From: an uncultured Dehalococcoidales bacterium
GTDB lineage: Bacteria > Chloroflexota > Dehalococcoidia > GIF9 > AB-539-J10
Assembly (NCBI GenBank): GCA_964545665.1
Contig: CAZJGF010000001.1
Span: 1 to 59,758 of the forward strand
Length of the DNA stretch: 59,758 nucleotides
Direction: 5' to 3'
Position numbers and translations under genes: made by a program. Positions within the stretch are counted from its first letter, which is position 1, and each line of letters begins with the position of its first letter. The notes under the pieces were generated by a model. That model was not told the DNA's origin. It did no database searches and worked only from the letters and a program-made list of their open reading frames with translations. Positions 1 through 59,758 of the stretch are shown here, piece by piece.

Positions 1-590
1 TCAAACATAGTGGAGGATATCAGAATAGCTACCAGGCCATTGACAAATGAGGAAATCGGTGTTATGGTTCATGTCCATAGAGGGATATCACATGACCGCC
101 AGGGTAACACACAAATTGAGGAGGATAACACTCCAAATCCCCGAGCAGATGAAGTGATGTCGAGGGATGTAAGGAGAATATCAGGTTTCAGTAATGAGAA
201 GGGGGTAGGGTCATTGCTAGCTAGGGGAAGCTAGTAGGGCGATGAAGGAGCGCTGCCTGGCCGGTTCTGGGTTAGCGAGGCTGCTTAGAAACTGATGATT
301 AAGCTGTCCTTACTATGGCGGAGGTTTTTTTGAACCAAGCAAACTCAATCTTTATGGCTTCACATTATTTTCGACTGCTCCATTGGAGGGTTAGCACCTT
401 GACAATAGTGTAGATCAGCCTGGCGTTTTATTGTCTGGGCATTTAGATTCAGGTAGCTTTGGGGGTGAAGCAACAAAAGGGAGGCCTTTCAAAATTAAGC
501 AGACTCAAACGATGTGAAAGGAGGTGATAGAAGAAGAAGTAGGGTTAAAAAATACTCAACAGGCGAAAATCTAGAAGGGAGGTAAGTGAA

Positions 591-1733
591 TTGAAAAAGC
601 GAATAGTCATGCTGGTGTTGACGGTAGCAGTTATTGCCGGCCTGGTCATTGTTGGCTGCGCCCCTGAGGCAGCACCGCCACCGGCGGAAGAAGAGGAGGC
701 GCCACCACCAGAAGAGGAGGAGGAAGCCCCGCCAGCAGCGCCGGAGGAAGAGGTGTTCAAAGCGACCTGGCAGGATATTGACGCACCAGCACAATCCCAG
801 TGGTACGCCCTGCAGAACCTTGCTGATAGAGTGAGGAAAGCGTCGGGGGGCAGGCTCGATATCACAGTCCATCCCGAGGGTGAGATAGTCCCGCGAAATG
901 AATGTACCCCGGCCGTGAAAGATAGAGTCGTGGAAATGGCCACTATCACTTCTTCCATGGACGAGGGCCGCATCGGGCCGGCCACTTATTTACTGACTGC
1001 CTCAGGCCTTCCCGCTGGTCCCAGCACGCTAGAATGCATAGTATGGCTATACCAGGGGGGCGGGCTGGAGATATTTAATGAGGTGTATGAAGACTGGTGT
1101 TACGTAATCGGCGCTTCAGCAGGGGCAGCAGAACTCTTCTGCCACTCTAACGAGCCGCTTACCACTGCAAAGGACTTCAAGGGTCTGAAGTTCCGCACCA
1201 TGGGTATGTGGGCTGAGGTTCTGGGGCAATATGGGGCTTCGGTCACAATGCTACCGGGGGCTGAGCTTTACGCAGCTGTGGAGAGAGGTGTCATCGATGC
1301 TTTTGAGTATGGTCCTCCCAGCACCAACTGGTCTCAGGGCTTCCATGAGGTATGCAAGTACGTCGGCCTTCCCGGCATCCAGTCACCGGGGTATGCCAAG
1401 CCCGTTCTGGTGAACAAGGAGTTTTTCGAGGAGCTGCCCGACGACCTGCAGGAACTGCTGACGCATGAGTGTATGCTACTGTCGCTTGACAGCTATGGGA
1501 TTGTGCAGTACGCAGACGCTGAGGCTATGGTAAAGTACGAGGACTATGGCACCGAGTTCTTCTATGTCGAGGAAGACTTTCAGGCAGACATCGCTGCGAA
1601 GAGCAAAGCACTATGCGAAAAATATGCTGCCGAAGACGCCATGTTCGCCAAGGTCTGGGAGAGTCAGAATGCTTTCTTCAGCGTTTGGAGGAGCCTCAGC
1701 GGAATCTTCCCGAAATACACAATATATGACTAG
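591..1733 (+). CDS. dctP: TRAP transporter substrate-binding protein (DctP family), lipoprotein-anchored
   Basis: 380-aa ORF with a TTG start 8 nt after GGGAGG. It has a signal peptide plus lipobox (LVIVGC), then a Pro/Glu/Ala linker, then a DctP-like body (GMWAEVLGQYGASVTMLPGAELYAAVERGVIDAFEYG). DctQ and DctM genes follow. Confidence 0.85.
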   Translation: MKKRIVMLVLTVAVIAGLVIVGCAPEAAPPPAEEEEAPPPEEEEEAPPAAPEEEVFKATWQDIDAPAQSQWYALQNLADRVRKASGGRLDITVHPEGEIVPRNECTPAVKDRVVEMATITSSMDEGRIGPATYLLTASGLPAGPSTLECIVWLYQGGGLEIFNEVYEDWCYVIGASAGAAELFCHSNEPLTTAKDFKGLKFRTMGMWAEVLGQYGASVTMLPGAELYAAVERGVIDAFEYGPPSTNWSQGFHEVCKYVGLPGIQSPGYAKPVLVNKEFFEELPDDLQELLTHECMLLSLDSYGIVQYADAEAMVKYEDYGTEFFYVEEDFQADIAAKSKALCEKYAAEDAMFAKVWESQNAFFSVWRSLSGIFPKYTIYD

Positions 1734-1760
1734 GAATTGAGGCTAACTGGGTTCTGGTTT

Positions 1761-1793
1761 CGGCAGCCTGCCACCTTTGGTCGCAGGCTGCCG
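1761..1793 (+). promoter_or_regulatory. Intercistronic stem-loop between dctP and dctQ (perfect 11-bp stem, 11-nt loop)
   Basis: CGGCAGCCTGC-cacctttggtc-GCAGGCTGCCG, read directly, 28 nt after the dctP stop. There is no clear U-tract, so it is more likely an mRNA-stabilising or attenuating hairpin than a full terminator. Confidence 0.45.
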
Positions 1794-1818
1794 AAGGGTT
1801 GTCTTAACAGAGGTTGGT

Positions 1819-2340
1819 ATGACGGTTATAGAGAAGATATATAATCGCATAGGCATGATTAGCGAATGGTCAGGCAGGACAGTAAGGTTTCTGATGATCA
1901 TACTGGTACTGAATATCGTTTATGATGTGTCCGCCAGATACATTTTCAACGCACCCACCGTCTGGTCGTTTGGTTTGAGCTACATGACCGGGACCGCCAT
2001 TATAGCCATGGGCATGTGCTATGTGTATTACCACCACGCCAATGTAAGGATTGACATAATATATTCCAGGCTGCCACCAAAGGGAAAACTGATGATAGAT
2101 GTAGCCTTGACCATTGTTTTTTTCTTCCCCCTGGTTCTGATGCTTACCAAGGTATGGGCGCAGGACACCTGGCAGGCCTACGTTCTTAAGGAGGTATCTA
2201 GCGAGACGATATGGTATCCGCCGCTGTGGCCGATTAAGCTGGTGGTGACAATTGGTTTTGTTCTTCTGTTGTTGCAGGGGATAGCCACTTTTCTCAAGGA
2301 TGTAATATCTCTGGCGAAGGGGGGTAGCGAGCCGTGGTAG
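1819..2340 (+). CDS. dctQ: TRAP transporter small permease (DctQ family)
   Basis: Small hydrophobic protein with four predicted TM segments, lying between dctP and dctM. I prefer ATG 1819 over the track start TTG 1777, which lies inside the hairpin. Its stop overlaps the dctM start. Confidence 0.8.
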   Translation: MTVIEKIYNRIGMISEWSGRTVRFLMIILVLNIVYDVSARYIFNAPTVWSFGLSYMTGTAIIAMGMCYVYYHHANVRIDIIYSRLPPKGKLMIDVALTIVFFFPLVLMLTKVWAQDTWQAYVLKEVSSETIWYPPLWPIKLVVTIGFVLLLLQGIATFLKDVISLAKGGSEPW

Positions 2341-3671
2341 AAATAAGTCCCGAGCTGGTAGTGGTGGTAATGTTCGCCGGAGTATTTATCGGCATTCTTC
2401 TGGGTTATCCGTTGCCCTTTGTCGTTGGCGGGGTAGCCATGTTTCTGGGTTGGGTGCTCATCGGCCCCCAGGTATTTACCCTGTTCCGCTTGCGCCTGTG
2501 GGACATGATGAGCAGCTATATCTTGTTAGCCATACCGCTGTTTGTTTTTATGGGGTCAATGGTGGAAAAATCGGGATCTGCCGAGAGGCTCTACTCAGGC
2601 CTTTACCTATCGTTTGGAAAGGTTAGAGGAGGTCTAGCCATAACCACTGTATTAGTGGGCACAGTCTTGGCGGCTTGCGTTGGCATAATCGCCGCATCGG
2701 TAATCACTCTGGGGCTTATTGGCGTCCCCAGCATGTTGAAGCGAGGCTACAACAAGGAGCTAATTTGCGGCTCGGTCTGTGCCGGGGGGAGTCTGGGTAT
2801 CCTTATCCCGCCCAGTATAATGCTGGTTATATATGGTCCCATGGCCGCCATCTCAGTGGGCAAGCTGTTCATGGGAGCCTTTGGTCCCGGCTTGCTTCTT
2901 TCTGGTCTATACGTCAGCTATATTGCGGTTTGGTCCTGGCTCAAGCCCAGTGTAGCGCCTCCAGTGTCAGCGGAAGAGCGGGCTGTGCCTCTAAGGAGAA
3001 AACTATTCATACTGGTAACTGGAATGCTACCCCCGTTCTTCTTGGTACTGAGCGTGCTGGGAGTTATTTTCTTCGGCATTGCCGCCCCAACCGAGGCAGC
3101 CGCCTGCGGTGCATTCGCAGCGACGCTACTGGCGCTGGCCTACCGCCGCCTCAATTGGGAAACACTGAAAGCGGTGATGCTGGAGACAGTGAGGGTTGCC
3201 ACCATGGCTTTGCTCATCGGCTGGAGCGCCTCCATGTTCACCGGCGTTTTTCTCAGGCTTGGAGGTGGTGAAGTAATCGCCAACATGGTGATGGCTGCCC
3301 CGTTCGGCAAATGGGGAGCCTTTGCCCTTATCATGTTGGTGGTCTTCGCCTTAGGGTTTCTTGTTGACTGGATAGCCATTGTCTTCATCATAGTTCCTCT
3401 GGTGGCGCCCATTGTTCCTGAACTGGGCTTTGACCCCCTCTGGTTTGCCATAATGGTCTGCGTTAACCTTCAAATGGCCCTTATGACTCCGCCTATGGCC
3501 CCGGCCATCTTCTTTCTGAAGGGGATAACAAAGCCAGAATGGGGGATAGAAACGGGGCACATCATTCGAGGAATAATTCCGTTCGTCATATTCATAATAG
3601 TCGGGCTTGCTATATGTATCGCTTTCCCCGACATAATAATGTGGCTGCCTCACCAGATGATAAAGTTCTGA
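2334..3671 (+). CDS. dctM: TRAP transporter large permease (DctM family)
   Basis: 445-aa polytopic membrane protein. Its GTG start overlaps the dctQ stop (GTGGTAG). This is the typical DctM position and size. Confidence 0.9.
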   Translation: MVEISPELVVVVMFAGVFIGILLGYPLPFVVGGVAMFLGWVLIGPQVFTLFRLRLWDMMSSYILLAIPLFVFMGSMVEKSGSAERLYSGLYLSFGKVRGGLAITTVLVGTVLAACVGIIAASVITLGLIGVPSMLKRGYNKELICGSVCAGGSLGILIPPSIMLVIYGPMAAISVGKLFMGAFGPGLLLSGLYVSYIAVWSWLKPSVAPPVSAEERAVPLRRKLFILVTGMLPPFFLVLSVLGVIFFGIAAPTEAAACGAFAATLLALAYRRLNWETLKAVMLETVRVATMALLIGWSASMFTGVFLRLGGGEVIANMVMAAPFGKWGAFALIMLVVFALGFLVDWIAIVFIIVPLVAPIVPELGFDPLWFAIMVCVNLQMALMTPPMAPAIFFLKGITKPEWGIETGHIIRGIIPFVIFIIVGLAICIAFPDIIMWLPHQMIKF

Positions 3672-3737
3672 GCTTCACTGGTGGGTTCAATATGCAAAAC
3701 AATAATTGATGATGTAATATAGACGGAAGGAGGTAAG

Positions 3738-4187
3738 ATGGACAGCAAAACGTTTTCCCAGATTCATCACATAGGAGCAGTAGTCAAGGACATAGAGAAA
3801 AGTATGCAGTATTTATCATCGTTAGGTATTGGCCCATGGGGGCCGATGCCAGGGAAGCCCTTTATGGGAAATAAGAAGCTGCGGGGGAAGCCCGCTGACT
3901 ACAAATTGACGGCAAGATTTGCCCCGCTGGGGCCGATACAGCTTGAATTGGTCCAACCCCTTGGTGGAGAGTGTGTCCAGAAGGAGTTCTTGGAAGAAAA
4001 AGGAGAAGGCATCAATCATCTGGGCTTCCTGGTGAAAGACATCGATAAAACGGTAGCCGAGTTAGCCAAGCAAGGAGTCAATGTCATACAAAGCGGTCCA
4101 GGAACAACCAAGGGCGGCTTTGCTTACCTTGATACTGAGGCGGCCTGTGGCATTACTCTGGAGTTGGTTGAGTGGGATGAGGATTAG
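3738..4187 (+). CDS. VOC-family protein (glyoxalase / methylmalonyl-CoA-epimerase-like)
   Basis: 149 aa with paired beta-alpha-beta-beta-beta module signatures (HHIGAVVKDIEKS ... INHLGFLVKDIDKT ... GITLELVEW). GGAAGGAGG precedes the ATG. Confidence 0.7.
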   Translation: MDSKTFSQIHHIGAVVKDIEKSMQYLSSLGIGPWGPMPGKPFMGNKKLRGKPADYKLTARFAPLGPIQLELVQPLGGECVQKEFLEEKGEGINHLGFLVKDIDKTVAELAKQGVNVIQSGPGTTKGGFAYLDTEAACGITLELVEWDED

Positions 4188-4225
4188 AGTGGGTAATAGT
4201 ATCTTTTGGAGGTGTAGTTGAGACG

Positions 4226-4262
4226 TTGTGCTGCTTTGAAAAGGAAGCAGCACAATGTTATT
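4226..4262 (+). terminator. Rho-independent-type terminator hairpin after the VOC gene
   Basis: TTGTGCTGCTT-tgaaaagg-AAGCAGCACAA (perfect 11-bp stem) followed by TGTTATTCT. It covers the track start codon at 4255 of the next ORF, which argues for the downstream ATG at 4300. Confidence 0.5.
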
Positions 4263-4299
4263 CTCAGCGCCAAATATTAATGATAACAGGAGGTTGAGT

Positions 4300-4830
4300 A
4301 TGTCGAAGGAACCAGCTAGAGAAGAACTTCTGGACAAGGTTGAGGAGACAGCATCGAAATGTGAGAGAGAACTTCATGGTTGTGGACGCTGTGCGCTAGC
4401 AGCGTTGATGCAATGCTTTGAACTGGGAGACAAAACAAGTGCGGACCTGATTTTGAAAGCAATTTTACCGCTGTCGGGGGGGATTGCGCAGACGCGTAAT
4501 ACGTGTGGTGCATTGCTTGGTGGTCTAATGGCAATAGGGATGGTCTGTTTCCCTGGCAAATTAGAGGATGCCACCATGGACGATATTCGAGCAGCAATGA
4601 CACTGGGCAGGCAATACTATCGCAAGTTTGAGAAGGAGGTAGGGAATGTCCGCTGTTTTGATATTCGAGAGGTGGGGTTGGGGCGTTGTTTCGATACTGC
4701 TGACCCAGATGAGTATGATAAATTTGTGAAAGCAGGTGCTTACGACTTCTGCAGCAAAGTATGTGGCAAAGCGGCTCGATTAGCCGCTGAGTTTATTCTG
4801 GAGATCCAGCAGAAACAGCGCGAAGGTTAA
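4300..4830 (+). CDS. C_GCAxxG_C_C family putative redox-active protein (copy 1)
   Basis: Has the conserved Cys pattern of the family (GCGRCALAAL ... NTCGALLGGLMAIG ... C-terminal FCSKVCGKAARLAAE). ATG 4300 lies 7 nt after AGGAGG. Confidence 0.7.
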   Translation: MSKEPAREELLDKVEETASKCERELHGCGRCALAALMQCFELGDKTSADLILKAILPLSGGIAQTRNTCGALLGGLMAIGMVCFPGKLEDATMDDIRAAMTLGRQYYRKFEKEVGNVRCFDIREVGLGRCFDTADPDEYDKFVKAGAYDFCSKVCGKAARLAAEFILEIQQKQREG

Positions 4831-4969
4831 ATTGCAGTCAATAATAGCCTTTCAAAAGCCGCGATGAATTAGGTCATACCAAGGGGTGATAGGTGGAGTG
4901 GCTTATGAAAGCTCATCAAACCAAATCCCTTACACAGGGCAGCCACGAATTACATAAAGGAGGTTAGCC

Positions 4970-5743
4970 ATGAGGCTAGAGGGGAAAGTGGCGCTAATAA
5001 CCGGTTCCGGCAGGGGTATTGGCCAAACAATGGCTTTGCTCTTCGCCAGGGAAGGTGCCGATATAGCTGTGAACGATATAGGCCTGCCATCTGCCGAGAA
5101 AACGGCTGGGGAGATAAGGCAGATTGGGCGAAAGGCTATCGCCATAAAAGCCGACGTAGGTAATCCTGATGACGTTGATATAATGGTTGACAGGATAATA
5201 AACGAGCTGGGAGGAGTTCATATATTAGTAAACAATGCGGGGATTCTTGATGAGGCAGTCCCCACAATTGAATCGTCAGTGGAGCACTGGGATGAAGTAA
5301 TTAGAGTTATTCTGCGTGGCACTTATCTATGCTGCCGCCGGGTCGGGCAATGGATGACAACTCATAAGACAGGGAAGATTGTTAACATTGCCTCTGTTGC
5401 TGCCATGGCAGGACTCGCCCCGCGGCCTTCCTATGGACCAGCTAAGGCGGCCGTCATCCAGTTGACACGAACCCTGGCTGTGGAGTGGGCACCATACAAC
5501 ATCAACGTAAATTGCATAGCGCCAGGTTTCTGTTTGACGCCCTTGGTGGAGGAGGCATTTAAGAGGGCCAACGCTGATCTGGCGTCAATCGGGAAACATA
5601 TTCCACTTGGGCGTATGGCCAGACCTGATGACATCGCGAATGCAGCGTTGTTTCTGGTCTCTGATGAGGCCGAGTTTATAACCGGGGTGACTTTGCCAGT
5701 CGATGGTGGGTGGCTGGCTTATCGTACACTCCCGAAAGGCTAG
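4970..5743 (+). CDS. Classical short-chain dehydrogenase/reductase (FabG-like), copy 1
   Basis: TGSGRGIG Rossmann motif, NNAG, and the catalytic S...YxxxK (YGPAKAA). 257 aa. Confidence 0.9.
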   Translation: MRLEGKVALITGSGRGIGQTMALLFAREGADIAVNDIGLPSAEKTAGEIRQIGRKAIAIKADVGNPDDVDIMVDRIINELGGVHILVNNAGILDEAVPTIESSVEHWDEVIRVILRGTYLCCRRVGQWMTTHKTGKIVNIASVAAMAGLAPRPSYGPAKAAVIQLTRTLAVEWAPYNINVNCIAPGFCLTPLVEEAFKRANADLASIGKHIPLGRMARPDDIANAALFLVSDEAEFITGVTLPVDGGWLAYRTLPKG

Positions 5744-5865
5744 ATTAAGGTCTCTTCTCGTAAGATACCAAAAGAACATCAACAAACAAGCTCAGGGGAA
5801 GCTGGTAAGTAAGTGTGTGATTTCAAGAAGGTTTCCTGAGATCTCAGTCTTGGGTAAAAGGAGTA

Positions 5866-6846
5866 ATGTCTATGGCGAATAGTATGATCACCGGTGGGTT
5901 TGGGTTCGTGGGGCGGCATCTAATCAGGATGCTTTTAGACAGAGGGGACAAGGTTACCGTTTTTGATGCAGTTTCTAGCTCCAAGTTTCTCGAGGACGTA
6001 ATGGACAGACTCACTGTGAAGGTAGGGAACCTCAGCAACTGGACGGATGTAGCCGAGGCGATCAAGGAAAACAGAATCGACGCAGTCTACCACCTGGGTG
6101 CTGCAATTCCGCCGCTGACCGAGCAGGATTCCTCAGTAGCATTCTATAGCAATGTTGTTGGCACTTTCCACATTCTAGAAGCAGCCCGACTCTTCAGTGT
6201 GGGCAGTGTTATCTTTGCTAGTACCCAGTCCTCATATAAGGAGGGCGATGTCTTCATTCCAGATGACTATCCACAGCGCCCCAACACTTTCTATGGCATG
6301 ACCAAGGTCTGCGGTGAACGTCTGGGTGAGGCCTACTGGCGGACGTGCGGCGTGAACTTCCGCGGCGTGCGTTATTGTATCGTCAACGGCCCTGGCCGCG
6401 GCGGCGTCAACCCTGGTCAGTTCGTCATCTGGACGCTCCAGATGGCGGCGCTGGGTAGGGCCTTCAAGGTATTTGTTGAGCCGGAGACCGAGGTGGCCAC
6501 GATCTACGTGAAGGATGCTGCCAAGGCGCTCATTGAGCTGAATGATGCCGAGGAGTCGAGACTTACCAAGCGGGTATACAGTCTGTTTGGCTATTCGGTT
6601 ACTGCCCAGCAACTTGTTGATGCCGCCAAGAAGTACCTGCCTGAGACAAACCTTACCTTCAGGGTCAACGAGGAGATGATGCGGAAGGTGCGTGACCTGA
6701 ACCTACCACGCCGCATGGATATTTCCTCTGCTGAACACGATTGGGGTTTCAAGCCGCAATTCGACCTTGACAAGACTGTCCAAGACTATATCCAGGAATG
6801 TACGGAGAATAGGAGTCTCTTTGACTACCAGATCCCTGAGTTCTAG
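5866..6846 (+). CDS. NAD-dependent epimerase/dehydratase family protein (extended SDR, threonine-dehydrogenase-like), copy 1
   Basis: GGFGFVG Rossmann motif, YGMTKV (YxxxK), and a C-terminal DWGFKPQFDL block. The second ATG at 5872 has better spacing to GGAG and may be the real start. Confidence 0.8.
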   Translation: MSMANSMITGGFGFVGRHLIRMLLDRGDKVTVFDAVSSSKFLEDVMDRLTVKVGNLSNWTDVAEAIKENRIDAVYHLGAAIPPLTEQDSSVAFYSNVVGTFHILEAARLFSVGSVIFASTQSSYKEGDVFIPDDYPQRPNTFYGMTKVCGERLGEAYWRTCGVNFRGVRYCIVNGPGRGGVNPGQFVIWTLQMAALGRAFKVFVEPETEVATIYVKDAAKALIELNDAEESRLTKRVYSLFGYSVTAQQLVDAAKKYLPETNLTFRVNEEMMRKVRDLNLPRRMDISSAEHDWGFKPQFDLDKTVQDYIQECTENRSLFDYQIPEF

Positions 6847-6975
6847 GTGCAAGACTTGTGGCTTCAAGTGTGGTAACGTATAGCAGACTCTGAATGGTTC
6901 TTTTCCTTCCAAGGGCATCCTCCGGATCTCGCGATGTTGGGAAAATAAATATGAAAGGAGATAGGAAGTACAGAA

Positions 6976-7965
6976 ATGGCAAAAGTGTATGTATGCAGAA
7001 GCTGGTTTCCTGACGTACTCGATAGACTCGCCCAGCTTCATGAAATGAGAGTGTGGGAGGGAGAGGATAGTCCGCCACGGGATGTGCTCTTAGCACAGGT
7101 TGCAGATATTGAGGGTCTCATTCCTGTTGGTAACCCGGTTGACGCTGAGGTAATGAATGCTGCTCCAAAGCTAAGGGTAATTAGTAACTTCGGCGATGGG
7201 TGTGATCACATTGATGTGGCTGAAGCCACAAGGCGTAGTATTCCTGTGGGGCACACTCCCAATGTGCTAACTGAAACGACTGCTGACCTTGCCTTTGCCC
7301 TTATCCTGGCATCCGCCAGGCGTATTGTAGAAGGTGACGCTTTTACCAGGCAGGGGAAGTGGAGAATGCATGCTCACCTGGATCTTCCTGGTGTTGACGT
7401 TAATCATGCTATCTTAGGTATAGTAGGATTAGGTAAGATAGGAATGCAGGTAGCGAAACGAGCCAAGGGGTTCAATATGCGGGTGCTTTATTACAGCCGA
7501 ACCAGGAAGGTGGATATCGAAAGCCTTCTGGGGGTGGAATATGTTCCTGAGCTGCACTCGCTTCTTTCCCAATCTGATTTCATAAGCATTACCACGCCGC
7601 TGACTGAGCAGACCAGGCACATGATTGGGGCTGATGAGTTTGCGGTAATGAAGCCGACGGCGATATTGGTTAATGCCGCTCGAGGCTCGGTTATAGACCA
7701 AAGAGCGTTATATGAGGCGCTGAAGTCGCGCCGGATTCTACGTGCTGCTATAGACGTAACTGAGGTTGAGCCGATATCACTTGATGATCCTCTGCTGACT
7801 CTGGACAATCTGACCATTGTTCCGCATATTGGGAGCGCCGTGCCTGCTACGAGGAAGAGGATGATGGCCATGGCAGTGGACCAGCTTATTGCTGGTTTAG
7901 GAGGGGATAGAATAGCTCACTGTGTTAATCCCAGCGTCTATCACGGATCCTCAGAAGAAGGTTGA
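6976..7965 (+). CDS. D-isomer-specific 2-hydroxyacid dehydrogenase (glyoxylate/hydroxypyruvate-reductase-like)
   Basis: GIVGLGKIGMQVAKRA NAD motif, the catalytic region VNAARGSVID, and HIGSA near the C-terminus. 329 aa. Confidence 0.85.
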   Translation: MAKVYVCRSWFPDVLDRLAQLHEMRVWEGEDSPPRDVLLAQVADIEGLIPVGNPVDAEVMNAAPKLRVISNFGDGCDHIDVAEATRRSIPVGHTPNVLTETTADLAFALILASARRIVEGDAFTRQGKWRMHAHLDLPGVDVNHAILGIVGLGKIGMQVAKRAKGFNMRVLYYSRTRKVDIESLLGVEYVPELHSLLSQSDFISITTPLTEQTRHMIGADEFAVMKPTAILVNAARGSVIDQRALYEALKSRRILRAAIDVTEVEPISLDDPLLTLDNLTIVPHIGSAVPATRKRMMAMAVDQLIAGLGGDRIAHCVNPSVYHGSSEEG

Positions 7966-8017
7966 TGGAAACAAAAGCGACGGTGTGCAATTAAGCGGGG
8001 TCAAACGAAATTTTGAG

Positions 8018-8056
8018 GATATCTGGGAGGAAATGGCTTACAATAGGTGAAGACGG
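8018..8056 (+). repeat. Intergenic repeat, copy A (direct repeat of 17096-17134)
   Basis: My hand alignment gives 33 of 39 positions identical to 17096-17134 (GATATCTGGGAG.AAATGGCTT.CAA.AGG.GAAGA). Weaker similarity extends about 15 nt upstream. Both copies start about 40 nt after a stop codon. Confidence 0.5.
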
Positions 8057-8202
8057 AGGGCAGGGTATTGACGTCTTCCCCTCTGTCAAACCCGTGTAGG
8101 GTCTTGGTTAACCTCTTATCCGAAAAGGAGGTGACATTATGTGACAGAGATAGGTAACATAGAAGGGCAGACAAGGTATGAGGAATTTAGGGAGGTTTCA
8201 AG

Positions 8203-8493
8203 GTGCAAGAAAAAGCAATATTAATAGATGAAAGAGACAATGTAGCCACGGCGTTGTGCCAACTGGAGAAGGGTGATTCCGTCCCGGTTGGGGTAGAAGA
8301 TCGTAGCGTTAGTATTGCATTATCGCAGGATATTCCCTTTGGACACAAGTTTGCCTTGACGGATATTCAGCAGGGAGAGGCTGTAATCAAATATGGTGAG
8401 GCAATAGGCCTAGCTACGAAACAGATTCGGCAAGGGGAGCATGTCCATGTCCACAATGTGGAAAGTCAGAAAGGGAGGGGTGACAAGCGATGA
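8203..8493 (+). CDS. UxaA-family dehydratase, small (SAF-domain) subunit
   Basis: 96-aa ORF with the N-terminal UxaA/SAF pattern (DNVATAL ... IPFGHKFAL..I..GE.VIKYGE.IG). Its stop overlaps the start of the large subunit. Confidence 0.75.
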   Translation: MQEKAILIDERDNVATALCQLEKGDSVPVGVEDRSVSIALSQDIPFGHKFALTDIQQGEAVIKYGEAIGLATKQIRQGEHVHVHNVESQKGRGDKR

Positions 8494-9647
8494 AGTTTGT
8501 GGGATACCGTAGAAGCAATGGCAAGGTTGGCATACGAAACCACGTATTGATATTCCCCACTATAGTGTGTGCCGCTGAGGTGGCGCGGATGATAAGCAAC
8601 GAAGTACCAGGTACAGTTTATGCCATCCATGGTTGTGGGTGTGGTCATGTTGGTGAAGACAAGGAACAGGTAATCCGGACTATGGTTGGTTTTGTCGGCC
8701 ATCCAAATGTTGCTGGCGTATTACTGGTTGGAAATGGCTGTGAGTTAATAACACCCGAAGTGATTGCAGGGGAGTTGGCGAAGGTTGGTCAGAGGATGGA
8801 AACCATCAGTGTACAAGAGGCAGGGGGCACGACCGGGTGTGTAACGGAAGGAAAGAGGTTAGCGGAAAGGCTTTTGACAGAGGCATCAGATGTTGACCGT
8901 GAATCAGTGGATGTTTCCGAGCTTATCTTGGGCCTGGAGTGTGGTGGCTCTGATGCCTTTTCAGGGCTTACTGCTAATCCAGCGTTGGGTATTGCCTCCG
9001 ATCTACTGATCGCTGAGGGAGGCTCAGCCATATTCTCAGAGACTACGGAGATGCTGGGCACTGAGCAGGTACTGGCAAAAAGGGCGGCGAATGCTGAGGT
9101 TGAGAAGCGTATCTATGAGATAATTGCTGCTGCTGAGGGCAAAGCTAAGTCTATGGGTGTGGATATCCGTGGGTCACAGCCGTCACCGGGAAACATAGCC
9201 GGAGGACTAACCAGCATTGAGGAGAAGTCGCTGGGCTGTATCCGTAAAGGTGGTAGCACGACTATTATGCAGGTAGTCAAGTATGCGGAGCAGCCTACTA
9301 AGAAAGGCTTGACAATAATGGATGGCACGGCCCTTGATGTCATGAATAACATTGGGCTGCTAGCTTCTGGAGCACAGATAATCGTTTTTACTACCGGGCG
9401 AGGAACACCAGTGGGCACGCCTATCGCCCCGGTGATAAAAGTATCAAGCAATAGTGTCACCTACAACAAAATGAAGGACAATATTGATATAAACGCAGGG
9501 GTGATAGTAGATGGTCAGGGTAGTCTGCGGACTGTTGGCGAACAGATATTTAACGAGATAGTTGAAGTGGCATCGGGAAAGCTAACCAAGGCAGAAATCC
9601 TGGGGCACCGCGAGTTTGACATTCATTCGCTGGGGCCTGTGCTCTAA
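8490..9647 (+). CDS. UxaA-family dehydratase, large subunit (altronate/galactarate-dehydratase-like)
   Basis: 385 aa. It begins MKFVGYRRSNGKVGIRNHVLI and contains the GCGC/GNGCE blocks typical of UxaA C-terminal domains. It is translationally coupled to the small subunit. Confidence 0.8.
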   Translation: MKFVGYRRSNGKVGIRNHVLIFPTIVCAAEVARMISNEVPGTVYAIHGCGCGHVGEDKEQVIRTMVGFVGHPNVAGVLLVGNGCELITPEVIAGELAKVGQRMETISVQEAGGTTGCVTEGKRLAERLLTEASDVDRESVDVSELILGLECGGSDAFSGLTANPALGIASDLLIAEGGSAIFSETTEMLGTEQVLAKRAANAEVEKRIYEIIAAAEGKAKSMGVDIRGSQPSPGNIAGGLTSIEEKSLGCIRKGGSTTIMQVVKYAEQPTKKGLTIMDGTALDVMNNIGLLASGAQIIVFTTGRGTPVGTPIAPVIKVSSNSVTYNKMKDNIDINAGVIVDGQGSLRTVGEQIFNEIVEVASGKLTKAEILGHREFDIHSLGPVL

Positions 9648-9670
9648 CTATAAGAAAGGCGGTATTCAAG

Positions 9671-10918
9671 ATGAATAAGTCAAAGGTGATTCGGCTACCG
9701 CAAATGGAGTGGTATGGAGATACCGAGCTCGAGATAGATTTCCCTGGTTCCTGGGATGTAACTGTGTGTCACATGCATGGCCACGATGCTTCCCCGCTGG
9801 GCGAGGATGGAATCAGGAAAGCTTTTGCCAATCCCATCGGCACCAGGACCATAAAGGAGCTGGCTAAAGGAAAGAAAGAGGTTGTAATACTGTTTGACGA
9901 CATGTCACGGGCAACACCGACTGCAGTATTGATACCTTATGTTTTAGAGGAACTTGCCTCTGCTGGCATTCCCGACGATAATATCAGGTTCATTGCTGCC
10001 ATTGGGGCTCATGGCTCGATGAATGGCATAGACTTCAGAAAGAAGCTGGGAGACGAGGTGATGGGTAGATTTCTGGTTTACAATCATAATCCTTATGAGA
10101 ACTGTACTCCACTTGGAATGAGCAGCCGGGGCATACCGATATCTATCAATAGCGAGGTAATGTGTTGCGACCTTAAGATTGGCATTGGCTCCATCGTACC
10201 GCACCCAATGAGTGGCTATGGTGGTGGCAGCAAGATAATTCTCCCCGGAGTTGCCTCCATAGAGACCATAGATTCCAATCACACAAGGCTTGCACTTTCT
10301 CCGACAACTGGCATAGGCAAGTACGAAGGCAACATATTGAAACAGGACATGGATGAAGCAGCCAGAATGGCAGGGCTTGACGTCAAGGTAGATGCCATTC
10401 TTAACCTAAAAAGAGAGGTAACGGCTCTTTTTGTTGGTGACCCTATTGAGGAACACGCAGAGGGAGTGAAATTAGCCAGGGAGCGCTATGCCACGGATAT
10501 GGTTACCGATTGTGATATCGTCATTGCTAACTGCTATTCCAAGGCGAACGAGATGGTTCTTGCTCCTGCGGTAGCATCTCCGTTCTTGTCTCAGAAGGGC
10601 GGCGACATGGTAGTCATAGTAGTCACTCCAGAAGGACAGATAAATCATTACTGGGGTAGGAGCTTTGGGAAGAGGTTTGCTGGCAGGGGCTGGGTCCGCA
10701 GGACAAGTCTGCCCCGTAACACCGAGCGACTCTTTGTCATGGCACCCTACTCAGATAGGGTTGGTGGCGATTGGGTAGCACCGTACAGCTCTATCAATTG
10801 GACAAAAACATGGGCTGAAGTAATCCAGGAGCTCAAGAACAGATATGGTGATAAAGCAAAGGTAGCGGTGATACCGGATGCAACGATACAGTACTTTCCT
10901 GATGCCCTGAAGCCATGA
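9671..10918 (+). CDS. LarA-like (lactate-racemase family, nickel-pincer-dependent 2-hydroxyacid racemase/epimerase homolog)
   Basis: 415 aa with the Lar_N pattern: FDDMSRATP, IGAHGSM, and PHPMSGYGGGSKIILPG. The last block carries the Lys that tethers the nickel-pincer cofactor in LarA, followed by a conserved His (NHTRL). Confidence 0.75.
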   Translation: MNKSKVIRLPQMEWYGDTELEIDFPGSWDVTVCHMHGHDASPLGEDGIRKAFANPIGTRTIKELAKGKKEVVILFDDMSRATPTAVLIPYVLEELASAGIPDDNIRFIAAIGAHGSMNGIDFRKKLGDEVMGRFLVYNHNPYENCTPLGMSSRGIPISINSEVMCCDLKIGIGSIVPHPMSGYGGGSKIILPGVASIETIDSNHTRLALSPTTGIGKYEGNILKQDMDEAARMAGLDVKVDAILNLKREVTALFVGDPIEEHAEGVKLARERYATDMVTDCDIVIANCYSKANEMVLAPAVASPFLSQKGGDMVVIVVTPEGQINHYWGRSFGKRFAGRGWVRRTSLPRNTERLFVMAPYSDRVGGDWVAPYSSINWTKTWAEVIQELKNRYGDKAKVAVIPDATIQYFPDALKP

Positions 10919-10985
10919 GGAGAGCCTTCTTCGAGCTCAGGGTGCACTGCTAAGCAATTTCTAAAGGAAGGAGATACGTGAGTCA

Positions 10986-12218
10986 ATGGTAACTAAGAAG
11001 GAACCTTGGAAATCGGACAATTGGTTTGTTAGCCCGTGGAATTTCTTGGAGGAGGTAACTAGGGATTTTCATCCTCCCAGGCAGGTGAGGGTTCATGACA
11101 TTACCCTGCGTGATGGAGAGCAGCAGGCGGGCATCATATTCAGAAAGGACGACAAAATACGCATCGCTGAGAAGCTAGCCGAGGCGGGTGTTCACCGCAT
11201 TGAAGCTGGTATGCCAGTTGTGTCCCCGCAGGATGAGGCTGCTATAAAGGAGATAGTGAAACGCCACTTGGGTCCTGAGATATTCTGTTTCTGCCGGTGC
11301 ATGGTAGATGATGTAGAGAGAGCAGTGGATTGTGGTGCGGCTGGTATTATCATTGAGATTCCTTGCTCCCAACATTTAATTGAGCACGCATATAGATGGC
11401 CCTTGGAGAAGGCTATTGAGCTTCCCGTTAAGGCAACTCAATTTGCCAAGGAACAGGGGCTGTATACGGTTTTCTTCACTATTGATGCCACCAGATCGGA
11501 TATGGACTGGTATCTGAACCTCATAGAAAGGGTGGCCAAGGAAGGTCACATGGATGCACTGGCTCTAGTGGATACCTTTGGCGTACTCTCGCCGCAGGGT
11601 GCTTTCTACTATACAAAGACTGTTAAGGAAAGGATTAATAAGCCGCTGGAAATACATTTTCACAATACCTTTGGCATGGCCACGGCTAACACGATAATGT
11701 CGGTACTTGCTGGAGGAGAGGTAATTCACTCTACAGTTACCGGGATCGGTGAGGGCCCCGGTAATTGCCCTATGATTGATACACTCATGGCGCTGTTGAT
11801 ACTGTATGGCATAGATGTAGGCATCAAGTATGACAAGCTGACCGAACTTGCTGAGCTGGTAGATGACCTTGCCGGTGTGCCGGCTAACCGACCCTTTGTG
11901 GGAGATGGAGTCAATGATATAGAATCTGGAATCGTTGCCAGCTGGTATAGGAATAGCTATGAGCAGTACCCAACGGGGATAACTCCTATTCTTCCTAGGG
12001 TTGTAGGCCATAGGGCACCTAAGGTATTGATGGGGAAGAAAAGTGGACTGGATTCCATAGCCATATGGGCGGACAAGCTAGGCATTGAGCTTACCAAGGA
12101 GGAAATAGAGGGAGTTCTACGCCGGGTTAAACAACGGTCACATGACCTTAAGCGGCTGTTGAGTGAGAGCGAATTTCGAGAAATCGCCTTGGCTGTGAAG
12201 GCTAACAGCAAGGGTTAA
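10986..12218 (+). CDS. HMGL-like (pyruvate carboxyltransferase) domain protein, LeuA/NifV/4-hydroxy-2-oxoacid-aldolase superfamily
   Basis: ITLRDGEQQAG motif at the start of a TIM barrel, and HFHNTFGMATANT metal-binding block. 410 aa with no recognisable LeuA regulatory domain. Confidence 0.75.
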   Translation: MVTKKEPWKSDNWFVSPWNFLEEVTRDFHPPRQVRVHDITLRDGEQQAGIIFRKDDKIRIAEKLAEAGVHRIEAGMPVVSPQDEAAIKEIVKRHLGPEIFCFCRCMVDDVERAVDCGAAGIIIEIPCSQHLIEHAYRWPLEKAIELPVKATQFAKEQGLYTVFFTIDATRSDMDWYLNLIERVAKEGHMDALALVDTFGVLSPQGAFYYTKTVKERINKPLEIHFHNTFGMATANTIMSVLAGGEVIHSTVTGIGEGPGNCPMIDTLMALLILYGIDVGIKYDKLTELAELVDDLAGVPANRPFVGDGVNDIESGIVASWYRNSYEQYPTGITPILPRVVGHRAPKVLMGKKSGLDSIAIWADKLGIELTKEEIEGVLRRVKQRSHDLKRLLSESEFREIALAVKANSKG

Positions 12219-12346
12219 ACATTCTGTTATGATCTATTTTCTCTTTCCATAGGAAGAAGGGGGCAATTATTGGGTAAAAGAGCAACGAAGATGGGCAGGC
12301 GTCTGGACTAACAAGTACAAAATAGAGCAAAGGAGGCTAAAGAGAA

Positions 12347-12892
12347 GTGATAGAAGAAAAGGATGCAAAGAAGTTGATTGAAAAGGCATACAAGCTAGGT
12401 TACGAATATGAGAATGTTTACAGGGGCTGTGGCCAGTGTGCGCTAGCTGCGCTTCAGGATACCTTTGACATGAGGGATGATGCTACCTTTAAGGCGATGA
12501 CTGGCTACGCTGGCGGAGGTGGAACAGCCGGTGATGCTGGGTGCGGTGCTTATGTGGCAGGGGTTCTGTTTCTGAGCATGCTGAAGGGGAGAGAAAGGGA
12601 CAATTTTGCCGATCCTGAGCGTGTCCGGTTTGAAAGCTTTGCGCTAGCCAGAAAGCTACATGATAAACTCATCGCCGAATACGGCACCGTTATATGTAGG
12701 GACATTCATCAGAAACTCTTTGGGCGCCCTTACTACATGCCTGACCCAGATGAATTTGCCAAGTTTGATGCTGCTGGGGCACACACTACAGTTTGTACGG
12801 AAGTATGTGGCAAAGTGGCAAGGTGGACTGCTGAGATTGCGATACAGGAGAACTTGTTACCGGAGGAGAAGCTTAGTAAGCTGGTAAAGTAA
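12347..12892 (+). CDS. C_GCAxxG_C_C family putative redox-active protein (copy 2)
   Basis: GCGQCALAAL ... AGCGAYVAGVLFLS ... VCTEVCGKVARWTAE. It is collinear with the copy at 4300. GTG start 9 nt after AAAGGAGG. Confidence 0.7.
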   Translation: MIEEKDAKKLIEKAYKLGYEYENVYRGCGQCALAALQDTFDMRDDATFKAMTGYAGGGGTAGDAGCGAYVAGVLFLSMLKGRERDNFADPERVRFESFALARKLHDKLIAEYGTVICRDIHQKLFGRPYYMPDPDEFAKFDAAGAHTTVCTEVCGKVARWTAEIAIQENLLPEEKLSKLVK

Positions 12893-12893
12893 A

Positions 12894-13847
12894 ATGGGGA
12901 AGAATCTGATAACTGGGGGGTTTGGTTTCATTGGATATCATTTAGCTAAGCTGTTGCTGGATGAAGGTGAGGAGGTAGTGCTATTTGACGTGGCTTCTGA
13001 TTCAAGGCTTGCTCAGGGCGTCAAGAGTAGCGTGACGATTGTCCGTGGAGACTTGAGCAACTGGGTGCATGTGCTCGACGCGGTGAAGGATAACGACATC
13101 AGTTGTATATACCATGCTGGAGCTCTACTGCCGCCTATCAGTGAGCAAAGCCCTGCTACAGCTTACGCCGTAAATGTTACCGGCACTTTTAACGTACTGG
13201 AGGCCGCCCGCCTACTTGGTGTAGGTAGCGTTATCTATCCTAGCACGCTGGCTACGTTCGGTTTAGATGTTCCTCGAATAGTACCCAATGATGCCCCGCA
13301 ACGACCGCCTAACATGTATGGTGTGACCAAAGTATGCAGTGAACGTCTTGGCGAGTACTACCATACCAGGTTTGGGGTCAACTTCCGTGCAGTTAGATTT
13401 ACTCCGATAATTGGTATGGGCCGGTTTGATAGGGCGCAAAGCGCTTATAACTACCTGGCTATACAGGAATCTGCTTTGGGGCGGCCCTACACCATCTATG
13501 TTGATGAATCAACCACGATAGCTCTGTTGTATGTAAAAGATGCAGTGCGGGGCTTAGTTGACCTAAAGAGAGCCGAGGAGGCGAAGCTAACGAGGCGCGT
13601 TTATAACTTATACGGGTTTTCAATTACAGCACAGCAGCTGGTTGGTAGTGTGAGAAGATGTATACCCGAGGCACAGATAGACTTTAAGCCAGACCAATCA
13701 ATGATTAGACTGGTGAAGAACTTGCCTGAGAAGCTGGATGATACTTTGGCTAGAGAGGATTGGGGGTGGTCTCCTCGTTACTCTCTTGATCAGGCGGTGG
13801 AGAATTTCATAGGGGAGGTTCGAGCTAATAGGGCTATTTACGAGTGA
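12894..13847 (+). CDS. NAD-dependent epimerase/dehydratase family protein (extended SDR), copy 2
   Basis: GGFGFIG, YGVTKV and DWGWSPRYSL motifs. It is collinear with 5866-6846 along its full length. Confidence 0.8.
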   Translation: MGKNLITGGFGFIGYHLAKLLLDEGEEVVLFDVASDSRLAQGVKSSVTIVRGDLSNWVHVLDAVKDNDISCIYHAGALLPPISEQSPATAYAVNVTGTFNVLEAARLLGVGSVIYPSTLATFGLDVPRIVPNDAPQRPPNMYGVTKVCSERLGEYYHTRFGVNFRAVRFTPIIGMGRFDRAQSAYNYLAIQESALGRPYTIYVDESTTIALLYVKDAVRGLVDLKRAEEAKLTRRVYNLYGFSITAQQLVGSVRRCIPEAQIDFKPDQSMIRLVKNLPEKLDDTLAREDWGWSPRYSLDQAVENFIGEVRANRAIYE

Positions 13848-13857
13848 AGGAGGGAAA

Positions 13858-14622
13858 ATGAGACTAAGTGGTAAAGTTGCTCTGGTGACTGGAGCAGGAA
13901 GGGGCATTGGCCTAGCAATAGCTTTGGGGCTTGCCAGGGAAGGTGCTGATGTGGCTGTAAATGCTGCACATCTATCATCTGCCGAGGGAACTGCCGAAGC
14001 CATAAAGCAGCTAGGGCGAAGAGCTATTGCTATAGAAGCCGATGTGGCTGAGGCGAATCAGGTTGACAAGATGGTAAATAGAGTAATCAACGAGCTTGGC
14101 GGTATACATATCTTGGTAAACAATGCCGGCGTTAATCTGGAGATTGTTCCCACAGTGGAACAATCCCTGGAGAAGTGGGACAGGACAATGGGCGTTAATG
14201 TACGCGGCGTTTATCTCTGTTGCCGACAAGCAGCGCAGTGGATGATAGCTCACGAGGTGGGGAAAATCATCAACATCGCTTCAAATTTTGGCATGAGTGG
14301 TTTTCCCATGCGCACCGCTTATTCGCCATCTAAAGCAGCGGTAATAAATATGACCAAGGACTTGGCAGCAGAGTGGGGTAAATACAGTATCAACGTGAAT
14401 TGCATAGCCCCGGGATACACTATGACTGATATGATTAAGAATTGGATAGCCCAAGGCAAGTTCGACCTGGAAACTCTACAGAGGCGGACTCCTCTTGGGA
14501 GATTGGCCACGCCTGATGATATTGCCAATGCAGCCGTGTTCTTGGCATCTGATGAGGCCAAGAGCATAACCGGGGTAACTTTGCCCGTGGACGGCGGGTG
14601 GATAGCCTATGGGTATATATAA
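13858..14622 (+). CDS. Classical short-chain dehydrogenase/reductase, copy 2
   Basis: TGAGRGIG, NNAG and YSPSKAA motifs. It is clearly paralogous to 4970-5743 and shares the C-terminal ITGVTLPVDGGW. Confidence 0.9.
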   Translation: MRLSGKVALVTGAGRGIGLAIALGLAREGADVAVNAAHLSSAEGTAEAIKQLGRRAIAIEADVAEANQVDKMVNRVINELGGIHILVNNAGVNLEIVPTVEQSLEKWDRTMGVNVRGVYLCCRQAAQWMIAHEVGKIINIASNFGMSGFPMRTAYSPSKAAVINMTKDLAAEWGKYSINVNCIAPGYTMTDMIKNWIAQGKFDLETLQRRTPLGRLATPDDIANAAVFLASDEAKSITGVTLPVDGGWIAYGYI

Positions 14623-14684
14623 CCAGTCTTTCAGCTTCTTAGTATTAGCCTAAGGTGCTCCCAATTTCAGCAAGGAGGTAGAGG

Positions 14685-15527
14685 ATGTCGAAGACTGTAA
14701 GGGTGGGCCTTATTCAAGCCAAGTGGGAAGGCGATGTGGAGGCAATGGTTCAGAAGCATGAGAGAATGATCGACGAGGCAGCGGATAAGGCTGTCCAGAT
14801 CCTCTGTCTCCAGGAATTGTTCTTTGCACCCTATTTTCCTGCCGAGCAAGATGCAAAGTGGTATGAACTTGCTGAGCCAATACCGGGACCGATAACCAAT
14901 AGGATGCAGGAAAAGGCAAAAAAGCACAGGATAGCTCTAATAGTACCTACCTACGAAAAGGAGATGACCGGAGTTTACTACAATACTTCAGTTATTTTCG
15001 ATGCTGACGGTAAGATGTTAGGCAAGTATAGGAAAAATCATCTACCCCACAATCTTCCAGGTTTTTGGGAAAAGTTCTACTTTAAGCCAGGCAATTTGGG
15101 GTACCCTGTGTTCAATACGAGGTATGCCAAGGTTGGAGTATACCTCTGCTACGACAGGCATTTCCCAGAAGGAGCGCGGATTTTGGGCTTGAATGGCGCA
15201 GAGATTGTCTTTAACCCTTCAGCAACGGTCGCAGGTCTTTCAAAGTACTTGTGGGAACTTGAGCAACCTGCCCATGCCGTAGCTAACGGGTACTTTGTCG
15301 CACCTGTTAATAGAGTGGGAATAGAAGAACCTTGGAATATCGGGAAATTCTATGGATCTAGCTATATCTGTAATCCAAGAGGCGAGATCATAGCTAAAGG
15401 GTCTGAAGATAGAGACGAGATAGTTGTTGCCGACGTTGACCTAGATATGATTAGGGAGGTAAGGCATATCTGGGAATTCTATAGGGATAGGAGACCTGAA
15501 ACCTACGGCAAGCTGGTGGAATTATGA
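14685..15527 (+). CDS. Carbon-nitrogen hydrolase (nitrilase superfamily, beta-ureidopropionase / N-carbamoyl amidase-like)
   Basis: Glu-Lys-Cys triad context: CLQELF (Glu), YRKNHLP (Lys), GVYLCYDRHFPE (Cys). 280 aa. Confidence 0.85.
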   Translation: MSKTVRVGLIQAKWEGDVEAMVQKHERMIDEAADKAVQILCLQELFFAPYFPAEQDAKWYELAEPIPGPITNRMQEKAKKHRIALIVPTYEKEMTGVYYNTSVIFDADGKMLGKYRKNHLPHNLPGFWEKFYFKPGNLGYPVFNTRYAKVGVYLCYDRHFPEGARILGLNGAEIVFNPSATVAGLSKYLWELEQPAHAVANGYFVAPVNRVGIEEPWNIGKFYGSSYICNPRGEIIAKGSEDRDEIVVADVDLDMIREVRHIWEFYRDRRPETYGKLVEL

Positions 15528-15549
15528 AACAGCCACAAGGGGATGAGAC

Positions 15550-17058
15550 ATGGCGTTGAAAGGGTTTACCCGCAACTTCAGGCCTCTGAAGTTGCTGACT
15601 GATGAGGAAGTTGAGGCGATTCACCGGGGGACTTTAGAGGTTCTTTGGAAGACAGGCATCAGGATGGAGCATGAGAGGGCGTTAAAGCTACTGGAGAGGA
15701 ATGGTTGTAAGGTAGATTACCATGAAATGAGGGTGAGGATTCCACCGGCTCTGGTTGAGGAGTCTCTGCGTAAAACTCCCAGCAGCTTTCATGCCTTGGC
15801 AAGGGACGACAAACACAGCTTGATGCTAGGAGGTAATAACCTTTACTTCGCCCCGGCACCCGGGCAGCAGACTGTGGACCTTGATACCTGGGAGCCTCGG
15901 GTGCCAACAAGAAAAGAGTATTATGACGGTGTAACTGTGCTGGATGCATTGCCTACCGTTCATTTCTTCTGTCCTTACACACCATACTTTGGGTTTGAGG
16001 GCGTTCCCCCGTGCATGGCGATGCCAGAGAGTCTTGCTGCCAGGGTAAGGAATTCCACCAAGTTCCAAGGTGTAGGTTTCTCCAATGACTCGGAAATATT
16101 TGCCATAAAAATGGCCCAAGCAGTGGGGATAGAAATCATGGGCACCTGTGCCTTTGCGCCGCCTTTGACCGTTTTCGGGGACGCTGTCGAATCCGCATAC
16201 AGGTTTGCTGAAGCTGGACTCCCTATGCGCATCATCAGTGGTCAGGTGATGGGTGGGACTGGGCCAGCCACAATCGCTGGAGGAGTAATAACCAACAATG
16301 CTGAAGTCATCGCTGGGGTAGTACTGGCGCAGTTGATAAAGCCAGGGACAAGAGTGTTGGTTAAGGACTTTTCATGTTCCATGAATATGAACACGGGAGC
16401 TCCTGCTTTTGGCGGTATAGAAGCTTGCTTACATAACGCGGCATCCAATCAAATCTTCCAAAGATATGGTGTCCCTATAGATAATTGCACTGGCTATCCC
16501 AACTCAAAGAGGCCAGATTACCAATGTGGCTATGAGAAAGCCTCTCGCCTTTTAGTGGCTGCTCTATCTGGAGCAAATACGCTGCTACTGCATGGCAGTG
16601 TATATGGCGAAATCACACATCACCCCATCCAGGCCATATTGGACGATGATTTGGCTGGCATGGTGGGACGTTTCATGGAAGGTGTTAGTGTAAACGATGA
16701 AACGTTGGCAATAGACCTAATAGAGGAGGTTGGGCCAATTCCAGGACATTTTCTGAACAAGGCACATACCCGAAAGTGGTGGAAGCTGGAGCAATTTGTG
16801 CCCAGGGCAGCCGATAGGCTGACTTATCCTGAATGGATGAAGAGTGGGAAGAAGAGTTGTCTTGATTATGCCAGAGAGAGGATGGAAGAGATACTGGCAG
16901 CACATAGGCCAGCCCCCCTGACTCCCGGTCAGGAGGAGGATGTGGAGAGGATACTGGAAGAGGCAAGGAAGTATTACAGGGAGAAGGGCCTGATATCAGA
17001 AGATGAGATGGCGAGATATAGAGACAGCATGAAATCAGCTAATTACCCGTATGAGTAG
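15550..17058 (+). CDS. MttB-superfamily methyltransferase, non-pyrrolysine type (quaternary-amine:corrinoid methyltransferase candidate)
   Basis: 502-aa uninterrupted ORF with an MttB-type N-terminus (LTDEEVEAIHRGTLEVLWKTGIRMEHERALKLLERNGCKVD). It has no in-frame TAG. Confidence 0.85.
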   Translation: MALKGFTRNFRPLKLLTDEEVEAIHRGTLEVLWKTGIRMEHERALKLLERNGCKVDYHEMRVRIPPALVEESLRKTPSSFHALARDDKHSLMLGGNNLYFAPAPGQQTVDLDTWEPRVPTRKEYYDGVTVLDALPTVHFFCPYTPYFGFEGVPPCMAMPESLAARVRNSTKFQGVGFSNDSEIFAIKMAQAVGIEIMGTCAFAPPLTVFGDAVESAYRFAEAGLPMRIISGQVMGGTGPATIAGGVITNNAEVIAGVVLAQLIKPGTRVLVKDFSCSMNMNTGAPAFGGIEACLHNAASNQIFQRYGVPIDNCTGYPNSKRPDYQCGYEKASRLLVAALSGANTLLLHGSVYGEITHHPIQAILDDDLAGMVGRFMEGVSVNDETLAIDLIEEVGPIPGHFLNKAHTRKWWKLEQFVPRAADRLTYPEWMKSGKKSCLDYARERMEEILAAHRPAPLTPGQEEDVERILEEARKYYREKGLISEDEMARYRDSMKSANYPYE

Positions 17059-17095
17059 CAGGATTTAGCTGAGTGAAGGCAAGTTGAATTTCAAA

Positions 17096-17134
17096 GATAT
17101 CTGGGAGAAAATGGCTTGCAACAGGAGAAGATGT
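17096..17134 (+). repeat. Intergenic repeat, copy B (direct repeat of 8018-8056)
   Basis: See copy A. It lies between the mttB-family stop and the 3' side of the transposase relic. Confidence 0.5.
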
Positions 17135-17170
17135 GGAACGGAACGGGCGCCTGTTGCGTCACAAATCATG

Positions 17171-17521
17171 TTACCCAAGCCTTAATAAGCTTTGAGCTTC
17201 CTTTGTTGATGGAAGGGGCGTTCGGCCAAGACTGACAAACAATTGGAAGCCTTCGGTGCTCCCACCGCAGTGGGACACCAAGTCTGCTTCGAGAAAGCCA
17301 GGACGCTCATCCTGCCAGTCAGCGAAGGTTCCGATAGGTATTGCGCTTTTCAGCTAGCTTCCTGGCTTGGTAGCAGTAAAGGAGCGACGCCCACCAAGTC
17401 GCCCATAGGGGCGCAAGAGCTGATCGATGGTTGAAGGGCTTGTCTGACATGACTCGGCTTCCATCTCAGCAGCCATGGCACTTGTTAAAACACATCCAGA
17501 ATCTGTCCTTTCTCTCCTTCT
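17171..17521 (-). pseudogene. Relic of a DDE-type (rve-like) transposase/integrase: N-terminal fragment with an in-frame stop
   Basis: The minus-strand frame reads ...SPSTIDQLLRPYGRLGGRRSFTATKPGS*LKSAIPIGTFADWQDERPGFLEADLVSHCGGSTEGF.... That is the conserved N-terminal and first catalytic-Asp region of this transposase type. There is an in-frame TAG at 17354-17356 and no remaining catalytic core. The + strand ORFs in the track here are antisense artefacts. Confidence 0.55.
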
Positions 17522-17661
17522 TCAAGGCTCGCAAATATCGCCCCCGTCTGCCTCGGTGTATTTGCCTATGCTGCCTCTTGTTATTTTGTTCCCTTTCAGT
17601 AACACTTTTTTGAGGCAACAATACCACTTTCGATAACAAAACTATGAAGCAACTGGTTCTC

Positions 17662-17690
17662 TTGATTTCCTTATTGCGGTAGGATACAAT
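17662..17690 (+). promoter_or_regulatory. Candidate sigma-70-type promoter for the Wood-Ljungdahl operon
   Basis: TTGATT (17662-17667), a 17-nt spacer, then TACAAT (17685-17690). The cooC ATG at 17705 has no Shine-Dalgarno sequence, so the transcript would have a very short leader or none. Confidence 0.4.
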
Positions 17691-17704
17691 CCTGTCTTTG
17701 CGAC

Positions 17705-18499
17705 ATGAAAATTGCTATTAGTGGCAAAGGAGGGGTGGGCAAAACACTGTTAGTGGCCTTCCTTTCCACTGTATTTGCTAAATCCGGCTATTCTGTCCTA
17801 GCGATAGACGCTGACCCCAACATTAACCTAGCGGCTGCTTTTGGCTTTCCTAACTCCGAGAAGATAGTACCTATATCCAAGATGGATGACCTTATCGAGG
17901 AAAGGACAGGAGCAAGACCTGGTCAAATGGCACCCTACTTCAGGCTAAATCCGAAAGTTGACGATTTGCCAGACAAATGCTCCCTAAGACGTGAAGGAAT
18001 TAAGATAATGGTCATGGGGCCGATTAAAGCAGCTGGCAGTGGTTGTTATTGCCCCGAAGGCGCTTTGCTTGAGGCCCTGGTTGCCCATTTGCTCCTCAAA
18101 GTAGATGAAGTGGTTATCTTAGATATGGAGGCTGGGATAGAGCATTTAACACGGGGGACAGCGAAGGGAGTAGATAAGCTGATTATAGTAGTGGAACCAA
18201 GTAGAAGAAGCGTTGAGACAGGCTATAGAGTAAGAGACTTAGCCCGAGAGATAGGTTTGCACAATATTGGGGTAGTGGGCAATAAGATTCGAAACGAGAA
18301 GGAAAAGGATTTCCTTATTTCCAGCATGGCGGACTTTGAATTCCTCGGATTCATCCCTTACGACGAAGGCGTAGCGGAGGCTGACATTACCGGTTTTCCC
18401 CTCATTGATTCTAGCAAAAGGGTTATGAGAGAGGTGGAGGACATTGCTGCTCGGCTTGGGGTTGTTAAATTGAAAACTGTTGGCGAGCTGGCAAGTTGA
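17705..18499 (+). CDS. cooC: CooC/AcsF-family Ni-insertion ATPase for CODH/ACS
   Basis: Deviant Walker A GKGGVGKT at the N-terminus and a CxC metal motif (GSGCYCPEG). 264 aa, at the head of the CODH/ACS operon. Confidence 0.85.
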
Positions 18500-18527
18500 A
18501 AATCACGAATTAAGGAAGGAGATTGCT

Positions 18528-20291
18528 ATGGCATACGATGCAACAAAACTGAAGGATTGGCAGATTTCGGAAGCGGCTGAAGAAAACATGCCAACTCTCG
18601 ATGAGTGGCGGGGGAGACTGGGCCTGGAGAAGGACGAGATTATTCCCTACGGAAGACTATGCAGGCTGGATTTCATGAAGATTATTGAGCGTCTTAAAGA
18701 CAAGCCGGACGGCAAGTACGTCGAGGTGACTGCTATAACTCCTACGCCACTGGGCGAAGGGAAAACGACGACCACTATGGGCATCTTAGAAGGTATGGGC
18801 AAGCGGGGCAAGAATGTGGGCGGTTGTATACGTCAGCCCTCCGGTGGTCCAACTATGAATATCAAGGGGACTGCTGCTGGGGGAGGCAATGCGCTACTTA
18901 TTCCCATGACCGAATTCTCCATGGGGCTTACTGGTGACATCAACGATATCACCAATGCGCATAACCTAGCTATGGTGGCACTTACTGCGAGGATGCAGCA
19001 TGAGCGTAACTACAACGACGAAGAACTGGCCAAGCGGAGCAGGATGCGCCGCCTGAACGTTGACCCTACGCGAGTGGAGATGGGCTGGGTAATGGATTTC
19101 TGTGCTCAGAGCCTCAGGAACATCGTCGTAGGTCTCGGTGGTCGCATGGATGGCTACCCAATGCAGTCCAAATTCGGTATTAGTGTGGGCTCTGAGCTTA
19201 TGGCTATGCTATCTATAGTCAGGGATCTGGCAGATCTGCGTCAAAGAATGGACGGAATTACTGTAGCCTTCGATAGGGATGGTAATCCTGTTACTACGGG
19301 CGATCTAGAAGTGGGAGGTGCCATGACTGCTTGGATGCGCAACGCCATCAACCCCACACTGATGTGCACGGTGGAGTATCAACCTTGCATGGTGCATGCT
19401 GGTCCCTTTGCCAACATCGCCGTGGGGCAATCCTCCATCATCGGCGACCGCATCGGGCTGAAGATGTTTGATTACCATGTAACTGAGAGCGGCTTCGCCG
19501 CAGATATCGGGTTTGAGAAATTCTGGAATGTCAAGTGTCGCTACAGCGGGCTAAAGCCCCATGTGTCGGTACTTACCACTACTATCAGGGCGCTGAAAAT
19601 GCACGGTGGCGGGTCCAAGGTGGTGGCGGGGCTGCCCTTGCCCGAGGCTTACACCAAAGAGGATATGGGGCTCTTGGAGAAAGGCATTCCCAATATGCTG
19701 CACCACATCAACACGATCAGGACATCGGGCATCAACCCCGTGGTGTGTATCAACTCCTTCCACACTGACACTAAGGAGGAGATTGCCGTGGTGCGCAAGG
19801 CAGCCGAGGCGGCTGGGGCACGTTGTGCGTTCAGCGAGCACTGGCTCAAGGGTGGCGATGGTGCCCTGGAACTGGCAGACGCCGTAATGGAAGCCTGTGA
19901 AGAGAAGAACGATTTCAAATTCCTTTACCCTATGGAAATGAAGCTGCGAGAGCGGGTCGATAAGATCGCCAAGGTGGTCTACGGAGCCGATGGCGTATCC
20001 TGGACTTCTGATGCTGAGGCCAAGGCCAAGATGGTTGAAAGCGACTCAAAATATGATGAATACGCTACCATGATGGTGAAGACCCACCTGAGCTTGACGC
20101 ACGACCCCGCCATTAAGGGTACGCCTAAGGGATGGAGCTTGCCCATTCGCGACGTCTTGATCTACTCCGGGGCGAAATTCCTCTGTCCCTGCGCTGGCGC
20201 CATCAGCCTTATGCCGGGGACAAGCTCTGACCCGGCTTTCAGGAGAGTGGACATAGATACTAAGAGTGGTAAGGTGCAGGGGCTATTCTAG
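18528..20291 (+). CDS. fhs: Formate--tetrahydrofolate ligase
   Basis: Classic Fhs blocks ([28 protein letters not shown]-like regions, C-terminal MPGL-type tail). ATG 18528 after AAGGAAGGAG is preferred to the TTG at 18480, which overlaps cooC. Confidence 0.95.
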
Positions 20292-20341
20292 GGGCGACGG
20301 GCTTATCTTGGGAAAATAGACTCAGCGCTGCATTTGTTGGT

Positions 20342-21001
20342 TTGTTGGTAAAAGCCAAGAATATTTGCTTGACTATTGATGGTAAACAGGTGGCAGCTGT
20401 CGAAGGTGACAGAGTGTTATGGGCAGCTTTGGATAATGACATCTACATCCCGAATCTCTGTGCCATCCGGGAGGCATCAGAGCCTTTTGCTTCCTGTCGT
20501 CTTTGCTTTGTGGAAATAGAAGGTGAGGATAGGCCTGTTACAGCCTGCACTACGCCTGTGGCCGAAGGCATGGTGGTTAATACCAAAGGGGCAAAGGCCT
20601 TAAAGCTAACTCGCACTGGTTTCGAGTTGCTCTTAGCCAATTTGCCTCTAGACTGTGCCCATTGCCCCAAAAGCGGTTCTTGTGAAATTCAAAAGATCGC
20701 CAAGCATTTAAGGGTAAAGCTCACCTCAAAGAGGTTCAGGAAGACACTGCGTGAGCTACCCATAGATTCTAGCAGCCCTGTATTTATCTATGATCCTAAC
20801 AAGTGTGTGCTCTGCGGCAAGTGTGTTTGGATATGCCAGGAAAAGTTAGGCATAGGAGCTATTGGATTCGCCCACCGTGGATTCCAGCGAATTGTTACCA
20901 CTTTTGCCGATGAGCCTATTGGCGAATCCCGGTGCCAAGGCTGTGGAGAGTGTGTTAAGGTTTGTCCTGTTGGTGCTTTAGTATTTAAAGGCGGAAATTG
21001 A
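20342..21001 (+). CDS. Stand-alone FeS protein equivalent to the N-terminal domain of NuoG/HydA/FdhA ([2Fe-2S] plus [4Fe-4S] clusters)
   Basis: 219 aa, collinear with residues 1-210 of the FdhA at 37019: IDGK..., IPNLC...CRLC [2Fe-2S], CAHCPKSGSCE, CVLCGKCVWIC, CQGCGECVKVCPVGAL. No catalytic domain follows. The start codon is uncertain (TTG, no clear SD). Confidence 0.75.
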   Translation: MLVKAKNICLTIDGKQVAAVEGDRVLWAALDNDIYIPNLCAIREASEPFASCRLCFVEIEGEDRPVTACTTPVAEGMVVNTKGAKALKLTRTGFELLLANLPLDCAHCPKSGSCEIQKIAKHLRVKLTSKRFRKTLRELPIDSSSPVFIYDPNKCVLCGKCVWICQEKLGIGAIGFAHRGFQRIVTTFADEPIGESRCQGCGECVKVCPVGALVFKGGN

Positions 21002-21060
21002 CACATGGGTTCTTATGTGTTATACGAAGCTGATTTAATATATACTAAGAGGGGTGCTAC

Positions 21061-21945
21061 ATGATTATTATAGGCGAGAACATACATGTTATAGCCAGAG
21101 CAGTTTCCACGGCGATAAAGGAGAGGGATGCCAAGCCAATTCAGGATTTGGCTAAGGCTCAAGCCGAGGCCGCGGTGGATTACATAGACGTGAATGTTGG
21201 TTACTTAAGAAAAGATACCGAGGAAACCATGACATGGATAGTCAACACAATTCAAGAGGTTACTGATTTGCCTTTATCCATAGATACTATGAATCCTGCA
21301 GCCATGGAAGTAGGTCTTAAGCTTTGCAAGAAAAAACCCTTGCTTAATTCCGCTTCAGGAAAGACCGACTCTAAAGAGCAGATGCTCCCGTTAGCAAAGA
21401 AATATAACTGTGATGTAGTTATTTCGGTGATTAACGATAAAGGTATGCCTGCTGAAGGTGATTCAAAGTTGGACAGCATCATGGATACAGTGGCTTACGC
21501 TAACGATCTTGGAATTCCCAATGAGGATATTTGGGGTGACCCCATAGCCCTCCCCGTAAGCACTGCTGGTGAGGGACAGAAGAATGCCTTGGCAACTTAT
21601 GAATTCATAGAGATGCTTCCTGAAGCTTTGCCCGGGCTTAAATCAACGGTAGGGCTTTCGAATATATCTAACGGGGCACCTGAAGAACTTAGGCCTCTGC
21701 TTAACCATGTTTACTTGATAATGTTGGCTAGGAAAGGACTCTATTCATCAATTCACGATGCCTTGGATAAGGATATTATGGGCATATCCAAGGGCGGGAA
21801 GGAGAATCTAGTTGACCTCGTCTACAGAACGTGGGATGGGGAGGACATAGACTTTTCTTCCCTATCCCAGGAGCAAATAGACTACGTCAAGACGACCAAG
21901 GTCCTCACAGGTGAAGTCCTCTATTCGGATGCCTGGCTTGAGTAA
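21061..21945 (+). CDS. acsE: Methyl-THF:corrinoid/iron-sulfur protein methyltransferase
   Basis: Pterin-binding TIM-barrel protein that starts MIIIGENIH and has GLSNISNG near the C-terminal half. It sits directly upstream of the CFeSP small subunit. Confidence 0.85.
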   Translation: MIIIGENIHVIARAVSTAIKERDAKPIQDLAKAQAEAAVDYIDVNVGYLRKDTEETMTWIVNTIQEVTDLPLSIDTMNPAAMEVGLKLCKKKPLLNSASGKTDSKEQMLPLAKKYNCDVVISVINDKGMPAEGDSKLDSIMDTVAYANDLGIPNEDIWGDPIALPVSTAGEGQKNALATYEFIEMLPEALPGLKSTVGLSNISNGAPEELRPLLNHVYLIMLARKGLYSSIHDALDKDIMGISKGGKENLVDLVYRTWDGEDIDFSSLSQEQIDYVKTTKVLTGEVLYSDAWLE

Positions 21946-21957
21946 GGAGGTTTGATA

Positions 21958-22875
21958 ATGGAGTATAAAGCACCAGTTGAAGCATACACTGGAGTAGTTA
22001 GGGAGGAAACTATTGGGACGGGGGAGAAAGCCCTAAAGCTTGGAGGGGAAAACATGCTTCCTTTACATTTCTTTGATGAAGGTTCATTCCCTAATGCGCC
22101 AAGCTTCGCCTTGGAGATATTGGATATGGAGCCTACAGATTGGCCAGAACACTTAGTTGAGACCTTTAAAGATGTGGTATCCGATCCAGTGAAGTGGGCC
22201 AGGAAATGTGAGGAATTTGGTGCGGATGCGGTCAGCATTTTTCTCTTAAGCACTGATCCAGCAGAGAAGGACAGCCCTGCGGATGAAGCGGCAGCACTGG
22301 TAAAAGAAGTGGCTGAGTCAATAAGCATCCCTGTGCTGGTGTACGGCTCTGGGGATGATAAGAAGGATGCTGAGGTTCTCCCCAAGGTTGCTGAGGTGTG
22401 CGACGGGATGAATCTCCTTCTAGGTCCGGTGCTTAAGGAAAACTACGAAGTTGTCGGGAGGGCAATTCTAGAGCATGGACATAAAGCCTGGGCTGAGAGT
22501 CCTTTGGATATCAATTTGCTTAAGGAGTTGAATGTAAAACTGTGTCATTTCCTGCCTCCAGAGAGAATTGTAATCGATCCAGAATCCACAGCGCTGGGCT
22601 ATGGCTTTGAATATGGCTTCACTCTAATGGAAAGGGTGAAGCAGCTTGGTGTAATTATTAAGGATAGCATGACCCAGATGCCCATGATAGCGAATTTAGG
22701 AAGGGAAGTCTGGAAGACAAAGCAAGCCAAGGAGAGCGCAAAGCAAGGCTTGCTGTTTGAGGCAATGACGGCCTTAGGACTTCTTTTAGCCGGGGCAAAT
22801 ATCCTTGTATTGAGGCATCCGGAAAGCATAAAGCTAGTGAAAGAAACTGTTGGAGGCAAAGCATGGCAGAAGTAA
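21958..22875 (+). CDS. cdhD: Corrinoid/iron-sulfur protein small subunit (ACDS delta)
   Basis: About 305 aa, lying between acsE and the CODH gene, with the typical AcsD/CdhD N-terminus (YKAPVEAYTGVV.E..IG). ATG 21958 lies 8 nt after AAGGAGG. Confidence 0.85.
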   Translation: MEYKAPVEAYTGVVREETIGTGEKALKLGGENMLPLHFFDEGSFPNAPSFALEILDMEPTDWPEHLVETFKDVVSDPVKWARKCEEFGADAVSIFLLSTDPAEKDSPADEAAALVKEVAESISIPVLVYGSGDDKKDAEVLPKVAEVCDGMNLLLGPVLKENYEVVGRAILEHGHKAWAESPLDINLLKELNVKLCHFLPPERIVIDPESTALGYGFEYGFTLMERVKQLGVIIKDSMTQMPMIANLGREVWKTKQAKESAKQGLLFEAMTALGLLLAGANILVLRHPESIKLVKETVGGKAWQK

Positions 22876-25181
22876 AAGAACTAGTAAAACAACTAACCAG
22901 GAAGGAACAGGAAATTCGGGAACTGATAAAAGCGGACATCCCCTGGGAGCCAGTAGGGCCTACTCCCATGCCTGAAATCCCGGATCTCAGATCATGGGAT
23001 ATGCGGCTTCTCAAAACGTATGCGCCTTGGTATGCTCCCTTCTGTGATTTGTGCTGTCTCTGCACCTATGGCAAGTGCGATCTCAGTCAGGGGAGAAGAG
23101 GGGCTTGTGGTCTTGATATAGCCACTCAACAAGGGAGGATAATTCTCCTTGCTTGCTTGATGGGGTGCTCTGCTCATGCGGCTCATGCCGGGCACATCCT
23201 GGAATTCCTGATAGAAAAGCACGGCCCGGATAAGAAGATAGACTTGGGCCCATTTGTTGATCTGGAGGCACCAAACATAAGGACGGTTACGGGACTAAAG
23301 CCTGAGACTTTAGGCGACCTTAAGATAGCTATAGAGTATGTCTACAGGGAAATCGCCCATCTTCTTGATTCCACCCATACCGGGCAGGAGGGAGCTGCTC
23401 TGGATTACGAGTCCAAAGCCTTGCATGCCAGCATGCTGGATCACGTAGGCATGGAGGTGGCTGATATCGCTCAGATTGTGGGATTCGATTTCCCCACTTC
23501 GGTTGCTGATACCCCTTTGGTGGATATGGGGTGGAACTCAATTGACAAATCGAAGCCGGTGATCTTGCTAGTTGGGCATAACCCAGCTACTTCATGCACT
23601 CTCATTGATTACCTGCGGGAAAATGACCTTTATGACAAAGTTGAGGTAGCTGGCATCTGTTGCACTGCCCTGGAGACAACAAGATATTCTGATAGAGCAA
23701 AAATTGTAGGCCCTCTTTCGCGGCAACTTTTCTTTGTCCGGACGGGGATTGCCGATGTCATCATGACCGATGAGCAGTGTATCAGGACTGATATGCCCAT
23801 AGAGGCAGACAAGGTTGACTCACGAGTTATCGCCTGTTTGGACAAGGCCATGTATGGACTTGAGGAAGCCAGCGACAGGGAAGTAGATGGACTGGTAAAA
23901 GAAATGGTGGAGGATAAGAAGCATTTCGCCATTCTAGACCCTAAAAAGGCGGCGGAGGTAGCAGCGAAAGTTGCAATGGAGATTGCGCCTCAGAGGAGGA
24001 AGGAATGGATAGCAGAAGAAGAGGCCATAGAGCTAGCTAAGAAATGCACCAATTGCGGTATGTGTGAGAGAGTATGTCCCAATCTTTTCTCTATCGGCGA
24101 TGGTATAACTGAGCTTGCCAAGGGTAATCTTGACCTGATAAGGCAGCAGTTCAATCTGTGTATTGGCTGTGGTAAATGTGAGCAAGAGTGCCCGAACGAT
24201 GTTCCCATCTTTAAGATAATGCAGATAGCAGCGAGCAAGGAGACCTGGAAGATAAGGGCTGGGCGCGGTGCTGTAATGGATACCGAGATAAGGAATGTGG
24301 GAGCACCCATAACTTTGGGCACGATCCCTGGTGTCCTCGCTTTCGTTGGCTGCTCTAACTATCCCGATATAGACGACGTTGCCGACATGGTATATGAGTT
24401 TGCCAAGAGGAAATATATCGTGGTTCTCACCGGTTGTGCTGCTATGGTGGCTGGGATGAAGAAATTTGAGGATGGCAAGACCGTATATGAACTGTTTCCC
24501 CCTGATTTTGATGCCGGCGGGGTAGTGAATGTTGGCTCCTGTGTTTCCAATGCCCATATTACTGGGGCAGCAATAAAGATAGCTAACATCTTCGCTGCTC
24601 TCCCGTTAAGAGCAAACTACGAAGTGATGGCCGATTACGTTCTTAATAGAGTAGGTGCTTGCGGAATAGCCTGGGGAGCGATGTCCCAGAAGGCAGCTTC
24701 CATTGGCACAGGGTGCAACAGGCTAGGTATCCCGGTGGTCCTGGGCCCTCACTCCTCCAAATATAGAAGGCTGTATCTCTCAAGAAATGAGGAGGATGAC
24801 TGGAGAGTAATGGATGCCAGGAAGAGGGAAATTGTCGATAGCGGGGAGCCTTCCCCTGAGCACTTAGCTTATGCGGCAGAGACAAAAGAAAAAGCCATGG
24901 TGATGATCCCCAAACTTTGCATAAGGAAGAACGATACCCCTCAAGGAAGGTCGATAAAGCTTAATCACTATGTCTCTCTATATAAGAAGTATATGGGAGG
25001 TGGGCTTCCTGAGGACCTTCACCTCTTTGTCAGAAGGGATGCTGACATCCCACTAGTGTACAAGAAGGAAGTAAGAGCATACTTGCAGCAAATTGGCTGG
25101 CAGCCTAAGGAACCTGTGGGATTGCCTACCTTGATTGGAACTTATCCCAGCAAGGTTCCTTTGGATGCCGTGATACATTAG
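22863..25181 (+). CDS. cdhA: CODH catalytic subunit, archaeal ACDS-alpha type
   Basis: 772 aa with an internal 2x[4Fe-4S] ferredoxin insert (CTNCGMCERVCPN ... CIGCGKCEQECPN). That insert distinguishes CdhA from the shorter bacterial AcsA/CooS. A CdhB-like gene follows. The start overlaps the cdhD stop. Confidence 0.9.
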   Translation: MAEVKELVKQLTRKEQEIRELIKADIPWEPVGPTPMPEIPDLRSWDMRLLKTYAPWYAPFCDLCCLCTYGKCDLSQGRRGACGLDIATQQGRIILLACLMGCSAHAAHAGHILEFLIEKHGPDKKIDLGPFVDLEAPNIRTVTGLKPETLGDLKIAIEYVYREIAHLLDSTHTGQEGAALDYESKALHASMLDHVGMEVADIAQIVGFDFPTSVADTPLVDMGWNSIDKSKPVILLVGHNPATSCTLIDYLRENDLYDKVEVAGICCTALETTRYSDRAKIVGPLSRQLFFVRTGIADVIMTDEQCIRTDMPIEADKVDSRVIACLDKAMYGLEEASDREVDGLVKEMVEDKKHFAILDPKKAAEVAAKVAMEIAPQRRKEWIAEEEAIELAKKCTNCGMCERVCPNLFSIGDGITELAKGNLDLIRQQFNLCIGCGKCEQECPNDVPIFKIMQIAASKETWKIRAGRGAVMDTEIRNVGAPITLGTIPGVLAFVGCSNYPDIDDVADMVYEFAKRKYIVVLTGCAAMVAGMKKFEDGKTVYELFPPDFDAGGVVNVGSCVSNAHITGAAIKIANIFAALPLRANYEVMADYVLNRVGACGIAWGAMSQKAASIGTGCNRLGIPVVLGPHSSKYRRLYLSRNEEDDWRVMDARKREIVDSGEPSPEHLAYAAETKEKAMVMIPKLCIRKNDTPQGRSIKLNHYVSLYKKYMGGGLPEDLHLFVRRDADIPLVYKKEVRAYLQQIGWQPKEPVGLPTLIGTYPSKVPLDAVIH

Positions 25182-25195
25182 AAAAGGAGGGGAAA

Positions 25196-25750
25196 ATGAG
25201 TGCAGTAATACCGCTTCATCGAGTCAATGTTCTAACCGGAATAAAGTCAGCCAGGGTGATAGAGGACGCCGCACAGTATGCCAACTTGCTCGAAAAAGCA
25301 AAAAGGCCTCTACTGGTGCTTGGTCCTCTGCTATCCGAATGGTCACTTGACGGCAAGCTGGCGATCGAATATGCCGAGGAGATAGCCAAAGCTGCCAATA
25401 TCCCTATATGTGCTACGGCTCACGTTAAGGGCAAGATGGTGGAATTGGGGATGAAGCCTGACAGCGTTTATGACGCTGTAGAGATAGTAAACCACCTAAA
25501 AGATCCTGAATGGCAAGGGGTTAGGAAAGAAGGAAACCACGACCTAGTTATCTTCTTTGGCATAAGGAGCGACCTTGAAGAACAATGCCTTTCTGTCCTT
25601 AAACATTTTGCCTTTAAGCACTTAATAACCATGACCTTGGATAAATATTACTTCCCCAATGCGAATTATTCCCTTCCCAATTTCAAGAGGGAAAAGCAAT
25701 GGAAGGCATTCTTAGAAAGCCTAATAGACAGCTTGAAGAAAGGAGATTAA
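25196..25750 (+). CDS. cdhB: ACDS epsilon subunit
   Basis: 184 aa directly after cdhA. It is collinear with CdhB as I remember it (KAKRPLL, KAANIPI.AT, L.DPEW.G....GN.DLVI..G). Confidence 0.8.
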   Translation: MSAVIPLHRVNVLTGIKSARVIEDAAQYANLLEKAKRPLLVLGPLLSEWSLDGKLAIEYAEEIAKAANIPICATAHVKGKMVELGMKPDSVYDAVEIVNHLKDPEWQGVRKEGNHDLVIFFGIRSDLEEQCLSVLKHFAFKHLITMTLDKYYFPNANYSLPNFKREKQWKAFLESLIDSLKKGD

Positions 25751-25753
25751 GGT

Positions 25754-27004
25754 ATGGCACCAGAGTTTCATACAGACTTAGGACCTCAATATGAAGGTGA
25801 GGTAATAAGGAAAGAAGACCTTTACATGGAGTTTGGAGGGCCGAAGGTAGCTCATAAGTTCGAATTGGTAACCTTGAAGCGACCCGAGGAAATTGAGAAT
25901 GAGAAGGTGGAGCTTATCGGACCGGATATAACTGAACTGCAGCCTTATGATGACGCAACTGGCGAAGGTGGGAGCTACCCTATAGCTGTCCTGGTCGAGG
26001 TTGCCGGAGCAGAGTTAGACAAGGATGCCGAGGCAATCATCGAAAGGAAGATCCATATGTATACGAACTATACTCAGGGTTGGTATCACATGAATCAGCG
26101 TCAGGATGCCTGGTATAGGATGAACAAAGAGGCTGCAAAGAAAGGGTTCAACTCTTTAAGAGAGTTAGGGGAAATTTTCAATTTGCTTTTCACCTCGGAG
26201 ATGCCCATTATTGAAGCAATACAAACTACTATTATTACTGACGATGAGAGAATAGCGAAACTCTTGCCAGACGCATTAGCTACTTATAAGGCAAGGGACG
26301 ACAGGGCGCTAAGCCTTAGGGATGAGGATGTAGATACATTTTATGGCTGTGTCCTTTGCCAGAGCTTCGCTCCCACCCACGTCTCCATCATAACCCCCGA
26401 TAGAATCGCCAATTGTGGAGCTATAAATTGGTTTGATGGCAGGGCCGCAGCCAAGATTGACCCTGAGGGACCTATATTCGCCATACCTAAGGGGGAGCTT
26501 ATAGACCACGTAAAGGGTGAATATGATGGAGCGAACAAAGTCGAATATGAGAGGTCTATGGGGACTTACGATCGGGTTTATCTCTACAGCGCCTTCGAGC
26601 ATCCCCACACCTCCTGTGGCTGTTTTGAAGCCATTGTTTTCTATATCCCTGAGGCGGACGGATTCGGACTGGTGCACAGAGATTTTAAGGGCCCAACTGT
26701 GATTGGGGAAACCTTCTCCCACATGGCCGGTGACACCTCCGGGGGCAGGCAGGTAGAAGGTCGCTTGGGAACCGGCTTGGAGCAGCTACGCTCCCCGAAG
26801 TTCATTCAGGCAGACGGAGGGCGAAAAAGGATGGTATGGATGCCCAGGGAGATACTGGACAGATATAAGGAAGCTTTTGAAGCTGAGGGGCTATATGACA
26901 AGATACCCACAGAGAACGAGGTTAAAACCGTTGATGAGTTAATGCCATGGTTAGAAGAGCATCAGCACCCTTGGATAATGGGGGAGGTTGAGCTTCCCGA
27001 GTGA
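25754..27004 (+). CDS. cdhC: Acetyl-CoA synthase catalytic subunit, short (archaeal CdhC-like) form
   Basis: A-cluster ligand blocks CVLCQSFAPTH and HTSCGCFEA (Cys-Gly-Cys). At 416 aa it lacks the N-terminal domain of bacterial AcsB. Confidence 0.9.
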   Translation: MAPEFHTDLGPQYEGEVIRKEDLYMEFGGPKVAHKFELVTLKRPEEIENEKVELIGPDITELQPYDDATGEGGSYPIAVLVEVAGAELDKDAEAIIERKIHMYTNYTQGWYHMNQRQDAWYRMNKEAAKKGFNSLRELGEIFNLLFTSEMPIIEAIQTTIITDDERIAKLLPDALATYKARDDRALSLRDEDVDTFYGCVLCQSFAPTHVSIITPDRIANCGAINWFDGRAAAKIDPEGPIFAIPKGELIDHVKGEYDGANKVEYERSMGTYDRVYLYSAFEHPHTSCGCFEAIVFYIPEADGFGLVHRDFKGPTVIGETFSHMAGDTSGGRQVEGRLGTGLEQLRSPKFIQADGGRKRMVWMPREILDRYKEAFEAEGLYDKIPTENEVKTVDELMPWLEEHQHPWIMGEVELPE

Positions 27005-27107
27005 GACCGTTTGAGCAAAGCGAAGGAATCCCTGAGCTGTAAATAAGAGAGAAAGGTAGCCCTCGTCCATGCTATGCTTTGTCCTGGCGAGGGGCAGGAG
27101 GTTTGTT

Positions 27108-28472
27108 ATGCCGGTATCAGGCTCTGAGTTAGTAAAGTTACTGCCAAAAAGGAAGCCATGTAGGGACTGCGGCTTTCCCACTTGCTTCGCCTTTGCCATG
27201 AAGCTGGCTTCAGGCGGAGCTAGTGTAGATAAGTGCCCTTATCTGGATGAGGAAACAAAAGCCAGGATAACAGATCTTCTCGCTCCGCCCATAAGGCTCG
27301 TAACCATTGGCTCGGGGGAAAATAAGCTAGAGATGGGAAATGAGGAGGTAGTATACAGACATGAGAAGACTTACTACCATCCACCGGGAATCGGTCTACT
27401 TATCTCCGATAAGGAGGCTGACGACAAGATTGACGAGAAGATAAGGAAGATAAAAGAGTTGCAGTTCCCGTGGATAGGATTAATGCTAAAGGCGGATTTC
27501 TTGGCTCCCTACTTTGAATCGGGTGATAAGGACAAATTTCTAGCTTTGGTCAAGAAAGTGTACCAATCAACCGATGTGCCAATGATTTTGATCTCAGAAG
27601 ATATGGATGCCTTATTTTCTGCCAGGGATATATGTGCTGATAGAAATCCGCTTCTTTACCCCATAACCAAGGAAAACATAGAGGAGGCAATCCCAAAGAT
27701 CAAGGAGAAACCTAGCCCGATAGGAATTCGAGGAGATAGTCTAGAGTCGCTGGTGCCTTTGACTATGAAATTAAAGGATGCCGGGATTGAAGATGTTGTC
27801 CTAGACCCGGGTTCCAAGAAGCTAATGGAGGCGATAAGAGACCAGACTTTTATCAGGAGGGCAGCTATAAAGCAAGGGTTTAGGCCGCTTGGCTATCCTA
27901 CCATTGCCTTTCCCTGCTTCATAGCTAACGACGGGCTAGAGGAAGCCATGGCTGGCTCAACCTTCATAAACAAGTTCACTAGCATTATTGTATTCTCCGA
28001 TTTCGACCAGTATTCCTTGCTCCCCACCTTAATACAAAGGCTCAATATCTATACTGACCCTCGTTTCCCCATGGGGGTGGATGAGAAATATTACGAGGTA
28101 TTGGAACCTGATGAATATTCCCCCGTTCTTGTCACGTCAAACTGGGCCTTGACTTACTTCCTGGTATCATCGGCTGTCGAGGCTACTAGAATTCCTGGCT
28201 ATGTTTGCGTAAAGGATGCGGAAGGGCTTGGTGTCCTTACAGCTTGGGCAGCAGGCAAGTTTGACGGCGAATCTGTAGGAGAATTCATAAAGAAAAGTGG
28301 AATCGCAGACCGTGTGAAACACAGAACGCTAATTATCCCGGGTAAGGTAGCCAGGATTAAAGGCGCCCTTGAAGATGCTTTGAATCTTGAATGGGAGGTT
28401 GTAGTCGGTCCCAGAGAAATAACTGCGTTGGGAAAGTTCCTTCCAGACGTTGCTAAAAGTCTAAGGAAATAA
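27108..28472 (+). CDS. acsC: Corrinoid/iron-sulfur protein large subunit (ACDS gamma)
   Basis: N-terminal [4Fe-4S] motif CRDCGFPTCFAFAMKLA. ATG 27108, 6 nt after AGGAGG, is preferred to the track start at 27069. Confidence 0.85.
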   Translation: MPVSGSELVKLLPKRKPCRDCGFPTCFAFAMKLASGGASVDKCPYLDEETKARITDLLAPPIRLVTIGSGENKLEMGNEEVVYRHEKTYYHPPGIGLLISDKEADDKIDEKIRKIKELQFPWIGLMLKADFLAPYFESGDKDKFLALVKKVYQSTDVPMILISEDMDALFSARDICADRNPLLYPITKENIEEAIPKIKEKPSPIGIRGDSLESLVPLTMKLKDAGIEDVVLDPGSKKLMEAIRDQTFIRRAAIKQGFRPLGYPTIAFPCFIANDGLEEAMAGSTFINKFTSIIVFSDFDQYSLLPTLIQRLNIYTDPRFPMGVDEKYYEVLEPDEYSPVLVTSNWALTYFLVSSAVEATRIPGYVCVKDAEGLGVLTAWAAGKFDGESVGEFIKKSGIADRVKHRTLIIPGKVARIKGALEDALNLEWEVVVGPREITALGKFLPDVAKSLRK

Positions 28473-28475
28473 GAG

Positions 28476-28988
28476 TTGATAGGGACACAGGAGAAAGAGC
28501 AATTAGCCGAGACTTTGTCCTCATACGGTAAGGAAAGGAAAAGCTTAATTCCCTTATTGGAGGAAGTTCAGGTGGACCTGGGGTATCTTCCCAAGGAAGT
28601 GATGCAAGAGATTGCTACTTTCTTGGCCATTCCTGAAGTTGAGGTCTATGGAGTCGCCACCTTCTATAACCAATTTCGCTTTGTTCCGCTGGGGAAGCAC
28701 CATGTTAGAGTTTGCATGGGAACCGCATGTCATCTAGCAGGGGGAAAACTTATCCTAGAAGCTTTAGAAAGGGAGCTTGGCATTAAGGTGGGAGAAACTA
28801 GGGAGGATGGGGAATTCAGCCTAGAGCGAGTTGCTTGCGTTGGTTGCTGCATGCTGGCTCCGGTAATGATAGTAGGGGATGGAATTCATCCTAGGATGAC
28901 GCCTTTCAAGGCAGAGGAAGCCTTAATACCCTACAGGCAAAAATCCGATGGGGCAAGCTCAAGTGAAGAGCAAGCTGGGGCACAGTAG
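28476..28988 (+). CDS. nuoE: NuoE/HydC-like [2Fe-2S] thioredoxin-fold subunit (copy 1)
   Basis: VCMGTACHLAGG ... VACVGCCMLAPV cluster motifs. 170 aa, directly upstream of a NuoF-like gene. Confidence 0.85.
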   Translation: MIGTQEKEQLAETLSSYGKERKSLIPLLEEVQVDLGYLPKEVMQEIATFLAIPEVEVYGVATFYNQFRFVPLGKHHVRVCMGTACHLAGGKLILEALERELGIKVGETREDGEFSLERVACVGCCMLAPVMIVGDGIHPRMTPFKAEEALIPYRQKSDGASSSEEQAGAQ

Positions 28989-29001
28989 GAAAGCGTAGTG
29001 A

Positions 29002-30930
29002 ATGACGTTTCAGGAAATCCAGAACCGGGCGAAATCCGAATGGGAGAACCTTCAGAATAACGCCTATATCCTCATTGGCACAGCCACTTGTGGTAGGGCG
29101 GCTGGTGCTTTAAGCACCCTTGAGGCTTTCCAACAAGAGTTATCGCGGCGGAATATCGAGGTTAAGACCATCCAAGTTGGATGTATGGGGCTGTGCCATG
29201 CTGAGCCATTGGTCACTATATCCAAGCCTGATTCTTTCCGCGTCGTCTACGGGAACGTGACCTCCGAGCTTGTTCCCCGCCTGGTAGAAGGCTACATTGT
29301 GGGAGATGACCCCTGCCTTGAGCTTGCACTGGGTACCCTGGAGGGAGGCCAGGGAGAAGCCCCCTATATTCCGGAACTTCCTAGGTTTGAACACGAGCTC
29401 CGCCTTGTGTTCCGCCGCTGCGGCTACATCGACCCGGTGAATATAAATCATTACATCGCCAATGGTGGATATAGCAGCTTGGAAAAGGCATTAAGGAGGC
29501 AACCCGAAGAGATAATTGAGGAGGTAAAAAACTCAGAGTTGCGGGGGCGAGGTGGGGCTGGATTTCCTACTGGGCTGAAGTGGGAGTTTTGCCACAGCGC
29601 TAAAGGAGATCCGAAGTATGTGGTGTGTAATGCTGATGAGGGAGATCCAGGCGCATTTATGGACCGAGTTGTCTTGGAAAGTGACCCTCAGCAAGTTATC
29701 GAGGGAATGATTATTGGGGCTTATGTCATAAGTGCTAAGCAGGGTTACATCTATGTCCGTGTCGAGTATCCTTTAGCCGTTGAGCGGGTAAAGATTGCCT
29801 TAAAGCAAGCAGAGGAACTGGGTCTCTTGGGAGATAATATCCTAGAAAGCGGTTTTGGTTTCCATATAGAGCTAGCCATGGGAGCTGGTGCTTTCGTCTC
29901 TGGCGAGGAGACGGCACTCATGGCGGCTGTGGAAGGAGAGATGAGCACGCCCAGGCCGAGACCTCCTTATCCTGCTCAGGCGGGCTTATGGGGTAAACCT
30001 ACATTGCTGAATAACGTGAAAACTTTCGCCAACGTCCCGTTGATAATCGAGCGGGGGGCAGATTGGTTTTCCTCGATTGGCACTGAGGGAAGCAAGGGAA
30101 CAGCGGTGTTCACCCTGGCAGGCAAGGTTAACAATAAAGGATTGACCGAAGTGCCTATGGGAACAACGTTCCGTGAGATCATTTATGACATCGGTGGGGG
30201 AATCCCCGAATCCAAGTCATTTAAGGCAATACAGATTGGTGGTCCCTCAGGAGGCTGTATCCCAGCAAGCTTGCTTGATACTCCCATCGACTATGACTCC
30301 CTTCGTCAAGCTGGCTCCATGATGGGCTCGGGGGGACTAATTGTAATGGATGAGGATAACTGCATGGTTGATGCTGCAAGGTTTTTCTTGGATTTCACCA
30401 CAAAGGAGTCCTGTGGCAAATGCACCATGTGTCGTCTAGGAACCTTGCAAATGCACCAAATTCTTGAGGCTATTGTAGCCGGCAGAGCTGAACCTGAAGA
30501 CCTTAACCTCCTCTTTGAATTAGCTGAAGACGTCAAAGCAGGGTCGCTTTGTGCCTTAGGAGGAACAGCCCCAAATCCCATTCTTACTACTCTACGTTAC
30601 TTCCGAGATGAGTATGAAGCACATGTAATGGAAAAGCGCTGTCCTGCCAAGGTATGTCCTGAGCTCACCGCCTACTATATCCTTCCCGACAAGTGTGAAA
30701 GAAGCTGTGAGCATTGCGTGCTTACCTGTCCTACCGAGGCTGTTAAAGGCGAAAAAGGGGAGATAAAGGTTATTGATCAAGAGAAATGCGTTAATTGCGG
30801 CACTTGCCTGGATGTCTGCCCTCCTGAGTATGATGCGGTAGTGAAGCTATCGCCTATTAGCCAACTCCCCCCGGAAGATGCAGCAGCTAAAGAAAGGGGC
30901 ATAGCGCAGCGAGCACAACAGGTCGTATAG
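29002..30930 (+). CDS. nuoF: NuoF/HydB-like NADH- and FMN-binding subunit with a C-terminal 2x[4Fe-4S] ferredoxin domain (copy 1)
   Basis: GRGGAGFPTGLKWEF (FMN), ESCGKCTMCRLG and SLCALGGTAPNP (N3 cluster), and a C-terminal CEHCVLTCPTEA / CVNCGTCLDVCP. The N-terminal thioredoxin-like domain carries Cys motifs. Confidence 0.9.
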   Translation: MTFQEIQNRAKSEWENLQNNAYILIGTATCGRAAGALSTLEAFQQELSRRNIEVKTIQVGCMGLCHAEPLVTISKPDSFRVVYGNVTSELVPRLVEGYIVGDDPCLELALGTLEGGQGEAPYIPELPRFEHELRLVFRRCGYIDPVNINHYIANGGYSSLEKALRRQPEEIIEEVKNSELRGRGGAGFPTGLKWEFCHSAKGDPKYVVCNADEGDPGAFMDRVVLESDPQQVIEGMIIGAYVISAKQGYIYVRVEYPLAVERVKIALKQAEELGLLGDNILESGFGFHIELAMGAGAFVSGEETALMAAVEGEMSTPRPRPPYPAQAGLWGKPTLLNNVKTFANVPLIIERGADWFSSIGTEGSKGTAVFTLAGKVNNKGLTEVPMGTTFREIIYDIGGGIPESKSFKAIQIGGPSGGCIPASLLDTPIDYDSLRQAGSMMGSGGLIVMDEDNCMVDAARFFLDFTTKESCGKCTMCRLGTLQMHQILEAIVAGRAEPEDLNLLFELAEDVKAGSLCALGGTAPNPILTTLRYFRDEYEAHVMEKRCPAKVCPELTAYYILPDKCERSCEHCVLTCPTEAVKGEKGEIKVIDQEKCVNCGTCLDVCPPEYDAVVKLSPISQLPPEDAAAKERGIAQRAQQVV

Positions 30931-31694
30931 TGGTTAGGAAAATTGTTTCCACAGGAAGAGGAGGAGCCGGGAAATCAACTTTCGTCGCTCTTGTTAGCAA
31001 GTACCTGAAACCTCCAACATTGCTCATTGACCTTGATCCCGATCTCAGCCTCGCCGATATGCTTGGACTGGATTTTCAAAGGGAAGGGAAAAGGACTGTT
31101 TGCGAAGCGCTTTACGATGTCATTGAGAAAAGAAAAAGTAACATAAGCCCCACGATTACGACACATGATTCAATGGAATCTTTGCTATGGAGCGATTGTT
31201 TATACGAAGGAAAGAAAATTGACCTGATCAGCCTAGGAACAAAACTTACCGAAGGCTGTCTTTGTGCTGCAGATGAACTGCTCAGGAAAACAATTCCTAG
31301 GCTGGCTAAGAACTATACCAACGTGCTAATAGACTCACCAGCTGGGGTGGAACATCTGAATCGAAACATAGTGTCAGACATAAATGACCTCTTTGTCCTA
31401 TGCGATCCCTCTGACAAATCTTTGAAGCACATACCAAGGATCAAAGAAATTATCAAGCAAGTAGGAATTAGATACGGTCACTTCTACCTGGTGGCAAACT
31501 ATGAGTGCACCGAAGAGGCAGAGAGGTATCTACAGAATACAGGTGAAATCTACCTGGGCAGAATAGACTACGACGCTCGTTTGCAGCAGTACAACTTGGA
31601 GGGCAAATCTCTTCTCGAGTTGCCAGAGGATTCAGTTGCTTGTTTGTCTGTGAGAAGGATTCTGACGAAGGCAGGTTATCAAATCGGATCTTAA
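30930..31694 (+). CDS. CooC/AcsF-like ATPase with variant Walker A (tandem paralog 1)
   Basis: N-terminal STGRGGAGKST instead of GKGGVGKT, with the CxC motif retained (EGCLCAADE). The GTG start overlaps the nuoF stop. Confidence 0.7.
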   Translation: MVRKIVSTGRGGAGKSTFVALVSKYLKPPTLLIDLDPDLSLADMLGLDFQREGKRTVCEALYDVIEKRKSNISPTITTHDSMESLLWSDCLYEGKKIDLISLGTKLTEGCLCAADELLRKTIPRLAKNYTNVLIDSPAGVEHLNRNIVSDINDLFVLCDPSDKSLKHIPRIKEIIKQVGIRYGHFYLVANYECTEEAERYLQNTGEIYLGRIDYDARLQQYNLEGKSLLELPEDSVACLSVRRILTKAGYQIGS

Positions 31695-31701
31695 TTTGGC
31701 T

Positions 31702-32520
31702 ATGGGAAGAGTAATTGTTTCCACAGGGAGAGGAGGAGCAGGGAAATCGACTTTTGTGGCTTTGGCTAGCAAGTATTTGAATTCGCCGAAGCTGCTGATA
31801 GACCTCGACCCTGATGAGAGTCTAGCTGACATGCTTGGAGTAGATTTGAACGAGAAAGGCAAAAAGACCATCTCAAGCGCACTCTACGACGCTATAGAGG
31901 AGAACAAAGGGGTCGGTCGCTCGGGCTACAATCTCCTATCCGAGGTACTGCAACCTGTTTTGTACCGAGGGGCAGAATTTGACCTTATCGCCCTGGGAAC
32001 GAAGTTCACCGTGGGTTGTTATTGTGCTCCAGACGCAGTGCTCAAAGACTTCATCCCCACTCTGGTTAAAGATTATGACGAGGTACTAGTAGACGCACCT
32101 GCGGGGTTGGAGCACTTCAATCGCAAGGTGGTGGTAGATATAGATGACCTGTTTGTGCTTCTGGATCCATCCGAGAAGTCCATCAAGCATATAGAAAGAG
32201 TCAAAGATATTACCAGGGAACTGAAGGTTGGTTACAATCATCTGTACCTGATAGGGAACTACAGATTTACTGAGGAAACGGAAGAGTATTTACGAAGTGC
32301 GGGAGAAGCCTATCTAGGGAAGATAGACTACGATCCTAATGTCAAACGATATAATCTGGAAGGGAGATCTCTTCTTGAGTTGCCTGGGGATTCTCCCGCT
32401 GCCCTTTCTGTAAAGAGGATTCTAGCGAAGGCAGGCTATAGAATTACGGATGGGAATCTTGCTAGTGAGTCGAGCCAGAAAATAGCCAAGAGTTCACCTT
32501 TACGGGAGACTAGGAGGTGA
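31702..32520 (+). CDS. CooC/AcsF-like ATPase with variant Walker A (tandem paralog 2)
   Basis: STGRGGAGKST and VGCYCAPDA motifs. It is collinear with 30930-31694 at both protein and DNA level. ATG 31702 is preferred to TTG 31696. Confidence 0.7.
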   Translation: MGRVIVSTGRGGAGKSTFVALASKYLNSPKLLIDLDPDESLADMLGVDLNEKGKKTISSALYDAIEENKGVGRSGYNLLSEVLQPVLYRGAEFDLIALGTKFTVGCYCAPDAVLKDFIPTLVKDYDEVLVDAPAGLEHFNRKVVVDIDDLFVLLDPSEKSIKHIERVKDITRELKVGYNHLYLIGNYRFTEETEEYLRSAGEAYLGKIDYDPNVKRYNLEGRSLLELPGDSPAALSVKRILAKAGYRITDGNLASESSQKIAKSSPLRETRR

Positions 32521-32705
32521 ATGACAAACTTATGTCCGAAAAAGAAGAGGCGATTGGTGGTTTTGGGCTTTCACTTTCAGCTACAATCCCTCAAGACGCC
32601 TATATTGCTGATTTGGAGATAATAGTAACACCGCTGGCGGAGCTCCCCTGGGATTCCCCTCTTCCAGCCAAGGTGAAAGGAGTAGCGAACTTGCTTCAAC
32701 TATAA
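32517..32705 (+). CDS. Hypothetical small protein (weak call)
   Basis: 62-aa ORF overlapping the stop of the preceding gene by 4 nt. I recognised no motif, so only position and strand support it. Confidence 0.2.
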   Translation: MNDKLMSEKEEAIGGFGLSLSATIPQDAYIADLEIIVTPLAELPWDSPLPAKVKGVANLLQL

Positions 32706-32726
32706 CAGAAGTGCATATTTGCTATA

Positions 32727-32756
32727 TTGATAGGCTTCGGCCTAAGAGGTTAAAAT
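32727..32756 (+). promoter_or_regulatory. Candidate promoter upstream of the cNMP-domain gene / FDH unit
   Basis: TTGATA (32727-32732), an 18-nt spacer, then TAAAAT (32751-32756), about 58 nt upstream of ATG 32814. Confidence 0.35.
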
Positions 32757-32813
32757 TGTGTGCTTAGCAATAAATAAGCCGGGGATTAGGGACTTGTACA
32801 GGAGGTGACAACG

Positions 32814-33293
32814 ATGGTATCAGCTGAGATGTTAGCAGGTTTTCAATCGTTTGAAGGGTTGGAGGAAAGCGAGCTAGTGGAGATAGCTAGACTTTGCCAC
32901 CAGCGAAGTTACGAGAAAGATTCAGTCATTTTTACATCGGGGGGCTCAGCTGCAGGCATTTACCTTCTCAAAGATGGTGAAGTTCACATACAGGTTGAAC
33001 TCGTCATCTATGACCTGGAGGCCAGAGCAACCATCTACACAGTGAGAAAGGGTGAGACCTTCGGCTGGTCAGCCTTGGTACCACCACATAAGTTCACAGC
33101 ATCAGCTAGATGCGGGCAAAACTCTGAAGTCCTCACCATAGATGGCCAAGACTTGATGAACATCTTGAACAAGAATAACCATATAGGCTATCTGGTCATG
33201 AGGAACCTCAGCAACGTGATAAGTGCGAGGTTGGCTGCAACCATGGTAGCACTGAGACACCAGGTCCAGAGAGCCTCGGCCAGCAGGGTGTAA
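32814..33293 (+). CDS. Stand-alone cyclic-nucleotide-binding-like domain protein
   Basis: About 160 aa with the cNMP beta-roll pattern (IYLLKDGEV ... GETFGWSALV ... ASARC). No DNA-binding or other output domain is present. ATG 32814 lies 8 nt after GGAGG. Confidence 0.7.
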   Translation: MVSAEMLAGFQSFEGLEESELVEIARLCHQRSYEKDSVIFTSGGSAAGIYLLKDGEVHIQVELVIYDLEARATIYTVRKGETFGWSALVPPHKFTASARCGQNSEVLTIDGQDLMNILNKNNHIGYLVMRNLSNVISARLAATMVALRHQVQRASASRV

Positions 33294-33451
33294 ACATATT
33301 TGGTGCGCCCCGAGGCTAAAAGGGGAAAGCCTTTATCGGCTGTGGAGGAGGCGCCGCAATCATCCATAGAGGCGGCGGAAGAAGCGTGGACCAGGTGCGA
33401 GCAAATCTGGGAAGGTAAGCTAGATATTGAAACGTAATAGGGAGACGGTGG

Positions 33452-33907
33452 ATGAAAGTAAAGGAACGTTTGACTGAAATTCTGGCGCCGTACAAAGAGA
33501 AGAAAGGTGCCCTGATACCTGTCCTGCAGCAAGTCCAAGGTGAACTGGGCTATCTCCCCAAGGAAGCAGTATCTGGAATCGCCCGCTTCTTGGGTACCTC
33601 AGAGAGCGAGGTTTTTGGTGTGGCTAGCTTCTATGCTCAGTTTCGCTTTACTAGAGCTGGGAGGCACATTGTAAAAGTATGTCTGGGCACTTCTTGCTAT
33701 GTGCGGGGTGGAGCGCGTGTCATGGAAACGGTAGAGAAAGAACTTGGCATTAGGCAAGGAGAGACTAGAACCGACTATGAATTCAGTTTAGAGAGGGTTG
33801 CTTGCTTTGGTTGCTGCGCTTTGTCTCCAGTAATGGTGGTCGACAACGGTGTTTATAGCAGGATGACTCCGACAAAGGCAAAGCAAGTCTTGTCCTCTTA
33901 TTATTAG
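33452..33907 (+). CDS. nuoE: NuoE/HydC-like [2Fe-2S] subunit (copy 2)
   Basis: VCLGTSCYVRGG ... VACFGCCALSPV motifs. 151 aa, paralogous to 28476-28988. Confidence 0.85.
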   Translation: MKVKERLTEILAPYKEKKGALIPVLQQVQGELGYLPKEAVSGIARFLGTSESEVFGVASFYAQFRFTRAGRHIVKVCLGTSCYVRGGARVMETVEKELGIRQGETRTDYEFSLERVACFGCCALSPVMVVDNGVYSRMTPTKAKQVLSSYY

Positions 33908-33921
33908 CTTTGGAGGCTGGG

Positions 33922-36900
33922 ATGACCTTTGAAGAGATTCAGAGTCGAGCCGAATTGGAGTGGGAAACCTTAGCGCATAGTGAAAAGCCCCGCATCCTCG
34001 TTGGCGCTGCCACCTGTGGTCGCTCAGCGGGTGCGCTAAACGTGCTCCAGACTATTAATGATGAGCTAGCCAAGCGTAGTATTGATGCTATTGTGATACA
34101 GGTGGGATGTATCGGGCTATGTTATCTTGAGCCTTTGGTTGATATCATCAAGCCAGGTCGTCCTCGCATTTGCTATGGCAATATCACCCCCGAAATCGCA
34201 CCTGAACTTGTGGAAGACTACCTAATTAAGGACGATGCTCGCCCTGATTTAGCCCTGGGGACGATAGGTGATGGGGACATTAATGGCGTTCCCAGATTCT
34301 TTGATTTGCCCATGCTCAAACCACAGGTTCGCATCATTCTGAGAAATTGTGGGACTATTGATCCCGAAAATATTAATCACTATATTGCCAATGGTGGTTA
34401 TAATGGATTTGCTCGAGCGCTTGAGATGAGCCCAGAGGAAGTCATAGAAGAGATTAAGCGGTCAGGGCTTAGGGGACGAGGTGGTGCTGGCTTCCCTACA
34501 GGGCTGAAGTGGGAGTTCTGCCGTAAATCTCCTGGCAGGGGAAAATACCTCGTTTGCAATGCTGATGAAGGAGATCCGGGAGCCTTCATGAATCGGTCCG
34601 TTTTGGAAGGAGATCCACATGCTGTGCTGGAGGGCATGCTTATCGCTGCCTACGCTATAGGGGCAACACACGGCTATATCTATTGCCGCGCCGAATACCC
34701 ACTGGCACTGGAACGATTGAATATCGCCCTGGCTACGATGAAGGAGTACGGCCTTCTGGGGGAAAGCATCCTTGGTTCGAGCTTCAATTTCAACATAGAA
34801 ATCAAAGAGGGAGCAGGAGCTTTCGTCTGCGGCGAAGAGACGGCATTGATGGCTTCTATCGAGGGCAAAAGGGGCATGCCTCGTCCTCGTCCTCCCTTCC
34901 CCGCTCAATCCGGCATCTGGGGTAAACCAACCAACATCAACAATGTAGAGACCCTTGCCGCTGTGGCGGCGATTCTGCAAAGAGGCGCAGATTGGTATGC
35001 CCAATACGGAACGGAGAGGAGCAAGGGAACAAAGACCTTTGCTTTAGCCGGAAAGATAAAGCGCACCGGACTCATCGAAGTTCCCTTAGGCATCACCCTT
35101 CGTGAGATCATCTATGATATTGGTGGCGGTATTGCTGACGATAAGCCGTTTAAGGCAGTGCAGACTGGCGGTCCTTCAGGAGGTTGTCTTTCTGCTGACC
35201 AGCTTGATCTCCCTGTAGACTATGAGACCTTGACTAGGGCCGGTTCCATCATGGGCTCAGGTGGCATGATCGTTGCTGACGAGGATACTTGCATCGTTGA
35301 TTTTGCCAAGTTTTTCCTCACCTTCACTCAAGCCGAATCCTGTGGAAAATGTGTCCCCTGCCGAGTGGGCACAAGGCAGATGCTAGATATCTTGGAACGC
35401 ATAACCCGTGGAGAGGGGCAAGATGACGACATCGATAAACTACAGCAGCTTGCTGAAACGGTCAAGGATGGCTCGCTCTGTGCTTTGGGGAGAACGGCGC
35501 CTAATCCTGTCCTGACTACTCTCCGCTACTTTCATGATGAATATGAAGCTCACATCAAGAGAAAGAAATGTCCCGCTGCAGTCTGTAAAGGGCTGGTTAA
35601 AGCTCCCTGCAGCCATACCTGTCCTGCTGGGGTGGATGTACCCCGCTACCTCCGCTTCATTGGCCAAGGTAAGTTTGACGAGGCATTGGCTGTAGTTCGG
35701 GAGAAAATCCCTTTTCCCTCAGTCTGTGGGCGTGTCTGCCCTCATCCCTGTGAAGCCAAGTGCAGGCGAGGGGAGGTGGACGAACCAATTGCCATTAGAG
35801 CACTCAAGCGCTTTGCCGCTGAAAGGGGGAACGGACTCTGGAAAGTCAAAGCAAGAATGGCTCTGGCTACAGGTAAGCGAGTGGTCATCATTGGCTCTGG
35901 GCCAGCAGGACTGACCGCAGCCTACTACTTGGCGAAACGAGGGCATAGTGTCACTGTGCTCGAGGCGCTCCCTGAGCCAGGTGGCATGATGAGGTACGGC
36001 ATTCCTGAGTATCGTTTGCCCAGAGAAGTATTGGCCGAAGAGATTGAGGAGATAAAGGGTGTTGGCGTCAACATAGAGCTGAATACTAAAGCAAGCTCTT
36101 TGGACGAACTTTTCGCCCAAGGCTATAACGCCATTTTCCTCGCTATCGGTGCTCACCAAGGGGCTAAGCTTAACATAAAGGGGGAGGATAGCCCTGAGGT
36201 TATCGAGGCTGTGTCCTTCCTCAGGGAGATAAATATGGGGAATGAGATCAAGGTAGGCGGCAGGGTCGCTGTCATTGGCGGAGGCAATGCCGCCATAGAT
36301 GCCTCTCGCAGTGCTCTTCGTCTTGGTGGCAGAGAGGTAACCATTGTCTATCGCCGAAGCAGAACTGAGATGCCAGCAAGCGAGGAAGAGATAGAGGAGG
36401 CGATACATGAAGGGATAAGGATAGATTTCCTTGCCGCCCCAACTAGAATAGAGAGAAAAGATGCTGCGGTGGAGCTCATATGCATTCGCATGGAGTTGGG
36501 GGCAGTGGATGCCAGCGGTAGAAGGCGGCCAGTGCCAATCGAAGGCAGCGAATCTAGTTCGATCTTTGATACTGTGATTGCTGCCATCGGTCAGCTGCCA
36601 AAGGCTCCAGAGCAATTTGGGCTTCCTCTGGGAAAGGGAAATGTGTTCCAAGTTGACCCTTATACCTTAGCTACAGGCAGGGATGGGGTCTTTGCTGGCG
36701 GCGACGCCGTCACTGGACCAGCCACGGTCATCGAGGCTATCGCTGCCGGAAGGCAGGCGGCAACCTCGATTGATAAATACTTGGGCGGCAGCGGAGTTAT
36801 AGACGAAACGCTGGCATCGCCTGAGGAACTAGAGGCGCTGCCCGACATTGAGGAGGGGGAGAGGCATCGCAGCCCAATACCCACTCTGCCTTTAAACGAC

Positions 36901-37002
36901 CGACTTGGTAGCTTTGCTGAGGTGGAGCTTGGACTCAGCGAAGAGATAGCCACTGCGGAGGCAAGACGGTGCTTAAGGTGCGATTTGGAGGAGCGGGAGT
37001 AA
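33922..37002 (+). CDS. NuoF/HydB-like subunit fused to a GltD/NfnB-like NAD(P)H:FAD oxidoreductase module
   Basis: The N-terminal ~550 aa match the NuoF copy at 29002 (GRGGAGFPTGLKWEF, ESCGKCVPCRVG, SLCALGRTAPNP). From about 35570 onward the motifs are GltD-type: CPAGVDVPRY, CGRVCPHPCEAKCRR, IIGSGPAGLTAAYYL, GGMMRYGIPEYRLP, VIGGGNAAIDASR, GVFAGGDAVTGP. ATG 33922 gives the same MTFEEIQ start as the paralog. Confidence 0.9.
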   Translation: MTFEEIQSRAELEWETLAHSEKPRILVGAATCGRSAGALNVLQTINDELAKRSIDAIVIQVGCIGLCYLEPLVDIIKPGRPRICYGNITPEIAPELVEDYLIKDDARPDLALGTIGDGDINGVPRFFDLPMLKPQVRIILRNCGTIDPENINHYIANGGYNGFARALEMSPEEVIEEIKRSGLRGRGGAGFPTGLKWEFCRKSPGRGKYLVCNADEGDPGAFMNRSVLEGDPHAVLEGMLIAAYAIGATHGYIYCRAEYPLALERLNIALATMKEYGLLGESILGSSFNFNIEIKEGAGAFVCGEETALMASIEGKRGMPRPRPPFPAQSGIWGKPTNINNVETLAAVAAILQRGADWYAQYGTERSKGTKTFALAGKIKRTGLIEVPLGITLREIIYDIGGGIADDKPFKAVQTGGPSGGCLSADQLDLPVDYETLTRAGSIMGSGGMIVADEDTCIVDFAKFFLTFTQAESCGKCVPCRVGTRQMLDILERITRGEGQDDDIDKLQQLAETVKDGSLCALGRTAPNPVLTTLRYFHDEYEAHIKRKKCPAAVCKGLVKAPCSHTCPAGVDVPRYLRFIGQGKFDEALAVVREKIPFPSVCGRVCPHPCEAKCRRGEVDEPIAIRALKRFAAERGNGLWKVKARMALATGKRVVIIGSGPAGLTAAYYLAKRGHSVTVLEALPEPGGMMRYGIPEYRLPREVLAEEIEEIKGVGVNIELNTKASSLDELFAQGYNAIFLAIGAHQGAKLNIKGEDSPEVIEAVSFLREINMGNEIKVGGRVAVIGGGNAAIDASRSALRLGGREVTIVYRRSRTEMPASEEEIEEAIHEGIRIDFLAAPTRIERKDAAVELICIRMELGAVDASGRRRPVPIEGSESSSIFDTVIAAIGQLPKAPEQFGLPLGKGNVFQVDPYTLATGRDGVFAGGDAVTGPATVIEAIAAGRQAATSIDKYLGGSGVIDETLASPEELEALPDIEEGERHRSPIPTLPLNDRLGSFAEVELGLSEEIATAEARRCLRCDLEERE

Positions 37003-37018
37003 GTTTGATTACGAGCAG

Positions 37019-39697
37019 GTGAGCATGGATACTGTTACTTTGATTATTGACGGTAAGGAAGTAAAAGCGAGAAAGGGAACCACAGTTTTAGACGCAGCTC
37101 TAGAAGCGGACATTTATATTCCTACACTTTGCTACCACCCAGACCTAACTCCCTTTGGTGCCTGCCGCCTGTGCATCGTGGAGATCGAAGGGATGGTCGG
37201 CTTTCCCCCGGCATGCACTACCCCGGCGGCTGAAGGAATGACAGTCCATACCAATACCGAAAAGTTGCAGGAGCTTCGCCGCAATATAATGGAGCTGATT
37301 TTGAGCGAACATCCGTATTCCTGCCTCACCTGCTCCAAAAACCTAAATTGCGAATTGCAGAGGGTTGCTCGCTATATCGGACTGGAAAAAGTAACTCTCC
37401 CTTATACCAGTAAGGAACTCCCCATTGATAGGGAAAACCCGTTCTTCGACCGAGATTATAACTTGTGCATTCTTTGTGGTCGCTGCGTCCGCATGTGCCA
37501 AGAGGTACGCAAGGTGGGAGCCATCTCCTTTATCTATCGAGGGAGTAAGGCTTTGATAGGTACTGCCTTCGATCGCCCGCTACAGGAAGTGAGCTGCGAA
37601 TTCTGCGGCGCTTGCATTGATGCTTGCCCTACTGGAGCCCTGACGGAGAGAACCAATAAGTGGGAGGGTTTGCCTGACCGTGAAGTAGTCACTATTTGCC
37701 CATATTGTGGTGTTGGCTGCCAACTCAAGCTCAAGGTCAAGGATGAGAGAATAATGACTACCGTCCCCGCTCCAGACGGCGTGACCAATCATGGTCAAGC
37801 ATGTGTCAAGGGCCGTTTCGGTATCGCTGAATTTGTCCATCACCCCCAGCGTTTGACTTCTCCCTTAATAAGACAGAACGGGGAGTTGAAAGAGGCATCT
37901 TGGGAGGAAGCGGTAGGGCTGGTGGCCAGGAAACTGAGAACTTATAAAGCAGAGGAAGTAGGGTTAATTGCCTCAGCCAAGTGCACCAACGAGGAGAATT
38001 ATGTCATGCAAAAACTTGCTCGAGCGGTGCTGGGCAGCAACAACGTTGATCACTGTGCCCGACTATGTCATGCTCCCACTGTGACCGGCCTCGTTCAAAG
38101 CTTTGGTAGCGGAGCTATGACTAATTCCATCAACGAAATTGGCCACGCCGCTTGCATTCTTGCTATCGGCACTAACACTACGGAAAATCACCCAGTGATC
38201 GGGCTTGAAGTGAAGAAAGCAGTAGATAGGGGGGCAGAACTCATCGTAGCGAATCCTCGCGAAATTGACCTCTGCCGCTTTGCCAGCCTCTGGCTACGGC
38301 ATAGCCCGGGCACAGATGTTGCCTTGCTCATGGGTATGATGCGGGTTACAGTGGACGAGGAATTGTTCGACTCAGCGTTTATCAGAGAGAGATGTGAAAA
38401 CTTCGATGCTTTTAAGGAATCGTTAAGAAACTTTGACCTTGATTTTGTCGAGCAGGTCACCAGAGTGCCGCAGGACGAGATAGCAGAAGCTGCCCGCACG
38501 TATGCTACTAATAGTCCTGCCATGCTGCTCTACGCCATGGGTATCACCCAGCATTCCCATGGCACCGACAATGTGGTGGCTACAGCCAACCTGGCAATGC
38601 TAACTGGAAACATAGGCAAGCCCTCAGCCGGGGTCAATCCGCTCAGAGGCCAGAACAATGTGCAAGGTGCTTGCGATATGGGTGCTCTGCCCAATGTTTA
38701 CAGCGGCTATCAGGCAGTAGCTGATCCGGCTGTTAGAGAGAGGTTTGAGATTGCCTGGGGCTGCTCATTACCTTCATCTCCAGGGCTAACCTTGGTTGAG
38801 ATGCTTGAAGCTGCATATCGGAATGAGATAAAGGCGCTTTACCTCATTGGCGAGAATCCGGCAATGAGCGACCCTGATCTTGGACATATTCGAGAAGCAC
38901 TAGCTAGAGTCGAATTTCTTGTTGTTCAAGATGTTTTCCTTTCGGAGACCGCAGAGTTTGCCCATGTTGTTTTGCCAGCGGCAAGTTTTGCTGAGAAGGA
39001 CGGTACCTTCACCAACACTGAGCGGCGAGTGCAACGAGTAAGGAGGGCTATTGAGCCAATTGGGGATTCTAAGCCGGATTGGTGGATCGTCTGCCAGCTA
39101 GCCAAGAGGTTAGGAGCTAGAGGGTTTGACTATAGCCACCCGCTTGACATAATGGAGGAAATCCGCCATCTCACTCCCAGCTATGGTGGCATAAGTTACC
39201 AGAGGTTAGAGGCCGGTGGACTCCAATGGCCCTGCCGTACTGATGACCATCCAGGTACACCGGTACTGCATGTGAATACTTTTGCCAGGGGGAAAGGTAG
39301 ATTCATCCCACTGGAATATATCCCCCCTGCGGAGCTGGCAGACGAAGACTATCCTTTGATTCTCACCACAGGCCGTAGTCTGTACCACTTTCATAGCGGG
39401 ACAATGACTCGGAAAGTAGCTGGCCTCAATATCATAGAGCCTGAAGGTACAGTGGAAATTAGCCCCAGCGATGCTTCACGGCTCAGCGTAGCCCAGGGGG
39501 ACAGGGTTAGAATCAGCTCTCGGCGTGGTGAAATCATCGCTAAAGCCAAAGTAACTGAGGCATCGCCTCCTGGAGTGGTGTTTATGACCTTCCATTTCGC
39601 CGAAAGTCCCGCCAATATCCTTACCAACCCTAAGCTAGACCCAATGTCCAAGATTCCTGAACTCAAAGTCTCAGCAGTCAGGGTAGAAAGACTGTGA
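37019..39697 (+). CDS. fdhA: Formate dehydrogenase catalytic subunit (Mo/W-bis-PGD), cysteine type, with an N-terminal FeS domain
   Basis: N-terminal [2Fe-2S] and [4Fe-4S] motifs. The catalytic domain has ICPYCGVGCQ and the active-site block DHCARLCHAP, with a TGT Cys codon at 38066-38068 where Sec-type enzymes carry TGA. ATG 37025 is an alternative start. Confidence 0.9.
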   Translation: MSMDTVTLIIDGKEVKARKGTTVLDAALEADIYIPTLCYHPDLTPFGACRLCIVEIEGMVGFPPACTTPAAEGMTVHTNTEKLQELRRNIMELILSEHPYSCLTCSKNLNCELQRVARYIGLEKVTLPYTSKELPIDRENPFFDRDYNLCILCGRCVRMCQEVRKVGAISFIYRGSKALIGTAFDRPLQEVSCEFCGACIDACPTGALTERTNKWEGLPDREVVTICPYCGVGCQLKLKVKDERIMTTVPAPDGVTNHGQACVKGRFGIAEFVHHPQRLTSPLIRQNGELKEASWEEAVGLVARKLRTYKAEEVGLIASAKCTNEENYVMQKLARAVLGSNNVDHCARLCHAPTVTGLVQSFGSGAMTNSINEIGHAACILAIGTNTTENHPVIGLEVKKAVDRGAELIVANPREIDLCRFASLWLRHSPGTDVALLMGMMRVTVDEELFDSAFIRERCENFDAFKESLRNFDLDFVEQVTRVPQDEIAEAARTYATNSPAMLLYAMGITQHSHGTDNVVATANLAMLTGNIGKPSAGVNPLRGQNNVQGACDMGALPNVYSGYQAVADPAVRERFEIAWGCSLPSSPGLTLVEMLEAAYRNEIKALYLIGENPAMSDPDLGHIREALARVEFLVVQDVFLSETAEFAHVVLPAASFAEKDGTFTNTERRVQRVRRAIEPIGDSKPDWWIVCQLAKRLGARGFDYSHPLDIMEEIRHLTPSYGGISYQRLEAGGLQWPCRTDDHPGTPVLHVNTFARGKGRFIPLEYIPPAELADEDYPLILTTGRSLYHFHSGTMTRKVAGLNIIEPEGTVEISPSDASRLSVAQGDRVRISSRRGEIIAKAKVTEASPPGVVFMTFHFAESPANILTNPKLDPMSKIPELKVSAVRVERL

Positions 39698-39749
39698 GGA
39701 CTTTGCAAGAGATATTAGCTGCGAGCACCAGGCTTCTCAGGTCAAATCT

Positions 39750-40673
39750 TCAGGGGCGGGGGCAAAGGCCGGCTGCGCTACAGATTCTTGGAATAGTCTC
39801 CTCTCGCTGAAGGGTCATGATGTGGATGCCCGCTACCCCTTCTACCTCTTTCAGTTGATTTATTGTGGCGATAGCGATTTTTGTCCCTTCCGTTGCCATT
39901 TCTTCTTTCGTGCGAGCCTTTAGGAGGCGTTCAATAATTTCATCTGGGACGTCAGTATTGGGGACTTTTGTCTTCATATACCTTGCTGCTGCTAGGGATG
40001 TTATGGGACTGATTCCAGCAAGGATTTTAACCTTCCTATCTAGTCCCTCTTCTTGAACAAGCTCCATCCATTTCTTAAATCTCTCAATGTTATAAACAGG
40101 CTGCGTCTGGACAAAATCTGCCCCGACAGCAACCTTATCCCTCAGGCGAATCACTTCGTCCTCTAGGGATTCGGCAAAGGGGTTTGCTCCTGCCCCAATG
40201 AAAAGTCGTGGCTCTCTTCCAGCTATTGGCTGTCCATTTTCAAACTCTTTCTCATCCCGGAGTCGTTTGACCATCCTGATAAACTGGATGGAATCGAGGT
40301 CGAAGACGGGCTTTGCCTCAGGACAATTTCCGAAAGAAACAGGATCCCCGGAGAGACAAAGTATGTTATTCACGCCAAACGCGGAGATGCCCAACACATC
40401 CATTTGGAGAGCAATTCGATTTCTGTCACGACAAGTCATTTGCGCTATGGGATCAAGACCCTCTTGTTTGCCTATAAGGCAGGCTGCCCAGCTTGCCATC
40501 GCTACCACCGCTGACTCTCCATCTGGGACATTAAAAGCATCAACATAGCCCTTAATCAGATTGAATTTTTCCCTTATCGCCTCGGTCTCCGTATTCTGAG
40601 GGGGACCAACTTGAGCAGTTACGGCAAAACATCCTGTTCCAAGTATCCTCTCCAGGTTGCTTTTCGTCTTCAT
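39750..40673 (-). CDS. metF: Methylenetetrahydrofolate reductase (acetogen-type MetF), stand-alone copy
   Basis: 307 aa with MTCRDRNRIALQ, LCLSGD, and FVQTQPVYN blocks. It is collinear with the second copy at 46759. Confidence 0.85.
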   Translation of the reverse strand: MKTKSNLERILGTGCFAVTAQVGPPQNTETEAIREKFNLIKGYVDAFNVPDGESAVVAMASWAACLIGKQEGLDPIAQMTCRDRNRIALQMDVLGISAFGVNNILCLSGDPVSFGNCPEAKPVFDLDSIQFIRMVKRLRDEKEFENGQPIAGREPRLFIGAGANPFAESLEDEVIRLRDKVAVGADFVQTQPVYNIERFKKWMELVQEEGLDRKVKILAGISPITSLAAARYMKTKVPNTDVPDEIIERLLKARTKEEMATEGTKIAIATINQLKEVEGVAGIHIMTLQREETIPRICSAAGLCPRP

Positions 40674-40763
40674 TTTGAACCCTGTAGCAAATATCTTATC
40701 ATGGTTTGCTGAAATTGATATACCTCGTTGCCAGCTTTCTGGAAACGATTAAACCACCAGTAT

Positions 40764-40792
40764 TTGCAGAAATCCTTAGAAGTACTTATAAT
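40764..40792 (+). promoter_or_regulatory. Candidate sigma-70-type promoter for the kinase/regulator/hdr unit
   Basis: TTGCAG (40764-40769), a 17-nt spacer, then TATAAT (40787-40792). The annotated GTG at 40806 has no SD, which implies a very short leader. An inverted repeat AGCAAA-n13-TTTGCT lies at 40686-40710 in the same divergent region. Confidence 0.4.
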
Positions 40793-40805
40793 GTAAACCC
40801 TTGAA

Positions 40806-41936
40806 GTGAAAGCAGTAACCGGGTTGGGCTCAGGCAAGGAAATACTAAAAGAATCAGACCTGTTCCGCGGTCTGAGCGACGATGAACTAGATAAGCTGCC
40901 ACCGCTTTGCCAGGAAGAAGTTTATGAGGCTGGGGTGGTTGTTTTCCTTGAAGGCGGCTGCTGCCATGCTATGTATATTGTGGAATCGGGCAAGGTGGCT
41001 CTGGAAATGAACCTTCATATTGGTCGGGTGGCAGAGGAAAGTGCGACGATTGACGTAATAACTAAAGGTGGCTGCTTGTGTTGCTCAGGGCTGATAGATC
41101 CTTGTATCCTTACTGCCACAGGCCGGACTCTTGAGACAACCAGGGTTGTTGTCTTAGATACGGCAGAGCTTATAGGCTTGCTCCAAGAGAACCCTGAAAT
41201 AGGATGTAAGGTGATGAATAACCTGGCCAAGATAGTTTCTTCAAGGCTTAAACACATTAGGGATACGATGGGACGTATTCTGTCCGTTATTTTCCACGAC
41301 CTAAAGGCTCCCTTGGCTGCGGTGGAAAGCTATAATCGGCTGTTGCTTGGTGAGTTCGCCGGAGAATTGAATGAGGAGCAAACGAACATAGTGAAAAGAA
41401 GTAGCAAGAGACTCTCTGATCTTCTAAATTTGGTGAGTAACATCATCGATTTTTCCCGAGTTGGTTTCGGGGACTTGAGGATGGAGAGAATTCCTGTGGG
41501 AAAAGTGATAGAAGATTGCATTGAAGCTATGCGCCCCTTAGCTGAGGAAAAGGGACTGCAACTGGTTGCTGAAGTATCTCCAGAACTCCCCGCTGTTCTC
41601 GGAGTTCAAGAGCGGCTTAAGCAGGTAGTTACCAACCTGTTGTCCAATGCCATTAAATTTACTCCTCACGGAGTAGTAACGGTTAAGGCGAGGGATGGTG
41701 CGGATGGCATACAGGTAGAGGTGGCGGATACCGGGATTGGTATTCCTGCCGAGGAATTGCCTAGGATATTTGATGGCTTCTATCGAGGTCTTGACATGGC
41801 TGAAAGGGGGGCTGGCCTAGGGCTTTCCATAACTAAGCAAATAGTTGAGGCCCACCGTGGTAGGATATGGGTGGTTAGCCCCTGTCCTGAAACCGGGAAG
41901 GGAAGCAAATTTGCCTTCACTTTGCCAAGGACTTGA
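40806..41936 (+). CDS. Cytoplasmic sensor histidine kinase with an N-terminal cNMP-binding-like domain
   Basis: H-box FHDLKAPL, N-box LLSNAIKFTP, G-boxes DTGIGI and GAGLGLS. The N-terminal ~150 aa have a cNMP-like fold pattern with a Cys-rich stretch (GGCLCCSGLIDPC). No TM segments are present. Confidence 0.8.
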   Translation: MKAVTGLGSGKEILKESDLFRGLSDDELDKLPPLCQEEVYEAGVVVFLEGGCCHAMYIVESGKVALEMNLHIGRVAEESATIDVITKGGCLCCSGLIDPCILTATGRTLETTRVVVLDTAELIGLLQENPEIGCKVMNNLAKIVSSRLKHIRDTMGRILSVIFHDLKAPLAAVESYNRLLLGEFAGELNEEQTNIVKRSSKRLSDLLNLVSNIIDFSRVGFGDLRMERIPVGKVIEDCIEAMRPLAEEKGLQLVAEVSPELPAVLGVQERLKQVVTNLLSNAIKFTPHGVVTVKARDGADGIQVEVADTGIGIPAEELPRIFDGFYRGLDMAERGAGLGLSITKQIVEAHRGRIWVVSPCPETGKGSKFAFTLPRT

Positions 41937-42000
41937 AAAGGTGAGGGAAAGGAGTGAGCGGATTAGGCGATTATTAGAACCAGTCGCCGGAGTAAGGTAG

Positions 42001-42423
42001 ATGGCTAAGATTCTGGTAGTAGATGATGACCCTGACATGCGGCTGGCAATTGGTAGCGTGCTAAAGTCGCGTTCCTATGAGATAGTTGAGGCTCGCGATG
42101 GAGAGGAGGCTCTAGCTAGGCTGAATGAAGAAAAGCCAGACTTAATGCTCCTAGACCTTCTGCTGCCAAAGATGGATGGTTTTGCTGTTGTCAAGGAGCT
42201 CAAGAACACCCAGGAGAGGTATCCCAGCGTACCTATACTAATCATAAGCTCGGTAAGGGAGGAAGCCAGTCACCGGCGCTATGAGCTAGAGGTAGGTCAT
42301 AAACTCAATATTGATGAGTATATTGAAAAACCCATTGAGCCGTTTATTCTACTGGAGCGTGTAGAGAGGCTTTTGTCTAAAGGAGGAAAAGATGCAAAAA
42401 CAAACCAAGATACTGGTCATTGA
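42001..42423 (+). CDS. Single-domain response regulator (CheY-like)
   Basis: ILVVDDD ... DLMLLDLLLPKMDG receiver motifs. 140 aa with no output domain. Confidence 0.85.
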   Translation: MAKILVVDDDPDMRLAIGSVLKSRSYEIVEARDGEEALARLNEEKPDLMLLDLLLPKMDGFAVVKELKNTQERYPSVPILIISSVREEASHRRYELEVGHKLNIDEYIEKPIEPFILLERVERLLSKGGKDAKTNQDTGH

Positions 42424-42799
42424 TGACGACCCCGATTTGCAGGCAGCAGTGAAGAAGGTGCTTGAAAGTAAGTCCTACGAAGTGGCTGCTGCGCTCAACG
42501 GAGACGAAGGTTTGCGGAAGGTAGTGGATGAAAGGCCCGATCTAATCATTCTAGACGTAGTGATGCCAGGTAAGAGTGGATTCGAGGTTTGCAAAGAACT
42601 CAAGACTGACCCAAAATATTACTTCTTCTCTCACATCCCTGTGCTGATGCTAACCGTTTATCCTGACGACAGAGAAAAGATGCACCTCTCTATGCGAGAG
42701 GGGATGACGATGGAGGCGGAAGACTACCTGCACAAGCCATTTGATCCTGACGAACTGCTAAACCGAGTGGAGGAATTGCTAGAAAAGAAAGAAAACTAG
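42392..42799 (+). CDS. Single-domain response regulator (CheY-like)
   Basis: ILVIDDD ... DLIILDVVMPGKSG ... KPF receiver motifs. 135 aa. It overlaps the preceding gene. Confidence 0.85.
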   Translation: MQKQTKILVIDDDPDLQAAVKKVLESKSYEVAAALNGDEGLRKVVDERPDLIILDVVMPGKSGFEVCKELKTDPKYYFFSHIPVLMLTVYPDDREKMHLSMREGMTMEAEDYLHKPFDPDELLNRVEELLEKKEN

Positions 42800-42802
42800 A
42801 TA

Positions 42803-44044
42803 GTGAATAAGTCAGTTGCAGTTATTGGCGGCGGCATAAGCGGAATAACTTCAGCATTAGAATTAGCCAATAGCGGCTTTAGAGTATACTTAATAGAGAG
42901 AGAAGCAGCAATTGGAGGGCAAGCTGCTTCTTTTTGTTGCAAGGCAACAGAGATCTGCACAAAGTGCTCAGTCTGCTTAATACCCCAAAAACTCAATAAG
43001 GTCGCAGTTCATTCCAAAATCTCGATCCTGACTGATTCGACAGTGGCAGGCTTAAGCGGCAAAGCCGGATATTTTGAGGTCGAAGTGCTTCGAAAACCTC
43101 AATATATTGCTCCAGAGAGATGTGTTGCTTGTGGAATATGTGCCCGAGTCTGTCCTACTGAACCTAAGGCAATCCGTTCTCCTTCCCCGGATGCAATCCC
43201 TTATTGTTATGTCATCGATGAAAGTCGATGTCTTCGCCTTAGAGGTGAAAAGTGCAACCTCTGTCGGGGAACGTGTCCCACAAACGGCATAGATTTTGAC
43301 CGGGAGCCAGAAAGGAAGGAGCTAAGCGTCAGTGCTATCATCGTTGCTACCGGATTCGAGGTTTTCAATGCTCGAGAAATGGGCTCCTTGGGCTATAGTA
43401 GATATCCTAACGTTCTGACTGGCCTTGACCTTGAGAGGATGTTCAATCGGTGGGGCTTTCTTAGACTTCCCTCCAATGGGAAAGAGCCTCGAAAAGTCGC
43501 CTTCATCCAGTGTGTAGGCTCAAGGGATGAAACTCGTGGCTATTGTTCCCAGGTATGCTGCAAGTATGCCATGAGGTTTGCTCGGCTTATCAAATATCAA
43601 AACCCAAATACTGAGGTGACCATCTTTTATATTGACCTTCAGACTGCTGGAAAGGGCTTTGCCGAGTTTTATGAAGAGTGTCGAGGGAATATTCAATTTA
43701 TTCGAGGAGTGCCAGTGGAAATTCTGGAGACCTCCGGGGAACTCGAGGTAAGGTTTGAGAATATTCTAGAAGGGAAGGTTGAACGAGAAACCTTTGACCT
43801 TGTAACCCTTTCGGTGGGCATCACCCCCAGGAAAGACTCCTGGAATCTGGCGAGAGTCTTGGGAATAAATTTGGGAGACCATGGCTTCTTCGATACCAAG
43901 GAGCCGTTTAATTCCATAGAGACGAATGTTGAGGGGATTTTCCTTGCCGGAACTTGTCAGGGTCCTAAAGACATCCCTGATTCTATTGCTCATGGAGTGG
44001 CTGCGGCAGAGGGAGCAATGGGGGTTCTAGAGAAATGCAAGTAA
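42803..44044 (+). CDS. hdrA: HdrA-like flavoprotein (first half of a split tandem HdrA)
   Basis: VAVIGGGISGITSALELA FAD motif, ferredoxin motifs CVACGICARVCP / CNLCRGTCP, and the HdrA signature FIQCVGSRDE..YCSQVCC. The usual LDKTFPT.DCS.C block is replaced by SFCCKATEICTKCSVC. Confidence 0.8.
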   Translation: MNKSVAVIGGGISGITSALELANSGFRVYLIEREAAIGGQAASFCCKATEICTKCSVCLIPQKLNKVAVHSKISILTDSTVAGLSGKAGYFEVEVLRKPQYIAPERCVACGICARVCPTEPKAIRSPSPDAIPYCYVIDESRCLRLRGEKCNLCRGTCPTNGIDFDREPERKELSVSAIIVATGFEVFNAREMGSLGYSRYPNVLTGLDLERMFNRWGFLRLPSNGKEPRKVAFIQCVGSRDETRGYCSQVCCKYAMRFARLIKYQNPNTEVTIFYIDLQTAGKGFAEFYEECRGNIQFIRGVPVEILETSGELEVRFENILEGKVERETFDLVTLSVGITPRKDSWNLARVLGINLGDHGFFDTKEPFNSIETNVEGIFLAGTCQGPKDIPDSIAHGVAAAEGAMGVLEKCK

Positions 44045-45699
44045 AGATGGGCATCTTCCTATGCGATTGCGGGGGGAGTCTAAAGAACATAGATTTTCCC
44101 AAAATTAGCGGAGATTTAGAGAAACTTGAAGACGTTGCCTTTATAGACATAAGCCATAGCTTGTGCCTTGAAGAAGGAGAGAAGGCGATAACTTCCAGAA
44201 TCCTGAGTGAGAACATAAATAGAGTAGTAATCGCTGCTTGCTCACCGGAGTTACGTGAGCACAAATTTGTCAGACTTCTAGAAGGGCTTAGATTTAACCC
44301 CAGTCTTCTTTCCTTGGCAAACATCAGGGAACAATGTTCTTGGACTCGTGAAGGCGATGTCACTGAGAAGGCGACGGAACTTATAAGAATGGCTATGGGT
44401 AAAGCTCGGTTGCTTCAGCCTGTGGAAAGAGAGAGCGTTTCAGTAAACAAAGAAGTACTAGTGCTGGGCGGAGGATTCTCTGGGATGAAATCGGCTCTTG
44501 AGCTTTCCCGGCTTGGAATCAGGACAACCATAGTGGAAGGGAAGTCAACCTTGGGGGGCAAGCTTAAGGAGGTTGAGGGCTTCTACGGACTTAAAACAAG
44601 CCCGAAACAGATGCTTGACTCGATGATAACGGCGATAGAGAAAGATAATAATATCGAGGTTCTAACCTCTGCTGAAGTTACAAGGGTGCGAGGGGAGGTG
44701 GGGGATTTTGACATAACAATAAGAGGAGGGAGAAAAGAATTCTCCCTGAGCTTTGGCGCTATCATCTTTGCCACCGGATATAGAACTGAAATTTTGCCGC
44801 AAGACTTTGAGCTTAAACCCGGAGGTAATATCATCTCACAGCTAGACCTTGTTGAGATGCTGCGAGCTCCAGAGAAGTTGAAACGAAGACCTGAGACTAT
44901 AGGCTTTATTCTCGATGTCTGTGATGAGAATTCACGCCTCCCTACCCTCTCCAGTCTCAACAATGCCTTGGCGGTTAGAGAGAAACTAGGAAGTGAAGTC
45001 TACGTGTTCTGTAAGAATCTGAAGGTAGATAGTGAAGGGGCGGAGGAGCTTTACCGAGAGGCGCGCAATCGCGGAGTAGTGTTTTTGAAATTTGACGAAC
45101 CACCACAGATATACTGTGAGGATGGCCGAGTGGCCATCGAGGCAAAGGATGTTCTTTTGGGTGAAGAGGTGGTGCTCCCCTGTGACCTCTTGGTGGCTGA
45201 GGAAAGAGCTTTGCCCCCAGAAGGAACCAAAGGCTTAAGCTCTATGCTAAATATAGGGACCGACTTCCAAGGCTTCTATCAGGATGAAAATGTGCATCTT
45301 TATTCAGCGGCATCAGCTAGGAAAGGGATGTTTTTTGTCGGAGGCTGCCGCGGGAATCTGGATCTCCGTCGAGCTTTGACCGATATTGCATCTGCGGTGA
45401 TGGGCAGCTATTCGCTTTTGGCTCTGGGGGAGGCAGTGGTCGAGGTGGAGAAAGTAAGGGTCGACCCGGAAAAGTGTCGGGCGTGCCTGACCTGCATCCG
45501 TGTATGTCCCCACGGTGCAGTTCAGTTAGTTCGGTTGGATACTGAGAAGGAGGTAGCTCAGATTTACGATCTGGCTTGTGATGGATGTGGCATCTGCTCT
45601 GCCTTATGTCCGGCAAAGGCAATAGATTTTAAAGGCTATGCCGATGAACAAATCCTTGCTGAAGTTGAAGCAATGGGAGAAACTAATGAACGTAGATAA
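44035..45699 (+). CDS. HdrA-like protein (second half of a split tandem HdrA)
   Basis: It starts with the HdrA-type MGIFLCDCGG domain, then a second Rossmann motif VLVLGGGFSGMKSALELS, and ends with 2x[4Fe-4S] (CRACLTCIRVCPHG, CDGCGICSALCPAKA). It is collinear with residues ~917-1480 of the protein at 48169 but lacks a CVGSR/YCS.VCC block. ATG 44047 is an alternative start. Confidence 0.75.
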   Translation: MQVKMGIFLCDCGGSLKNIDFPKISGDLEKLEDVAFIDISHSLCLEEGEKAITSRILSENINRVVIAACSPELREHKFVRLLEGLRFNPSLLSLANIREQCSWTREGDVTEKATELIRMAMGKARLLQPVERESVSVNKEVLVLGGGFSGMKSALELSRLGIRTTIVEGKSTLGGKLKEVEGFYGLKTSPKQMLDSMITAIEKDNNIEVLTSAEVTRVRGEVGDFDITIRGGRKEFSLSFGAIIFATGYRTEILPQDFELKPGGNIISQLDLVEMLRAPEKLKRRPETIGFILDVCDENSRLPTLSSLNNALAVREKLGSEVYVFCKNLKVDSEGAEELYREARNRGVVFLKFDEPPQIYCEDGRVAIEAKDVLLGEEVVLPCDLLVAEERALPPEGTKGLSSMLNIGTDFQGFYQDENVHLYSAASARKGMFFVGGCRGNLDLRRALTDIASAVMGSYSLLALGEAVVEVEKVRVDPEKCRACLTCIRVCPHGAVQLVRLDTEKEVAQIYDLACDGCGICSALCPAKAIDFKGYADEQILAEVEAMGETNERR

Positions 45700-46075
45700 T
45701 AACAAGATTGTTGCTTTTTGCTGTGCGAACTCAGCTTATCAGGCAGCGGACAAGGCGGGAAAGATGAGGCTTTGTTATCCAGATAATGTCAGGATCATTC
45801 GAGTCCCTTGTGCTGGAAGGGTGGATGTTGTTCATATTCTTAAAGCCTTTGAGAAAGGCGCCGCTGGGGTACTGGTGATGGGTTGTCAGGAGGGTGCCTG
45901 CCAGCATCTTACAGGCAACACTCGAGCGAAGGAAAGGCTAAAGTATGCCGGCGATTTGCTCAAAGAAGTAGGAATAGATAGAGAGCGAGTTAAAATGGTC
46001 AATCTTGCCCCAGACATGGCTCAAAAGTTCATCTGTGAGATTGAGGTGATGATGGAGAAGATAAAGGAGGCGTGA
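45686..46075 (+). CDS. mvhD: MvhD/FlpD-like [2Fe-2S] electron-transfer protein (copy 1)
   Basis: KIVAFCCANSAYQAAD ... IIRVPCAGRV ... GVLVMGCQEGACQH, the typical MvhD Cys pattern. ATG 45686 is preferred to the upstream track start, which overlaps hdrA. Confidence 0.85.
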   Translation: MNVDNNKIVAFCCANSAYQAADKAGKMRLCYPDNVRIIRVPCAGRVDVVHILKAFEKGAAGVLVMGCQEGACQHLTGNTRAKERLKYAGDLLKEVGIDRERVKMVNLAPDMAQKFICEIEVMMEKIKEA

Positions 46076-46078
46076 GGA

Positions 46079-46741
46079 ATGATAATTGCTGAAAGGAAGC
46101 CTTTCGAGGAAATCAAGAACATGATTGTTGGTTATAAGAGAATCCTGGTGGTAGGGTGCAGGACTTGTGTCACTATCTGCTGGGCTGGTGGGGAAAAGGA
46201 GGTGGGAATACTTTCCTCCCAACTGAGGCTCCAATCGAGCAGGAACGGAGATGAGCTTTCTATTTTGGAAGCCACTGTCGAAAGGCAGTGTGAAAAGGAG
46301 ATGGTGACCCAGGAACTTGGAGATAAGGTACAGGATATAGAGGCGATTCTCTCTATGGGCTGTGGAGTCGGGGTGCAGACCATAGCCGAGATATATGAAG
46401 AAAAGCCTGTTTTCCCGGCACTTAATACTACATTTGTAGGGATGCCTGAAAAGGAAGGGCTATGGATTGAGACGTGCGGAGCGTGCGGGGATTGCTTTTT
46501 GGACAGAACAGGGGGAATCTGCCCAGTTGTGCGCTGCGCCAAGGGGCTGCTCAATGGGCCTTGTGGCGGCACAAGAAGGGGTGGGAAGTGCGAGATAGAT
46601 CCAGAGAAAGACTGTGCGTGGGTTCTTATTTACCGAAGGCTGGAAAAGCAAGGCAGGCTTGACCTAATGAGGAAATACTACGAGGCTAAGAACTATAGGA
46701 AAGTGAAAAGACCTGGGAAAATCGAAGCCTTGGAAGCTTGA
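46079..46741 (+). CDS. metV: MetV (MTHFR C-terminal-domain protein, Cys-rich partner of acetogen MetF)
   Basis: CGACGDCFLDRTGGICPVVRCAKGLLNGPCGGTRRGGKCE...CAW is the characteristic MTHFR_C block. It lies directly upstream of metF. Confidence 0.8.
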   Translation: MIIAERKPFEEIKNMIVGYKRILVVGCRTCVTICWAGGEKEVGILSSQLRLQSSRNGDELSILEATVERQCEKEMVTQELGDKVQDIEAILSMGCGVGVQTIAEIYEEKPVFPALNTTFVGMPEKEGLWIETCGACGDCFLDRTGGICPVVRCAKGLLNGPCGGTRRGGKCEIDPEKDCAWVLIYRRLEKQGRLDLMRKYYEAKNYRKVKRPGKIEALEA

Positions 46742-46758
46742 ATCATAGGGGGTGGAAA

Positions 46759-47649
46759 ATGGCAAAGCCCTTTAGGGAAACGCTAAAAAAGAAGGATTTC
46801 ATTGTAACCGCCGAGGCGGGTCCAGTGAAAGGCTCCAATGTGACAAATATGATCGAGCATATTGAACTTCTTAAAGACAAGGTGGATGGCCTAAATGTAA
46901 CTGATAATCAAAGTGCTGTCATGAGGTATCCCTCGCTTGGGACTTGCCTTCTCGTCAAAGAGCATGGCGGAGAGCCAATTCTCCAAATCACATGCAGGGA
47001 CCGTAATCGCCTGGCAATTCAGGCAGATCTTCTTTTTGCTTACTCCAGAGGAATAGATAATGTCCTCTGTCTTACCGGCGATTCTGTGGATGTTGGTGAC
47101 CATAAGGAGGCAAAACCAGTTTTCGATCTCGACTCGGTCCAGCTGATTCATTTGGTTCATAGTTTGAATTCTGGAAAAGATATGGTGGGGAATGAACTCG
47201 ATGGGGGTGTTGATTACTGTATCGGTGCCTCTGCCACCCCTTCGGCAGATCCAATCGAACCTCAGCTTATTAAATTTGATAAGAAGCTAGATGCCGGGGT
47301 GGACTTTGTTCAAACCCAGGCTGTCTATGATCTGGATGAACTCAAAAGATTTATGGAACATACCCGTAGGATGGACGGAAAGGTCAAAATTCTGGCTGGC
47401 ATAGTGCTTCTTGTCGGGGCGAGAATGGCGATGTGGATGAATGACAATGTTCCTGGCATATTTGTTCCTCAGCACTTCATTGATGAGATGGCTGAGGCTC
47501 CAAAGGGCAAAGGAGTTTCTAGGGGGATAGAGATTGCTGGAAGGCTCGTACGACAGATAAAAAAGGAGAAAATCTGTGATGGGGTTCATATCATGGCTAT
47601 TGGAAGAGAGGAGAGGGTTCCTGACATTCTAGAGGCGGCCGGAATATGA
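46759..47649 (+). CDS. metF: Methylenetetrahydrofolate reductase (acetogen-type MetF), MetV-linked copy
   Basis: ITCRDRNRLAIQ, LCLTGD and FVQTQAVYD blocks. ATG 46759 follows GGGGGTGGA. Confidence 0.85.
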   Translation: MAKPFRETLKKKDFIVTAEAGPVKGSNVTNMIEHIELLKDKVDGLNVTDNQSAVMRYPSLGTCLLVKEHGGEPILQITCRDRNRLAIQADLLFAYSRGIDNVLCLTGDSVDVGDHKEAKPVFDLDSVQLIHLVHSLNSGKDMVGNELDGGVDYCIGASATPSADPIEPQLIKFDKKLDAGVDFVQTQAVYDLDELKRFMEHTRRMDGKVKILAGIVLLVGARMAMWMNDNVPGIFVPQHFIDEMAEAPKGKGVSRGIEIAGRLVRQIKKEKICDGVHIMAIGREERVPDILEAAGI

Positions 47650-47676
47650 GAATTCAAAACTTGGGAAGGTAAGAAA

Positions 47677-48156
47677 ATGACTGTAGCGCTAAATGAGTTG
47701 GATTCCAAATTTAAATATGATGTGGCTGAAGAGCCCGGAGGAGAAAACATTAAGCTTTGTTTTGCCTGTGGTCTCTGCACCGCAAGCTGCCCAGTTGCGG
47801 ATATTGATCCGGAGTATAACCCTCGAAAGATAATTCATATGGTTCTCTTAGGGATGAGGGAGGCAGTGCTTTCTTCTAACTTTCCCTGGCTTTGCACTCA
47901 GTGCTATACATGTCAGGCTCACTGTCCTCAAAATGTAAACTTCTCTGATGTAATGAAGGCATTGAGGAGTATGGCGGTTAAGGAAGGATATGTCCATCCT
48001 TCCTTTGCCGATCAAATAAAGGAGATTGACACCTTCTCGCAAAAGCTACGTCATCAAATGGTGCTATCCATCGTGGCTAGGAAATCCGAAGAACTAAAGG
48101 CGGACGTAGAGAAACTTGCTAAGGAAGCACTGGAGAAGGCGAGAAAAGAAGTCTAG
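47677..48156 (+). CDS. hdrC: HdrC-like 2x[4Fe-4S] protein
   Basis: CFACGLCTASCPV ... CTQCYTCQAHCPQ, with the helical spacer typical of HdrC. 159 aa. Confidence 0.75.
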   Translation: MTVALNELDSKFKYDVAEEPGGENIKLCFACGLCTASCPVADIDPEYNPRKIIHMVLLGMREAVLSSNFPWLCTQCYTCQAHCPQNVNFSDVMKALRSMAVKEGYVHPSFADQIKEIDTFSQKLRHQMVLSIVARKSEELKADVEKLAKEALEKARKEV

Positions 48157-48168
48157 AGGGCCAAAGCT

Positions 48169-51100
48169 ATGGAATCTAAGAACAGCCTCGTAGGAGCGGC
48201 GCTAGTAGTTGGCGGAGGAATTGGAGGGATGCAGGCTGCGCTTGACCTTGCCGAGTCTGGGTATCACGTCTATTTGGTGGAGAAATCCCCGGCTATCGGT
48301 GGGGCAATGGCTCAGCTGGATAAGACCTTTCCCACCTTAGATTGTTCCATGTGTATTCTCTCTCCCAAACTCATTGAATGTGGAAGGCATCCCAACATAG
48401 AATTGCTTTCCTGCTCAGAACTTGTTGAAGTCAACGGGGAGCCGGGGGATTTCAAAGCCAAGGTCTTAAAGCATCCGAGGTATGTTGATGTTGCCAGGTG
48501 CACCGGGTGCGCTGAGTGTGCTGAAGTCTGTCCGGTAGAGCTTCCCAACGAGTTCGAACAGGATTTAGCTTCGAGGAAGGCCATATTCAGGCCATTCGCC
48601 CAAGCCTTTCCCAATGCCTTTGCCATCGAGAAGAGGGAGAGACCGCCATGCACTTTGACTTGTCCAGCAGGGATAAACATTCAAGGATACGTGGCTTTGA
48701 TCGCCAAGAGGAAATATAGAGAAGCGCTATCCCTGATCAGGGAGTGGGTTCCTATCCCAGGAGTACTGGGTAGGATTTGCCCTGCTCCCTGCGAGGAGAA
48801 ATGCAACCGCAAGCTCTTAGAAGAGCCTGTAGCAATTCGAGTCCTGAAGAGATTTGCCGCCGATATGGTTGAAGATGAATTGTCACCTCCCGAGATAGAG
48901 GAGAAAGAGGAAAGGGTTGCTATCATCGGCTCAGGGCCAGCAGGGCTTACCTGCGCCCATTACCTTCGTCGCGAAGGATATCAGGTTACTGTCTTTGAAG
49001 CCCTCCCTGTGGTTGGAGGAATGCTTTATGTAGGCATCCCTGAGTACCGTTTGCCTAAGAACGTTGTTGAGAAGGAGATTGAGAGTATCAAACGCCTGGG
49101 GATAGAGATAAAGACCAATACCCCTATTGGTGCAGAAATTGGCATTAAAGACCTTCTTGAACAAGGATATGAAGCCGTATTTATCAGTGTTGGAGCGCAT
49201 CGTAGTCAGCGACTTGGCGTTCCAGGCGAAAATGCAGAAAGGGTGATTCACGGTGTCGATTTCTTGAGAGATATTAATTTGGGGAAGGAAGTGAAGACGA
49301 AAGGGAAAGTAGTGATAATAGGAGGTGGAGACGTTGCCATAGATTCAGCCCGCTCTGTTCTTCGCTTGGGTGCCGATGAAGTCGTAGTCCTTTACAGGAG
49401 GACGAGAGTTGAAATGCCTGCCAGGGAGGAAGAGGTTAAAGCTGCCGAAGAGGAAGGGGTGAAGATAGAATATTTGGTCGCTCCTGTGGAGATCCTCTGC
49501 GAAAATGGTAAGGTTACCGGAGTAAAGTGTACTCGTATGCAGCTTGGGGAGCCCGACGTCACCGGGAGGAAGCGTCCTATACCCATACCGGGTTCCGAGT
49601 TTGACCTTAAGGTTGATATGGTAATTCCGGCAATCGGGCAGACGCCTGACCTCTCCTTTGTAGAAAACAGCGGGATAAACATCTCCAGCAGGGGCACTAT
49701 CCAAGTTGACCCAATGACTTTGGAAACAGGCTGTGAAGGAGTCTTTTCTGGAGGGGATTGCCAGACTGGGCCCTCTATTGCAGTTGAAGCTGTAGCCGCT
49801 GGTGCGCGGGCAGCAGAATCCATCATCAGATATATTAACCATCAAGACCTCAAAGAGGGAAGGACTGTAGAGAGGAAGCTCTCCGGTGTTTCTTTTATTC
49901 CTTTCGGTATGGCCAGGGAGTCAAGACAGAAGATGCCAACCATCCCTGTTGAGGAGAGGAAGGTAAGCTTTAAGGAGATAGAGCTTGGCTTCCCTGAAGA
50001 TATGGCCATTAGGGAGGCAAGTCGCTGCCTTGCCTGCGGAATTTGTTCTGAGTGTATGCAATGCGTCGCAGCTTGCAAAGCTAATGCTATTGATCACAAC
50101 ATGAGAGAAGAGATTGTACAACTGAATGTGGGCTCTGTGGTACTCTGTCCTGGATTTGATGAATTCGACCCTGGCCCTCTCTTCAATTACGGATACAGGA
50201 GATATTCCAACGTGGTAACTAGCATAGAATTTGAGAGGATGCTCTCGGCATCGGGGCCATATCAAGGAGAGCTCAAGAGGCCTTCAGATGGGAGGCCGCC
50301 TCAAAGGATAGCCTGGATTCAATGCGTTGGCTCAAGAGATGAAAGCCTAAATCGAGGATATTGCTCTTCTGTGTGCTGCACCTACGCTGTGAAACAAGCT
50401 ATTATCGCCAAGGAACATGTCCCTCTTGAACTGGAAGAGACTATCTTCTTCATGGATATACGAACTCAAGGGAAGGACTTTGATAAGTTCTACAGGCGGG
50501 GAGAGGAAGAGGGAATAGAATTTATGAGGGCTAGGGTCTATAGGATTGAGGAATCAGATGGCACCGGTAGTTTACTTCTCAAGTATGTAGGCGAGGATGA
50601 TAAGCCAAGCACTCGTGAGTTTGACCTGGTTGTCCTATCTGTAGGCCTTCAGCCTTCCTCGACAGCGATAGAACTAGCCAAGAAGCTTGGCATCCAGCTC
50701 AATAAATATGGATTTTGTCACACGAATACATTTTCTCCAGTGGAGACTTCGAGGCCGGGAATCTTTGCCGCTGGCGCCTTTCAAGGCCCGAAGGATATTC
50801 CTGAGACTGTGATGCAGGCAAGCGGAGCAGCGGGAAGCGTTTCCGCTTTGCTTGCTCCGGCACGGAATACCCTGATCAAGAAGAAGCAATATCCGCCGGA
50901 AAGAGACGTCTCTGGGGAAGAACCCAGGATTGGTGTTTTCATATGCCACTGTGGCATCAATATTGGGGGAGTGGTCAATGTGCCTGACGTCACTGACTAC
51001 GCTAAGACACTTCCTGGCGTAGTTTATGCTGAAGACAACCTCTACACTTGCTCTCAGGACACTCAGGAAAGAATAAAAGCAATGGCAAAGGAACATGGTC

Positions 51101-52611
51101 TAAATCGGGTGGTGGTAGCATCGTGCACCCCTCGGACACATGAGCCTTTGTTCCAGGAGACTATCAGAGAAGCCGGCTTGAATAAATACCTTTTTGAGTT
51201 TGCCAATATCCGTGACCAATGCTCCTGGGTTCACATGCATGAGCCAGAGAAGGCTACTGAGAAGGCGAAGGATTTGCTAGGAATGGCAGTGGCAAAGGTA
51301 AGGCTGAAAAAACCACTTAAGCCTCTGTCTCTCCCAGTTAATCACTCTGCTTTGGTTATTGGGGGAGGAATAGCAGGGATGGTAAGTGCCTTAAACTTGG
51401 CAGAGCAAGGTTTCGAAGTCCATCTTATTGAGAGGAGCAGCGAGCTCGGTGGTATGGCAAGGAAAATACATCATACTATTGATAATGGAGATGTTCAGAC
51501 TTTTCTCGGCGATTTAATTAAGAAGGTTAAGGAACATACTAAGGTTAGGGTCTATTACAATACTTGGATTGTAGATGCCTATGGATATGTGGGTCACTTC
51601 ACCACCGAGATAATGAGATATCGAGGCAGGGTAGTAGAGAAGATAGAGCATGGCGCGACTATCATTGCCACCGGGGCCCAGGAGTATAAGCCGAACGGTG
51701 AGTACCTCTATGGAAGAGACCCAAGGGTGCTTACCCAACTTGAACTTGAAGATGAGATAGCCAGAGAGAGTCCGGACATTATCAACTGCGATAACGTAGT
51801 GATGATTCAGTGTGTGGGCTCTCGCAATGGTCAACGACCTTATTGCAGCCGGGTGTGCTGCAATCAAGCAATTAAGAATGCTCTAAAGCTTAAGGAAATA
51901 AGGCCTGAAATGAACATTTACATCCTCTATCGGGATATGAGGACGTATGGATTCTATGAGGAACATTACCGGGAGGCAAGACAACAAGGGGTTGTCTTCC
52001 TCCGCTATGAGCCAGAAGATAAGCCTCGGGTGAGTCAAGAGAGAAAGAGTGGCCAGCTTTTGATAAGGGTTGAGAGCAAGGATCCGGTGCTGGGGGAGAA
52101 AGTAGCTATTGATGCTGATATTCTTGCCCTATCTGTGCCCATGGTTCCCCCGGAGGAAGCAAGAGAGCTTGCAATGCTCTACAAGGTGCCTTTAAACGAG
52201 GATGGCTTCTTCCTAGAGGCACATGTAAAGCTTCGTCCGGTGGATTTCGCCACCGATGGGATCTTTGTCTGCGGGCTTGCCCATGCCCCTAAGTCGATAG
52301 AGGAAAGCATCGCTCAGGCTAAAGCAGCCGCCTCTCGAGCAACCACTATATTAGCCAAGGATACCGTTACGGCTGAGGGCATTGTTGCCTCCGTAAACGA
52401 AAATATTTGCTCAGGTTGTGGCATTTGTGAGGCTCTCTGCCCTTATGGGGCTATCACTATTGATAGGGATAAGAATGTAGCCAAAGTTAACGAAGCTTTG
52501 TGTAAGGGTTGTGGCACTTGCTGTGCCGCTTGCCCTTCAGGAGCTGCCCAACAAAGGAGTTTTACCTCGGAGCAGATTTCAGCCATGCTGGATGCTATTT
52601 TGGAGGTTTAG
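48169..52611 (+). CDS. Giant HdrA-GltD-HdrA fusion flavoprotein (HdrL-like)
   Basis: 1480-aa uninterrupted ORF. Order of parts: HdrA N-part (VVGGGIGGMQAALDLA, LDKTFPTLDCSMC, CTGCAECAEVCP); GltD-like insert at ~48640-49860 (CPAGINIQGY, ICPAPCEEKCNR, IIGSGPAGLTCAHYL, GGMLYVGIPEYRLP, IIGGGDVAIDSAR, GVFSGGDCQTGP); rest of HdrA (CLACGICSECMQC, WIQCVGSRDE..YCSSVCC); the IGVFICHCG domain; a second HdrA unit (VIGGGIAGMVSALNLA, MIQCVGSRNG..YCSRVCC); and a terminal CSGCGICEALCP / CKGCGTCCAACP. Confidence 0.9.
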   Translation: MESKNSLVGAALVVGGGIGGMQAALDLAESGYHVYLVEKSPAIGGAMAQLDKTFPTLDCSMCILSPKLIECGRHPNIELLSCSELVEVNGEPGDFKAKVLKHPRYVDVARCTGCAECAEVCPVELPNEFEQDLASRKAIFRPFAQAFPNAFAIEKRERPPCTLTCPAGINIQGYVALIAKRKYREALSLIREWVPIPGVLGRICPAPCEEKCNRKLLEEPVAIRVLKRFAADMVEDELSPPEIEEKEERVAIIGSGPAGLTCAHYLRREGYQVTVFEALPVVGGMLYVGIPEYRLPKNVVEKEIESIKRLGIEIKTNTPIGAEIGIKDLLEQGYEAVFISVGAHRSQRLGVPGENAERVIHGVDFLRDINLGKEVKTKGKVVIIGGGDVAIDSARSVLRLGADEVVVLYRRTRVEMPAREEEVKAAEEEGVKIEYLVAPVEILCENGKVTGVKCTRMQLGEPDVTGRKRPIPIPGSEFDLKVDMVIPAIGQTPDLSFVENSGINISSRGTIQVDPMTLETGCEGVFSGGDCQTGPSIAVEAVAAGARAAESIIRYINHQDLKEGRTVERKLSGVSFIPFGMARESRQKMPTIPVEERKVSFKEIELGFPEDMAIREASRCLACGICSECMQCVAACKANAIDHNMREEIVQLNVGSVVLCPGFDEFDPGPLFNYGYRRYSNVVTSIEFERMLSASGPYQGELKRPSDGRPPQRIAWIQCVGSRDESLNRGYCSSVCCTYAVKQAIIAKEHVPLELEETIFFMDIRTQGKDFDKFYRRGEEEGIEFMRARVYRIEESDGTGSLLLKYVGEDDKPSTREFDLVVLSVGLQPSSTAIELAKKLGIQLNKYGFCHTNTFSPVETSRPGIFAAGAFQGPKDIPETVMQASGAAGSVSALLAPARNTLIKKKQYPPERDVSGEEPRIGVFICHCGINIGGVVNVPDVTDYAKTLPGVVYAEDNLYTCSQDTQERIKAMAKEHGLNRVVVASCTPRTHEPLFQETIREAGLNKYLFEFANIRDQCSWVHMHEPEKATEKAKDLLGMAVAKVRLKKPLKPLSLPVNHSALVIGGGIAGMVSALNLAEQGFEVHLIERSSELGGMARKIHHTIDNGDVQTFLGDLIKKVKEHTKVRVYYNTWIVDAYGYVGHFTTEIMRYRGRVVEKIEHGATIIATGAQEYKPNGEYLYGRDPRVLTQLELEDEIARESPDIINCDNVVMIQCVGSRNGQRPYCSRVCCNQAIKNALKLKEIRPEMNIYILYRDMRTYGFYEEHYREARQQGVVFLRYEPEDKPRVSQERKSGQLLIRVESKDPVLGEKVAIDADILALSVPMVPPEEARELAMLYKVPLNEDGFFLEAHVKLRPVDFATDGIFVCGLAHAPKSIEESIAQAKAAASRATTILAKDTVTAEGIVASVNENICSGCGICEALCPYGAITIDRDKNVAKVNEALCKGCGTCCAACPSGAAQQRSFTSEQISAMLDAILEV

Positions 52612-52612
52612 A

Positions 52613-53032
52613 ATGGCCAAGAATGAATTTGAGCCGAAAATACTAGGTTTCTGTTGTAACTGGTGTTCGTATGCTGGTGCTGACCTTGCTGGTGTCTCGC
52701 GGTTCCAATATCCCCCCAATATAAGGATAATAAGGGTGATGTGCTCCGGCCGGGTAAGCCCTGCTTTTGTTCTGAAGGCATTAGCGGTTGGATTCGATGG
52801 TGTGCTCATCGCTGGCTGCCATCCAGGGGATTGCCATTATATATCCGGCAACTATAAAACGAGAAGAAGGGCGGAATTCACAAAAAGGCTTTTGGAGCAG
52901 TTTGGAATGGAACCAGAAAGACTGAGATTGGAGTGGATCTCAGCATCTGAGGGAATGAAATTTGCTGAGGTGGTGAGAGACTTCACCAACAAAATAAAGG
53001 AGTTAGGACCAAATTCACTGAAAAGGAGCTGA
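52613..53032 (+). CDS. mvhD: MvhD/FlpD-like protein (copy 2)
   Basis: KILGFCCNWCSYAGAD ... IIRVMCSGRV ... GVLIAGCHPGDCHY. ATG 52613 lies 2 nt after the stop of the giant gene and 7 nt after GGAGG. Confidence 0.85.
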   Translation: MAKNEFEPKILGFCCNWCSYAGADLAGVSRFQYPPNIRIIRVMCSGRVSPAFVLKALAVGFDGVLIAGCHPGDCHYISGNYKTRRRAEFTKRLLEQFGMEPERLRLEWISASEGMKFAEVVRDFTNKIKELGPNSLKRS

Positions 53033-53036
53033 GCAG

Positions 53037-53689
53037 ATGGCAAGAAGATGGAAAATAGAACTAGCCTTTTATTGGGCAGCCACCTGTGGAGGCTGTGATG
53101 TGGCAACTTTGGACATTGGAGAGAAAATCCTCGATGTGGTGGACATTGCCGATATTGTCCTTTGGCCTGTGGCGATGGACTTCAAGTACAGAGACGTAGA
53201 GAAGATGGAGCCAAAAAGCATAGATCTGTGTTTGTGTAACGGCGCGGTAAGAAGTCCGGAGCATGAGGAAATAGCCAAGATGCTAAGGGAAAAACCAAAG
53301 GTGATGGTAGCATTTGGAAGTTGCGCCTGCTTCGCGGGATACCGGGGCTTGGGAATGTAGCAAATAAAGAGCAAATATTTGATGTGGCATACCAAGAGAC
53401 ACCTTCCACAGTGAACCCAGATTCTATTGTGCCCAAGACAGAATGTGAAGTGGCGGGAGAGATTTTGACACTTCCTGAGTTGTACGACACGGTGAAGACA
53501 CTGGATCAAACAGTGGATGTTGATTATTACGTGCTTGGTTGGCCCCCGGTTGTAGACGGTATAAACGACGCTGTGGGAATAATCGCCAAGTACGCAGAAA
53601 CCGGGGAGCTGCCTCCAAAGGGAACAGTTGTCGCTTTCGACAAGACTGTATGTGATGAGTGTCCACCCAGCTTCACTTCTGTGCCTTAG
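53037..53689 (+). pseudogene. mvhG: [NiFe]-hydrogenase small subunit (MvhG-like): frameshifted, mutated and 3'-truncated
   Basis: Frame 0 reads ATCGGCDVATLD ... AFGSCACFAG and then stops. The expected continuation GIPGLGNVAN... is in the -1 frame from the GGG run at 53336-53338. The conserved PGCPP is LGWPP (TGG at 53540-53542). The ORF ends soon after VCDECP, so the C-terminal cluster-binding part is missing. Confidence 0.7.
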
Positions 53690-54807
53690 GAGCCCCGGAC
53701 TTTATTGTAGGCCCAAGAGCTGAAGCAGCGAAGAGAAACATAATCGGAGTAGTAGAAAAAGCAGGCACGGAATTGGGGCTGGCGGTGATACATGCTAGGG
53801 GATATGCACAGAGAATACAGGAGATAGTGGGAGGAAAGGCAACACATCCAGTATGTGGCCTGCCCGGGGGTATGTCAAAGGCTCTCTCGAATGAGGAGAG
53901 GGATGAGATAGAGGGTGAGGCCAAGAAGCTAGTTGATTTTGGCAAGAAAAGCCTTGAGATATTTGATGACCTTGTGTTGAAGAACAAAGAATATGTGGAT
54001 TTGATCACAGGTGATACTTATTACCATGAGACGTATTACATGGGCATGGTAGATGAAAATGAGAAAGTAAATTTCTATGAAGGAAAAATAAAGGTGGTGG
54101 ATCCGGATGGAAAGGAATATGCTAGATTTGATGCCAAGGACTACTTGGACTATATAAGCGAAGCAGTGGAGCCTTGGTCGTACCTAAAGTTTCCTTATCT
54201 AAAAGGGGTTGGATGGAAAGGGCTCGTAGATGGGAAGGAGAGTGGCATTTATAGACTGAATTCACTGGCAAGGCTGAATGTTGCCAGTGGCATGGCTACT
54301 CCTAGAGCACAAGAAGCATACACGAGAATGTATGACTTCTTCGGTAAAAAGCCAGTCCATAGCACCCTTGCGTTCCACTGGGCCCGCCTCATAGAGAATC
54401 TATATGCTGCTGAGAGATGCTTGGAGCTCATTCAAGACCCGGAGACAAGTTCTCAAGATATAAGAGGCGACTTAGGAGAGCCTGGCGAGGGGCTAGGTTG
54501 CGTAGAAGCTCCTCGTGTTACACTCTTCCATCACTACTGGGCAGATGAAAAAGGAATAACCAAGAAAGTTAACCTAATAGTCGCCACAGCTCAGAATAAC
54601 GGCCCGATGTGTATGTCAATTAAGAGAGCGGCGCAGAGCTTAATAAAGAATTGGAAAGTAGAAGAAGGCTTACTAAATATGGTAGAAATGGCTTTTAGGG
54701 CTTACGATCCTTGCCTTGCATGCGCAACTCATACGCTTCTAGGACAGGTGCCCCTAAAAATCGTCATAGTTGGCCCAGACAGAAAGGAGTTGCAAAGGCT
54801 AGGTTGA
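53659..54807 (+). pseudogene. mvhA: [NiFe]-hydrogenase large subunit (MvhA-like), 5'-truncated
   Basis: It reads from LHFCALGAPDFIVG to the C-terminal Ni-ligand motif DPCLACATH. The first ~110 aa, including the N-terminal R.CG.C Ni-binding motif, are absent. The frame is closed immediately upstream by TGA TGA (53653-53658). Confidence 0.7.
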
Positions 54808-54940
54808 AGCATCCCATACGACAACTGGCTGACGGCTGACAGCTTAGAGATGGAGACTCTGGTTTCTAGACTGGTGCAAAATTGGACAAAGTGGTATTCT
54901 GTATTGTCACCTGCTCTAATACTCTTGCCAGAGTAGCAGA

Positions 54941-57757
54941 TCAAGACGCTAATGTGATCTCTCTCATCTCGACCGCGTCATCTGCCTCAGCCATAACCTC
55001 AGCCGCTCTACCCGCTGCTCCTGAGGCCTGAGTTACAGAATCTGGGATATCCCGCGGGCTGTGAACATAGCCGCAAGCAAAGATGCCGCGCTTTGTGGTA
55101 TCTAGCGGTTGCAGCAATTTATTTGGAATCTTCACGAAGCCATTTTCATCTAACTCTATGCCTAAGATTTCTGCCAGTTCCTCGCTAATTTGAGGAATCA
55201 TCGCTTGGGCAAGAACCACCAGTTCTGCCTCAAGGCTCTTTATTTCCCCGGTGGTGGTGTCCTCGTACGAAATAACAGGGTTATCGTTCTTGGGGTTGAC
55301 TTCGATCCTGCCGGGACGTCCCCTGATATATGTTGCGTTGTACTCCTTCTTAGCCCTAGCGATATATTCCTGAAACCTCTTACCCACAGCCCTCATGTCC
55401 ATATAGAGAATTGTGGACTTCGTTCCTGGCTCATGTTCATATGCCATCATGGCTTCCTTGGTGGCATGCATGCAGCAGACGCTGGAACAATATGCTTTGT
55501 TCCTAAGATCGCGGGAGCCAACGCATTGGATGAAGGCTATATTGTGAGGGATTTTCCCATCTGAAGGGCGCCTAAGTTCTCCCATAGTAGGTCCTGACGC
55601 TGCAGTTAGCCTCTCGCATTCCATTGCTGTAATAACGTTCTTTATCTTTCCATAGCCATATTCTTCAATGCTTGAGATATCATGAAAATTGAGTCCTGTG
55701 GCGAGGATTATTGCTCCTACATCGAGGCGAATATGCTCATCCTGCATGTGATAATCAATCGCATTTGCCTCACACCGTTTCTCACATTCGTGACATTCGA
55801 TGCACCCTTCTATCTGCCCAGCAAGGCAGCGAGAAGCCTCCTCCACAGCTTCTTCTGGAGTGTAGCCCAAAGTCACCTCACCAAAGCCTCTCATCCTCTC
55901 CTCCACAGGCTCCTTTTCCATCTCGACTCGCTTTTTGAACGGAAAGCGTTTTTGCCTGTCCGCTACCTCCTCCTCGGAAAGCTTCTCCGGCTTCCTTTCC
56001 TCCTCAGACTCAATGGGTTTACCTTGCAAATACAGGTCTATGGAGCGAGCTGCCCTGTTACCTGCTGCTATGGCATCGATAACGAAAGCAGGACCTGTAA
56101 CTACATCCCCGCCGGCAAATACTCCCTCGATGTTAGTTGCCCCGGTATTAGGATCAATTTCTATTGTGCCTCTGTTGGAGAGTGATACGCCAAGCTTCGC
56201 GGCAAACTCTGTTTTCGGATTTTGACCAAGGGCAGTGATTACTGTGTCCACTGGAGCAGAAAACTCAGAGCCTTCGATAGGAATAGGTCGGGGACGCCCG
56301 CTCGCATCCAACTCCCCGAGTTCCATTCTCATACACTCCACCCTGGCGATTCTCCCATCGTCCCGGCAAAAGCGGGTTGGGGTAGTCAGGAAATCAATCT
56401 CTATCCCCTCCTCCTCGGCTGCCTTTACCTCTTCCGCCGAGGCTGGCATTTCGGCGCGGGAACGGCGGTACACAATGTTCACCTCTTCGGCACCAAGGCG
56501 CTTTGCCAGTCGAGCGCAGTCAATAGCTGTGTTCCCCCCACCAATTACTGCTACTTTTTTACCTACCTTCACCTTCTCCCTAAGGTTTACAGCACGAAGA
56601 AATCCTATTCCCTCGAACACCCCGGAAAGGTTTTCCCCCTCCACTCTGAGTCGCGTTCCGCTGGGAGCTCCGGTAGCGAGGAAAAGGGCATCATAACCTT
56701 TGTTTATTTCTTCAAGGGCAATATCCTTGCCAACTTCTACCCCTGTCCTTATTTCCACGCCAAGCTTTTGGATGTAACCTATCTCCTTGCGCACAATCTC
56801 CTTAGGAAGGCGATATTCAGGAATGCCATAGTGGAGCATTCCCCCAGGCTCAGGGAGAGCCTCGAAAACAGTCACCTGGTACCCCTTAAGGGCAAGGTCA
56901 TTAGCAGCAGCAAGACCTGCAGGCCCTGAGCCTACGATTGCTACCTTCTTGTCCCTTTTTGTAATAGCTGGAACTTCAAGCTTGTCAATATCCACTTGAT
57001 CTGCAGCGAACCTCTTTAAGTCGCGGATGGCTATAGGCTCATCAATTTGACCACGATTGCAGGCTTCCTCGCAGGGAGCGTAGCAAACTCGGCCGCAGAC
57101 AGCAGGGAGAGGATTTGTATCTCTTATGAGCTTGTAAGCTTCCTGGAACTTCCCTTCGGCTATGAGCTTAACATACCCGAGCACATTGGTATGAGCAGGG
57201 CAGGCATCCTTGCAAGCTGCTTTACATGGCCTCTCCTCTATCTTAGCGACGGCATACTTCTTAGGGACGGCTTGAGGGAAGGGAATGAAGATGGCTTTTC
57301 TCTCGCCAAGCCCCTGGTCAAATTCGCTCGGCATGATAACCGGGCATCCCTCCGCGCAAAGACCACAGCCAGTGCATTTATCCCAATCAACATAAGGTGC
57401 TCTCCTCTTCACCTTAGCCTGGAAACTTCCAACCTCTCCTGAGACTTCTTCGACTTGGGAATAGGTCAAAAGTTCTATATTTGGATGCTGGCTTGCTTCG
57501 ATCATCTTGGGGGCTAAAATACACATAGCACAATCGTTAGTAGGAAAGGTCTTATCTAGCTGTGCCATCCTCCCTCCGATGCTGGGCGTCTTTTCCACCA
57601 AATACACCTTAAACCCCATATTAGCCAGATCGAGAGAAGCTTGAATCCCAGCTATACCCCCCCCGATTACCAACATTGAGTTATTCGTGGTCTCACCCCC
57701 TTTGTAATTCAGAATGTTTTCCTGTCTTACCAGTTTTCGTGGCTCAGCGTACACCAC
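54941..57757 (-). CDS. HdrA::GltD fusion flavoprotein (single HdrA unit with a GltD-like insert)
   Basis: 938-aa ORF collinear with the first ~900 aa of the giant protein at 48169: IGGGIAGIQASLDLA, LDKTFPTNDCAMC, CTGCGLCAEGCP, then the insert at ~56017-57235 (CPAHTNVLGY, VCYAPCEEACNR, IVGSGPAGLAAANDL, GGMLHYGIPEYRLP, VIGGGNTAIDCAR, GVFAGGDVVTGP), then FIQCVGSRDL..YCSSVCC. The start is uncertain (GTG 57757 or ATG 57676). Confidence 0.85.
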   Translation of the reverse strand: MVYAEPRKLVRQENILNYKGGETTNNSMLVIGGGIAGIQASLDLANMGFKVYLVEKTPSIGGRMAQLDKTFPTNDCAMCILAPKMIEASQHPNIELLTYSQVEEVSGEVGSFQAKVKRRAPYVDWDKCTGCGLCAEGCPVIMPSEFDQGLGERKAIFIPFPQAVPKKYAVAKIEERPCKAACKDACPAHTNVLGYVKLIAEGKFQEAYKLIRDTNPLPAVCGRVCYAPCEEACNRGQIDEPIAIRDLKRFAADQVDIDKLEVPAITKRDKKVAIVGSGPAGLAAANDLALKGYQVTVFEALPEPGGMLHYGIPEYRLPKEIVRKEIGYIQKLGVEIRTGVEVGKDIALEEINKGYDALFLATGAPSGTRLRVEGENLSGVFEGIGFLRAVNLREKVKVGKKVAVIGGGNTAIDCARLAKRLGAEEVNIVYRRSRAEMPASAEEVKAAEEEGIEIDFLTTPTRFCRDDGRIARVECMRMELGELDASGRPRPIPIEGSEFSAPVDTVITALGQNPKTEFAAKLGVSLSNRGTIEIDPNTGATNIEGVFAGGDVVTGPAFVIDAIAAGNRAARSIDLYLQGKPIESEEERKPEKLSEEEVADRQKRFPFKKRVEMEKEPVEERMRGFGEVTLGYTPEEAVEEASRCLAGQIEGCIECHECEKRCEANAIDYHMQDEHIRLDVGAIILATGLNFHDISSIEEYGYGKIKNVITAMECERLTAASGPTMGELRRPSDGKIPHNIAFIQCVGSRDLRNKAYCSSVCCMHATKEAMMAYEHEPGTKSTILYMDMRAVGKRFQEYIARAKKEYNATYIRGRPGRIEVNPKNDNPVISYEDTTTGEIKSLEAELVVLAQAMIPQISEELAEILGIELDENGFVKIPNKLLQPLDTTKRGIFACGYVHSPRDIPDSVTQASGAAGRAAEVMAEADDAVEMREITLAS

Positions 57758-57864
57758 AACCGGGCAGGTAGCTGTTCATCTAAGTTGCCTACCCAAGCCT
57801 CTATTTTGCTGATGTCACCACTGGCCAAAAGCAACTCTCTTCCGCAGTTAAGGAGCGATATCCT
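57727..57864 (-). pseudogene. Truncated paralog (C-terminal ~40 codons) of the 95-aa gene at 58367-58654
   Basis: The minus-strand frame reads ...ELLLASGDISKIEAWVGNLDEQLPARLWCTLSHENW*. The intact gene reads ...ELAALVSGDIKNIERWVGKLDKQLATWLWCRLSQEKW*. From SGDI onward, 20 of 31 residues are identical by hand alignment. The fragment has no start codon and an upstream stop at 57865-57867. Confidence 0.5.
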
Positions 57865-57876
57865 CTAAGGCTGTAG

Positions 57877-58326
57877 TCATTCTGAGGCTCTCCTTGCCAT
57901 GACCAGAAGGGCAGTAGACAACCCACCAGCGACAGCTAAGCCTACGCCTATGTCCATAAAGGGGATCATCCCTCCGCTGGATATTTCCCCAGGGTTAAGG
58001 CTAGGGGAAAGAGTCTCACCGAAAACGGAGGAACCAACAAGGAAATTATGGAAGAAACTCGAGTGGAACATGCCTGCAAATGCTAAGCTGATGAATATCA
58101 GCAATCCAACGCTCATCAAAACAAGGAAATGGGCTCCATCCAGACTTCTACGAATGGAATGGGAGCCAAAGGCGACAATGAGCAAGGCTACACCTGAGGC
58201 AATTACAGCACCCCCCTGAAATCCACCTCCGGGAGTCAAGTGCCCGTGCATGATGATATATAGACCGAAGATAAGGATGGGCAGAATCAGAAAGCTGGAC
58301 ATGGTACGCACAATCTTGGACATCAT
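57877..58326 (-). CDS. MnhB-domain membrane protein (Mrp/Mbh antiporter-module subunit-like)
   Basis: 149 aa with four hydrophobic segments and the MnhB signature HGHLTPGGGFQGG. Confidence 0.7.
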   Translation of the reverse strand: MMSKIVRTMSSFLILPILIFGLYIIMHGHLTPGGGFQGGAVIASGVALLIVAFGSHSIRRSLDGAHFLVLMSVGLLIFISLAFAGMFHSSFFHNFLVGSSVFGETLSPSLNPGEISSGGMIPFMDIGVGLAVAGGLSTALLVMARRASE

Positions 58327-58366
58327 CTTTTATCACCTCCTTTCTATTTTTCTTAAGTTCTCTCGG

Positions 58367-58654
58367 CTACCATTTCTCTTGAGACAGCCGGCACCACAAC
58401 CAGGTAGCTAGCTGTTTATCTAGCTTGCCAACCCATCTCTCTATGTTCTTTATGTCGCCGCTGACCAACGCCGCCAGCTCATCTGGAGCTAGGGCGTAAT
58501 ACCCTCTGAGTGCCTCACCGGGGTTATCCGCCAGCTGAGCTAAGAATCCACTGTCATCAGCAGCCCTGGCTAAGACCTCTAGGATTGCTTCTCTTCCCCT
58601 CAGTCTTTCCGTCGGACCGGGAATCTTCCTCTCTTCTACTATCCCTTGTCCCAT
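58367..58654 (-). CDS. Hypothetical small soluble protein
   Basis: 95-aa ORF with GGAGG-type RBS (aggaaggaggca) upstream. I could not assign a family with confidence. A truncated paralog lies at 57727-57864. Confidence 0.5.
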   Translation of the reverse strand: MGQGIVEERKIPGPTERLRGREAILEVLARAADDSGFLAQLADNPGEALRGYYALAPDELAALVSGDIKNIERWVGKLDKQLATWLWCRLSQEKW

Positions 58655-58862
58655 TGTGATGCCTCCTTCCTCTGTTGCTCTAGTTTTAGATTAATATTTG
58701 CCAGAGCACATTACATCGGCCTCAAGGCCTATTTTGCTGTGGTCAAGGTACATTCCGGCCTGCCCTAAAGTCCCATATCTTGAGGCCTATGGTAAGGTGT
58801 CCTTGAGGTTTTGCTTCAGCTAGCTTAAAATTAGTTGGTAGTTGTTAACATAGGAGAGAGGA

Positions 58863-59570
58863 ATGCCTATGAGGAAGATCAGGATTCTGCTTGCTGATGA
58901 CCATGCGGTGCTGAGGGAGGGCATGCGCAACCTAATAGAGCAGGAGAAAGACATGGAGGTAGTTGGTGAGGCCGGTGATGGTGAAGAAGCCGTTGAATTG
59001 GGGACTCGGCTGAAGCCAGACGTAGTATTAATGGATATCGTTATGCCTAAAGTTAGTGGAGTTGTGGCTAGCAAATTGATCAAAGAAGCCAGTCCCAATA
59101 GTGCCGTATTGATACTGACTGCCTATGACGATAACCGCTACATCCTTGGACTTTTGGAAGCTGGAGCATGCGGCTACTTACTGAAAAACGCACGCGGTTG
59201 TGAGATTATAGGAGCTATACGGGCGGTACATTTCGGTGAATCTGTGCTTGACCCAGTAGTAATCCGTAGACTCTTGGAGCGCGCAAGCGGTCTAGCAAGG
59301 GAAAGTGGGGGATTTGAAGCCAAGGGGCTACTTAGCCAAAGGGAAATTGAGACTTTGAAGTTGGCAGCCAAGGGAATGAGTAACAAAGATATCGCCAATG
59401 AGCTTTTCCTCAGCGTGCGCACGGTGAAAGCCCACTTGAGCAATATCTTTAACAAGCTGGGAGTTAGTTGCCGCACTGAAGCTATACTCCAAGGGTTGAG
59501 GCAGGGCTATATTAGCCTTGATGACGTACCTCAAGGGTCCGGATCAGACGGGACCCCTGATAGAAGGTGA
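58863..59570 (+). CDS. NarL/FixJ-family response regulator (REC + LuxR-type HTH)
   Basis: ILLADDH ... DVVLMDIVMP receiver motifs and a C-terminal LSQREIETLKLAAKGMSNKDIANELFLSVRTVKAHLSNIFNKLGV. Confidence 0.9.
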   Translation: MPMRKIRILLADDHAVLREGMRNLIEQEKDMEVVGEAGDGEEAVELGTRLKPDVVLMDIVMPKVSGVVASKLIKEASPNSAVLILTAYDDNRYILGLLEAGACGYLLKNARGCEIIGAIRAVHFGESVLDPVVIRRLLERASGLARESGGFEAKGLLSQREIETLKLAAKGMSNKDIANELFLSVRTVKAHLSNIFNKLGVSCRTEAILQGLRQGYISLDDVPQGSGSDGTPDRR

Positions 59571-59573
59571 GCA

Positions 59574-59758
59574 ATGAGAACAAGATTTAAACTGCCTCAG
59601 CAAGGCTACAAATACCTGTTTGAGAACGTCACTGACGCTATTTTGGTTCACGATATGAGTGGTGATATCGTGGCAGCAAACAAGGCATGTGGAAAACTCA
59701 CAGGATATTCCCGAAAGGAATTAATTGGCGCCAATGTTAGGGAATTCATTACCGATAG
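59574..59758 (+). CDS. PAS-domain sensor protein, 5' part only (runs off the window)
   Basis: ATG at 59574, open to the window end. The translation (YLFENVTDAILVHDMSGDIVAANKACGKLTGYSRKELIGANVREFI) has the typical start of a PAS fold. It lies 4 nt after the regulator gene, so it is probably the cognate kinase. Confidence 0.6.
   Translation, partial: MRTRFKLPQQGYKYLFENVTDAILVHDMSGDIVAANKACGKLTGYSRKELIGANVREFITD

Follow-up and report, generated by a model that had tools for sequence, protein, structure and literature searches.

Three permuted NfnB-like modules in long-established fusion proteins are candidate NADP(H) ports in a Wood-Ljungdahl gene cluster from the Dehalococcoidia

We have analysed a stretch of 59,758 nucleotides from an uncultured Dehalococcoidales bacterium (the window, by which we mean this whole stretch of DNA). 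It very probably represents a Wood-Ljungdahl supercluster in which three anciently diverged, permuted modules of the NfnB/GltD family, of the NADP(H)-FAD-2x[4Fe-4S] type, are parts of long-established fusion proteins and may serve as NADP(H) ports. The first fusion is a NuoF-like protein in a NuoE-NuoF-FdhA operon that resembles FdsGBA, the second is an HdrL-type protein of 1480 aa with tandem HdrA units, located beside MvhD, MetV and MetF genes and followed by a second MvhD gene, and the third is an HdrL-type HdrA of 938 aa with the same insert (Table 1). The most likely role of the modules is to connect the NADP(H) pool with the formate dehydrogenase and the Hdr/MetFV complexes. An earlier note on this DNA had identified the module family and the insertion sites, both of which stand, and had proposed a shared electron donor or acceptor, which is plausible, but its interpretation that one module was grafted three times by recent domain shuffling does not.

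Table 1. Positions of the modules, their host genes and neighbouring genes in the window.
Feature	Position	Strand	Description and evidence
NuoE1-NuoF1	28476..30930	+	Paralog pair in the CODH/ACS cluster (Pfam); NuoF1 is the module-free comparator
NuoE2	33452..33907	+	NuoE-like [2Fe-2S] subunit (FdsG/BfuC-like); Pfam 2Fe-2S_thioredx, E 9e-49; first gene of the operon
NuoF2::module	33922..37002	+	NuoF-like FMN/NAD(H) subunit with C-terminal NfnB-like module; Complex1_51K, SLBB, NADH_4Fe-4S, Fer4_20, Pyr_redox_2
Module copy 1	35575..36999	+	Permuted NfnB-like NADP(H)/FAD/2x[4Fe-4S] module in NuoF2; GSGPAG, VIGGGNAAID, YRRSR, LKRF, tail RCLRC
FdhA	37019..39697	+	FdsA-type catalytic subunit (NuoG-like N-terminus and Mo/W-pterin domain); Pfam; Cys-His motif CARLCH
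Two ORFs (42803-44044, 44035-45699)	42803..45699	+	Unfused, module-free counterpart of the giant HdrA; alignment, 28-40% identity
MvhD1	45638-46075	+	Pfam FlpD; upstream of the giant HdrA
MetV	46079-46741	+	Pfam DUF5981 (MTHFR C-terminal)
MetF2	46738-47649	+	Pfam MTHFR
HdrC-like 2x[4Fe-4S] protein	47677-48156	+	Pfam Fer4_8/Fer4_17; directly upstream of the giant HdrA
Giant HdrL-type protein, 1480 aa	48169..52611	+	Tandem protein: HdrA carrying the module within its ferredoxin insert, then a second HdrA-like unit with a C-terminal 2x[4Fe-4S] domain
Module copy 2	48637..50043	+	aa 157-625 of the giant HdrA; ferredoxin half-motifs flank it at aa 111-122 and 626-637
MvhD2	52511..53032	+	Pfam FlpD, E 1.6e-58; adjoins the 3' side of the giant HdrA
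HdrL-type HdrA, 938 aa	54941..57757	-	Module in the inserted ferredoxin domain; Pfam, 5odc_A alignment
Module copy 3	55808..57226	-	aa 178-650 of the 938-aa HdrA; variant tail RCLAG

Three copies of one module

A module of approximately 470 aa, consisting of a Fer4_20 domain followed by a Pyr_redox_2 domain, is encoded in three stretches of the window, and a tblastn search with the module against the whole window recovered exactly three copies and no fourth. The two domains were placed by Pfam at aa 556-947 in ORF 33910-37002, at aa 157-545 in ORF 48169-52611 and, on the minus strand, at aa 178-566 in ORF 54941-57757, in all cases above the curated cut-offs (Fer4_20, E 1e-19 to 1e-25; Pyr_redox_2, E 5e-33 to 4e-65). 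The modules are 46.3-50.4% identical to one another over 471-474 aa, and their similarity is not due to chance since the E-values in pairwise BLASTP comparisons are 1e-117 to 1e-132. The collinear motif series reported earlier for the three stretches is thus confirmed by alignment (identity per column averages 69% over 470 profile positions common to the three) as well as by Pfam and BLASTP.

In a profile search against the PDB, the top-ranking chains were 9bov_A (8e-176), the NfnA chain 9n5u_A (2e-163) and the StnC chain 8oh5_C (8e-152), followed lower down by NfnB from T. maritima (4ylf_B, 3e-140), GltD (2e-89) and DPD (3e-60). Together with the Pfam domains, these matches place all three modules in the GltD/NfnB family, as had been suggested. 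Their limits needed a partial correction: the 3' ends of the HdrA modules had previously been set near 49860 and 56017, which is about 180-210 nt too short. Beyond these points follow a linker and then a tail of about 40 aa that ends in RCLxC, and the correct limits are 48637-50043 and 55808-57226. The second cysteine of the tail is missing in copy 3, which has an extra N-terminal cysteine (C-x3-C-x3-CP), and the same cysteine swap is seen in 20 other sequences (Fisher p = 2e-18).

Homologues of the modules are often named "glutamate synthase beta subunit-like" or "NADPH-Fe(3+) oxidoreductase subunit beta," which would fit with a function as small subunits of glutamate synthase or as reductases of the SudA/SfrB type. 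The modules would then act on a non-nucleotide substrate that has no connection with the Wood-Ljungdahl enzymes, and would be located in the cluster by coincidence. We consider this highly improbable, given that the modules are covalently fused into NuoF and HdrA, that the scan of window ORFs yielded no large subunit of the GltB type, and that true GltD chains score far lower than NfnA, StnC and NfnB (1e-140 to 1e-176) in the profile search. Furthermore, the fusion recurs beside genes for FdhA, NuoG-like or MetVF proteins in other genomes.

Circular permutation, cluster ligands and nucleotide motifs

The alignments show that the order of canonical NfnB is circularly permuted in the module, its first 40 or so residues, ending in RCxxC, coming after the core rather than before it. 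The module tail aligns to residues 3-42 of canonical NfnB, that is, to its N-terminus, and when the tail was moved to the front the two high-scoring segment pairs became a single one covering NfnB residues 1/3-459, with an increased score for all three modules. The permuted topology is shared with solved proteins, profile positions 1-468 being collinear with residues 100-567 of 9bov_A and 100-566 of 8oh5_C. The cluster cysteines do not follow the canonical N-terminal order (RCxxC-x4-C-x3-CP); instead, PCxxxCP is found at the N-terminal end of the module and RCLxC in its tail. This permuted order would bring both ends of the module together at a single iron-sulfur cluster, and the module may be described as an "insertion-ready" permutant of NfnB.

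In the column of StnC K170 and the NfnB glutamate, each of the three modules has a lysine, as do 353 of the 397 homologues, with LKRF in the modules versus LERF in T. maritima NfnB. This difference from NfnB has previously been described for StnC and the NfnA of Nfn-Bfu (PMC10482914, PMC12018979), and its relationship to bifurcation is only correlative. It is of relevance for the possibility that the modules are true NfnB-type bifurcating sites, in which case the HdrA fusions would bifurcate electrons at two flavins and the NuoF fusion would unite two mechanisms of bifurcation. Such a function was raised as a possibility for the ANME-1 HdrA-NfnB proteins by Chadwick et al. (PMC9012536), and both the 42-49% identity to the bifurcating NfnB of T. 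maritima and the conservation of the arginine in GIPEYRLP (the column of NfnB R201 and StnC R239) speak in its favor. We nevertheless find it unlikely, since all three modules have the Stn/Nfn-Bfu-type lysine rather than the NfnB glutamate at the FAD-proximal cluster, an arrangement with which StnC was shown to be non-bifurcating (PMC10482914). Likewise, the closest solved relatives are the non-bifurcating NfnA and StnC domains, and no NfnA partner (PyrK-like, with [2Fe-2S] and FAD) was identified among the window ORFs scanned with Pfam.

The motifs GSGPAG, (V/I)IGGG(N/D)xAID (which includes GxGxxA) and YRR(S/T)R were found in all three modules. GxGxxA has been proposed as an NADP(H) motif (PMC7483475), and the nucleotide motifs appear to be of the NADP(H) type, from which we infer the specificity. 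A shared nucleotide cofactor, in line with the common electron donor or acceptor put forward in the earlier note, is plausible because each copy has both GxGxxA and YRR(S/T)R. Motifs do not prove specificity, and HdrL was at first annotated with an "NADH binding site" (PMC2702500). The modules could use NADH or both nucleotides, and the locus would then be connected to the NAD(H) pool, in the way proposed for the HdrL of D. autotrophicum. This strikes us as quite improbable: GxGxxA and the double-arginine motif are near-universal in the family as well as being present in all three copies, the same motifs occur in the NADPH-using StnC, Csac NfnA and T. maritima NfnB, and a second NADH site would be redundant in NuoF2, which has its own NAD(H)/FMN site.

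The NuoF fusion in a formate dehydrogenase operon

The NuoF2 protein likely starts at ATG 33922, the TTG at 33910 being the mechanical start of the ORF, and the JGI gene call begins 15 nt past the NuoE stop. It contains the NADH/FMN loop GLRGRGGAGFP and the linker site H-x5-C-x4-C. The module is absent from FdhA (37019-39697), which matches 9wxb_B at E 1.5e-257 and 6tg9_A at E 3.8e-250, its CARLCHAPT being matched with CARVCHSPT. NuoE1 and NuoE2 are 56% identical, and NuoF1 and NuoF2 are 57% identical over residues 1-607. Past residue 607, NuoF2 continues with the module, whereas NuoF1 (the gene at 29002) has a 2x[4Fe-4S] domain (Fer4 at aa 559-607). The alignment thereby bears out the earlier suggestion that the module substitutes for the C-terminal domain of this paralog. 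The C-terminal ferredoxin-like domain of BfuB (B3/B4) is also absent from NuoF2, with the module in its position.

The NuoF fusion is broadly conserved, with at least 600 pattern matches in genomes. In all 80 of the best loci among these, the fusion junction was matched over query residues 1-320, and these 80 loci represent more than 15 phyla. In 71 of them a NuoE-like gene precedes the fusion, and in 62 a NuoG-like gene follows it. The closest loci among the matches listed are from Dehalococcoidia (65-71% identity), and the assignment of the window to this class from sequence is founded on them. The exact NuoE2 sequence also occurs on contigs of less than 5 kb in JGI 3300031551 and 3300031650 and in Logan SRR9706179 and SRR9707468. 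For the NuoF fusion, the distances between hosts covary with those between modules (Mantel r = 0.86, p = 0.001). In the freely readable literature that we searched, the only earlier description of a NuoF fusion that we found is a mention of archaeal HydB.

Two HdrA hosts with the same insertion site

In both HdrA hosts, the module is inserted between the two CxxCxxCxxxC halves of the ferredoxin domain, the positions of which are aa 111 and 626 for the giant protein and aa 128 and 652 for the 938-aa protein. The motif positions and the alignment to 5odc_A agree on this insertion point, which had been correctly recognized. After excision of the module, the 938-aa protein is collinear with residues 145-573 of the solved HdrA 5odc_A (E 1.5e-140), and the junction falls between the two cysteine motifs of the inserted ferredoxin domain. 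The lysine at FAD N5 (the K409 column) and the CC cluster motif are kept, CSSVCCMHATK being aligned to CSNVCCMYAMK. The 938-aa protein has neither the N-terminal domain nor the C-terminal ferredoxin domain, and its architecture is found from end to end in the distant protein clusters P0448, P0355, P0470, P0450 and P0354. Its neighbors are an MnhB-like gene and a convergent Mvh remnant, and no genes for MvhD, HdrBC or MetF are adjacent to it.

The architecture of the giant HdrA is likewise kept from end to end in the distant clusters P0358, P0366, P0417 and P0395 (49-53% over approximately 1490 aa), and also in P0352, P0382 and P0350. The methylene-THF reductase genes are located right upstream of it (45638..48156, plus strand). 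Of the two ORFs that constitute its unfused counterpart, orf42803 aligns to residues 13-155 and 628-895 and orf44035 to residues 920-1480. The true start of MvhD2 is probably an ATG near 52613, with MAKNEFEPK from residue 35. The Mvh hydrogenase genes downstream of MvhD2 look disrupted.

Old fusions rather than recent shuffling

We inferred a neighbor-joining tree of 462 modules from Kimura distances with 100 bootstrap replicates, and judged the conservation of each architecture from a representative search and a genome scan. The word-indexed homologue matches were all at most 831 aa, many of them fragments from short contigs, and full-length relatives of 900-1500 aa exist. The location of three copies within 22 kb and their common collinear motif series could suggest that one module was recently duplicated within the genome and grafted onto NuoF and two HdrA genes. 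However, identity between the copies is no more than 46-50%, as compared to 60-84% with relatives in other organisms with the same host architecture, and they rank 132nd-357th of 461 among one another's nearest neighbors. The smallest clade with any two of the window modules contained at least 173 of the 462 sequences in every one of the 100 bootstraps, the fusion junctions are kept across phyla, and the divergence between the HdrA hosts equals that between their inserts. A recent intragenomic duplication is rejected by the identity ranks and the bootstrapped tree, and we give it next to no probability.

The grouping with proteins from other organisms has bootstrap values of 99 for the NuoF type, 100 for the module of the giant HdrA and 72 for the minus-strand HdrA type, while the deep branches are weakly supported (bootstraps 0-44). 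The three modules are not monophyletic and hence not each other's closest relatives, and each fusion is widely conserved, which removes the basis for the claims of three graftings and recent domain shuffling. Each copy is a member of a fusion type that is old, widespread and known from earlier descriptions, and hence was not recently shuffled inside the locus. The nearest relatives of copy 2 are stand-alone proteins of 677 aa composed of a ferredoxin with the module (71-75% identity, bootstrap 100). It appears that the mobile unit, passed from one host to another, is a 2x[4Fe-4S] ferredoxin in which the module is embedded.

The alignments further indicate that the two HdrA fusions are descended from one ancestral HdrA with the insert, and not from two separate grafts, because host homology extends from one end to the other, the insert included, with p-distances of 0.499 for the host and 0.501 for the module. 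The correlation between host and module distances for HdrA is weak (Mantel r = 0.19, p = 0.045) and is based on 30 sequences, mostly representatives of 50% clusters near saturation.

Proposed role and wider implications

Nucleotide specificity, the direction of electron flow and the composition of the complexes of the three fusion proteins are here deduced from sequence and gene order. The most likely scenario is that NADPH is oxidised (or NADP+ reduced) at the FAD of each module, and that single electrons pass via its two clusters to redox centres in the host, which would be the FMN and clusters of NuoF, and the ferredoxin-insert clusters and FAD of HdrA. The module would then probably be a non-bifurcating entry or exit port, like StnC, and the three modules together could tie the NADP(H) pool to the reduction of CO2/formate and to Hdr-linked reduction of methylene-THF.

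A more far-reaching hypothesis, which we consider possible but rather doubtful, is that the NuoF fusions represent a large, uncharacterised class of NuoEF/Bfu-like proteins (at least 600 genome matches, more than 15 phyla) in which the ferredoxin-reducing domain has been replaced by an NADP(H) port, and that the set of MetV, MetF, the HdrC-like protein, the giant HdrA with its module and MvhD is an NADPH-linked bifurcating methylene-THF reductase. If so, the NuoF complexes would link NAD(H) and NADP(H) with a third substrate but lack the customary site for ferredoxin, the third substrate being formate/CO2 here, with hydrogenase-like or MetVF partners elsewhere. The NADPH-linked set would supply a nucleotide partner for the Hdr-type MTHFR, the second electron carrier of which was described as unknown in a study of acetogenesis in the Chloroflexi (PMC5736913).

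The value of these findings is descriptive, involving neither a new evolutionary event nor a new kind of system: three arrangements, all known before, in which a predicted NADP(H) port is joined to the machinery of electron bifurcation occur together in a single Wood-Ljungdahl cluster in the Dehalococcoidia. This suggests a central role for NADPH in reducing CO2/formate and methylene-THF in the abundant Dehalococcoidia of sediments. The NuoF fusion replaces exactly the ferredoxin-reduction domain of Bfu and is very widespread, with only passing mention in the searchable literature, and both this fusion and the permuted module are concrete targets for expression and structural work.

Comparison with known systems

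HdrA proteins with an NfnB-like insert have already been published as HdrL (PMC2702500, PMC5947623) and as HdrA9-11 in ANME-1 (PMC9012536). In HdrL, also termed an HdrA/glutamate synthase fusion, from Desulfobacterium autotrophicum HRM2 and Syntrophobacter fumaroxidans (Sfum_0824), and in HdrA9-11, an NfnB/GltD-like module of about 470-500 aa interrupts the ferredoxin insert, as in the HdrA proteins of the window. The published HdrL or HdrA-NfnB proteins are large and usually followed by MvhD, as is the giant HdrA by MvhD2, whereas the 938-aa HdrA has no adjacent MvhD. Furthermore, HdrL1 and HdrL3 are selenoproteins whereas the window HdrAs have no in-frame stop, and the giant HdrA adjoins MetV-MetF whereas HdrL is located beside dsr or fdh genes. 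The window hosts are from Dehalococcoidia, and their equivalence to the published HdrL is one of architecture.

StnC (8oh5_C) and the NfnA of Nfn-Bfu (9bov_A, 9n5u_A) have the permuted topology, the RCLxCG tail, the ligand lysine and the GxGxxA and YRR motifs in common with the modules. In these proteins NADPH is oxidised at the FAD and feeds an Fe-S chain, and the same may be true of the window modules. The module in StnC/BfuA is inserted in a NuoG-like subunit, whereas it is located on a NuoF-like subunit or inside HdrA in the window, and the pterin domain of StnC/BfuA has been described as structural (PMC10482914), whereas FdhA keeps the Cys-His active site. Canonical NfnB/NfnL (4ylf_B, 5jca_L) belongs to the same fold family, with the same cofactor set and 42-49% identity to the modules, but has RCxxC at the N-terminus, a glutamate ligand, an NfnA partner and an FAD that is the bifurcation site, in contrast to the permuted, lysine-containing modules of the window.

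The NuoE-NuoF-NuoG/FdhA trio is shared with BfuABC (HydABC-type) and FdsABG (6tg9), and NuoF2 has the FMN/NADH loop along with the NADH_4Fe-4S domain and the H-x5-C-x4-C site that fit the B1 cluster and the B2 linker site of BfuB. Ferredoxin is reduced at the C-terminal ferredoxin-like domain in BfuB (B3/B4; PMC12018979), whereas NuoF2 has the predicted NADP(H) module there, which sets it apart from the conserved BfuBC core by which the Bfu family is defined (PMC9304861). FdsB, unlike NuoF2, has no such module. The NuoF-like HydB of archaeal hybrid [FeFe]/[NiFe] hydrogenase complexes also contains a GltD-type domain (Cell 2024, PMC11216029), modelled on 7E5Z chain B and 7MFM chain I; the likeness is by description, and HydB differs in being archaeal, in its hydrogenase partner and in that ferredoxin was proposed as the acceptor at the GltD-type domain.

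Yet another comparison is with the HdrABC-MvhD-MetFV genes of Moorella thermoacetica and marine Chloroflexi (PMC5736913). The window differs from these in that no HdrB (CCG domain) was found in it, that HdrA is in tandem and that one set has the NADP(H) module. The clustering of hdrA, mvhD, metV and metF is the same as in the window, which also has two MetF paralogs and a two-component system beside one metF, as in Chloroflexi DscP3 (PMC5736913).

Gene content of the window

The gene content, established by ORF finding and Pfam scans, is dominated by a Wood-Ljungdahl supercluster that fills the 3' two thirds of the window and lies nearly throughout on the plus strand. At the NuoF junction, the nearest loci in a genome scan belong to Dehalococcoidia MAGs, with 65-71% identity. 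The MttB-family ORF may provide a methyl-group input to the pathway, and the 219-aa NuoG-like protein together with the NuoE1-NuoF1 pair could form the core of a CODH-associated enzyme of the electron-bifurcating BfuABC (Bfu) type; a "Codh-Bfu" type has been listed previously (PMC9304861). The window encodes two MetF paralogs that are 41% identical, one of which is adjoined by a two-component system, and the marine Chloroflexi DscP3 likewise has two MetF paralogs and a flanking two-component system (PMC5736913).

Features of the window and their coordinates
Feature	Position (nt)	Strand	Remarks
5' quarter	591-14622	+	TRAP transporter and associated genes
MttB-like methyltransferase	15550-17058	+	502 aa, uninterrupted ORF just 5' of the CooC/Fhs/Cdh genes
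CooC			follows the MttB-like methyltransferase in gene order
Formate-THF ligase (Fhs)	18480	
NuoG N-terminal Fe-S domains only	20342-21001	+	219-aa protein beside formate-THF ligase
Pterin-binding AcsE-like protein; archaeal-type CODH/ACS subunits CdhA, B, C, D	21952-28472	
NuoE1-NuoF1	28476-30930	+	directly after CdhD; ferredoxin-like C-terminal domain of NuoF1 intact
Two CooC genes, cNMP-binding protein			after NuoE1-NuoF1, before NuoE2
NuoE2	33452	+
NuoF2 fused to module	33922-37002	+	module at 35575-36999
FdsA-type FdhA	37019-39697	+
MetF1	39750-40673	-
cNMP-domain histidine kinase, two response regulators	40806-42799	+	adjoin MetF1
orf42803, orf44035	42803-45699	+	HdrA-like ORF pair
MvhD1, MetV, MetF2, HdrC-like ferredoxin	MetF2: 46738-47649	MetF2: +	between the HdrA-like pair and the giant HdrA
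Giant HdrA	48169-52611	+	1480 aa, module at 48637-50043; MvhD2, then Mvh hydrogenase gene remnants downstream
Mvh-type [NiFe] hydrogenase genes	53037-54807	+	3' of MvhD2
Minus-strand HdrA	54941-57757	-	938 aa, module at 55808-57226; MnhB-like gene precedes
MnhB-domain gene, 95-aa ORF	57877-58654	-	immediately upstream of the minus-strand HdrA, same strand

The 5' quarter is unrelated to the module described below. Besides a TRAP transporter (DctPQM), an altronate/galactarate dehydratase, a Lar_N protein and an HMGL-like enzyme, it has short-chain dehydrogenase, epimerase and C_GCAxxG_C_C genes in duplicated pairs, and looks like a sugar-acid utilisation cluster with internal duplication. The Mvh-type hydrogenase genes look disrupted: the small subunit is divided, near 53330-53360, between ORFs of 107 and 122 aa in two different frames, and the large subunit, of only 382 aa, retains the C-terminal DPCLAC motif but not the N-terminal part where RxCGxC would be expected. 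These genes are either pseudogenes or affected by assembly frameshifts.

The module is a circular permutant of NfnB

The window contains three copies of the module and no fourth one. In every host, Pfam scans identified a Fer4_20 domain followed by Pyr_redox_2, and the copies are mutually 46-50% identical over ~470 aa (BLASTP, E 1e-117 to 1e-132). All motifs of the shared series listed in the earlier note are visible in the module alignment, and its assignment of the copies to the GltD/NfnB family is correct. Its positional claims also held. Without the module, the minus-strand HdrA is collinear with residues 145-573 of the solved HdrA 5odc_A (E 1.5e-140), and the excision junction is flanked by the two CxxCxxCxxxC motifs that belong to the inserted ferredoxin domain. 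Up to residue 607, a stretch that includes an H-x5-C-x4-C linker motif, NuoF2 shares 57% identity with its module-free paralog NuoF1; past this residue, NuoF1 continues with a 2x[4Fe-4S] domain and NuoF2 with the module. Only the 3' ends proposed for the HdrA copies were about 200 nt too short, missing a linker and the conserved tail.

A profile built from the three copies was searched against all PDB sequences. The best match was 9bov_A (8e-176), deposited as "Molybdopterin oxidoreductase", which we infer to be NfnA from the structure paper on C. saccharolyticus NfnABC (PMC11829005). It was followed by the NfnA 9n5u_A (2e-163) and by 8oh5_C (8e-152), which we take for StnC on the basis of its length (1172 aa) and residue numbering, both in agreement with PMC10482914. 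Next came T. maritima NfnB (4ylf_B, 3e-140) and the large subunit of P. furiosus NfnI (5jca_L, 5e-131), with GltD (2e-89) and DPD (3e-60) the lowest of the matches given here. The profile is collinear over its full length with 9bov_A and 8oh5_C (residues ~100-567), whereas canonical NfnB aligned in two pieces, the core to NfnB 45-461 and the last ~40 profile positions, with the pattern "...F.EVELG....A..EA.RCL.C", to NfnB 3-42. When this tail was relocated to the front, the two HSPs merged into a single HSP over NfnB 1/3-459 with a higher score in all three window modules. This identifies the module as a circular permutant of NfnB. Its break lies inside the first cluster motif, between RCxxC and x4-C-x3-CP, so that the two ends meet at one cluster, an arrangement that suits insertion into a host loop. 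The permuted module has already been solved within StnC and NfnA; we found no explicit mention of circular permutation in the searched literature and claim no novelty.

Cluster ligands and nucleotide specificity

In bifurcating NfnB, a Glu serves as the non-cysteine ligand of the FAD-proximal cluster; StnC (K170) and the NfnA of Nfn-Bfu have a Lys instead (PMC10482914; PMC12018979). A Lys occupies this position ("LKRF") in all three window modules and in 353 of 397 homologues. Given this ligand and the closeness to StnC and NfnA, we infer that the module FAD simply converts between two-electron and one-electron transfer and is not a second bifurcation site.

The earlier note also suggested a shared electron donor or acceptor, which is plausible in the form of a common NADP(H) cofactor: in all three modules the second Rossmann motif reads GxGxxA, and YRR(S/T)R comes after it. 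The latter motif is also found in the NADPH-using StnC, NfnA and NfnB. Paired arginines in enzymes with the thioredoxin-reductase fold bind the 2'-phosphate of NADPH. GxGxxA has been proposed as an NADP(H) signature in the study of the StnC-containing enzyme (Stn).

The minus-strand module (aa 178-182 and 645-650 of its HdrA host) has the tail "RCLAG" instead of "RCLxC", and thus lacks the second tail cysteine, and carries an additional cysteine four residues ahead of the first N-terminal one. Such an extra cysteine occurs in 20 of 32 sequences without the tail cysteine as compared to 10 of 365 others (Fisher p = 2e-18). The 20 other homologues that share both changes are mostly HdrA hosts. 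This pattern of loss and gain suggests a ligand swap.

Ancient fusions, not recent shuffling

We searched for homologues with each module separately and classified their hosts by BLAST probes. For every copy, the relatives found in other organisms are much closer than those within its own locus. For the NuoF2 module, identity is 74-81% with other NuoF fusions and 60-69% with a further set of NuoF fusions, with Fer4+module proteins and with "FDH beta" proteins in which the module follows NuoG N-terminal domains. The minus-strand HdrA module is 55-84% identical to other HdrA hosts, and that of the giant HdrA 71-75% to 677-aa stand-alone proteins and at most 62% to other HdrA hosts. In a neighbour-joining tree of 462 module cores (401 columns, rooted with T. 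maritima NfnB, 100 bootstraps), the smallest clade with any two window modules had 379-457 members, and at least 173 across all 100 bootstraps. Each module was placed within a supported clade of foreign sequences, with bootstrap values of 99 (NuoF type), 100 (giant HdrA) and 72 (minus-strand HdrA).

The fusions themselves are widely conserved. An exhaustive representative search recovered 47,351 relatives at E <= 1e-3, of which 8,071 reached E <= 1e-30. In the 150 top-ranking cluster representatives, the module nearly always includes the tail and occurs within HdrA, C-terminally on NuoF, within NuoG/FdhA-like proteins (StnC type) and in many other settings. At least seven distant representatives share the giant architecture over its entire length, and at least five that of the 938-aa protein. 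A scan with 320 aa across the NuoF-module junction gave at least 600 pattern matches, and in each of the best 80 loci examined, query residues 1-320 were matched contiguously. These 80 loci represent Dehalococcoidia, Desulfobacterota, Firmicutes, Planctomycetota, Verrucomicrobiota, Spirochaetes, Bacteroidota, Acidobacteriota, Armatimonadota, Aminicenantes, Omnitrophota, Cloacimonadota, Nitrospirota, Gemmatimonadota, Actinomycetota and others; 71 have NuoE upstream and 62 a NuoG-N-like gene downstream. Among the NuoF fusions, distances between hosts co-vary strongly with distances between modules (Mantel r = 0.86, p = 0.001), as a stable fusion predicts. In the two window HdrA proteins, the divergence of the hosts (0.499) equals that of the inserts (0.501), and they therefore share an ancestral HdrA with insert.

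The earlier note had interpreted the three copies as recent domain shuffling. This interpretation is refuted: the modules are not monophyletic and each fusion architecture is widely conserved, the two phylogenetic outcomes that the note had named as speaking against it. The module has clearly been shuffled over deep time, and none of this shuffling was recent in this locus.

The closest relatives of the giant HdrA module (71-75% identity, bootstrap 100) are 677-aa stand-alone proteins (P0241-P0247) that consist of a ferredoxin half, the module, a second ferredoxin half and a BFD-like [2Fe-2S] domain. One of these, P0244, is a complete 677-aa gene (locus L005, 6873-8906) in an unrelated neighbourhood with Lar_N, FdhD and a 476-aa protein without Pfam match. 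The stand-alone proteins align to residues 106-642 of the giant HdrA, P0244 with 67% identity and including both ferredoxin half-motifs, and the mobile unit therefore looks like a ferredoxin with the module embedded.

Proposed roles of the HdrA fusions

The HdrA parts have kept the FAD-N5 Lys and the cluster cysteines. The inserted ferredoxin domain of the 5ODC structure is considered its low-potential exit to ferredoxin. A module placed in this insert would link NADP(H) to the HdrA flavin via four clusters. Upstream of the giant HdrA are MvhD1-MetV-MetF2 and the HdrC-like protein, and downstream is MvhD2; because of these neighbours, we propose that it could be part of an NADPH-linked Hdr-type methylene-THF reductase. 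Except for the module, orf42803 and orf44035 together are collinear with the giant HdrA (28-40% identity); they are unfused and module-free, lie beside MvhD1-MetV-MetF2 and would form a second Hdr set without an NADP(H) port. Next to the minus-strand HdrA, and not far from the end of the window, lies the MnhB-domain (Mrp antiporter-like) gene; this HdrA may be linked to a membrane complex.

The proposed NuoE2-NuoF2-FdhA complex in comparison with known enzymes

FdhA is of the FdsA type with an intact Cys-His site (CARLCH), and NuoF2 has retained the FMN/NADH loop. In the simplest model, NuoE2, NuoF2 with its module and FdhA would form a soluble formate dehydrogenase / CO2 reductase with one port for NAD(H) at the FMN and another for NADP(H) at the module FAD. 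A tentative and rather doubtful joint hypothesis is that the NuoF fusions represent an NADP(H)-linked branch of the NuoEF/Bfu enzymes, large and so far uncharacterised, and that the giant HdrA makes an NADPH-dependent bifurcating methylene-THF reductase.

The NuoF fusion is paired with FdhA in 9 of the 80 best loci. The gene order FdhA-like, NuoE, NuoF fusion, MetV, MetF occurs in nine of the 80 (L011, L012, L015, L017, L020, L022, L028, L033 and L039), from Dehalococcoidales, Chloroflexia, Desulfobacteraceae and other Deltaproteobacteria, where the fusion lies directly beside the methylene-THF reductase genes. A NuoF-like HydB with a GltD-type domain has been mentioned for archaeal hybrid hydrogenases (PMC11216029); the abundance of NuoF fusions, the replacement of the ferredoxin-binding domain and the recurrent pairing with FdhA or MetV-MetF are less covered in the searched literature.

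The C-terminal ferredoxin-like domain of the NuoF-like subunit is where Bfu enzymes reduce ferredoxin, using clusters B3/B4 (PMC12018979). NuoF2 has the module in place of this domain, and the two clusters of the module would occupy the usual B3/B4 position. Since the conserved B3/B4 domain is a defining feature of Bfu (PMC9304861) and is missing here, we do not classify the NuoF2 complex as a canonical Bfu enzyme. It probably works like a relative of Stn and Nfn-Bfu in which the module has been shifted from subunit A to subunit B.

Follow-up and report, generated by a model that had tools for sequence, protein, structure and literature searches.

A gene cluster for a putative Hdr-type methylene-tetrahydrofolate reductase with HdrC but without HdrB in an uncultured Dehalococcoidales bacterium

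A gene cluster with hdrC but without hdrB was found at positions 42803-53032 of the window, the whole 59.8-kb stretch of DNA (59,758 nucleotides) analyzed from an uncultured Dehalococcoidales bacterium. The cluster encodes a split HdrA pair (413 and 554 aa), MvhD, MetV, MetF, a 159-aa HdrC-like protein, a 1480-aa HdrA/GltD/HdrA fusion, termed HdrL here, and a second MvhD. Apart from HdrB, every subunit of an Hdr-type enzyme was represented by an intact gene; the genes are closely spaced and evolve under purifying selection. Judged from these sequences, the probability is about 0.5 that the cluster specifies an Hdr-type (Moorella-type) methylene-tetrahydrofolate (methylene-THF) reductase built without HdrB, in which HdrC would serve as the electron link between an HdrA-type flavin and MetV-MetF. 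Such an HdrB-independent enzyme would be linked to NAD(P)H and ferredoxin and is probably bifurcating. The absence of HdrB from the window was confirmed, and the arrangement was common to every related locus recovered.

Organization of the cluster

The following features were assigned.

40806..41936, + strand: sensor histidine kinase with cNMP-binding domain, head of the cluster (domains of the L011 ortholog)
42001..42423, + strand: receiver-only response regulator (Response_reg in orthologs; syntenic in many loci)
42392..42799, + strand: second receiver-only response regulator (Response_reg in orthologs; syntenic)
42803..44044, + strand: HdrA1, 413 aa (Pyr_redox_2/FAD and Fer4; alignment to 8rvv_A and 5odc_A)
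44035..45699, + strand: HdrA2, 554 aa (alignment to 5odc_A)
45686..46075, + strand: MvhD1, [2Fe-2S] FlpD family (PF02662, E = 2.8e-44; start set by orthologs)
46079..46741, + strand: MetV, 220 aa, 13 Cys (PF12225, E = 2.7e-35)
46759..47649, + strand: MetF, methylene-THF reductase catalytic subunit, 296 aa (PF02219, E = 1.4e-38)
47677..48156, + strand: stand-alone HdrC-like 2x[4Fe-4S] protein, 159 aa (Fer4_8/Fer4_17; PDB HdrC chains)
48169..52611, + strand: HdrL, HdrA/GltD/HdrA fusion, 1480 aa (5odc_A alignment; Pfam Fer4_20, Pyr_redox_2)
52613..53032, + strand: MvhD2 (PF02662, E = 1.6e-58)
53037..53689, + strand: mvhG remnant, [NiFe] hydrogenase small subunit, frameshifted and 3'-truncated (tblastn with L008 MvhG)
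53659..54807, + strand: mvhA remnant, [NiFe] large subunit, without the first ∼102 codons (tblastn with L008 MvhA)

Intergenic spacing from hdrA1 to mvhD2 ranged from −14 to +27 nt, with 12 nt between hdrC and hdrL and the MvhD2 start lying 1 nt past the HdrL stop. Alternative starts are present for MvhD1 (45638/45686), MetF (46738/46759) and MvhD2 (52511/52613); on identical contigs, the MetF product was also called as 296 aa. The preliminary description had recognized a Moorella-type MetFV-Hdr-MvhD set, and this was borne out by gene content, coordinates and domain matches. Its interval of 42803-53032 was correct in gene content but stopped short of the downstream mvhG and mvhA remnants.

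The cluster sits within a complete Wood-Ljungdahl superlocus, flanked by genes for Fhs, AcsE, a CdhABCDE-type CODH/ACS and an FDH with NuoEF-like subunits. A sensor histidine kinase is encoded upstream in most loci extending that far, and the L011 ortholog (95% identical) carries cNMP_binding, HisKA and HATPase_c domains. The highest-ranking sigma-70-like sequence in this region lies at 40763-40792, in a scan exhibiting no enrichment over shuffles. The order HK-RR-HdrA1-HdrA2-MvhD-MetV-MetF-HdrC-HdrL-MvhD was constant wherever the contig extended, among 25 GTDB genome loci (Dehalococcoidia) and metagenome contigs, with identities to the window proteins of ∼50 to 95%, varying by protein. On a more distant contig, L042 (51 to 54% identity), MetF, HdrC and HdrL were adjacent with nothing in between.

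Two hydrogenase remnants follow the cluster. In tblastn searches with the intact 327-aa MvhG of L008, residues 3 to 102 matched at 53052-53351 and residues 81 to 206, in another frame, at 53285-53665; residues 207 to 327 were missing. The first mvhG piece matched Oxidored_q6. Residues 103 to 483 alone of the 488-aa L008 MvhA matched the window; the motif RICGVCPGAHH, seen in the N-terminal part of the L008 protein, falls within the missing segment, and the NiFeSe_Hases match covered the C-terminal part only. The mvhG lesions were also detected in L011, which shares the MvhG206/MvhA103 junction and has additional deletions. Both genes are intact in some relatives, where the products fall into the Pfam families of the [NiFe] small (MvhG) and large (MvhA) subunits.

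Absence of HdrB

A CCG (HdrB) domain was detected neither in the 59.8-kb window nor, up to 10 kb from the cluster, on any of the related contigs recovered. Neither a 'CCG' tripeptide nor C..CC..CxxC occurred in the window's six-frame stop-free segments of at least 60 aa; both CCG motifs of the Escherichia coli GlpC control were picked up by the same regular expression. A tblastn search with GlpC matched its HdrC-like N terminus to the HdrC-like gene of the window, with a weak match to a ferredoxin motif near 24039, and yielded no significant match in the window for the CCG part (residues ∼165 to 396). Two queries, the CCG half of GlpC and the HdrB portion of P0142, the nearest HdrC-HdrB fusion, were run with phmmer against the six-frame translations (segments of 50 aa or more) of the window and 42 related loci; even at E ≤ 10, only the positive control L041 was returned. 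Across ∼416 kb of related cluster loci the CCG domain was not found, and positive controls were detected. The earlier observation that HdrC is kept while HdrB has no gene in or near the cluster therefore extends to every related locus recovered. A heterodisulfide-type co-substrate had also been ruled out should HdrB be missing; as HdrB is not encoded in or near the cluster, a heterodisulfide-type site is unlikely as a built-in part of the complex, and the claim is supported in that form.

The HdrC-like protein contains two CxxCxxCxxxCP motifs (Cys28-38 and Cys73-83). Its best PDB matches were HdrC chains (E = 2.1e-22 to 3e-16) over approximately residues 7 to 115, past which the likeness to solved chains fades. 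Scores were below every NCBIfam HdrC cutoff (91.8 bits for TIGR03290; cutoff, 160) and, for qmoC, reached 74.5 bits over residues 10 to 114 (cutoff, 300). The best 120 of 806 relatives were 75 to 95% identical; conservation was high for residues 1 to 135 and lower in the C-terminal tail, and dN/dS relative to L011 was 0.30. A predicted structure had a pLDDT of 58.7, too low to use.

The HdrA-type flavoproteins

HdrA1 and HdrA2 are predicted from their domains to be a split, complementary HdrA pair, a pairing that the preliminary description had missed. HdrA1 comprises a TrxR-like FAD domain with an inserted ferredoxin domain, without the N-terminal domain or the C-terminal ferredoxin domain, and aligned with residues 143 to 556 of 8rvv_A and 146 to 562 of 5odc_A (E ∼1e-95). 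It keeps the motifs GGGISG (residue 9), KCSVC (corresponding to Cys194/Cys197), LDLER (E211) and CVGSRD...CSQVCC, with R258 as the K409 equivalent. In HdrA2, the HdrA N-terminal domain (FLCDCG) precedes a TrxR-like domain that is degenerate and carries no ferredoxin insertion, and a 2x[4Fe-4S] ferredoxin domain forms the C terminus (alignment to 5odc_A residues 5 to 235 and 406 to 649, E = 9e-71). Neither the Cys194/197 nor the CSxVCC cluster motif is preserved in HdrA2, and the equivalents of E356 and K409 are likewise lost. Complementary heterodimeric HdrA pairs are a described pattern (PMC9012536).

The N-terminal half of HdrL is HdrA1-like (residues 9 to 156 and 626 to 843 align to 144 to 291 and 293 to 511 of 5odc_A), with a GltD/NfnB-like FAD/NAD(P)H module (∼157 to 625) inside the inserted ferredoxin domain; NfnB, GltD and DPD chains align to residues 157 to 560. 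The C-terminal half (917 to 1480) is HdrA2-like (917 to 1083 and 1289 to 1475 align to 2 to 168 and 461 to 647) yet keeps the Fe-S and E/K motifs. The E/K motifs of HdrL are E689/K742 and E1194/K1236, and those of Moorella HdrA are E696/K750 and E1204/K1246 (PMC9430772). The 1487-aa HdrA of M. thermoacetica, which oxidizes NADH and coexists with HdrB, has an Fd domain, a TrxR-like domain split by GltD and a second HdrA unit (PMC9430772). The GltD module had been put forward as a replacement partner for HdrB. This candidate was rejected because Moorella HdrA has the same architecture alongside HdrB, indicating that the module is not compensation for HdrB loss; by analogy, it would be the usual point at which NAD(P)H enters an Hdr-type enzyme. 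Relatives L017 to L019 have NuoE- and NuoF-like genes in place of the GltD insert, and their NAD(P)H-input position appears to be swapped rather than lost. The dN/dS of HdrL relative to L011 was 0.20, though mvhGA had decayed in both.

Comparison with known systems

MetF, MetV, MvhD and HdrC are common to the window and the type IV systems of Moorella thermoacetica and Sporomusa ovata (Mock et al. 2014; Kremp et al. 2022, PMC9430772). HdrL and Moorella HdrA, both ∼1480 aa, have the same domain order; their second unit (N-terminal domain, TrxR, C-terminal Fd) contains no inserted Fd domain, and the E/K signatures of both TrxR domains occupy almost equivalent positions. Both clusters lie in a Wood-Ljungdahl context. 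Unlike Moorella, the window has no HdrB or CCG domain, an additional split HdrA1/HdrA2 pair, a second MvhD, attached MvhGA genes (decayed here, intact in some relatives) and an upstream two-component system, and the order is metVF-hdrC-hdrL-mvhD rather than hdrCBA-mvhD-metVF.

Marine Anaerolineae DscP3 and An-B22 carry an hdrA-hdrBC(fused)-mvhD-metVF cluster (Sewell et al. 2017, PMC5736913), which, like L041, shares phylum, habitat type and the MetVF/MvhD/HdrA theme with the window. L041, with its HdrC-HdrB fusion directly upstream of HdrL, is 62% identical to the window in HdrL and 47% in the HdrC part. In these clusters HdrC forms a translational fusion with a two-CCG HdrB, whereas the HdrC-like protein of the window ends at 159 aa. 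MetFV-HdrA-MvhD clusters without HdrBC occur in type I Acetothermia (PMC9586279) and "Ca. Syntrophoarchaeum" (PMC9012536); these resemble the window in having no adjacent HdrB but also have no HdrC, which the window keeps alone, with Mvh genes attached. The HdrL of Desulfobacterium autotrophicum (PMC2702500) and the HdrA9-11 HdrA/NfnB fusions of ANME-1 (PMC9012536) have been proposed to be NAD(P)H linked. By description they are likewise large HdrA/glutamate-synthase-type fusions followed by mvhD, but their loci go with dsr or other genes rather than with MetFV and HdrC.

The HdrA, HdrC and MvhD proteins of the window are homologous to those of methanogen MvhAGD-HdrABC (PDB 5ODC, 8RVU, among others; E = 1e-19 to 1e-216), and complementary half-units recreate the logic of the methanogen HdrA dimer. 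The differences are the absence of HdrB and of CoM-S-S-CoB chemistry, MetVF as the likely terminal module, the inserted NfnB-like NAD(P)H module and hydrogenase genes that are pseudogenes in the window. QmoABC of sulfate reducers combines two HdrA-like flavoproteins with an HdrC-like Fe-S module and has no HdrB; it is a precedent for HdrC-type and HdrA-type proteins working without HdrB. QmoC, however, has a membrane heme b domain, whereas the HdrC-like protein has no hydrophobic span and scored far below the qmoC cutoff, and no apr or sat genes lie near the cluster.

Discussion

In the reading that we prefer, the HdrC-like di-cluster protein would be the relay through which an HdrA-type TrxR domain, via its [4Fe-4S] cluster, exchanges electrons with the Fe-S clusters of MetV, from which they would pass to the MetF flavin; we infer the HdrC-MetV contact. 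The donor domain would be that of HdrL (compare hdrC-hdrB-hdrA in Moorella) or HdrA1. Methylene-THF (E0' ∼ −200 mV) would be the high-potential acceptor, taking the HdrB/heterodisulfide position of methanogens. NAD(P)H would enter or exit at the NfnB/GltD-like module of HdrL, and the low-potential partner would be ferredoxin, for which the most plausible site is the inserted, uninterrupted ferredoxin domain of HdrA1. The net reaction would be 2 NAD(P)H + CH2-THF + Fd(ox) <-> 2 NAD(P)+ + CH3-THF + Fd(red). The enzyme would work in either direction, and oxidation of methyl groups or acetyl-CoA could be a further use. H2 would be an extra input, via MvhAG-MvhD, in relatives with these genes and would have been lost in the lineage of the window.

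It is rather unlikely that an HdrB or HdrD-like CCG protein encoded elsewhere joins in trans, giving an ordinary MetFV-HdrABC-MvhD enzyme with scattered genes. HdrABC and MetFVD are frequently not colocalized (Poudel et al.), and the sequence read spans 59.8 kb here and, in relatives, no more than 10 kb to each side. Type I Acetothermia, moreover, encode hdrBC, together with mvhAG, apart from metVF-hdrA-mvhD (PMC9586279), an observation that also counts against the preferred reading. Here, however, hdrC lies within the cluster, while in the examples seen with hdrB (L041, DscP3 [PMC5736913], Moorella, Sporomusa) that gene adjoins or is fused to hdrC; a split would need upkeep across all related loci recovered, and the subthreshold HdrC scores and the divergence past residue ∼115 also speak against a trans-acting HdrB.

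A division into two enzymes within one operon, with no shared complex, seems similarly doubtful. An HdrA1/HdrA2-MvhD-MetVF(-HdrC) reductase would then accompany an HdrL-MvhD(-MvhAG) NAD(P)H/H2/ferredoxin oxidoreductase, consistent with the two MvhD genes and two complete pseudodimeric HdrA units. L043 and L044 contain an HdrL-MvhD-MvhG-MvhA-HycI block without MetFV, and a paralogous HdrC-like gene there is paired with an FrhB-like gene, a 1009-aa double HdrA and MvhD; in L043 these look like separate units, contrary to the preferred reading. The GltD-bearing HdrA of Moorella nevertheless goes with HdrCB-MvhD-MetVF and no additional HdrA pair (PMC9430772), hdrC directly precedes hdrL in L041 and L042 as in the window, purifying selection on HdrL persists after mvhGA loss, and a division would not restore HdrB either. 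A linear, nonbifurcating NAD(P)H-dependent (in relatives, H2-dependent) reductase, with HdrL, HdrC and MetV as an electron wire comparable to RnfC2-MetVF of Acetobacterium, is quite improbable. Neither bifurcation nor a second acceptor has been demonstrated for the Moorella and Sporomusa complexes, a point that also weighs against the preferred reading, and nonbifurcating complexes with HdrA homologs exist (PMC9430772). The K-to-R change in HdrA1 and the missing E/K signature of HdrA2 would fit a linear enzyme and, with the lost cluster motifs of HdrA2, weigh against the preferred reading. Set against this, the E and K residues of the bifurcating-flavin signature are preserved in the two TrxR-like domains of HdrL, two inserted ferredoxin domains are kept, the NfnB-like module comes from a bifurcating family, and three flavins and >10 Fe-S clusters seem excessive for an exergonic linear step.

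The HdrB-less arrangement bears on the role of HdrB in Hdr-type methylene-THF reductases.

Gene content of the cluster and its surroundings

ORF listing and Pfam scans placed the MetFV-Hdr-MvhD genes in a tightly packed row on the plus strand, with intergenic distances ranging from a 14-nt overlap up to 27 nt.

Genes of the MetFV-Hdr-MvhD cluster
42803-44044, plus strand: HdrA1, HdrA-like, 413 aa
44035-45699, plus strand: HdrA2, HdrA-like, 554 aa
45686-46075, plus strand: first MvhD (FlpD, E 2.8e-44)
46079-46741, plus strand: MetV (PF12225, E 2.7e-35)
46759-47649, plus strand: MetF (PF02219, E 1.4e-38)
47677-48156, plus strand: HdrC-like, 159 aa, two CxxCxxCxxxCP motifs
48169-52611, plus strand: HdrL, HdrA/GltD fusion, 1480 aa
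52613-53032, plus strand: second MvhD (FlpD, E 1.6e-58)

The MetV and MetF genes adjoin, with 17 nt between them, and the MvhD (FlpD) subunit of the Hdr-type MetFV-HdrABC-MvhD system is present in two copies. A single selenocysteine-containing gene spanning HdrA1 and HdrA2 was ruled out, because their reading frames differ, they overlap by 10 nt, and every relative likewise has two ORFs. A promoter and terminator scan of 39500-58500 gave the same counts as shuffled sequences and was uninformative on operon structure, and Rfam and tRNA scans across the window yielded no matches.

NCBIfam scans indicated that the window from about 15.5 kb on is mostly a Wood-Ljungdahl superlocus.

Genes between 15.5 kb and the cluster
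15550-17058, plus strand: MttB-family methyltransferase, 502 aa, uninterrupted ORF
17705-18499: CooC-like ATPase
18480-20291: Fhs
21061-21945: AcsE, bacterial-type methyltransferase
21952-28472, plus strand: CODH/ACS of the archaeal Cdh type, CdhD/A/B/C/gamma (CdhA 1062 bits; CdhB epsilon)
28476-30930: NuoE/F-like pair
33452-33907: NuoE, flanking the NuoF-GltD fusion
33910-37002, plus strand: NuoF-GltD fusion, 1030 aa
37019-39697: FdhA, NuoG-like/formate dehydrogenase alpha subunit, flanking the NuoF-GltD fusion
39750-40673, minus strand: second MetF, without MetV, 307 aa
40806-42799: cNMP-binding histidine kinase and two receiver-only regulators

The MttB-superfamily protein scored 328 bits against a trimethylamine model cut-off of 525, which suggests a non-pyrrolysine member supplying methyl groups to the pathway. 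The archaeal-type CODH/ACS adjoins the bacterial-type AcsE. Together, NuoE, NuoF-GltD and FdhA look like a pyridine-nucleotide-linked, possibly bifurcating, formate dehydrogenase. The second MetF is similar to the MTHFR portion of YitJ-type bifunctional proteins (NF006396, E 2e-65). Many relatives have it immediately ahead of the cluster, and two copies are present in L018 and L019. Upstream of the Wood-Ljungdahl genes, the first ~15 kb contains TRAP-transporter and hydroxyacid/sugar-acid genes, and within this region an SDR and NAD-dependent epimerase/dehydratase pair is duplicated in opposite order (4970-6846 and 12894-14622, plus strand), and two C_GCAxxG_C_C family proteins are encoded (4255-4830 and 12347-12892).

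Search for HdrB

Across the six frames of the window, no stop-free stretch of 60 aa or more contained a CCG tripeptide or a C..CC..CxxC pattern; as a positive control, the same expressions recovered both CCG motifs of Escherichia coli GlpC. A tblastn search of the window with this GlpC matched only at its HdrC-like N-terminus, the CCG half remaining unmatched. Phmmer searches were performed with the HdrB half of P0142, the closest HdrC-HdrB fusion found, and with the CCG half of GlpC against all 4015 segments of 50 aa or longer obtained by six-frame translation of the window and 42 related loci. At an E value of ≤10, the control locus L041 alone was returned. HdrB with two CCG domains was thus found neither in the window nor, in related loci, in the 10 kb around the cluster, and the three tests agreed for the sequence that they covered. 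The preliminary description of a MetFV-Hdr-MvhD cluster with HdrC and without HdrB was thus borne out in gene content and coordinates by the ORF and Pfam scans and the CCG searches.

The HdrC-like protein

The top solved-structure matches of the 159-aa protein were HdrC chains of Mvh/Vhu-Hdr complexes (E 2.1e-22 to 3e-16), which are 183-191 aa in length, with the alignment spanning about residues 7-115. The protein scored below every NCBIfam HdrC cut-off (91.8 bits versus 160) and was also similar in these scans to the HdrC-like N-termini of QmoC and GlpC. On the basis of the solved-chain matches and both cluster motifs, the protein is assigned as a probable HdrC homolog that does not reach the NCBIfam cut-offs. 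An AlphaFold2 model (mean pLDDT 58.7, pTM 0.33), built on a 40-sequence alignment with all members at least 75% identical, was too poor for a fold search.

Relatives numbered 806 at an E value of ≤1e-5. The best 120 of these 806 were 75-95% identical, and the organism-named proteins among those 120 were from Dehalococcoidia MAGs. No HdrC-MetF or HdrC-MetV fusion was detected among the 150 best 50%-identity representatives, so this search gave no direct support for HdrC-MetV contact. Long matches in this set were response-regulator/GcvH, histidine-kinase and DUF3786 fusions, tandem HdrC and one HdrC-HdrB fusion. In one 445-aa representative, P0126, an HdrC-like domain 59% identical to that of the window is fused to a response-regulator receiver and to a glycine-cleavage H (lipoyl carrier) domain.

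HdrA-type proteins and the GltD module

HdrA anatomy was determined from residue-level alignments to solved HdrA chains together with a motif search.

Domains and motifs of the HdrA-type proteins
HdrA1, aligned to 8rvv_A 143-556: TrxR-like FAD domain, inserted ferredoxin domain, Cys194/Cys197 motif (KCSVC) and CVGSRD..CSxVCC cluster motif kept
HdrA2, aligned to 5odc_A 5-235 and 406-649: N-terminal domain (FLCDCG) and C-terminal ferredoxin domain kept
HdrL N-half, aligned to 5odc_A 144-291 and 293-511: HdrA1-like features and E689/K742 kept, interrupted by the GltD module
HdrL C-half (from residue 917), aligned to 5odc_A 2-168 and 461-647: HdrA2-like layout, cluster motif and E1194/K1236 kept; inserted ferredoxin domain absent

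HdrA2 lacks the Cys197 motif, the inserted ferredoxin domain, the CSxVCC cluster and the E and K residues. Heterodimeric HdrA with complementary domain loss was described by Chadwick et al. 2022 (PMC9012536), one unit having Cys197 and the inserted ferredoxin domain without the N-terminal domain and the other showing the reverse for the N-terminal domain and Cys197. This pattern was found for HdrA1 versus HdrA2 and again for the N-half versus the C-half of HdrL, which on domain layout is the fused version of such a pair.

The GltD/NfnB-like FAD/NAD(P)H module occupies residues ~157-625 of HdrL, between HdrA positions 291 and 293, and hence falls within the inserted ferredoxin domain. As judged from its published description, the 1487-aa HdrA of Moorella thermoacetica (E696/K750 and E1204/K1246; Kremp et al., PMC9430772) has the same layout, its first TrxR domain being interrupted by GltD and its second HdrA unit having no inserted ferredoxin domain. 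Since the Moorella protein already has this layout, the GltD module is the normal NAD(P)H site of a Moorella-type HdrA and not a substitute for HdrB. The earlier interpretation held only in part: HdrC is kept and HdrB is missing in and near the cluster, but the GltD module as a possible stand-in partner was not sustained.

A further HdrA N-half of 938 aa with a GltD/NfnB-like insert is encoded at 54941-57757 (minus strand), where it follows an Mrp/Mnh subunit B gene (57877-58326). It is 50% identical to HdrL residues 10-906 and has no adjoining C-half partner; in the related locus L022, its ortholog is followed by a C-half HdrA, MvhD, MvhG and MvhA.

Decay of the hydrogenase genes

Using the intact 327-aa MvhG and 488-aa MvhA of a relative (L008) as queries, remnants of [NiFe]-hydrogenase genes were detected downstream of the cluster.

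53037-54807, plus strand: mvhG and mvhA remnants

The mvhG remnant matches L008 MvhG in two different frames, over residues 3-102 and over residues 81-206, with no match after residue 206 of 327. The mvhA remnant begins at MvhA residue 103, so that the N-terminal RxCGxC nickel-site motif is lost. Intact MvhA and MvhG, both part of MvhAGD-HdrABC, are thus missing from the window; both are intact in L008, L023 and L007. In L011 (15379-16747), which was assembled independently and is about 94% identical at the protein level, the same frameshift and the same MvhG206/MvhA103 junction were present along with extra deletions. These shared lesions ruled out assembly error and indicated inherited gene decay. 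The two genes are called pseudogenes on account of the frameshift and deletions that L011 shares, and not of dN/dS versus L011, which was 1.08 on only 99 codons for mvhG and 0.17 on 195 codons for mvhA. For the intact cluster genes, dN/dS was 0.12-0.45 (HdrL 0.20, HdrC 0.30), from which these genes are predicted to be still functional without the hydrogenase.

Conservation and variation across relatives

A scan of GTDB species genomes identified 25 loci, nearly all labelled Dehalococcoidia or Dehalococcoidales; two, labelled Deltaproteobacteria and Poribacteria, look like binning noise. Window proteins were mapped by tblastn onto 38 loci, namely the 25 genome loci and metagenome contigs, some duplicating one another, that carry the HdrC-like protein or a close homolog. 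The order HK-RR-HdrA1-HdrA2-MvhD-MetV-MetF-HdrC-HdrL-MvhD was observed in every mapped locus with sufficient contig, and identities differed between proteins, from about 50% up to 95%. The mvhG and mvhA genes follow or face the cluster in several loci (L008/L009, L023, L024 and L029 and, on the opposite strand, L007 and L022) and are full length wherever the contig permits. No CCG domain was found in the mapped loci, including those with mvhG/mvhA.

In one sub-lineage, the GltD insert is replaced by two separate genes, one NuoE-like (153 aa) and one NuoF-like (645 aa). HdrL there comes in two pieces, a 141-aa head and a 1089-aa body with an extra N-terminal 2Fe-2S/4Fe-4S extension.

NuoE/F-swapped HdrL regions
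L017: 3894-9966
L018: 10493-16566
L019: 10493-16563

The presence of a different pyridine-nucleotide module at the same position supports NAD(P)H as a substrate.

Paralogous stand-alone HdrC-like genes (48% identity) were found in two further loci.

Paralogous HdrC-like regions
L043: 10001-15098
L044: 3095-5442

Here, the gene is flanked by hycI and an FrhB/FdhB-like gene, after which come a 1009-aa double HdrA and MvhD; a separate HdrL-MvhD-MvhG-MvhA-HycI block is located upstream. Neither MetFV nor a CCG domain was detected in these regions. From this arrangement, HdrC-like proteins appear to be HdrB-free adaptors between HdrA-type flavoproteins and differing terminal modules.

Comparison with known systems

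The Hdr-type MTHFR was defined with HdrB, the substrate of which is not known; tests of glutathione and lipoate in Sporomusa ovata failed (PMC9430772). The window shares with the Moorella system adjacent MetF and MetV, MvhD and a large GltD-interrupted HdrA but lacks HdrB. It differs from MvhAGD-HdrABC, the H2:heterodisulfide/ferredoxin oxidoreductase, in having no HdrB active site for CoM-S-S-CoB and broken MvhA and MvhG. In QmoABC, QmoC includes a cytochrome-b (HdrE-like) membrane domain, and the gene context is apr/sat. The HdrC-like protein of the window, in contrast, is soluble, scored 74.5 bits against a qmoC cut-off of 300, and has Wood-Ljungdahl genes as neighbours. MetVF-HdrA-MvhD clusters without HdrBC are known from type I Acetothermia (PMC9586279) and Ca. 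Syntrophoarchaeum (PMC9012536), and Sewell et al. (PMC5736913) described only the HdrBC-fused Anaerolineae form and stated that metV occurs in no other known Chloroflexi clade. A search of literature outside subscription papers found no description of an HdrB-less, HdrC-only cluster in Dehalococcoidia. The cluster is, therefore, regarded as a variant and not as a separate kind of system.

Proposed electron path and alternatives

Gene context, together with homology to the solved Mvh-Hdr architecture, leads us to infer the following path. NAD(P)H would enter at the NfnB-like module of HdrL, with H2 as an additional input via MvhAG-MvhD in relatives with intact mvhGA, and the electron pair would be split at an HdrA-type flavin with the conserved E/K signature. 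The high-potential electron would pass from the TrxR-domain [4Fe-4S] cluster through the two HdrC clusters and the MetV clusters to the MetF flavin and methylene-THF. The low-potential electron would exit to ferredoxin, most plausibly at the uninterrupted inserted ferredoxin domain of HdrA1, because that of HdrL holds the NfnB-like insert. Such a reaction would run close to equilibrium and in either direction, fitting acetogenesis or methyl/acetyl oxidation. The most far-reaching reading, to which we give a probability of roughly 40%, is that Dehalococcoidia possess a natural HdrB-free Hdr-type methylene-THF reductase in which HdrC delivers electrons directly to MetV-MetF, methylene-THF is the only high-potential acceptor of flavin-based bifurcation, and the input modules (NfnB-like insert, NuoEF-like genes or Mvh hydrogenase) are interchangeable by lineage.

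HdrB could instead be encoded in trans, elsewhere in the genome: hdrBC lies apart from the cluster in type I Acetothermia, and Poudel et al. reported that HdrABC and MetFVD are frequently not co-localised. Where HdrB is part of this enzyme type, however, it adjoins or is fused to HdrC, as in the Anaerolineae DscP3 (PMC5736913), a Hakuba actinobacterium (PMC7325909), and Moorella and Sporomusa (PMC9430772). In L041, a fusion of HdrC with a two-CCG HdrB directly precedes an HdrL 62% identical to that of the window; both forms, with and without HdrB, thus exist.

The row could also represent two separate enzymes sharing one operon. In a more distant contig (L042, 51-54% identity), too, MetF, HdrC and HdrL are contiguous with no gene interposed. 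Alternatively, the chain could be linear and non-bifurcating. In HdrA1, the equivalent of E356 is kept (E211) and that of K409 is replaced by Arg (R258); in HdrL, the E/K pairs of both halves are kept. Purification attempts in Moorella and Sporomusa found neither the second electron acceptor nor the role of HdrB (PMC9430772).

Implications

The methylene-THF/methyl-THF step in acetogens and reverse-acetogenic oxidisers is an old unsettled point of Wood-Ljungdahl bioenergetics, and a widespread version that lacks HdrB and keeps HdrC narrows the options for the Hdr-type enzyme. If this form is active, the HdrB site would be dispensable for electron flow from HdrA to MetVF. Should the HdrB-free reading be true, HdrB would be an accessory in the Moorella enzyme and not in the core path, and a simpler system would be available for showing whether this enzyme class bifurcates to ferredoxin. 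Lineage-specific hydrogenase decay and the NAD(P)H module swap in a sister lineage show an input side that evolves and an HdrC-MetVF side that is fixed. The value of these loci lies in this documented modular turnover and in a natural HdrB-less comparator for an unresolved enzyme. As the carriers are marine and subsurface Dehalococcoidia, the energy yield of the methylene-THF step bears on their lifestyle.

Follow-up and report, generated by a model that had tools for sequence, protein, structure and literature searches.

The 59.8-kb window analysed here (the whole stretch of DNA, 59,758 nucleotides from an uncultured Dehalococcoidales bacterium) encodes a large NAD(P)H-binding flavoprotein of the "HdrA/HdrL" kind that is already known from Moorella and from sulfate reducers. 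Its sequence shows two HdrA units in tandem, each missing parts that the other retains, and we consider it likely that the protein is the electron-input subunit of a "type IV", Moorella-type (heterodisulfide-reductase-type) methylene-tetrahydrofolate (methylene-THF) reductase of the Wood-Ljungdahl pathway. For this subunit the Moorella literature uses the name HdrA, and that on sulfate reducers HdrL.

A single uninterrupted gene

48169..52611, + strand: HdrL / Moorella-type "HdrA" open reading frame, 1480 aa, stop codon TAG at 52609-52611, with full-length homologues

As the preliminary description stated, the frame is uninterrupted; it runs from an ATG to the TAG, with no in-frame TGA or TAA across its 1480 codons. 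We found nothing to support the idea that so long a frame arose by chimeric assembly or as a fused pseudogene, although the nearby mvhG and mvhA genes do carry a frameshift and a deletion, which shows that sequence decay or misassembly occurs close to hdrL. Against it stand a 90%-identity cluster of five sequences, each of 1480 aa and four of them JGI/IMG entries on other contigs, more than 100 clusters of 1466-1523 aa that align colinearly, and homologues of 58-89% identity from independent assemblies that are likewise full length and colinear. The protein is carried by at least 80 GTDB species, cultured Desulfotomaculum, Desulfoscipio and Pelotomaculum among them, GC content (0.45-0.51) is uniform over the proposed junctions, and all cofactor ligands are conserved. 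A joining of separate genes, raised earlier as what would undo the single-chain description, is thus refuted for practical purposes and its probability negligible.

Two HdrA units with complementary losses

A phmmer comparison with the HdrA of 5ODC returned four colinear stretches that delimit the two units and the insertion point of a GltD-like module:

48169..48636, + strand: unit 1, first part (residues 1-156); residues 9-156 align with 144-291 of 5ODC_A
48637..50043, + strand: GltD/NfnB/StnC-like module (residues 157-625), from profile and structure-sequence matches
50044..50916, + strand: unit 1, continued (residues 626-916); residues 626-843 align with HdrA 293-511
50917..51318, + strand: unit 2 N-terminal (MvhD-like) [4Fe-4S] domain (residues 917-1050); residues 917-1083 align with HdrA 2-168 (226.7 bits)
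51319..52359, + strand: unit 2 FAD domain (residues 1051-1397), with GGGIAG 1065-1070 and E1194/K1236
52360..52608, + strand: unit 2 C-terminal 2x[4Fe-4S] ferredoxin domain (C1414-C1424, C1445-C1455); residues 1289-1475 align with HdrA 461-647; matches to Pfam Fer4 families

The first part of unit 1 holds the start of a thioredoxin-reductase-like FAD domain (GGGIGG 15-20), Cys59 and Cys62, which correspond to HdrA Cys194 and Cys197 (Cys62 codon at 48352-48354), and, at C111-C121, the first of two cluster motifs that make up the inserted ferredoxin domain. The second motif of that domain (C626-C636) and the remaining FAD domain follow after the GltD module, including E689/K742 and the FAD-domain cluster (CVGSR 719-723 ...YCSSVCC, CSSVCC 732-737). 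Unit 1 has neither an N-terminal FeS domain nor a C-terminal ferredoxin domain, and a motif scan found no Cys motif at residues 850-926. Unit 2 (residues 917-1480) has both of these FeS domains, the N-terminal one with invariant C926, C928, C961, C986 and C1018, and a FAD-domain cluster of its own (CVGSR 1215-1219 ...YCSRVCC, CSRVCC 1226-1231), and its FAD domain lacks a Cys197 equivalent (residues 1097-1110 read ARKIHHTIDNGDVQ) and the inserted ferredoxin domain. In methanogen HdrA, the C-terminal ferredoxin domain is the MvhD docking side.

The complementary loss recurs in all 78 homologues (58-89% identity) used for conservation analysis. The preliminary description was therefore right about two HdrA units but not about their completeness, and its "IGVFICHCG linker domain" is instead the start of the N-terminal [4Fe-4S] domain of unit 2 (CHCG at 926-929). 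Its three CxxCxxCxxxCP pairs reduce to four CxxCxxCxxxC motifs in two pairs, the first interrupted by GltD (111-121 and 626-636), the other contiguous (1414-1424 and 1445-1455), while its three flavin or nucleotide sites become four dinucleotide sites, three of the FAD type and one of the NAD(P)H type.

The same 78 homologues keep all predicted cluster ligands as well as Cys59 and Cys62, and the E/K flavin signature is conserved in unit 1 (E689/K742, 78/78) and in unit 2 (E1194 in 76/78, K1236 in 68/78). In 23 of 80 species loci, the codon at precisely the position of Cys62 is TGA (Sec), which marks this residue as functionally critical; the present gene is, as had been noted, the Cys version.

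The GltD-like module of the preliminary description is significant; it is of the NfnB/StnC type (FAD, NAD(P)H and 2x[4Fe-4S]) and interrupts the inserted ferredoxin domain of unit 1 between its two cluster motifs. NCBIfam model PRK12771 matches residues 152-658 with 566.8 bits (cut-off 516), and the closest structures are StnC-type chains in their NfnB-like domain (9BOV_A, E = 3e-141; 8OH5_C, 1e-118) and NfnB itself (4YLF_B, 1e-95 and 2e-97 in separate comparisons). In addition to the CxxCxxCxxxC motifs of HdrL, the module contributes its own non-classical two-cluster domain (Fer4_20; C161, C165, C204, C208, C212) and a permuted "RCLxC" segment (C620, C623), the N-terminal segment of NfnB aligning with HdrL 593-623. 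The FAD site is GSGPAG 254-259 and the NAD(P)H site GGGDVAID 385-392 with YRR 409-411. This YRR motif is common to StnC-type chains and NfnB and is also found in NADPH enzymes, while the Moorella protein is reported with NADH; we give the HdrL cofactor as NAD(P)H.

With the GltD module excised, the chain (1011 aa) was modelled with AlphaFold2 (mean pLDDT 86.9, pTM 0.89). The best structural match of the model is HdrA (TM 0.77 with 5ODC_A/5ODI_A, 0.96 with 8RWN_A), and its pTM suggests that the relative placement of the two units is confidently fixed. Together with the complementary loss of Cys197 and the N-terminal domain, this supports the earlier suggestion that they mimic the HdrA dimer within one chain. 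Homology with the solved MvhAGD-HdrABC structure suggests that the units fold against one another to give an obligate intramolecular heterodimer, an arrangement put forward earlier for fused HdrAs, the Moorella protein among them (PMC9012536). The N-terminal domain of unit 2 and Cys62 of unit 1 would then form one shared cluster, whereas the symmetric methanogen dimer has two.

Relation to the Moorella enzyme

The architecture of the 1487-aa HdrA of the Moorella thermoacetica HdrCBA-MvhD-MetVF methylene-THF reductase has been given residue by residue (PMC9430772), and compared by this published description it shares with HdrL an identical domain order and near-identical numbering (E696/K750, E1204/K1246, C-terminal HdrA from residue 922). 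The HdrA-GltD-HdrA single chain was correctly seen as HdrL-like. The preliminary description knew of no biochemical characterisation and implied novelty, but the Moorella protein oxidises NADH (PMC9430772), and an NADH:benzyl viologen activity of 190 U/mg is reported (PMC9430772, citing Mock 2014; PMC5861303). With reduced benzyl viologen as donor, the Moorella complex also reduces methylene-THF (PMC5861303); its third substrate is still unidentified (PMC13040438). Hdr-metVF clusters of marine Chloroflexi were reported in 2017 (PMC5736913).

Genomic neighbourhood

The genes around hdrL are the following:

42803-44044, + strand: hdrA' (413 aa, unit-1-like, no GltD), part of a split tandem HdrA
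44035-45699, + strand: hdrA'' (554 aa, unit-2-like with N-terminal domain), part of the same split tandem HdrA
45686..46075, + strand: MvhD copy a (PF02662; probable ATG at 45686 by start codon inspection)
46079..46741, + strand: MetV (MTHFR C-terminal-like FeS subunit, DUF5981; PF12225, E = 2.7e-35)
46738..47649, + strand: MetF (methylene-THF reductase catalytic subunit; PF02219, E = 1.4e-38)
47677..48156, + strand: HdrC-like 2x[4Fe-4S] protein (159 aa; Pfam Fer4_8/Fer4_17), ending 12 nt upstream of hdrL
52613..53032, + strand: MvhD copy b (139 aa; PF02662, E = 1.6e-58; GGAGG ribosome-binding site)
53037..54807, + strand: decayed MvhG/MvhA [NiFe]-hydrogenase genes (tblastn with the intact L001 proteins; partial Pfam matches)
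54941..57757, - strand: stand-alone 938-aa paralogue, "unit 1 + GltD" only (49.5% identity to HdrL residues 12-902)

The order hdrA'-hdrA''-mvhD-metV-metF-hdrC-hdrL-mvhD, here with gaps of -10 to +27 nt, is kept in relatives of 65-83% identity, and in the window all ten genes of the locus form a single co-oriented, closely spaced block. The neighbours are as claimed before (HdrC-like, metF and metV upstream, mvhD downstream), the second mvhD ATG lying 1 nt past the hdrL stop. The HdrC-like protein scores 91.8 bits against TIGR03290 HdrC, under the family cut-off. The window also holds a Wood-Ljungdahl island (FTHFS, AcsE, CdhABCDE, FdhA).

The locus has its own peculiarities. Neither the window nor any window-type locus encodes an HdrB/CCG-domain protein. 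A second tandem HdrA of the Sporomusa type is split into hdrA' and hdrA'' (42803..45699), a split kept in L001, L002, L004, L005, L064, L069, L085 and L086. Finally, the MvhGA hydrogenase is decayed, MvhG by a frameshift with residues 206-327 missing and MvhA by loss of residues 1-106, among them the RxCGxCxxxH Ni-binding motif.

Proposed role and alternatives

The link to metFV and mvhD suggested earlier is borne out by the shared operon and by a survey of 80 GTDB species loci, in which mvhD directly follows hdrL in 63/76. HdrL would serve as the large flavin/iron-sulfur electron-input subunit for methylene-THF reductase. The arm that feeds free ferredoxin in methanogens would here be hard-wired to NAD(P)(H) via the GltD flavin, and electrons may reach the MetF flavin, the presumed site of methylene-THF/methyl-THF interconversion, from the CxGSR...CC clusters by way of MetV and the HdrC-like protein. 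MvhD on the C-terminal ferredoxin domain would be a third electron port, and overall we infer that NAD(P)H and methylene-THF/methyl-THF are linked, by flavin-based bifurcation or confurcation, with a third redox partner that enters via MvhD. In some relatives this partner was probably H2 via MvhAG, the genes for which are decayed in the window. The complex cannot be identical to that of Moorella, which has HdrB.

The split hdrA'/hdrA'' pair with its own MvhD, directly upstream of metVF, could be the real MetVF partner. HdrC-HdrL-MvhD would then be a self-standing NAD(P)H-linked redox module, either an NAD(P)H:acceptor or an H2:NAD(P)+ bifurcating oxidoreductase, originally MvhAGD-HdrL. The gene order immediately before metV-metF fits this reading, as does the layout of Sporomusa ovata HdrA, with two TrxR-like domains and no GltD (PMC9430772). 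Moreover, many loci have hdrL without metVF: of the 46 with sufficient sequence on either side, 21 show no metVF within 3 kb of the gene. HdrL is also known from other metabolic settings, for example in the AFOR-rich cluster of L003, beside dsrABC in D. autotrophicum (PMC2702500) or as part of a sulfate-specific HdrABC/HdrL in S. fumaroxidans (PMC5947623). L001 has intact mvhG-mvhA genes after hdrL-mvhD, and in L011, L016, L017, L020 and L031 such genes are found next to the hdrL cluster. However, metV and metF lie at most 3 kb downstream of hdrL in 33/62 loci, directly after hdrL-mvhD with no HdrA in between, and the GltD-containing HdrA of Moorella co-purifies with MetFV (PMC5861303). The co-oriented ten-gene block also speaks against separate function, and the hydrogenase genes, decayed here, are absent from the closest relatives, so we regard a self-standing module as unlikely.

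Much less probable still is that HdrL is a subunit of a true heterodisulfide reductase of the CoB-CoM or DsrC type, in other words of an NAD(P)H-using Hdr that reduces thiol/disulfide substrates. Its top NCBIfam matches are indeed the HdrA2 and HdrA models (1007.6 and 748.2 bits), but both stay under the curated cut-offs of 1100 and 1400. HdrL was originally suggested to carry NADH electrons to sulfite/DsrC reduction (PMC2702500, PMC5947623), yet the catalytic HdrB/CCG subunit is missing from the window and from window-type loci, the Pfam-scanned ORFs of the window include no dsr or methanogenesis protein, and the context is that of the Wood-Ljungdahl pathway.

What is newly placed by our analysis is a known HdrL-type enzyme in the carbon-fixation gene island of a Dehalococcoidia bacterium, which makes it a new member of an already known enzyme class.

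An intact, selenium-free hdrL gene from a widespread family

The hdrL gene is a single open reading frame on the plus strand (48169-52611) with an ATG start, 1480 codons, a TAG stop and no in-frame TGA or TAA. Both this frame and the motifs reported for it in the preliminary description are present in the sequence: The protein, HdrL, has a cysteine content of 50 and carries GGGIGG (residues 15-20), GSGPAG (254-259), GGGIAG (1065-1070) and CHCG (926-929), two CVGSR...YCSxVCC blocks (719-737 and 1215-1231), and four CxxCxxCxxxC motifs beginning at residues 111, 626, 1414, and 1445. The same description had allowed for an assembly chimera of separate genes. This reading, like that of a pseudogene, is excluded by a flat GC content across the suspected junctions (0.45-0.51), by the 90%-identity cluster of HdrL (5 sequences of 1480 aa each, 4 of them from other contigs in JGI/IMG), and by independent homologues from many species that align from end to end, among them over 100 additional clusters with lengths of 1466-1523 aa and identities of 58-89%.

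When one genome of each GTDB species was scanned, at least 600 relatives were found, and the best 80 of them, which span HdrL residues ~1-1480, were analyzed as species loci (loci are numbered L001, L002, etc.). The closest among the matches listed comes from Dehalococcoidia (83% identity), and other hosts among the best 80 include Desulfobacterales, Syntrophobacterales, Bacillota, Acidobacteriota, Planctomycetes, Thermoplasmatota, and Promethearchaeota. Cultured carriers are found among Desulfotomaculum, Desulfoscipio, Desulforamulus, Pelotomaculum, and Sporotomaculum species, and their copies are variously labeled “FAD-dependent oxidoreductase”, “glutamate synthase beta chain”, or “selenate reductase YgfK”; the latter two are examples of how misleading the annotations of this family now are.

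That HdrL is a cysteine and not a selenocysteine version, as previously proposed, agrees with its lack of an in-frame TGA and is confirmed by its relatives, which place the selenocysteine site at the position of Cys62 and thereby flag this cysteine as a key residue. The codon is an in-frame stop in 23 of the 80 species loci (the best 80 of at least 600), with TGA shown in 22, and these loci belong mostly to Desulfobacterales, many of which have TGA here, and Syntrophobacterales (they include L012, L018, L019, and L028). In the same loci, neighboring mvhD and HdrC/HdrB-like genes are also broken by single in-frame stops, a sequence pattern that suggests a selenoprotein version of the whole module. 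Two of the three HdrL proteins of Desulfobacterium autotrophicum (HdrL1 and HdrL3) contain selenocysteine (PMC2702500).

Two half-equipped HdrA units in one chain

HdrL matches the crystallized methanogen HdrA (5ODC_A) with an overall E = 3.7e-216 in four colinear stretches, and Pfam and NCBIfam models likewise find HdrA-like sequence in four stretches of the chain.

Colinear stretches of HdrL and methanogen HdrA (5ODC_A)
HdrL 9-156: HdrA 144-291
HdrL 626-843: HdrA 293-511
HdrL 917-1083: HdrA 2-168
HdrL 1289-1475: HdrA 461-647

Unit 1 (residues 1-916) is an HdrA flavin domain that has neither the N-terminal FeS domain nor the C-terminal ferredoxin domain, and a GltD module of 470 residues (residues 157-625), entering between HdrA positions 291 and 293, splits its inserted ferredoxin domain precisely between the cluster motifs C111-C121 and C626-C636. 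Unit 2 (residues 917-1480) lacks the inserted ferredoxin domain, with no CxxCxxC motif in residues 1084-1288. In unit 1, a “DCSMC” motif holds Cys59 and Cys62, the equivalents of HdrA Cys194 and Cys197, which are kept in 78/78 homologues; the equivalent position in unit 2 has no cysteine, and the N-terminal domain is confined to unit 2. Since in the methanogen enzyme the N-terminal cluster of each protomer is completed by Cys197 of its partner (PMC9012536, summarizing 5ODC), the units of HdrL would be complementary halves of one asymmetric “dimer”. The earlier idea that two complete HdrA units mimic the HdrA dimer within one chain thus gains support, since one unit lacks Cys197 and the other the N-terminal domain, but the units are not complete, each being half-equipped.

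All cluster ligands, including Cys59 and Cys62, are invariant among the 78 homologues. The E/K residues that the literature treats as a flag for “bifurcating” HdrA flavin sites (PMC9430772) are likewise well kept, with E689 and K742 in 78/78, E1194 in 76/78, and K1236 in 68/78 homologues. Counted by ligands, HdrL is predicted to bind 3 FAD, 8 or 9 [4Fe-4S] clusters, and NAD(P)H at 1 site.

For structure prediction, the GltD module was excised (residues 1-156 + 626-1480, 1011 aa) and an alignment of full-length homologues was used. The resulting model has a mean pLDDT of 86.9 and a pTM of 0.89, and from such a value for a two-unit chain we infer that the packing of the predicted units is confidently defined. 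In Foldseek searches against single chains the top match was HdrA (5ODC/5ODI, TM 0.77 over 653 columns), and the core of 8RWN matched the model with a TM of 0.96.

The GltD module is recognized by PRK12771 (HdrL 152-658; 566.8 bits, above the cut-off of 516), by Fer4_20 (PF14691; 68.1 bits, cut-off 25.8), and by Pyr_redox_2 (PF07992; 220.6 bits). Its best matches are StnC-type NfnB-like domains (9BOV_A, 3e-141; 8OH5_C, 1e-118), followed by NfnB (4YLF_B, 2e-97), and it also aligns to 5JCA_L. In common with NfnB (4YLF_B, 5JCA_L) and the StnC/Bfu-type Nfn chains (8OH5_C, 9BOV_A) it has an FAD site, an NAD(P)H site with GGGxxAxD and YRR motifs (invariant among the homologues aligned), and a domain for two [4Fe-4S] clusters. 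The “RCLxC” motif that opens NfnB follows the flavin domains in the GltD module (C620/C623), as it does in StnC-type chains. Unlike NfnB, the module is not a separate subunit with an NfnA partner but sits as an insert within an HdrA ferredoxin domain. A call of NADH over NADPH from the YRR motif was dropped because the motif also occurs in NADPH-binding relatives; the Moorella orthologue reportedly uses NADH.

HdrL as a Moorella-type HdrA

The preliminary description knew of no biochemistry for such proteins. The main elements of its finding are already in the literature, and the enzyme of Moorella thermoacetica has been assayed (PMC9430772, PMC5861303). As far as the published accounts describe it, Moorella HdrA (1487 aa, 162.8 kDa) is part of an HdrCBA-MvhD-MetVF methylene-THF reductase (PMC9430772, PMC5861303, PMC13040438), contains a C-terminal HdrA from residue 922 and an N-terminal TrxR-like domain that is interrupted by GltD, and has E696/K750 and E1204/K1246 along with three FAD and one NAD(P)H site (PMC9430772). 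In these accounts, it oxidizes NADH with benzyl viologen at 190 U/mg (PMC9430772), and reduced viologen drives methylene-THF reduction by the complex (PMC5861303). Compared by published description, both proteins have the E/K signature in both flavin domains at nearly equal residue numbers. Based on this feature-for-feature match, we assign HdrL to the known family of Moorella-type HdrA, which in sulfate reducers is named HdrL (PMC2702500, PMC5947623). Among Bacillota, the closest sequence examined was L030, with 52% identity and the canonical order hdrCB-hdrL-mvhD-metVF; Moorella itself was absent from the best 120 matches of a search that started from the Desulfotruncus arcticus protein, where many cultured Bacillota were found.

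In sulfate reducers, HdrL of D. autotrophicum HRM2 and Sfum_0824 of Syntrophobacter fumaroxidans are described as large HdrA/glutamate-synthase fusions with an NADH-binding part, and mvhD always comes next (PMC2702500, PMC5947623). Our Desulfobacterales relatives align over their full length at 48-58% identity. The sulfate-reducer proteins occur in dsrABC/HdrABC contexts with a proposed sulfite/DsrC role, whereas the window has a cysteine form in a Wood-Ljungdahl context.

Methanogen HdrA (MvhAGD-HdrABC; 5ODC, 8RVU, 7BKB) shares its thioredoxin-reductase fold, FAD, and CxGSR...CC cluster with each HdrL unit, and each of its FeS domains (N-terminal, inserted, and C-terminal) has an equivalent in HdrL. 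However, it pairs two complete 650-aa chains in a symmetric homodimer and is not one chain of two half-equipped units, and its ferredoxin-exit domain is not interrupted by GltD. ANME archaea have both fused HdrA3/4 and NfnB-inserted HdrA9-11 (PMC9012536), the latter apparently single units by published description. Complementary loss of Cys197 and the N-terminal domain and the ~500-aa NfnB-like insertion are thus separate in ANME (PMC9012536) but combined in HdrL, where the order is also reversed, since HdrA3/4 carry the N-terminal domain on their N-terminal unit. The prior record comprises the NADH-binding fusion and its name, HdrL (2009), the enzyme from Moorella (Mock et al., 2014), Hdr-metVF clusters of marine Chloroflexi (2017), and the idea of a self-dimer by complementary loss together with the NfnB insertion (2022).

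An HdrB-less hdr-metVF operon

The genes around hdrL form a tight, co-oriented block of hdrA' (413 aa, unit-1-like), hdrA'' (554 aa, unit-2-like), mvhD, metV, metF, an hdrC-like gene, hdrL, and mvhD, which ends in remnants of mvhG and mvhA.

Features of the hdrL region
39750-40673, minus strand: second, lone metF without adjacent metV, divergent and beside a cNMP-binding histidine kinase
42803-45699, plus strand: hdrA'-hdrA'' (split tandem HdrA), overlapping by 10 nt in different frames
46079-47649, plus strand: metV-metF, upstream of hdrL
52613-53032, plus strand: mvhD, directly downstream of hdrL
53037-54807, plus strand: mvhG and mvhA [NiFe]-hydrogenase genes, decayed
54941-57757, minus strand: stand-alone “HdrA unit 1 + GltD” paralogue, 938 aa

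The neighbors are those claimed previously, with HdrC-like, MetF, and MetV genes upstream and mvhD beginning 1 nt past the hdrL stop. As in Moorella, mvhD (next downstream of hdrL) and metV-metF are adjacent, but the Moorella operon (hdrC-hdrB-hdrA-mvhD-metV-metF) includes HdrB, whereas the window has none and places metVF upstream of hdrC-hdrL. The window also differs by its second, split tandem HdrA, whose halves taken together match the HdrA type of Sporomusa ovata, and by its second MvhD. The gene order of the window recurs in L001, L002, L004, L005, L085, and L086 (65-83% identity), and L064 and L069 are similar, with no separately detected mvhD ahead of metV. Within the best 80 of at least 600 relatives, mvhD follows hdrL in 63/76 loci, and metV and metF lie at most 3 kb downstream of it, which is the Moorella order, in 33/62. 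Upstream of the operon (40806-42799) lie genes for a histidine kinase that senses cNMP and for two receiver proteins (single-domain response regulators), and this kinase-regulator set is kept at the same place in L002, L004, L085, and L086.

An HdrC-like protein is encoded beside hdrL, but phmmer with two HdrB (CCG) queries (from L030 and L010) found no HdrB in the window. None of its ORFs of at least 80 aa contains a CCG tripeptide, and loci with the window's operon order likewise encode no CCG-domain protein. When the search was extended with jackhmmer, HdrB-like ORFs turned up in at most 31 of 84 loci, and no window-type locus was among these; several Bacillota and Desulfobacterales loci encode HdrB or HdrCB fusions. 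Lack of HdrB is a trait of the complex and not of the HdrL protein family.

The hydrogenase genes are decayed: Residues 1-101 of MvhG are read in a different frame from residues 80-205, and 206-327 are missing, while MvhA begins at residue 107 of its intact homologue in L001, so that the first 106 aa and with them the N-terminal Ni ligands (RxCGxCxxxH) are lost. This could be true gene loss or an assembly error. L001 (72% HdrL identity) has both genes in intact form; the closest relatives, L085 and L086 (83%), have neither. Convergent with the operon and adjoining an MnhB-like gene, the 938-aa paralogue is 49.5% identical to HdrL residues 12-902, keeps the motif as DCAMC, and resembles the NfnB-inserted HdrA9-11 of ANME-1.

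Outside the hdrL region, the contig encodes an archaeal-type CODH/ACS in a Dehalococcoidia-like setting and a separate oxidoreductase module.

Features of the Wood-Ljungdahl region
17705-32520, plus strand: Wood-Ljungdahl island
22863-25181, plus strand: CdhA with ferredoxin insert
33452-33907, plus strand: NuoE-like gene
33910-37002, plus strand: NuoF::GltD fusion, 1030 aa
37019-39697, plus strand: formate dehydrogenase alpha with NuoG-like N-terminus

Besides CdhA, the island encodes CdhB epsilon, CdhC, CdhD/E, a NuoE/NuoF-like pair, FTHFS, a methyltransferase like AcsE, and three CooC-like ATPases. The gene at 15550-17058 (plus strand) encodes a protein of the MttB (trimethylamine methyltransferase-like) family, which is matched in two stretches. 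The genes at 33452-39697 (plus strand) resemble a Hyl/Stn module and include an additional GltD domain of the NADPH type; they may encode a bifurcating formate dehydrogenase linked to NAD(P)H/ferredoxin.

Possible function and alternatives

By analogy to the methanogen complex, HdrL may act as an intramolecular heterodimer with one shared cluster, in which NAD(P)(H) would be wired into the arm that serves as ferredoxin exit in methanogens, the CxGSR clusters would feed HdrC and through it MetV and MetF, and MvhD could dock onto the C-terminal ferredoxin domain as a third port.

Less probably, HdrL is not the partner of MetVF in the window. A Sporomusa-HdrA-like alternative, the split HdrA'/HdrA'' with its MvhD, sits directly ahead of metVF, and HdrL is found in other contexts, too (PMC2702500; PMC5947623). 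Against this stand the single tight operon of the window, the frequent hdrL-mvhD-metVF order of other loci, and the co-purification of these components in Moorella. A role as subunit of a true heterodisulfide reductase, as in methanogen HdrABC, is unlikely given that HdrL scores below the cut-offs of the canonical HdrA NCBIfam models (NF040770, 1007.6 vs 1100; NF041778, 748.2 vs 1400; NF041891, 723 vs 1300) and that HdrB was not found in the window, nor were dsr or methanogenesis genes among its ORFs scanned with Pfam. In place of the canonical single four-domain chain of ~650 aa that works with HdrB and HdrC, HdrL is a tandem protein with complementary domain loss, that is, two thioredoxin-reductase-like FAD units in one chain of the ~1450-1500 aa class, the first of them interrupted by a GltD/NfnB-like FAD, NAD(P)H, and FeS domain.

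A different catalytic setting is seen in L003 (7040-24491), where a 58%-identical HdrL lies outside any MetF context. There, hdrL-mvhD shares a stretch with genes for FeS proteins, an HdrC-like protein, a GltD-like protein, and a 1015-aa protein without annotation, and this stretch is flanked by two genes of the aldehyde:ferredoxin-oxidoreductase family; we take the ensemble to be reminiscent of Bam (class II benzoyl-CoA reductase) clusters. This locus points to reuse of the HdrL module with other catalytic partners.

For HdrL as part of the methylene-THF reductase, the furthest-reaching proposal, which we consider rather improbable, is an HdrB-less super-assembly of HdrA'A''-MvhD, MetVF, and HdrC-HdrL-MvhD. 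NAD(P)+ would sit on the low-potential (“ferredoxin”) arm and MetVF on the high-potential arm, MvhD would be the entry of a mid-potential donor, ancestrally H2 via MvhAG (intact in L001, decayed in the window), and electrons from H2 or another donor would be bifurcated to methylene-THF and NAD(P)+. If true, this would name the “missing third substrate” of the type IV (Hdr-type) methylene-THF reductases and explain why NADH alone fails to drive the Moorella enzyme. How energy is conserved by such reductases and what their third redox partner is have been debated since 2014 and were still described in 2026 as incompletely understood (PMC13040438).

The window holds no new kind of protein, but a clean, selenium-free, and well-conserved example from an uncultured Dehalococcoidia lineage, in an operon that is a local variant (HdrB-less, with two tandem-HdrA systems and a fossil hydrogenase) and would not surprise a specialist. 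Useful for the mechanism are the comparative facts that the NAD(P)H module always lies in the ferredoxin-exit domain, that the bridging Cys62 alternates with selenocysteine, that HdrB is dispensable across a whole clade, and that the hydrogenase on the MvhD side is attached in some relatives and lost in others.
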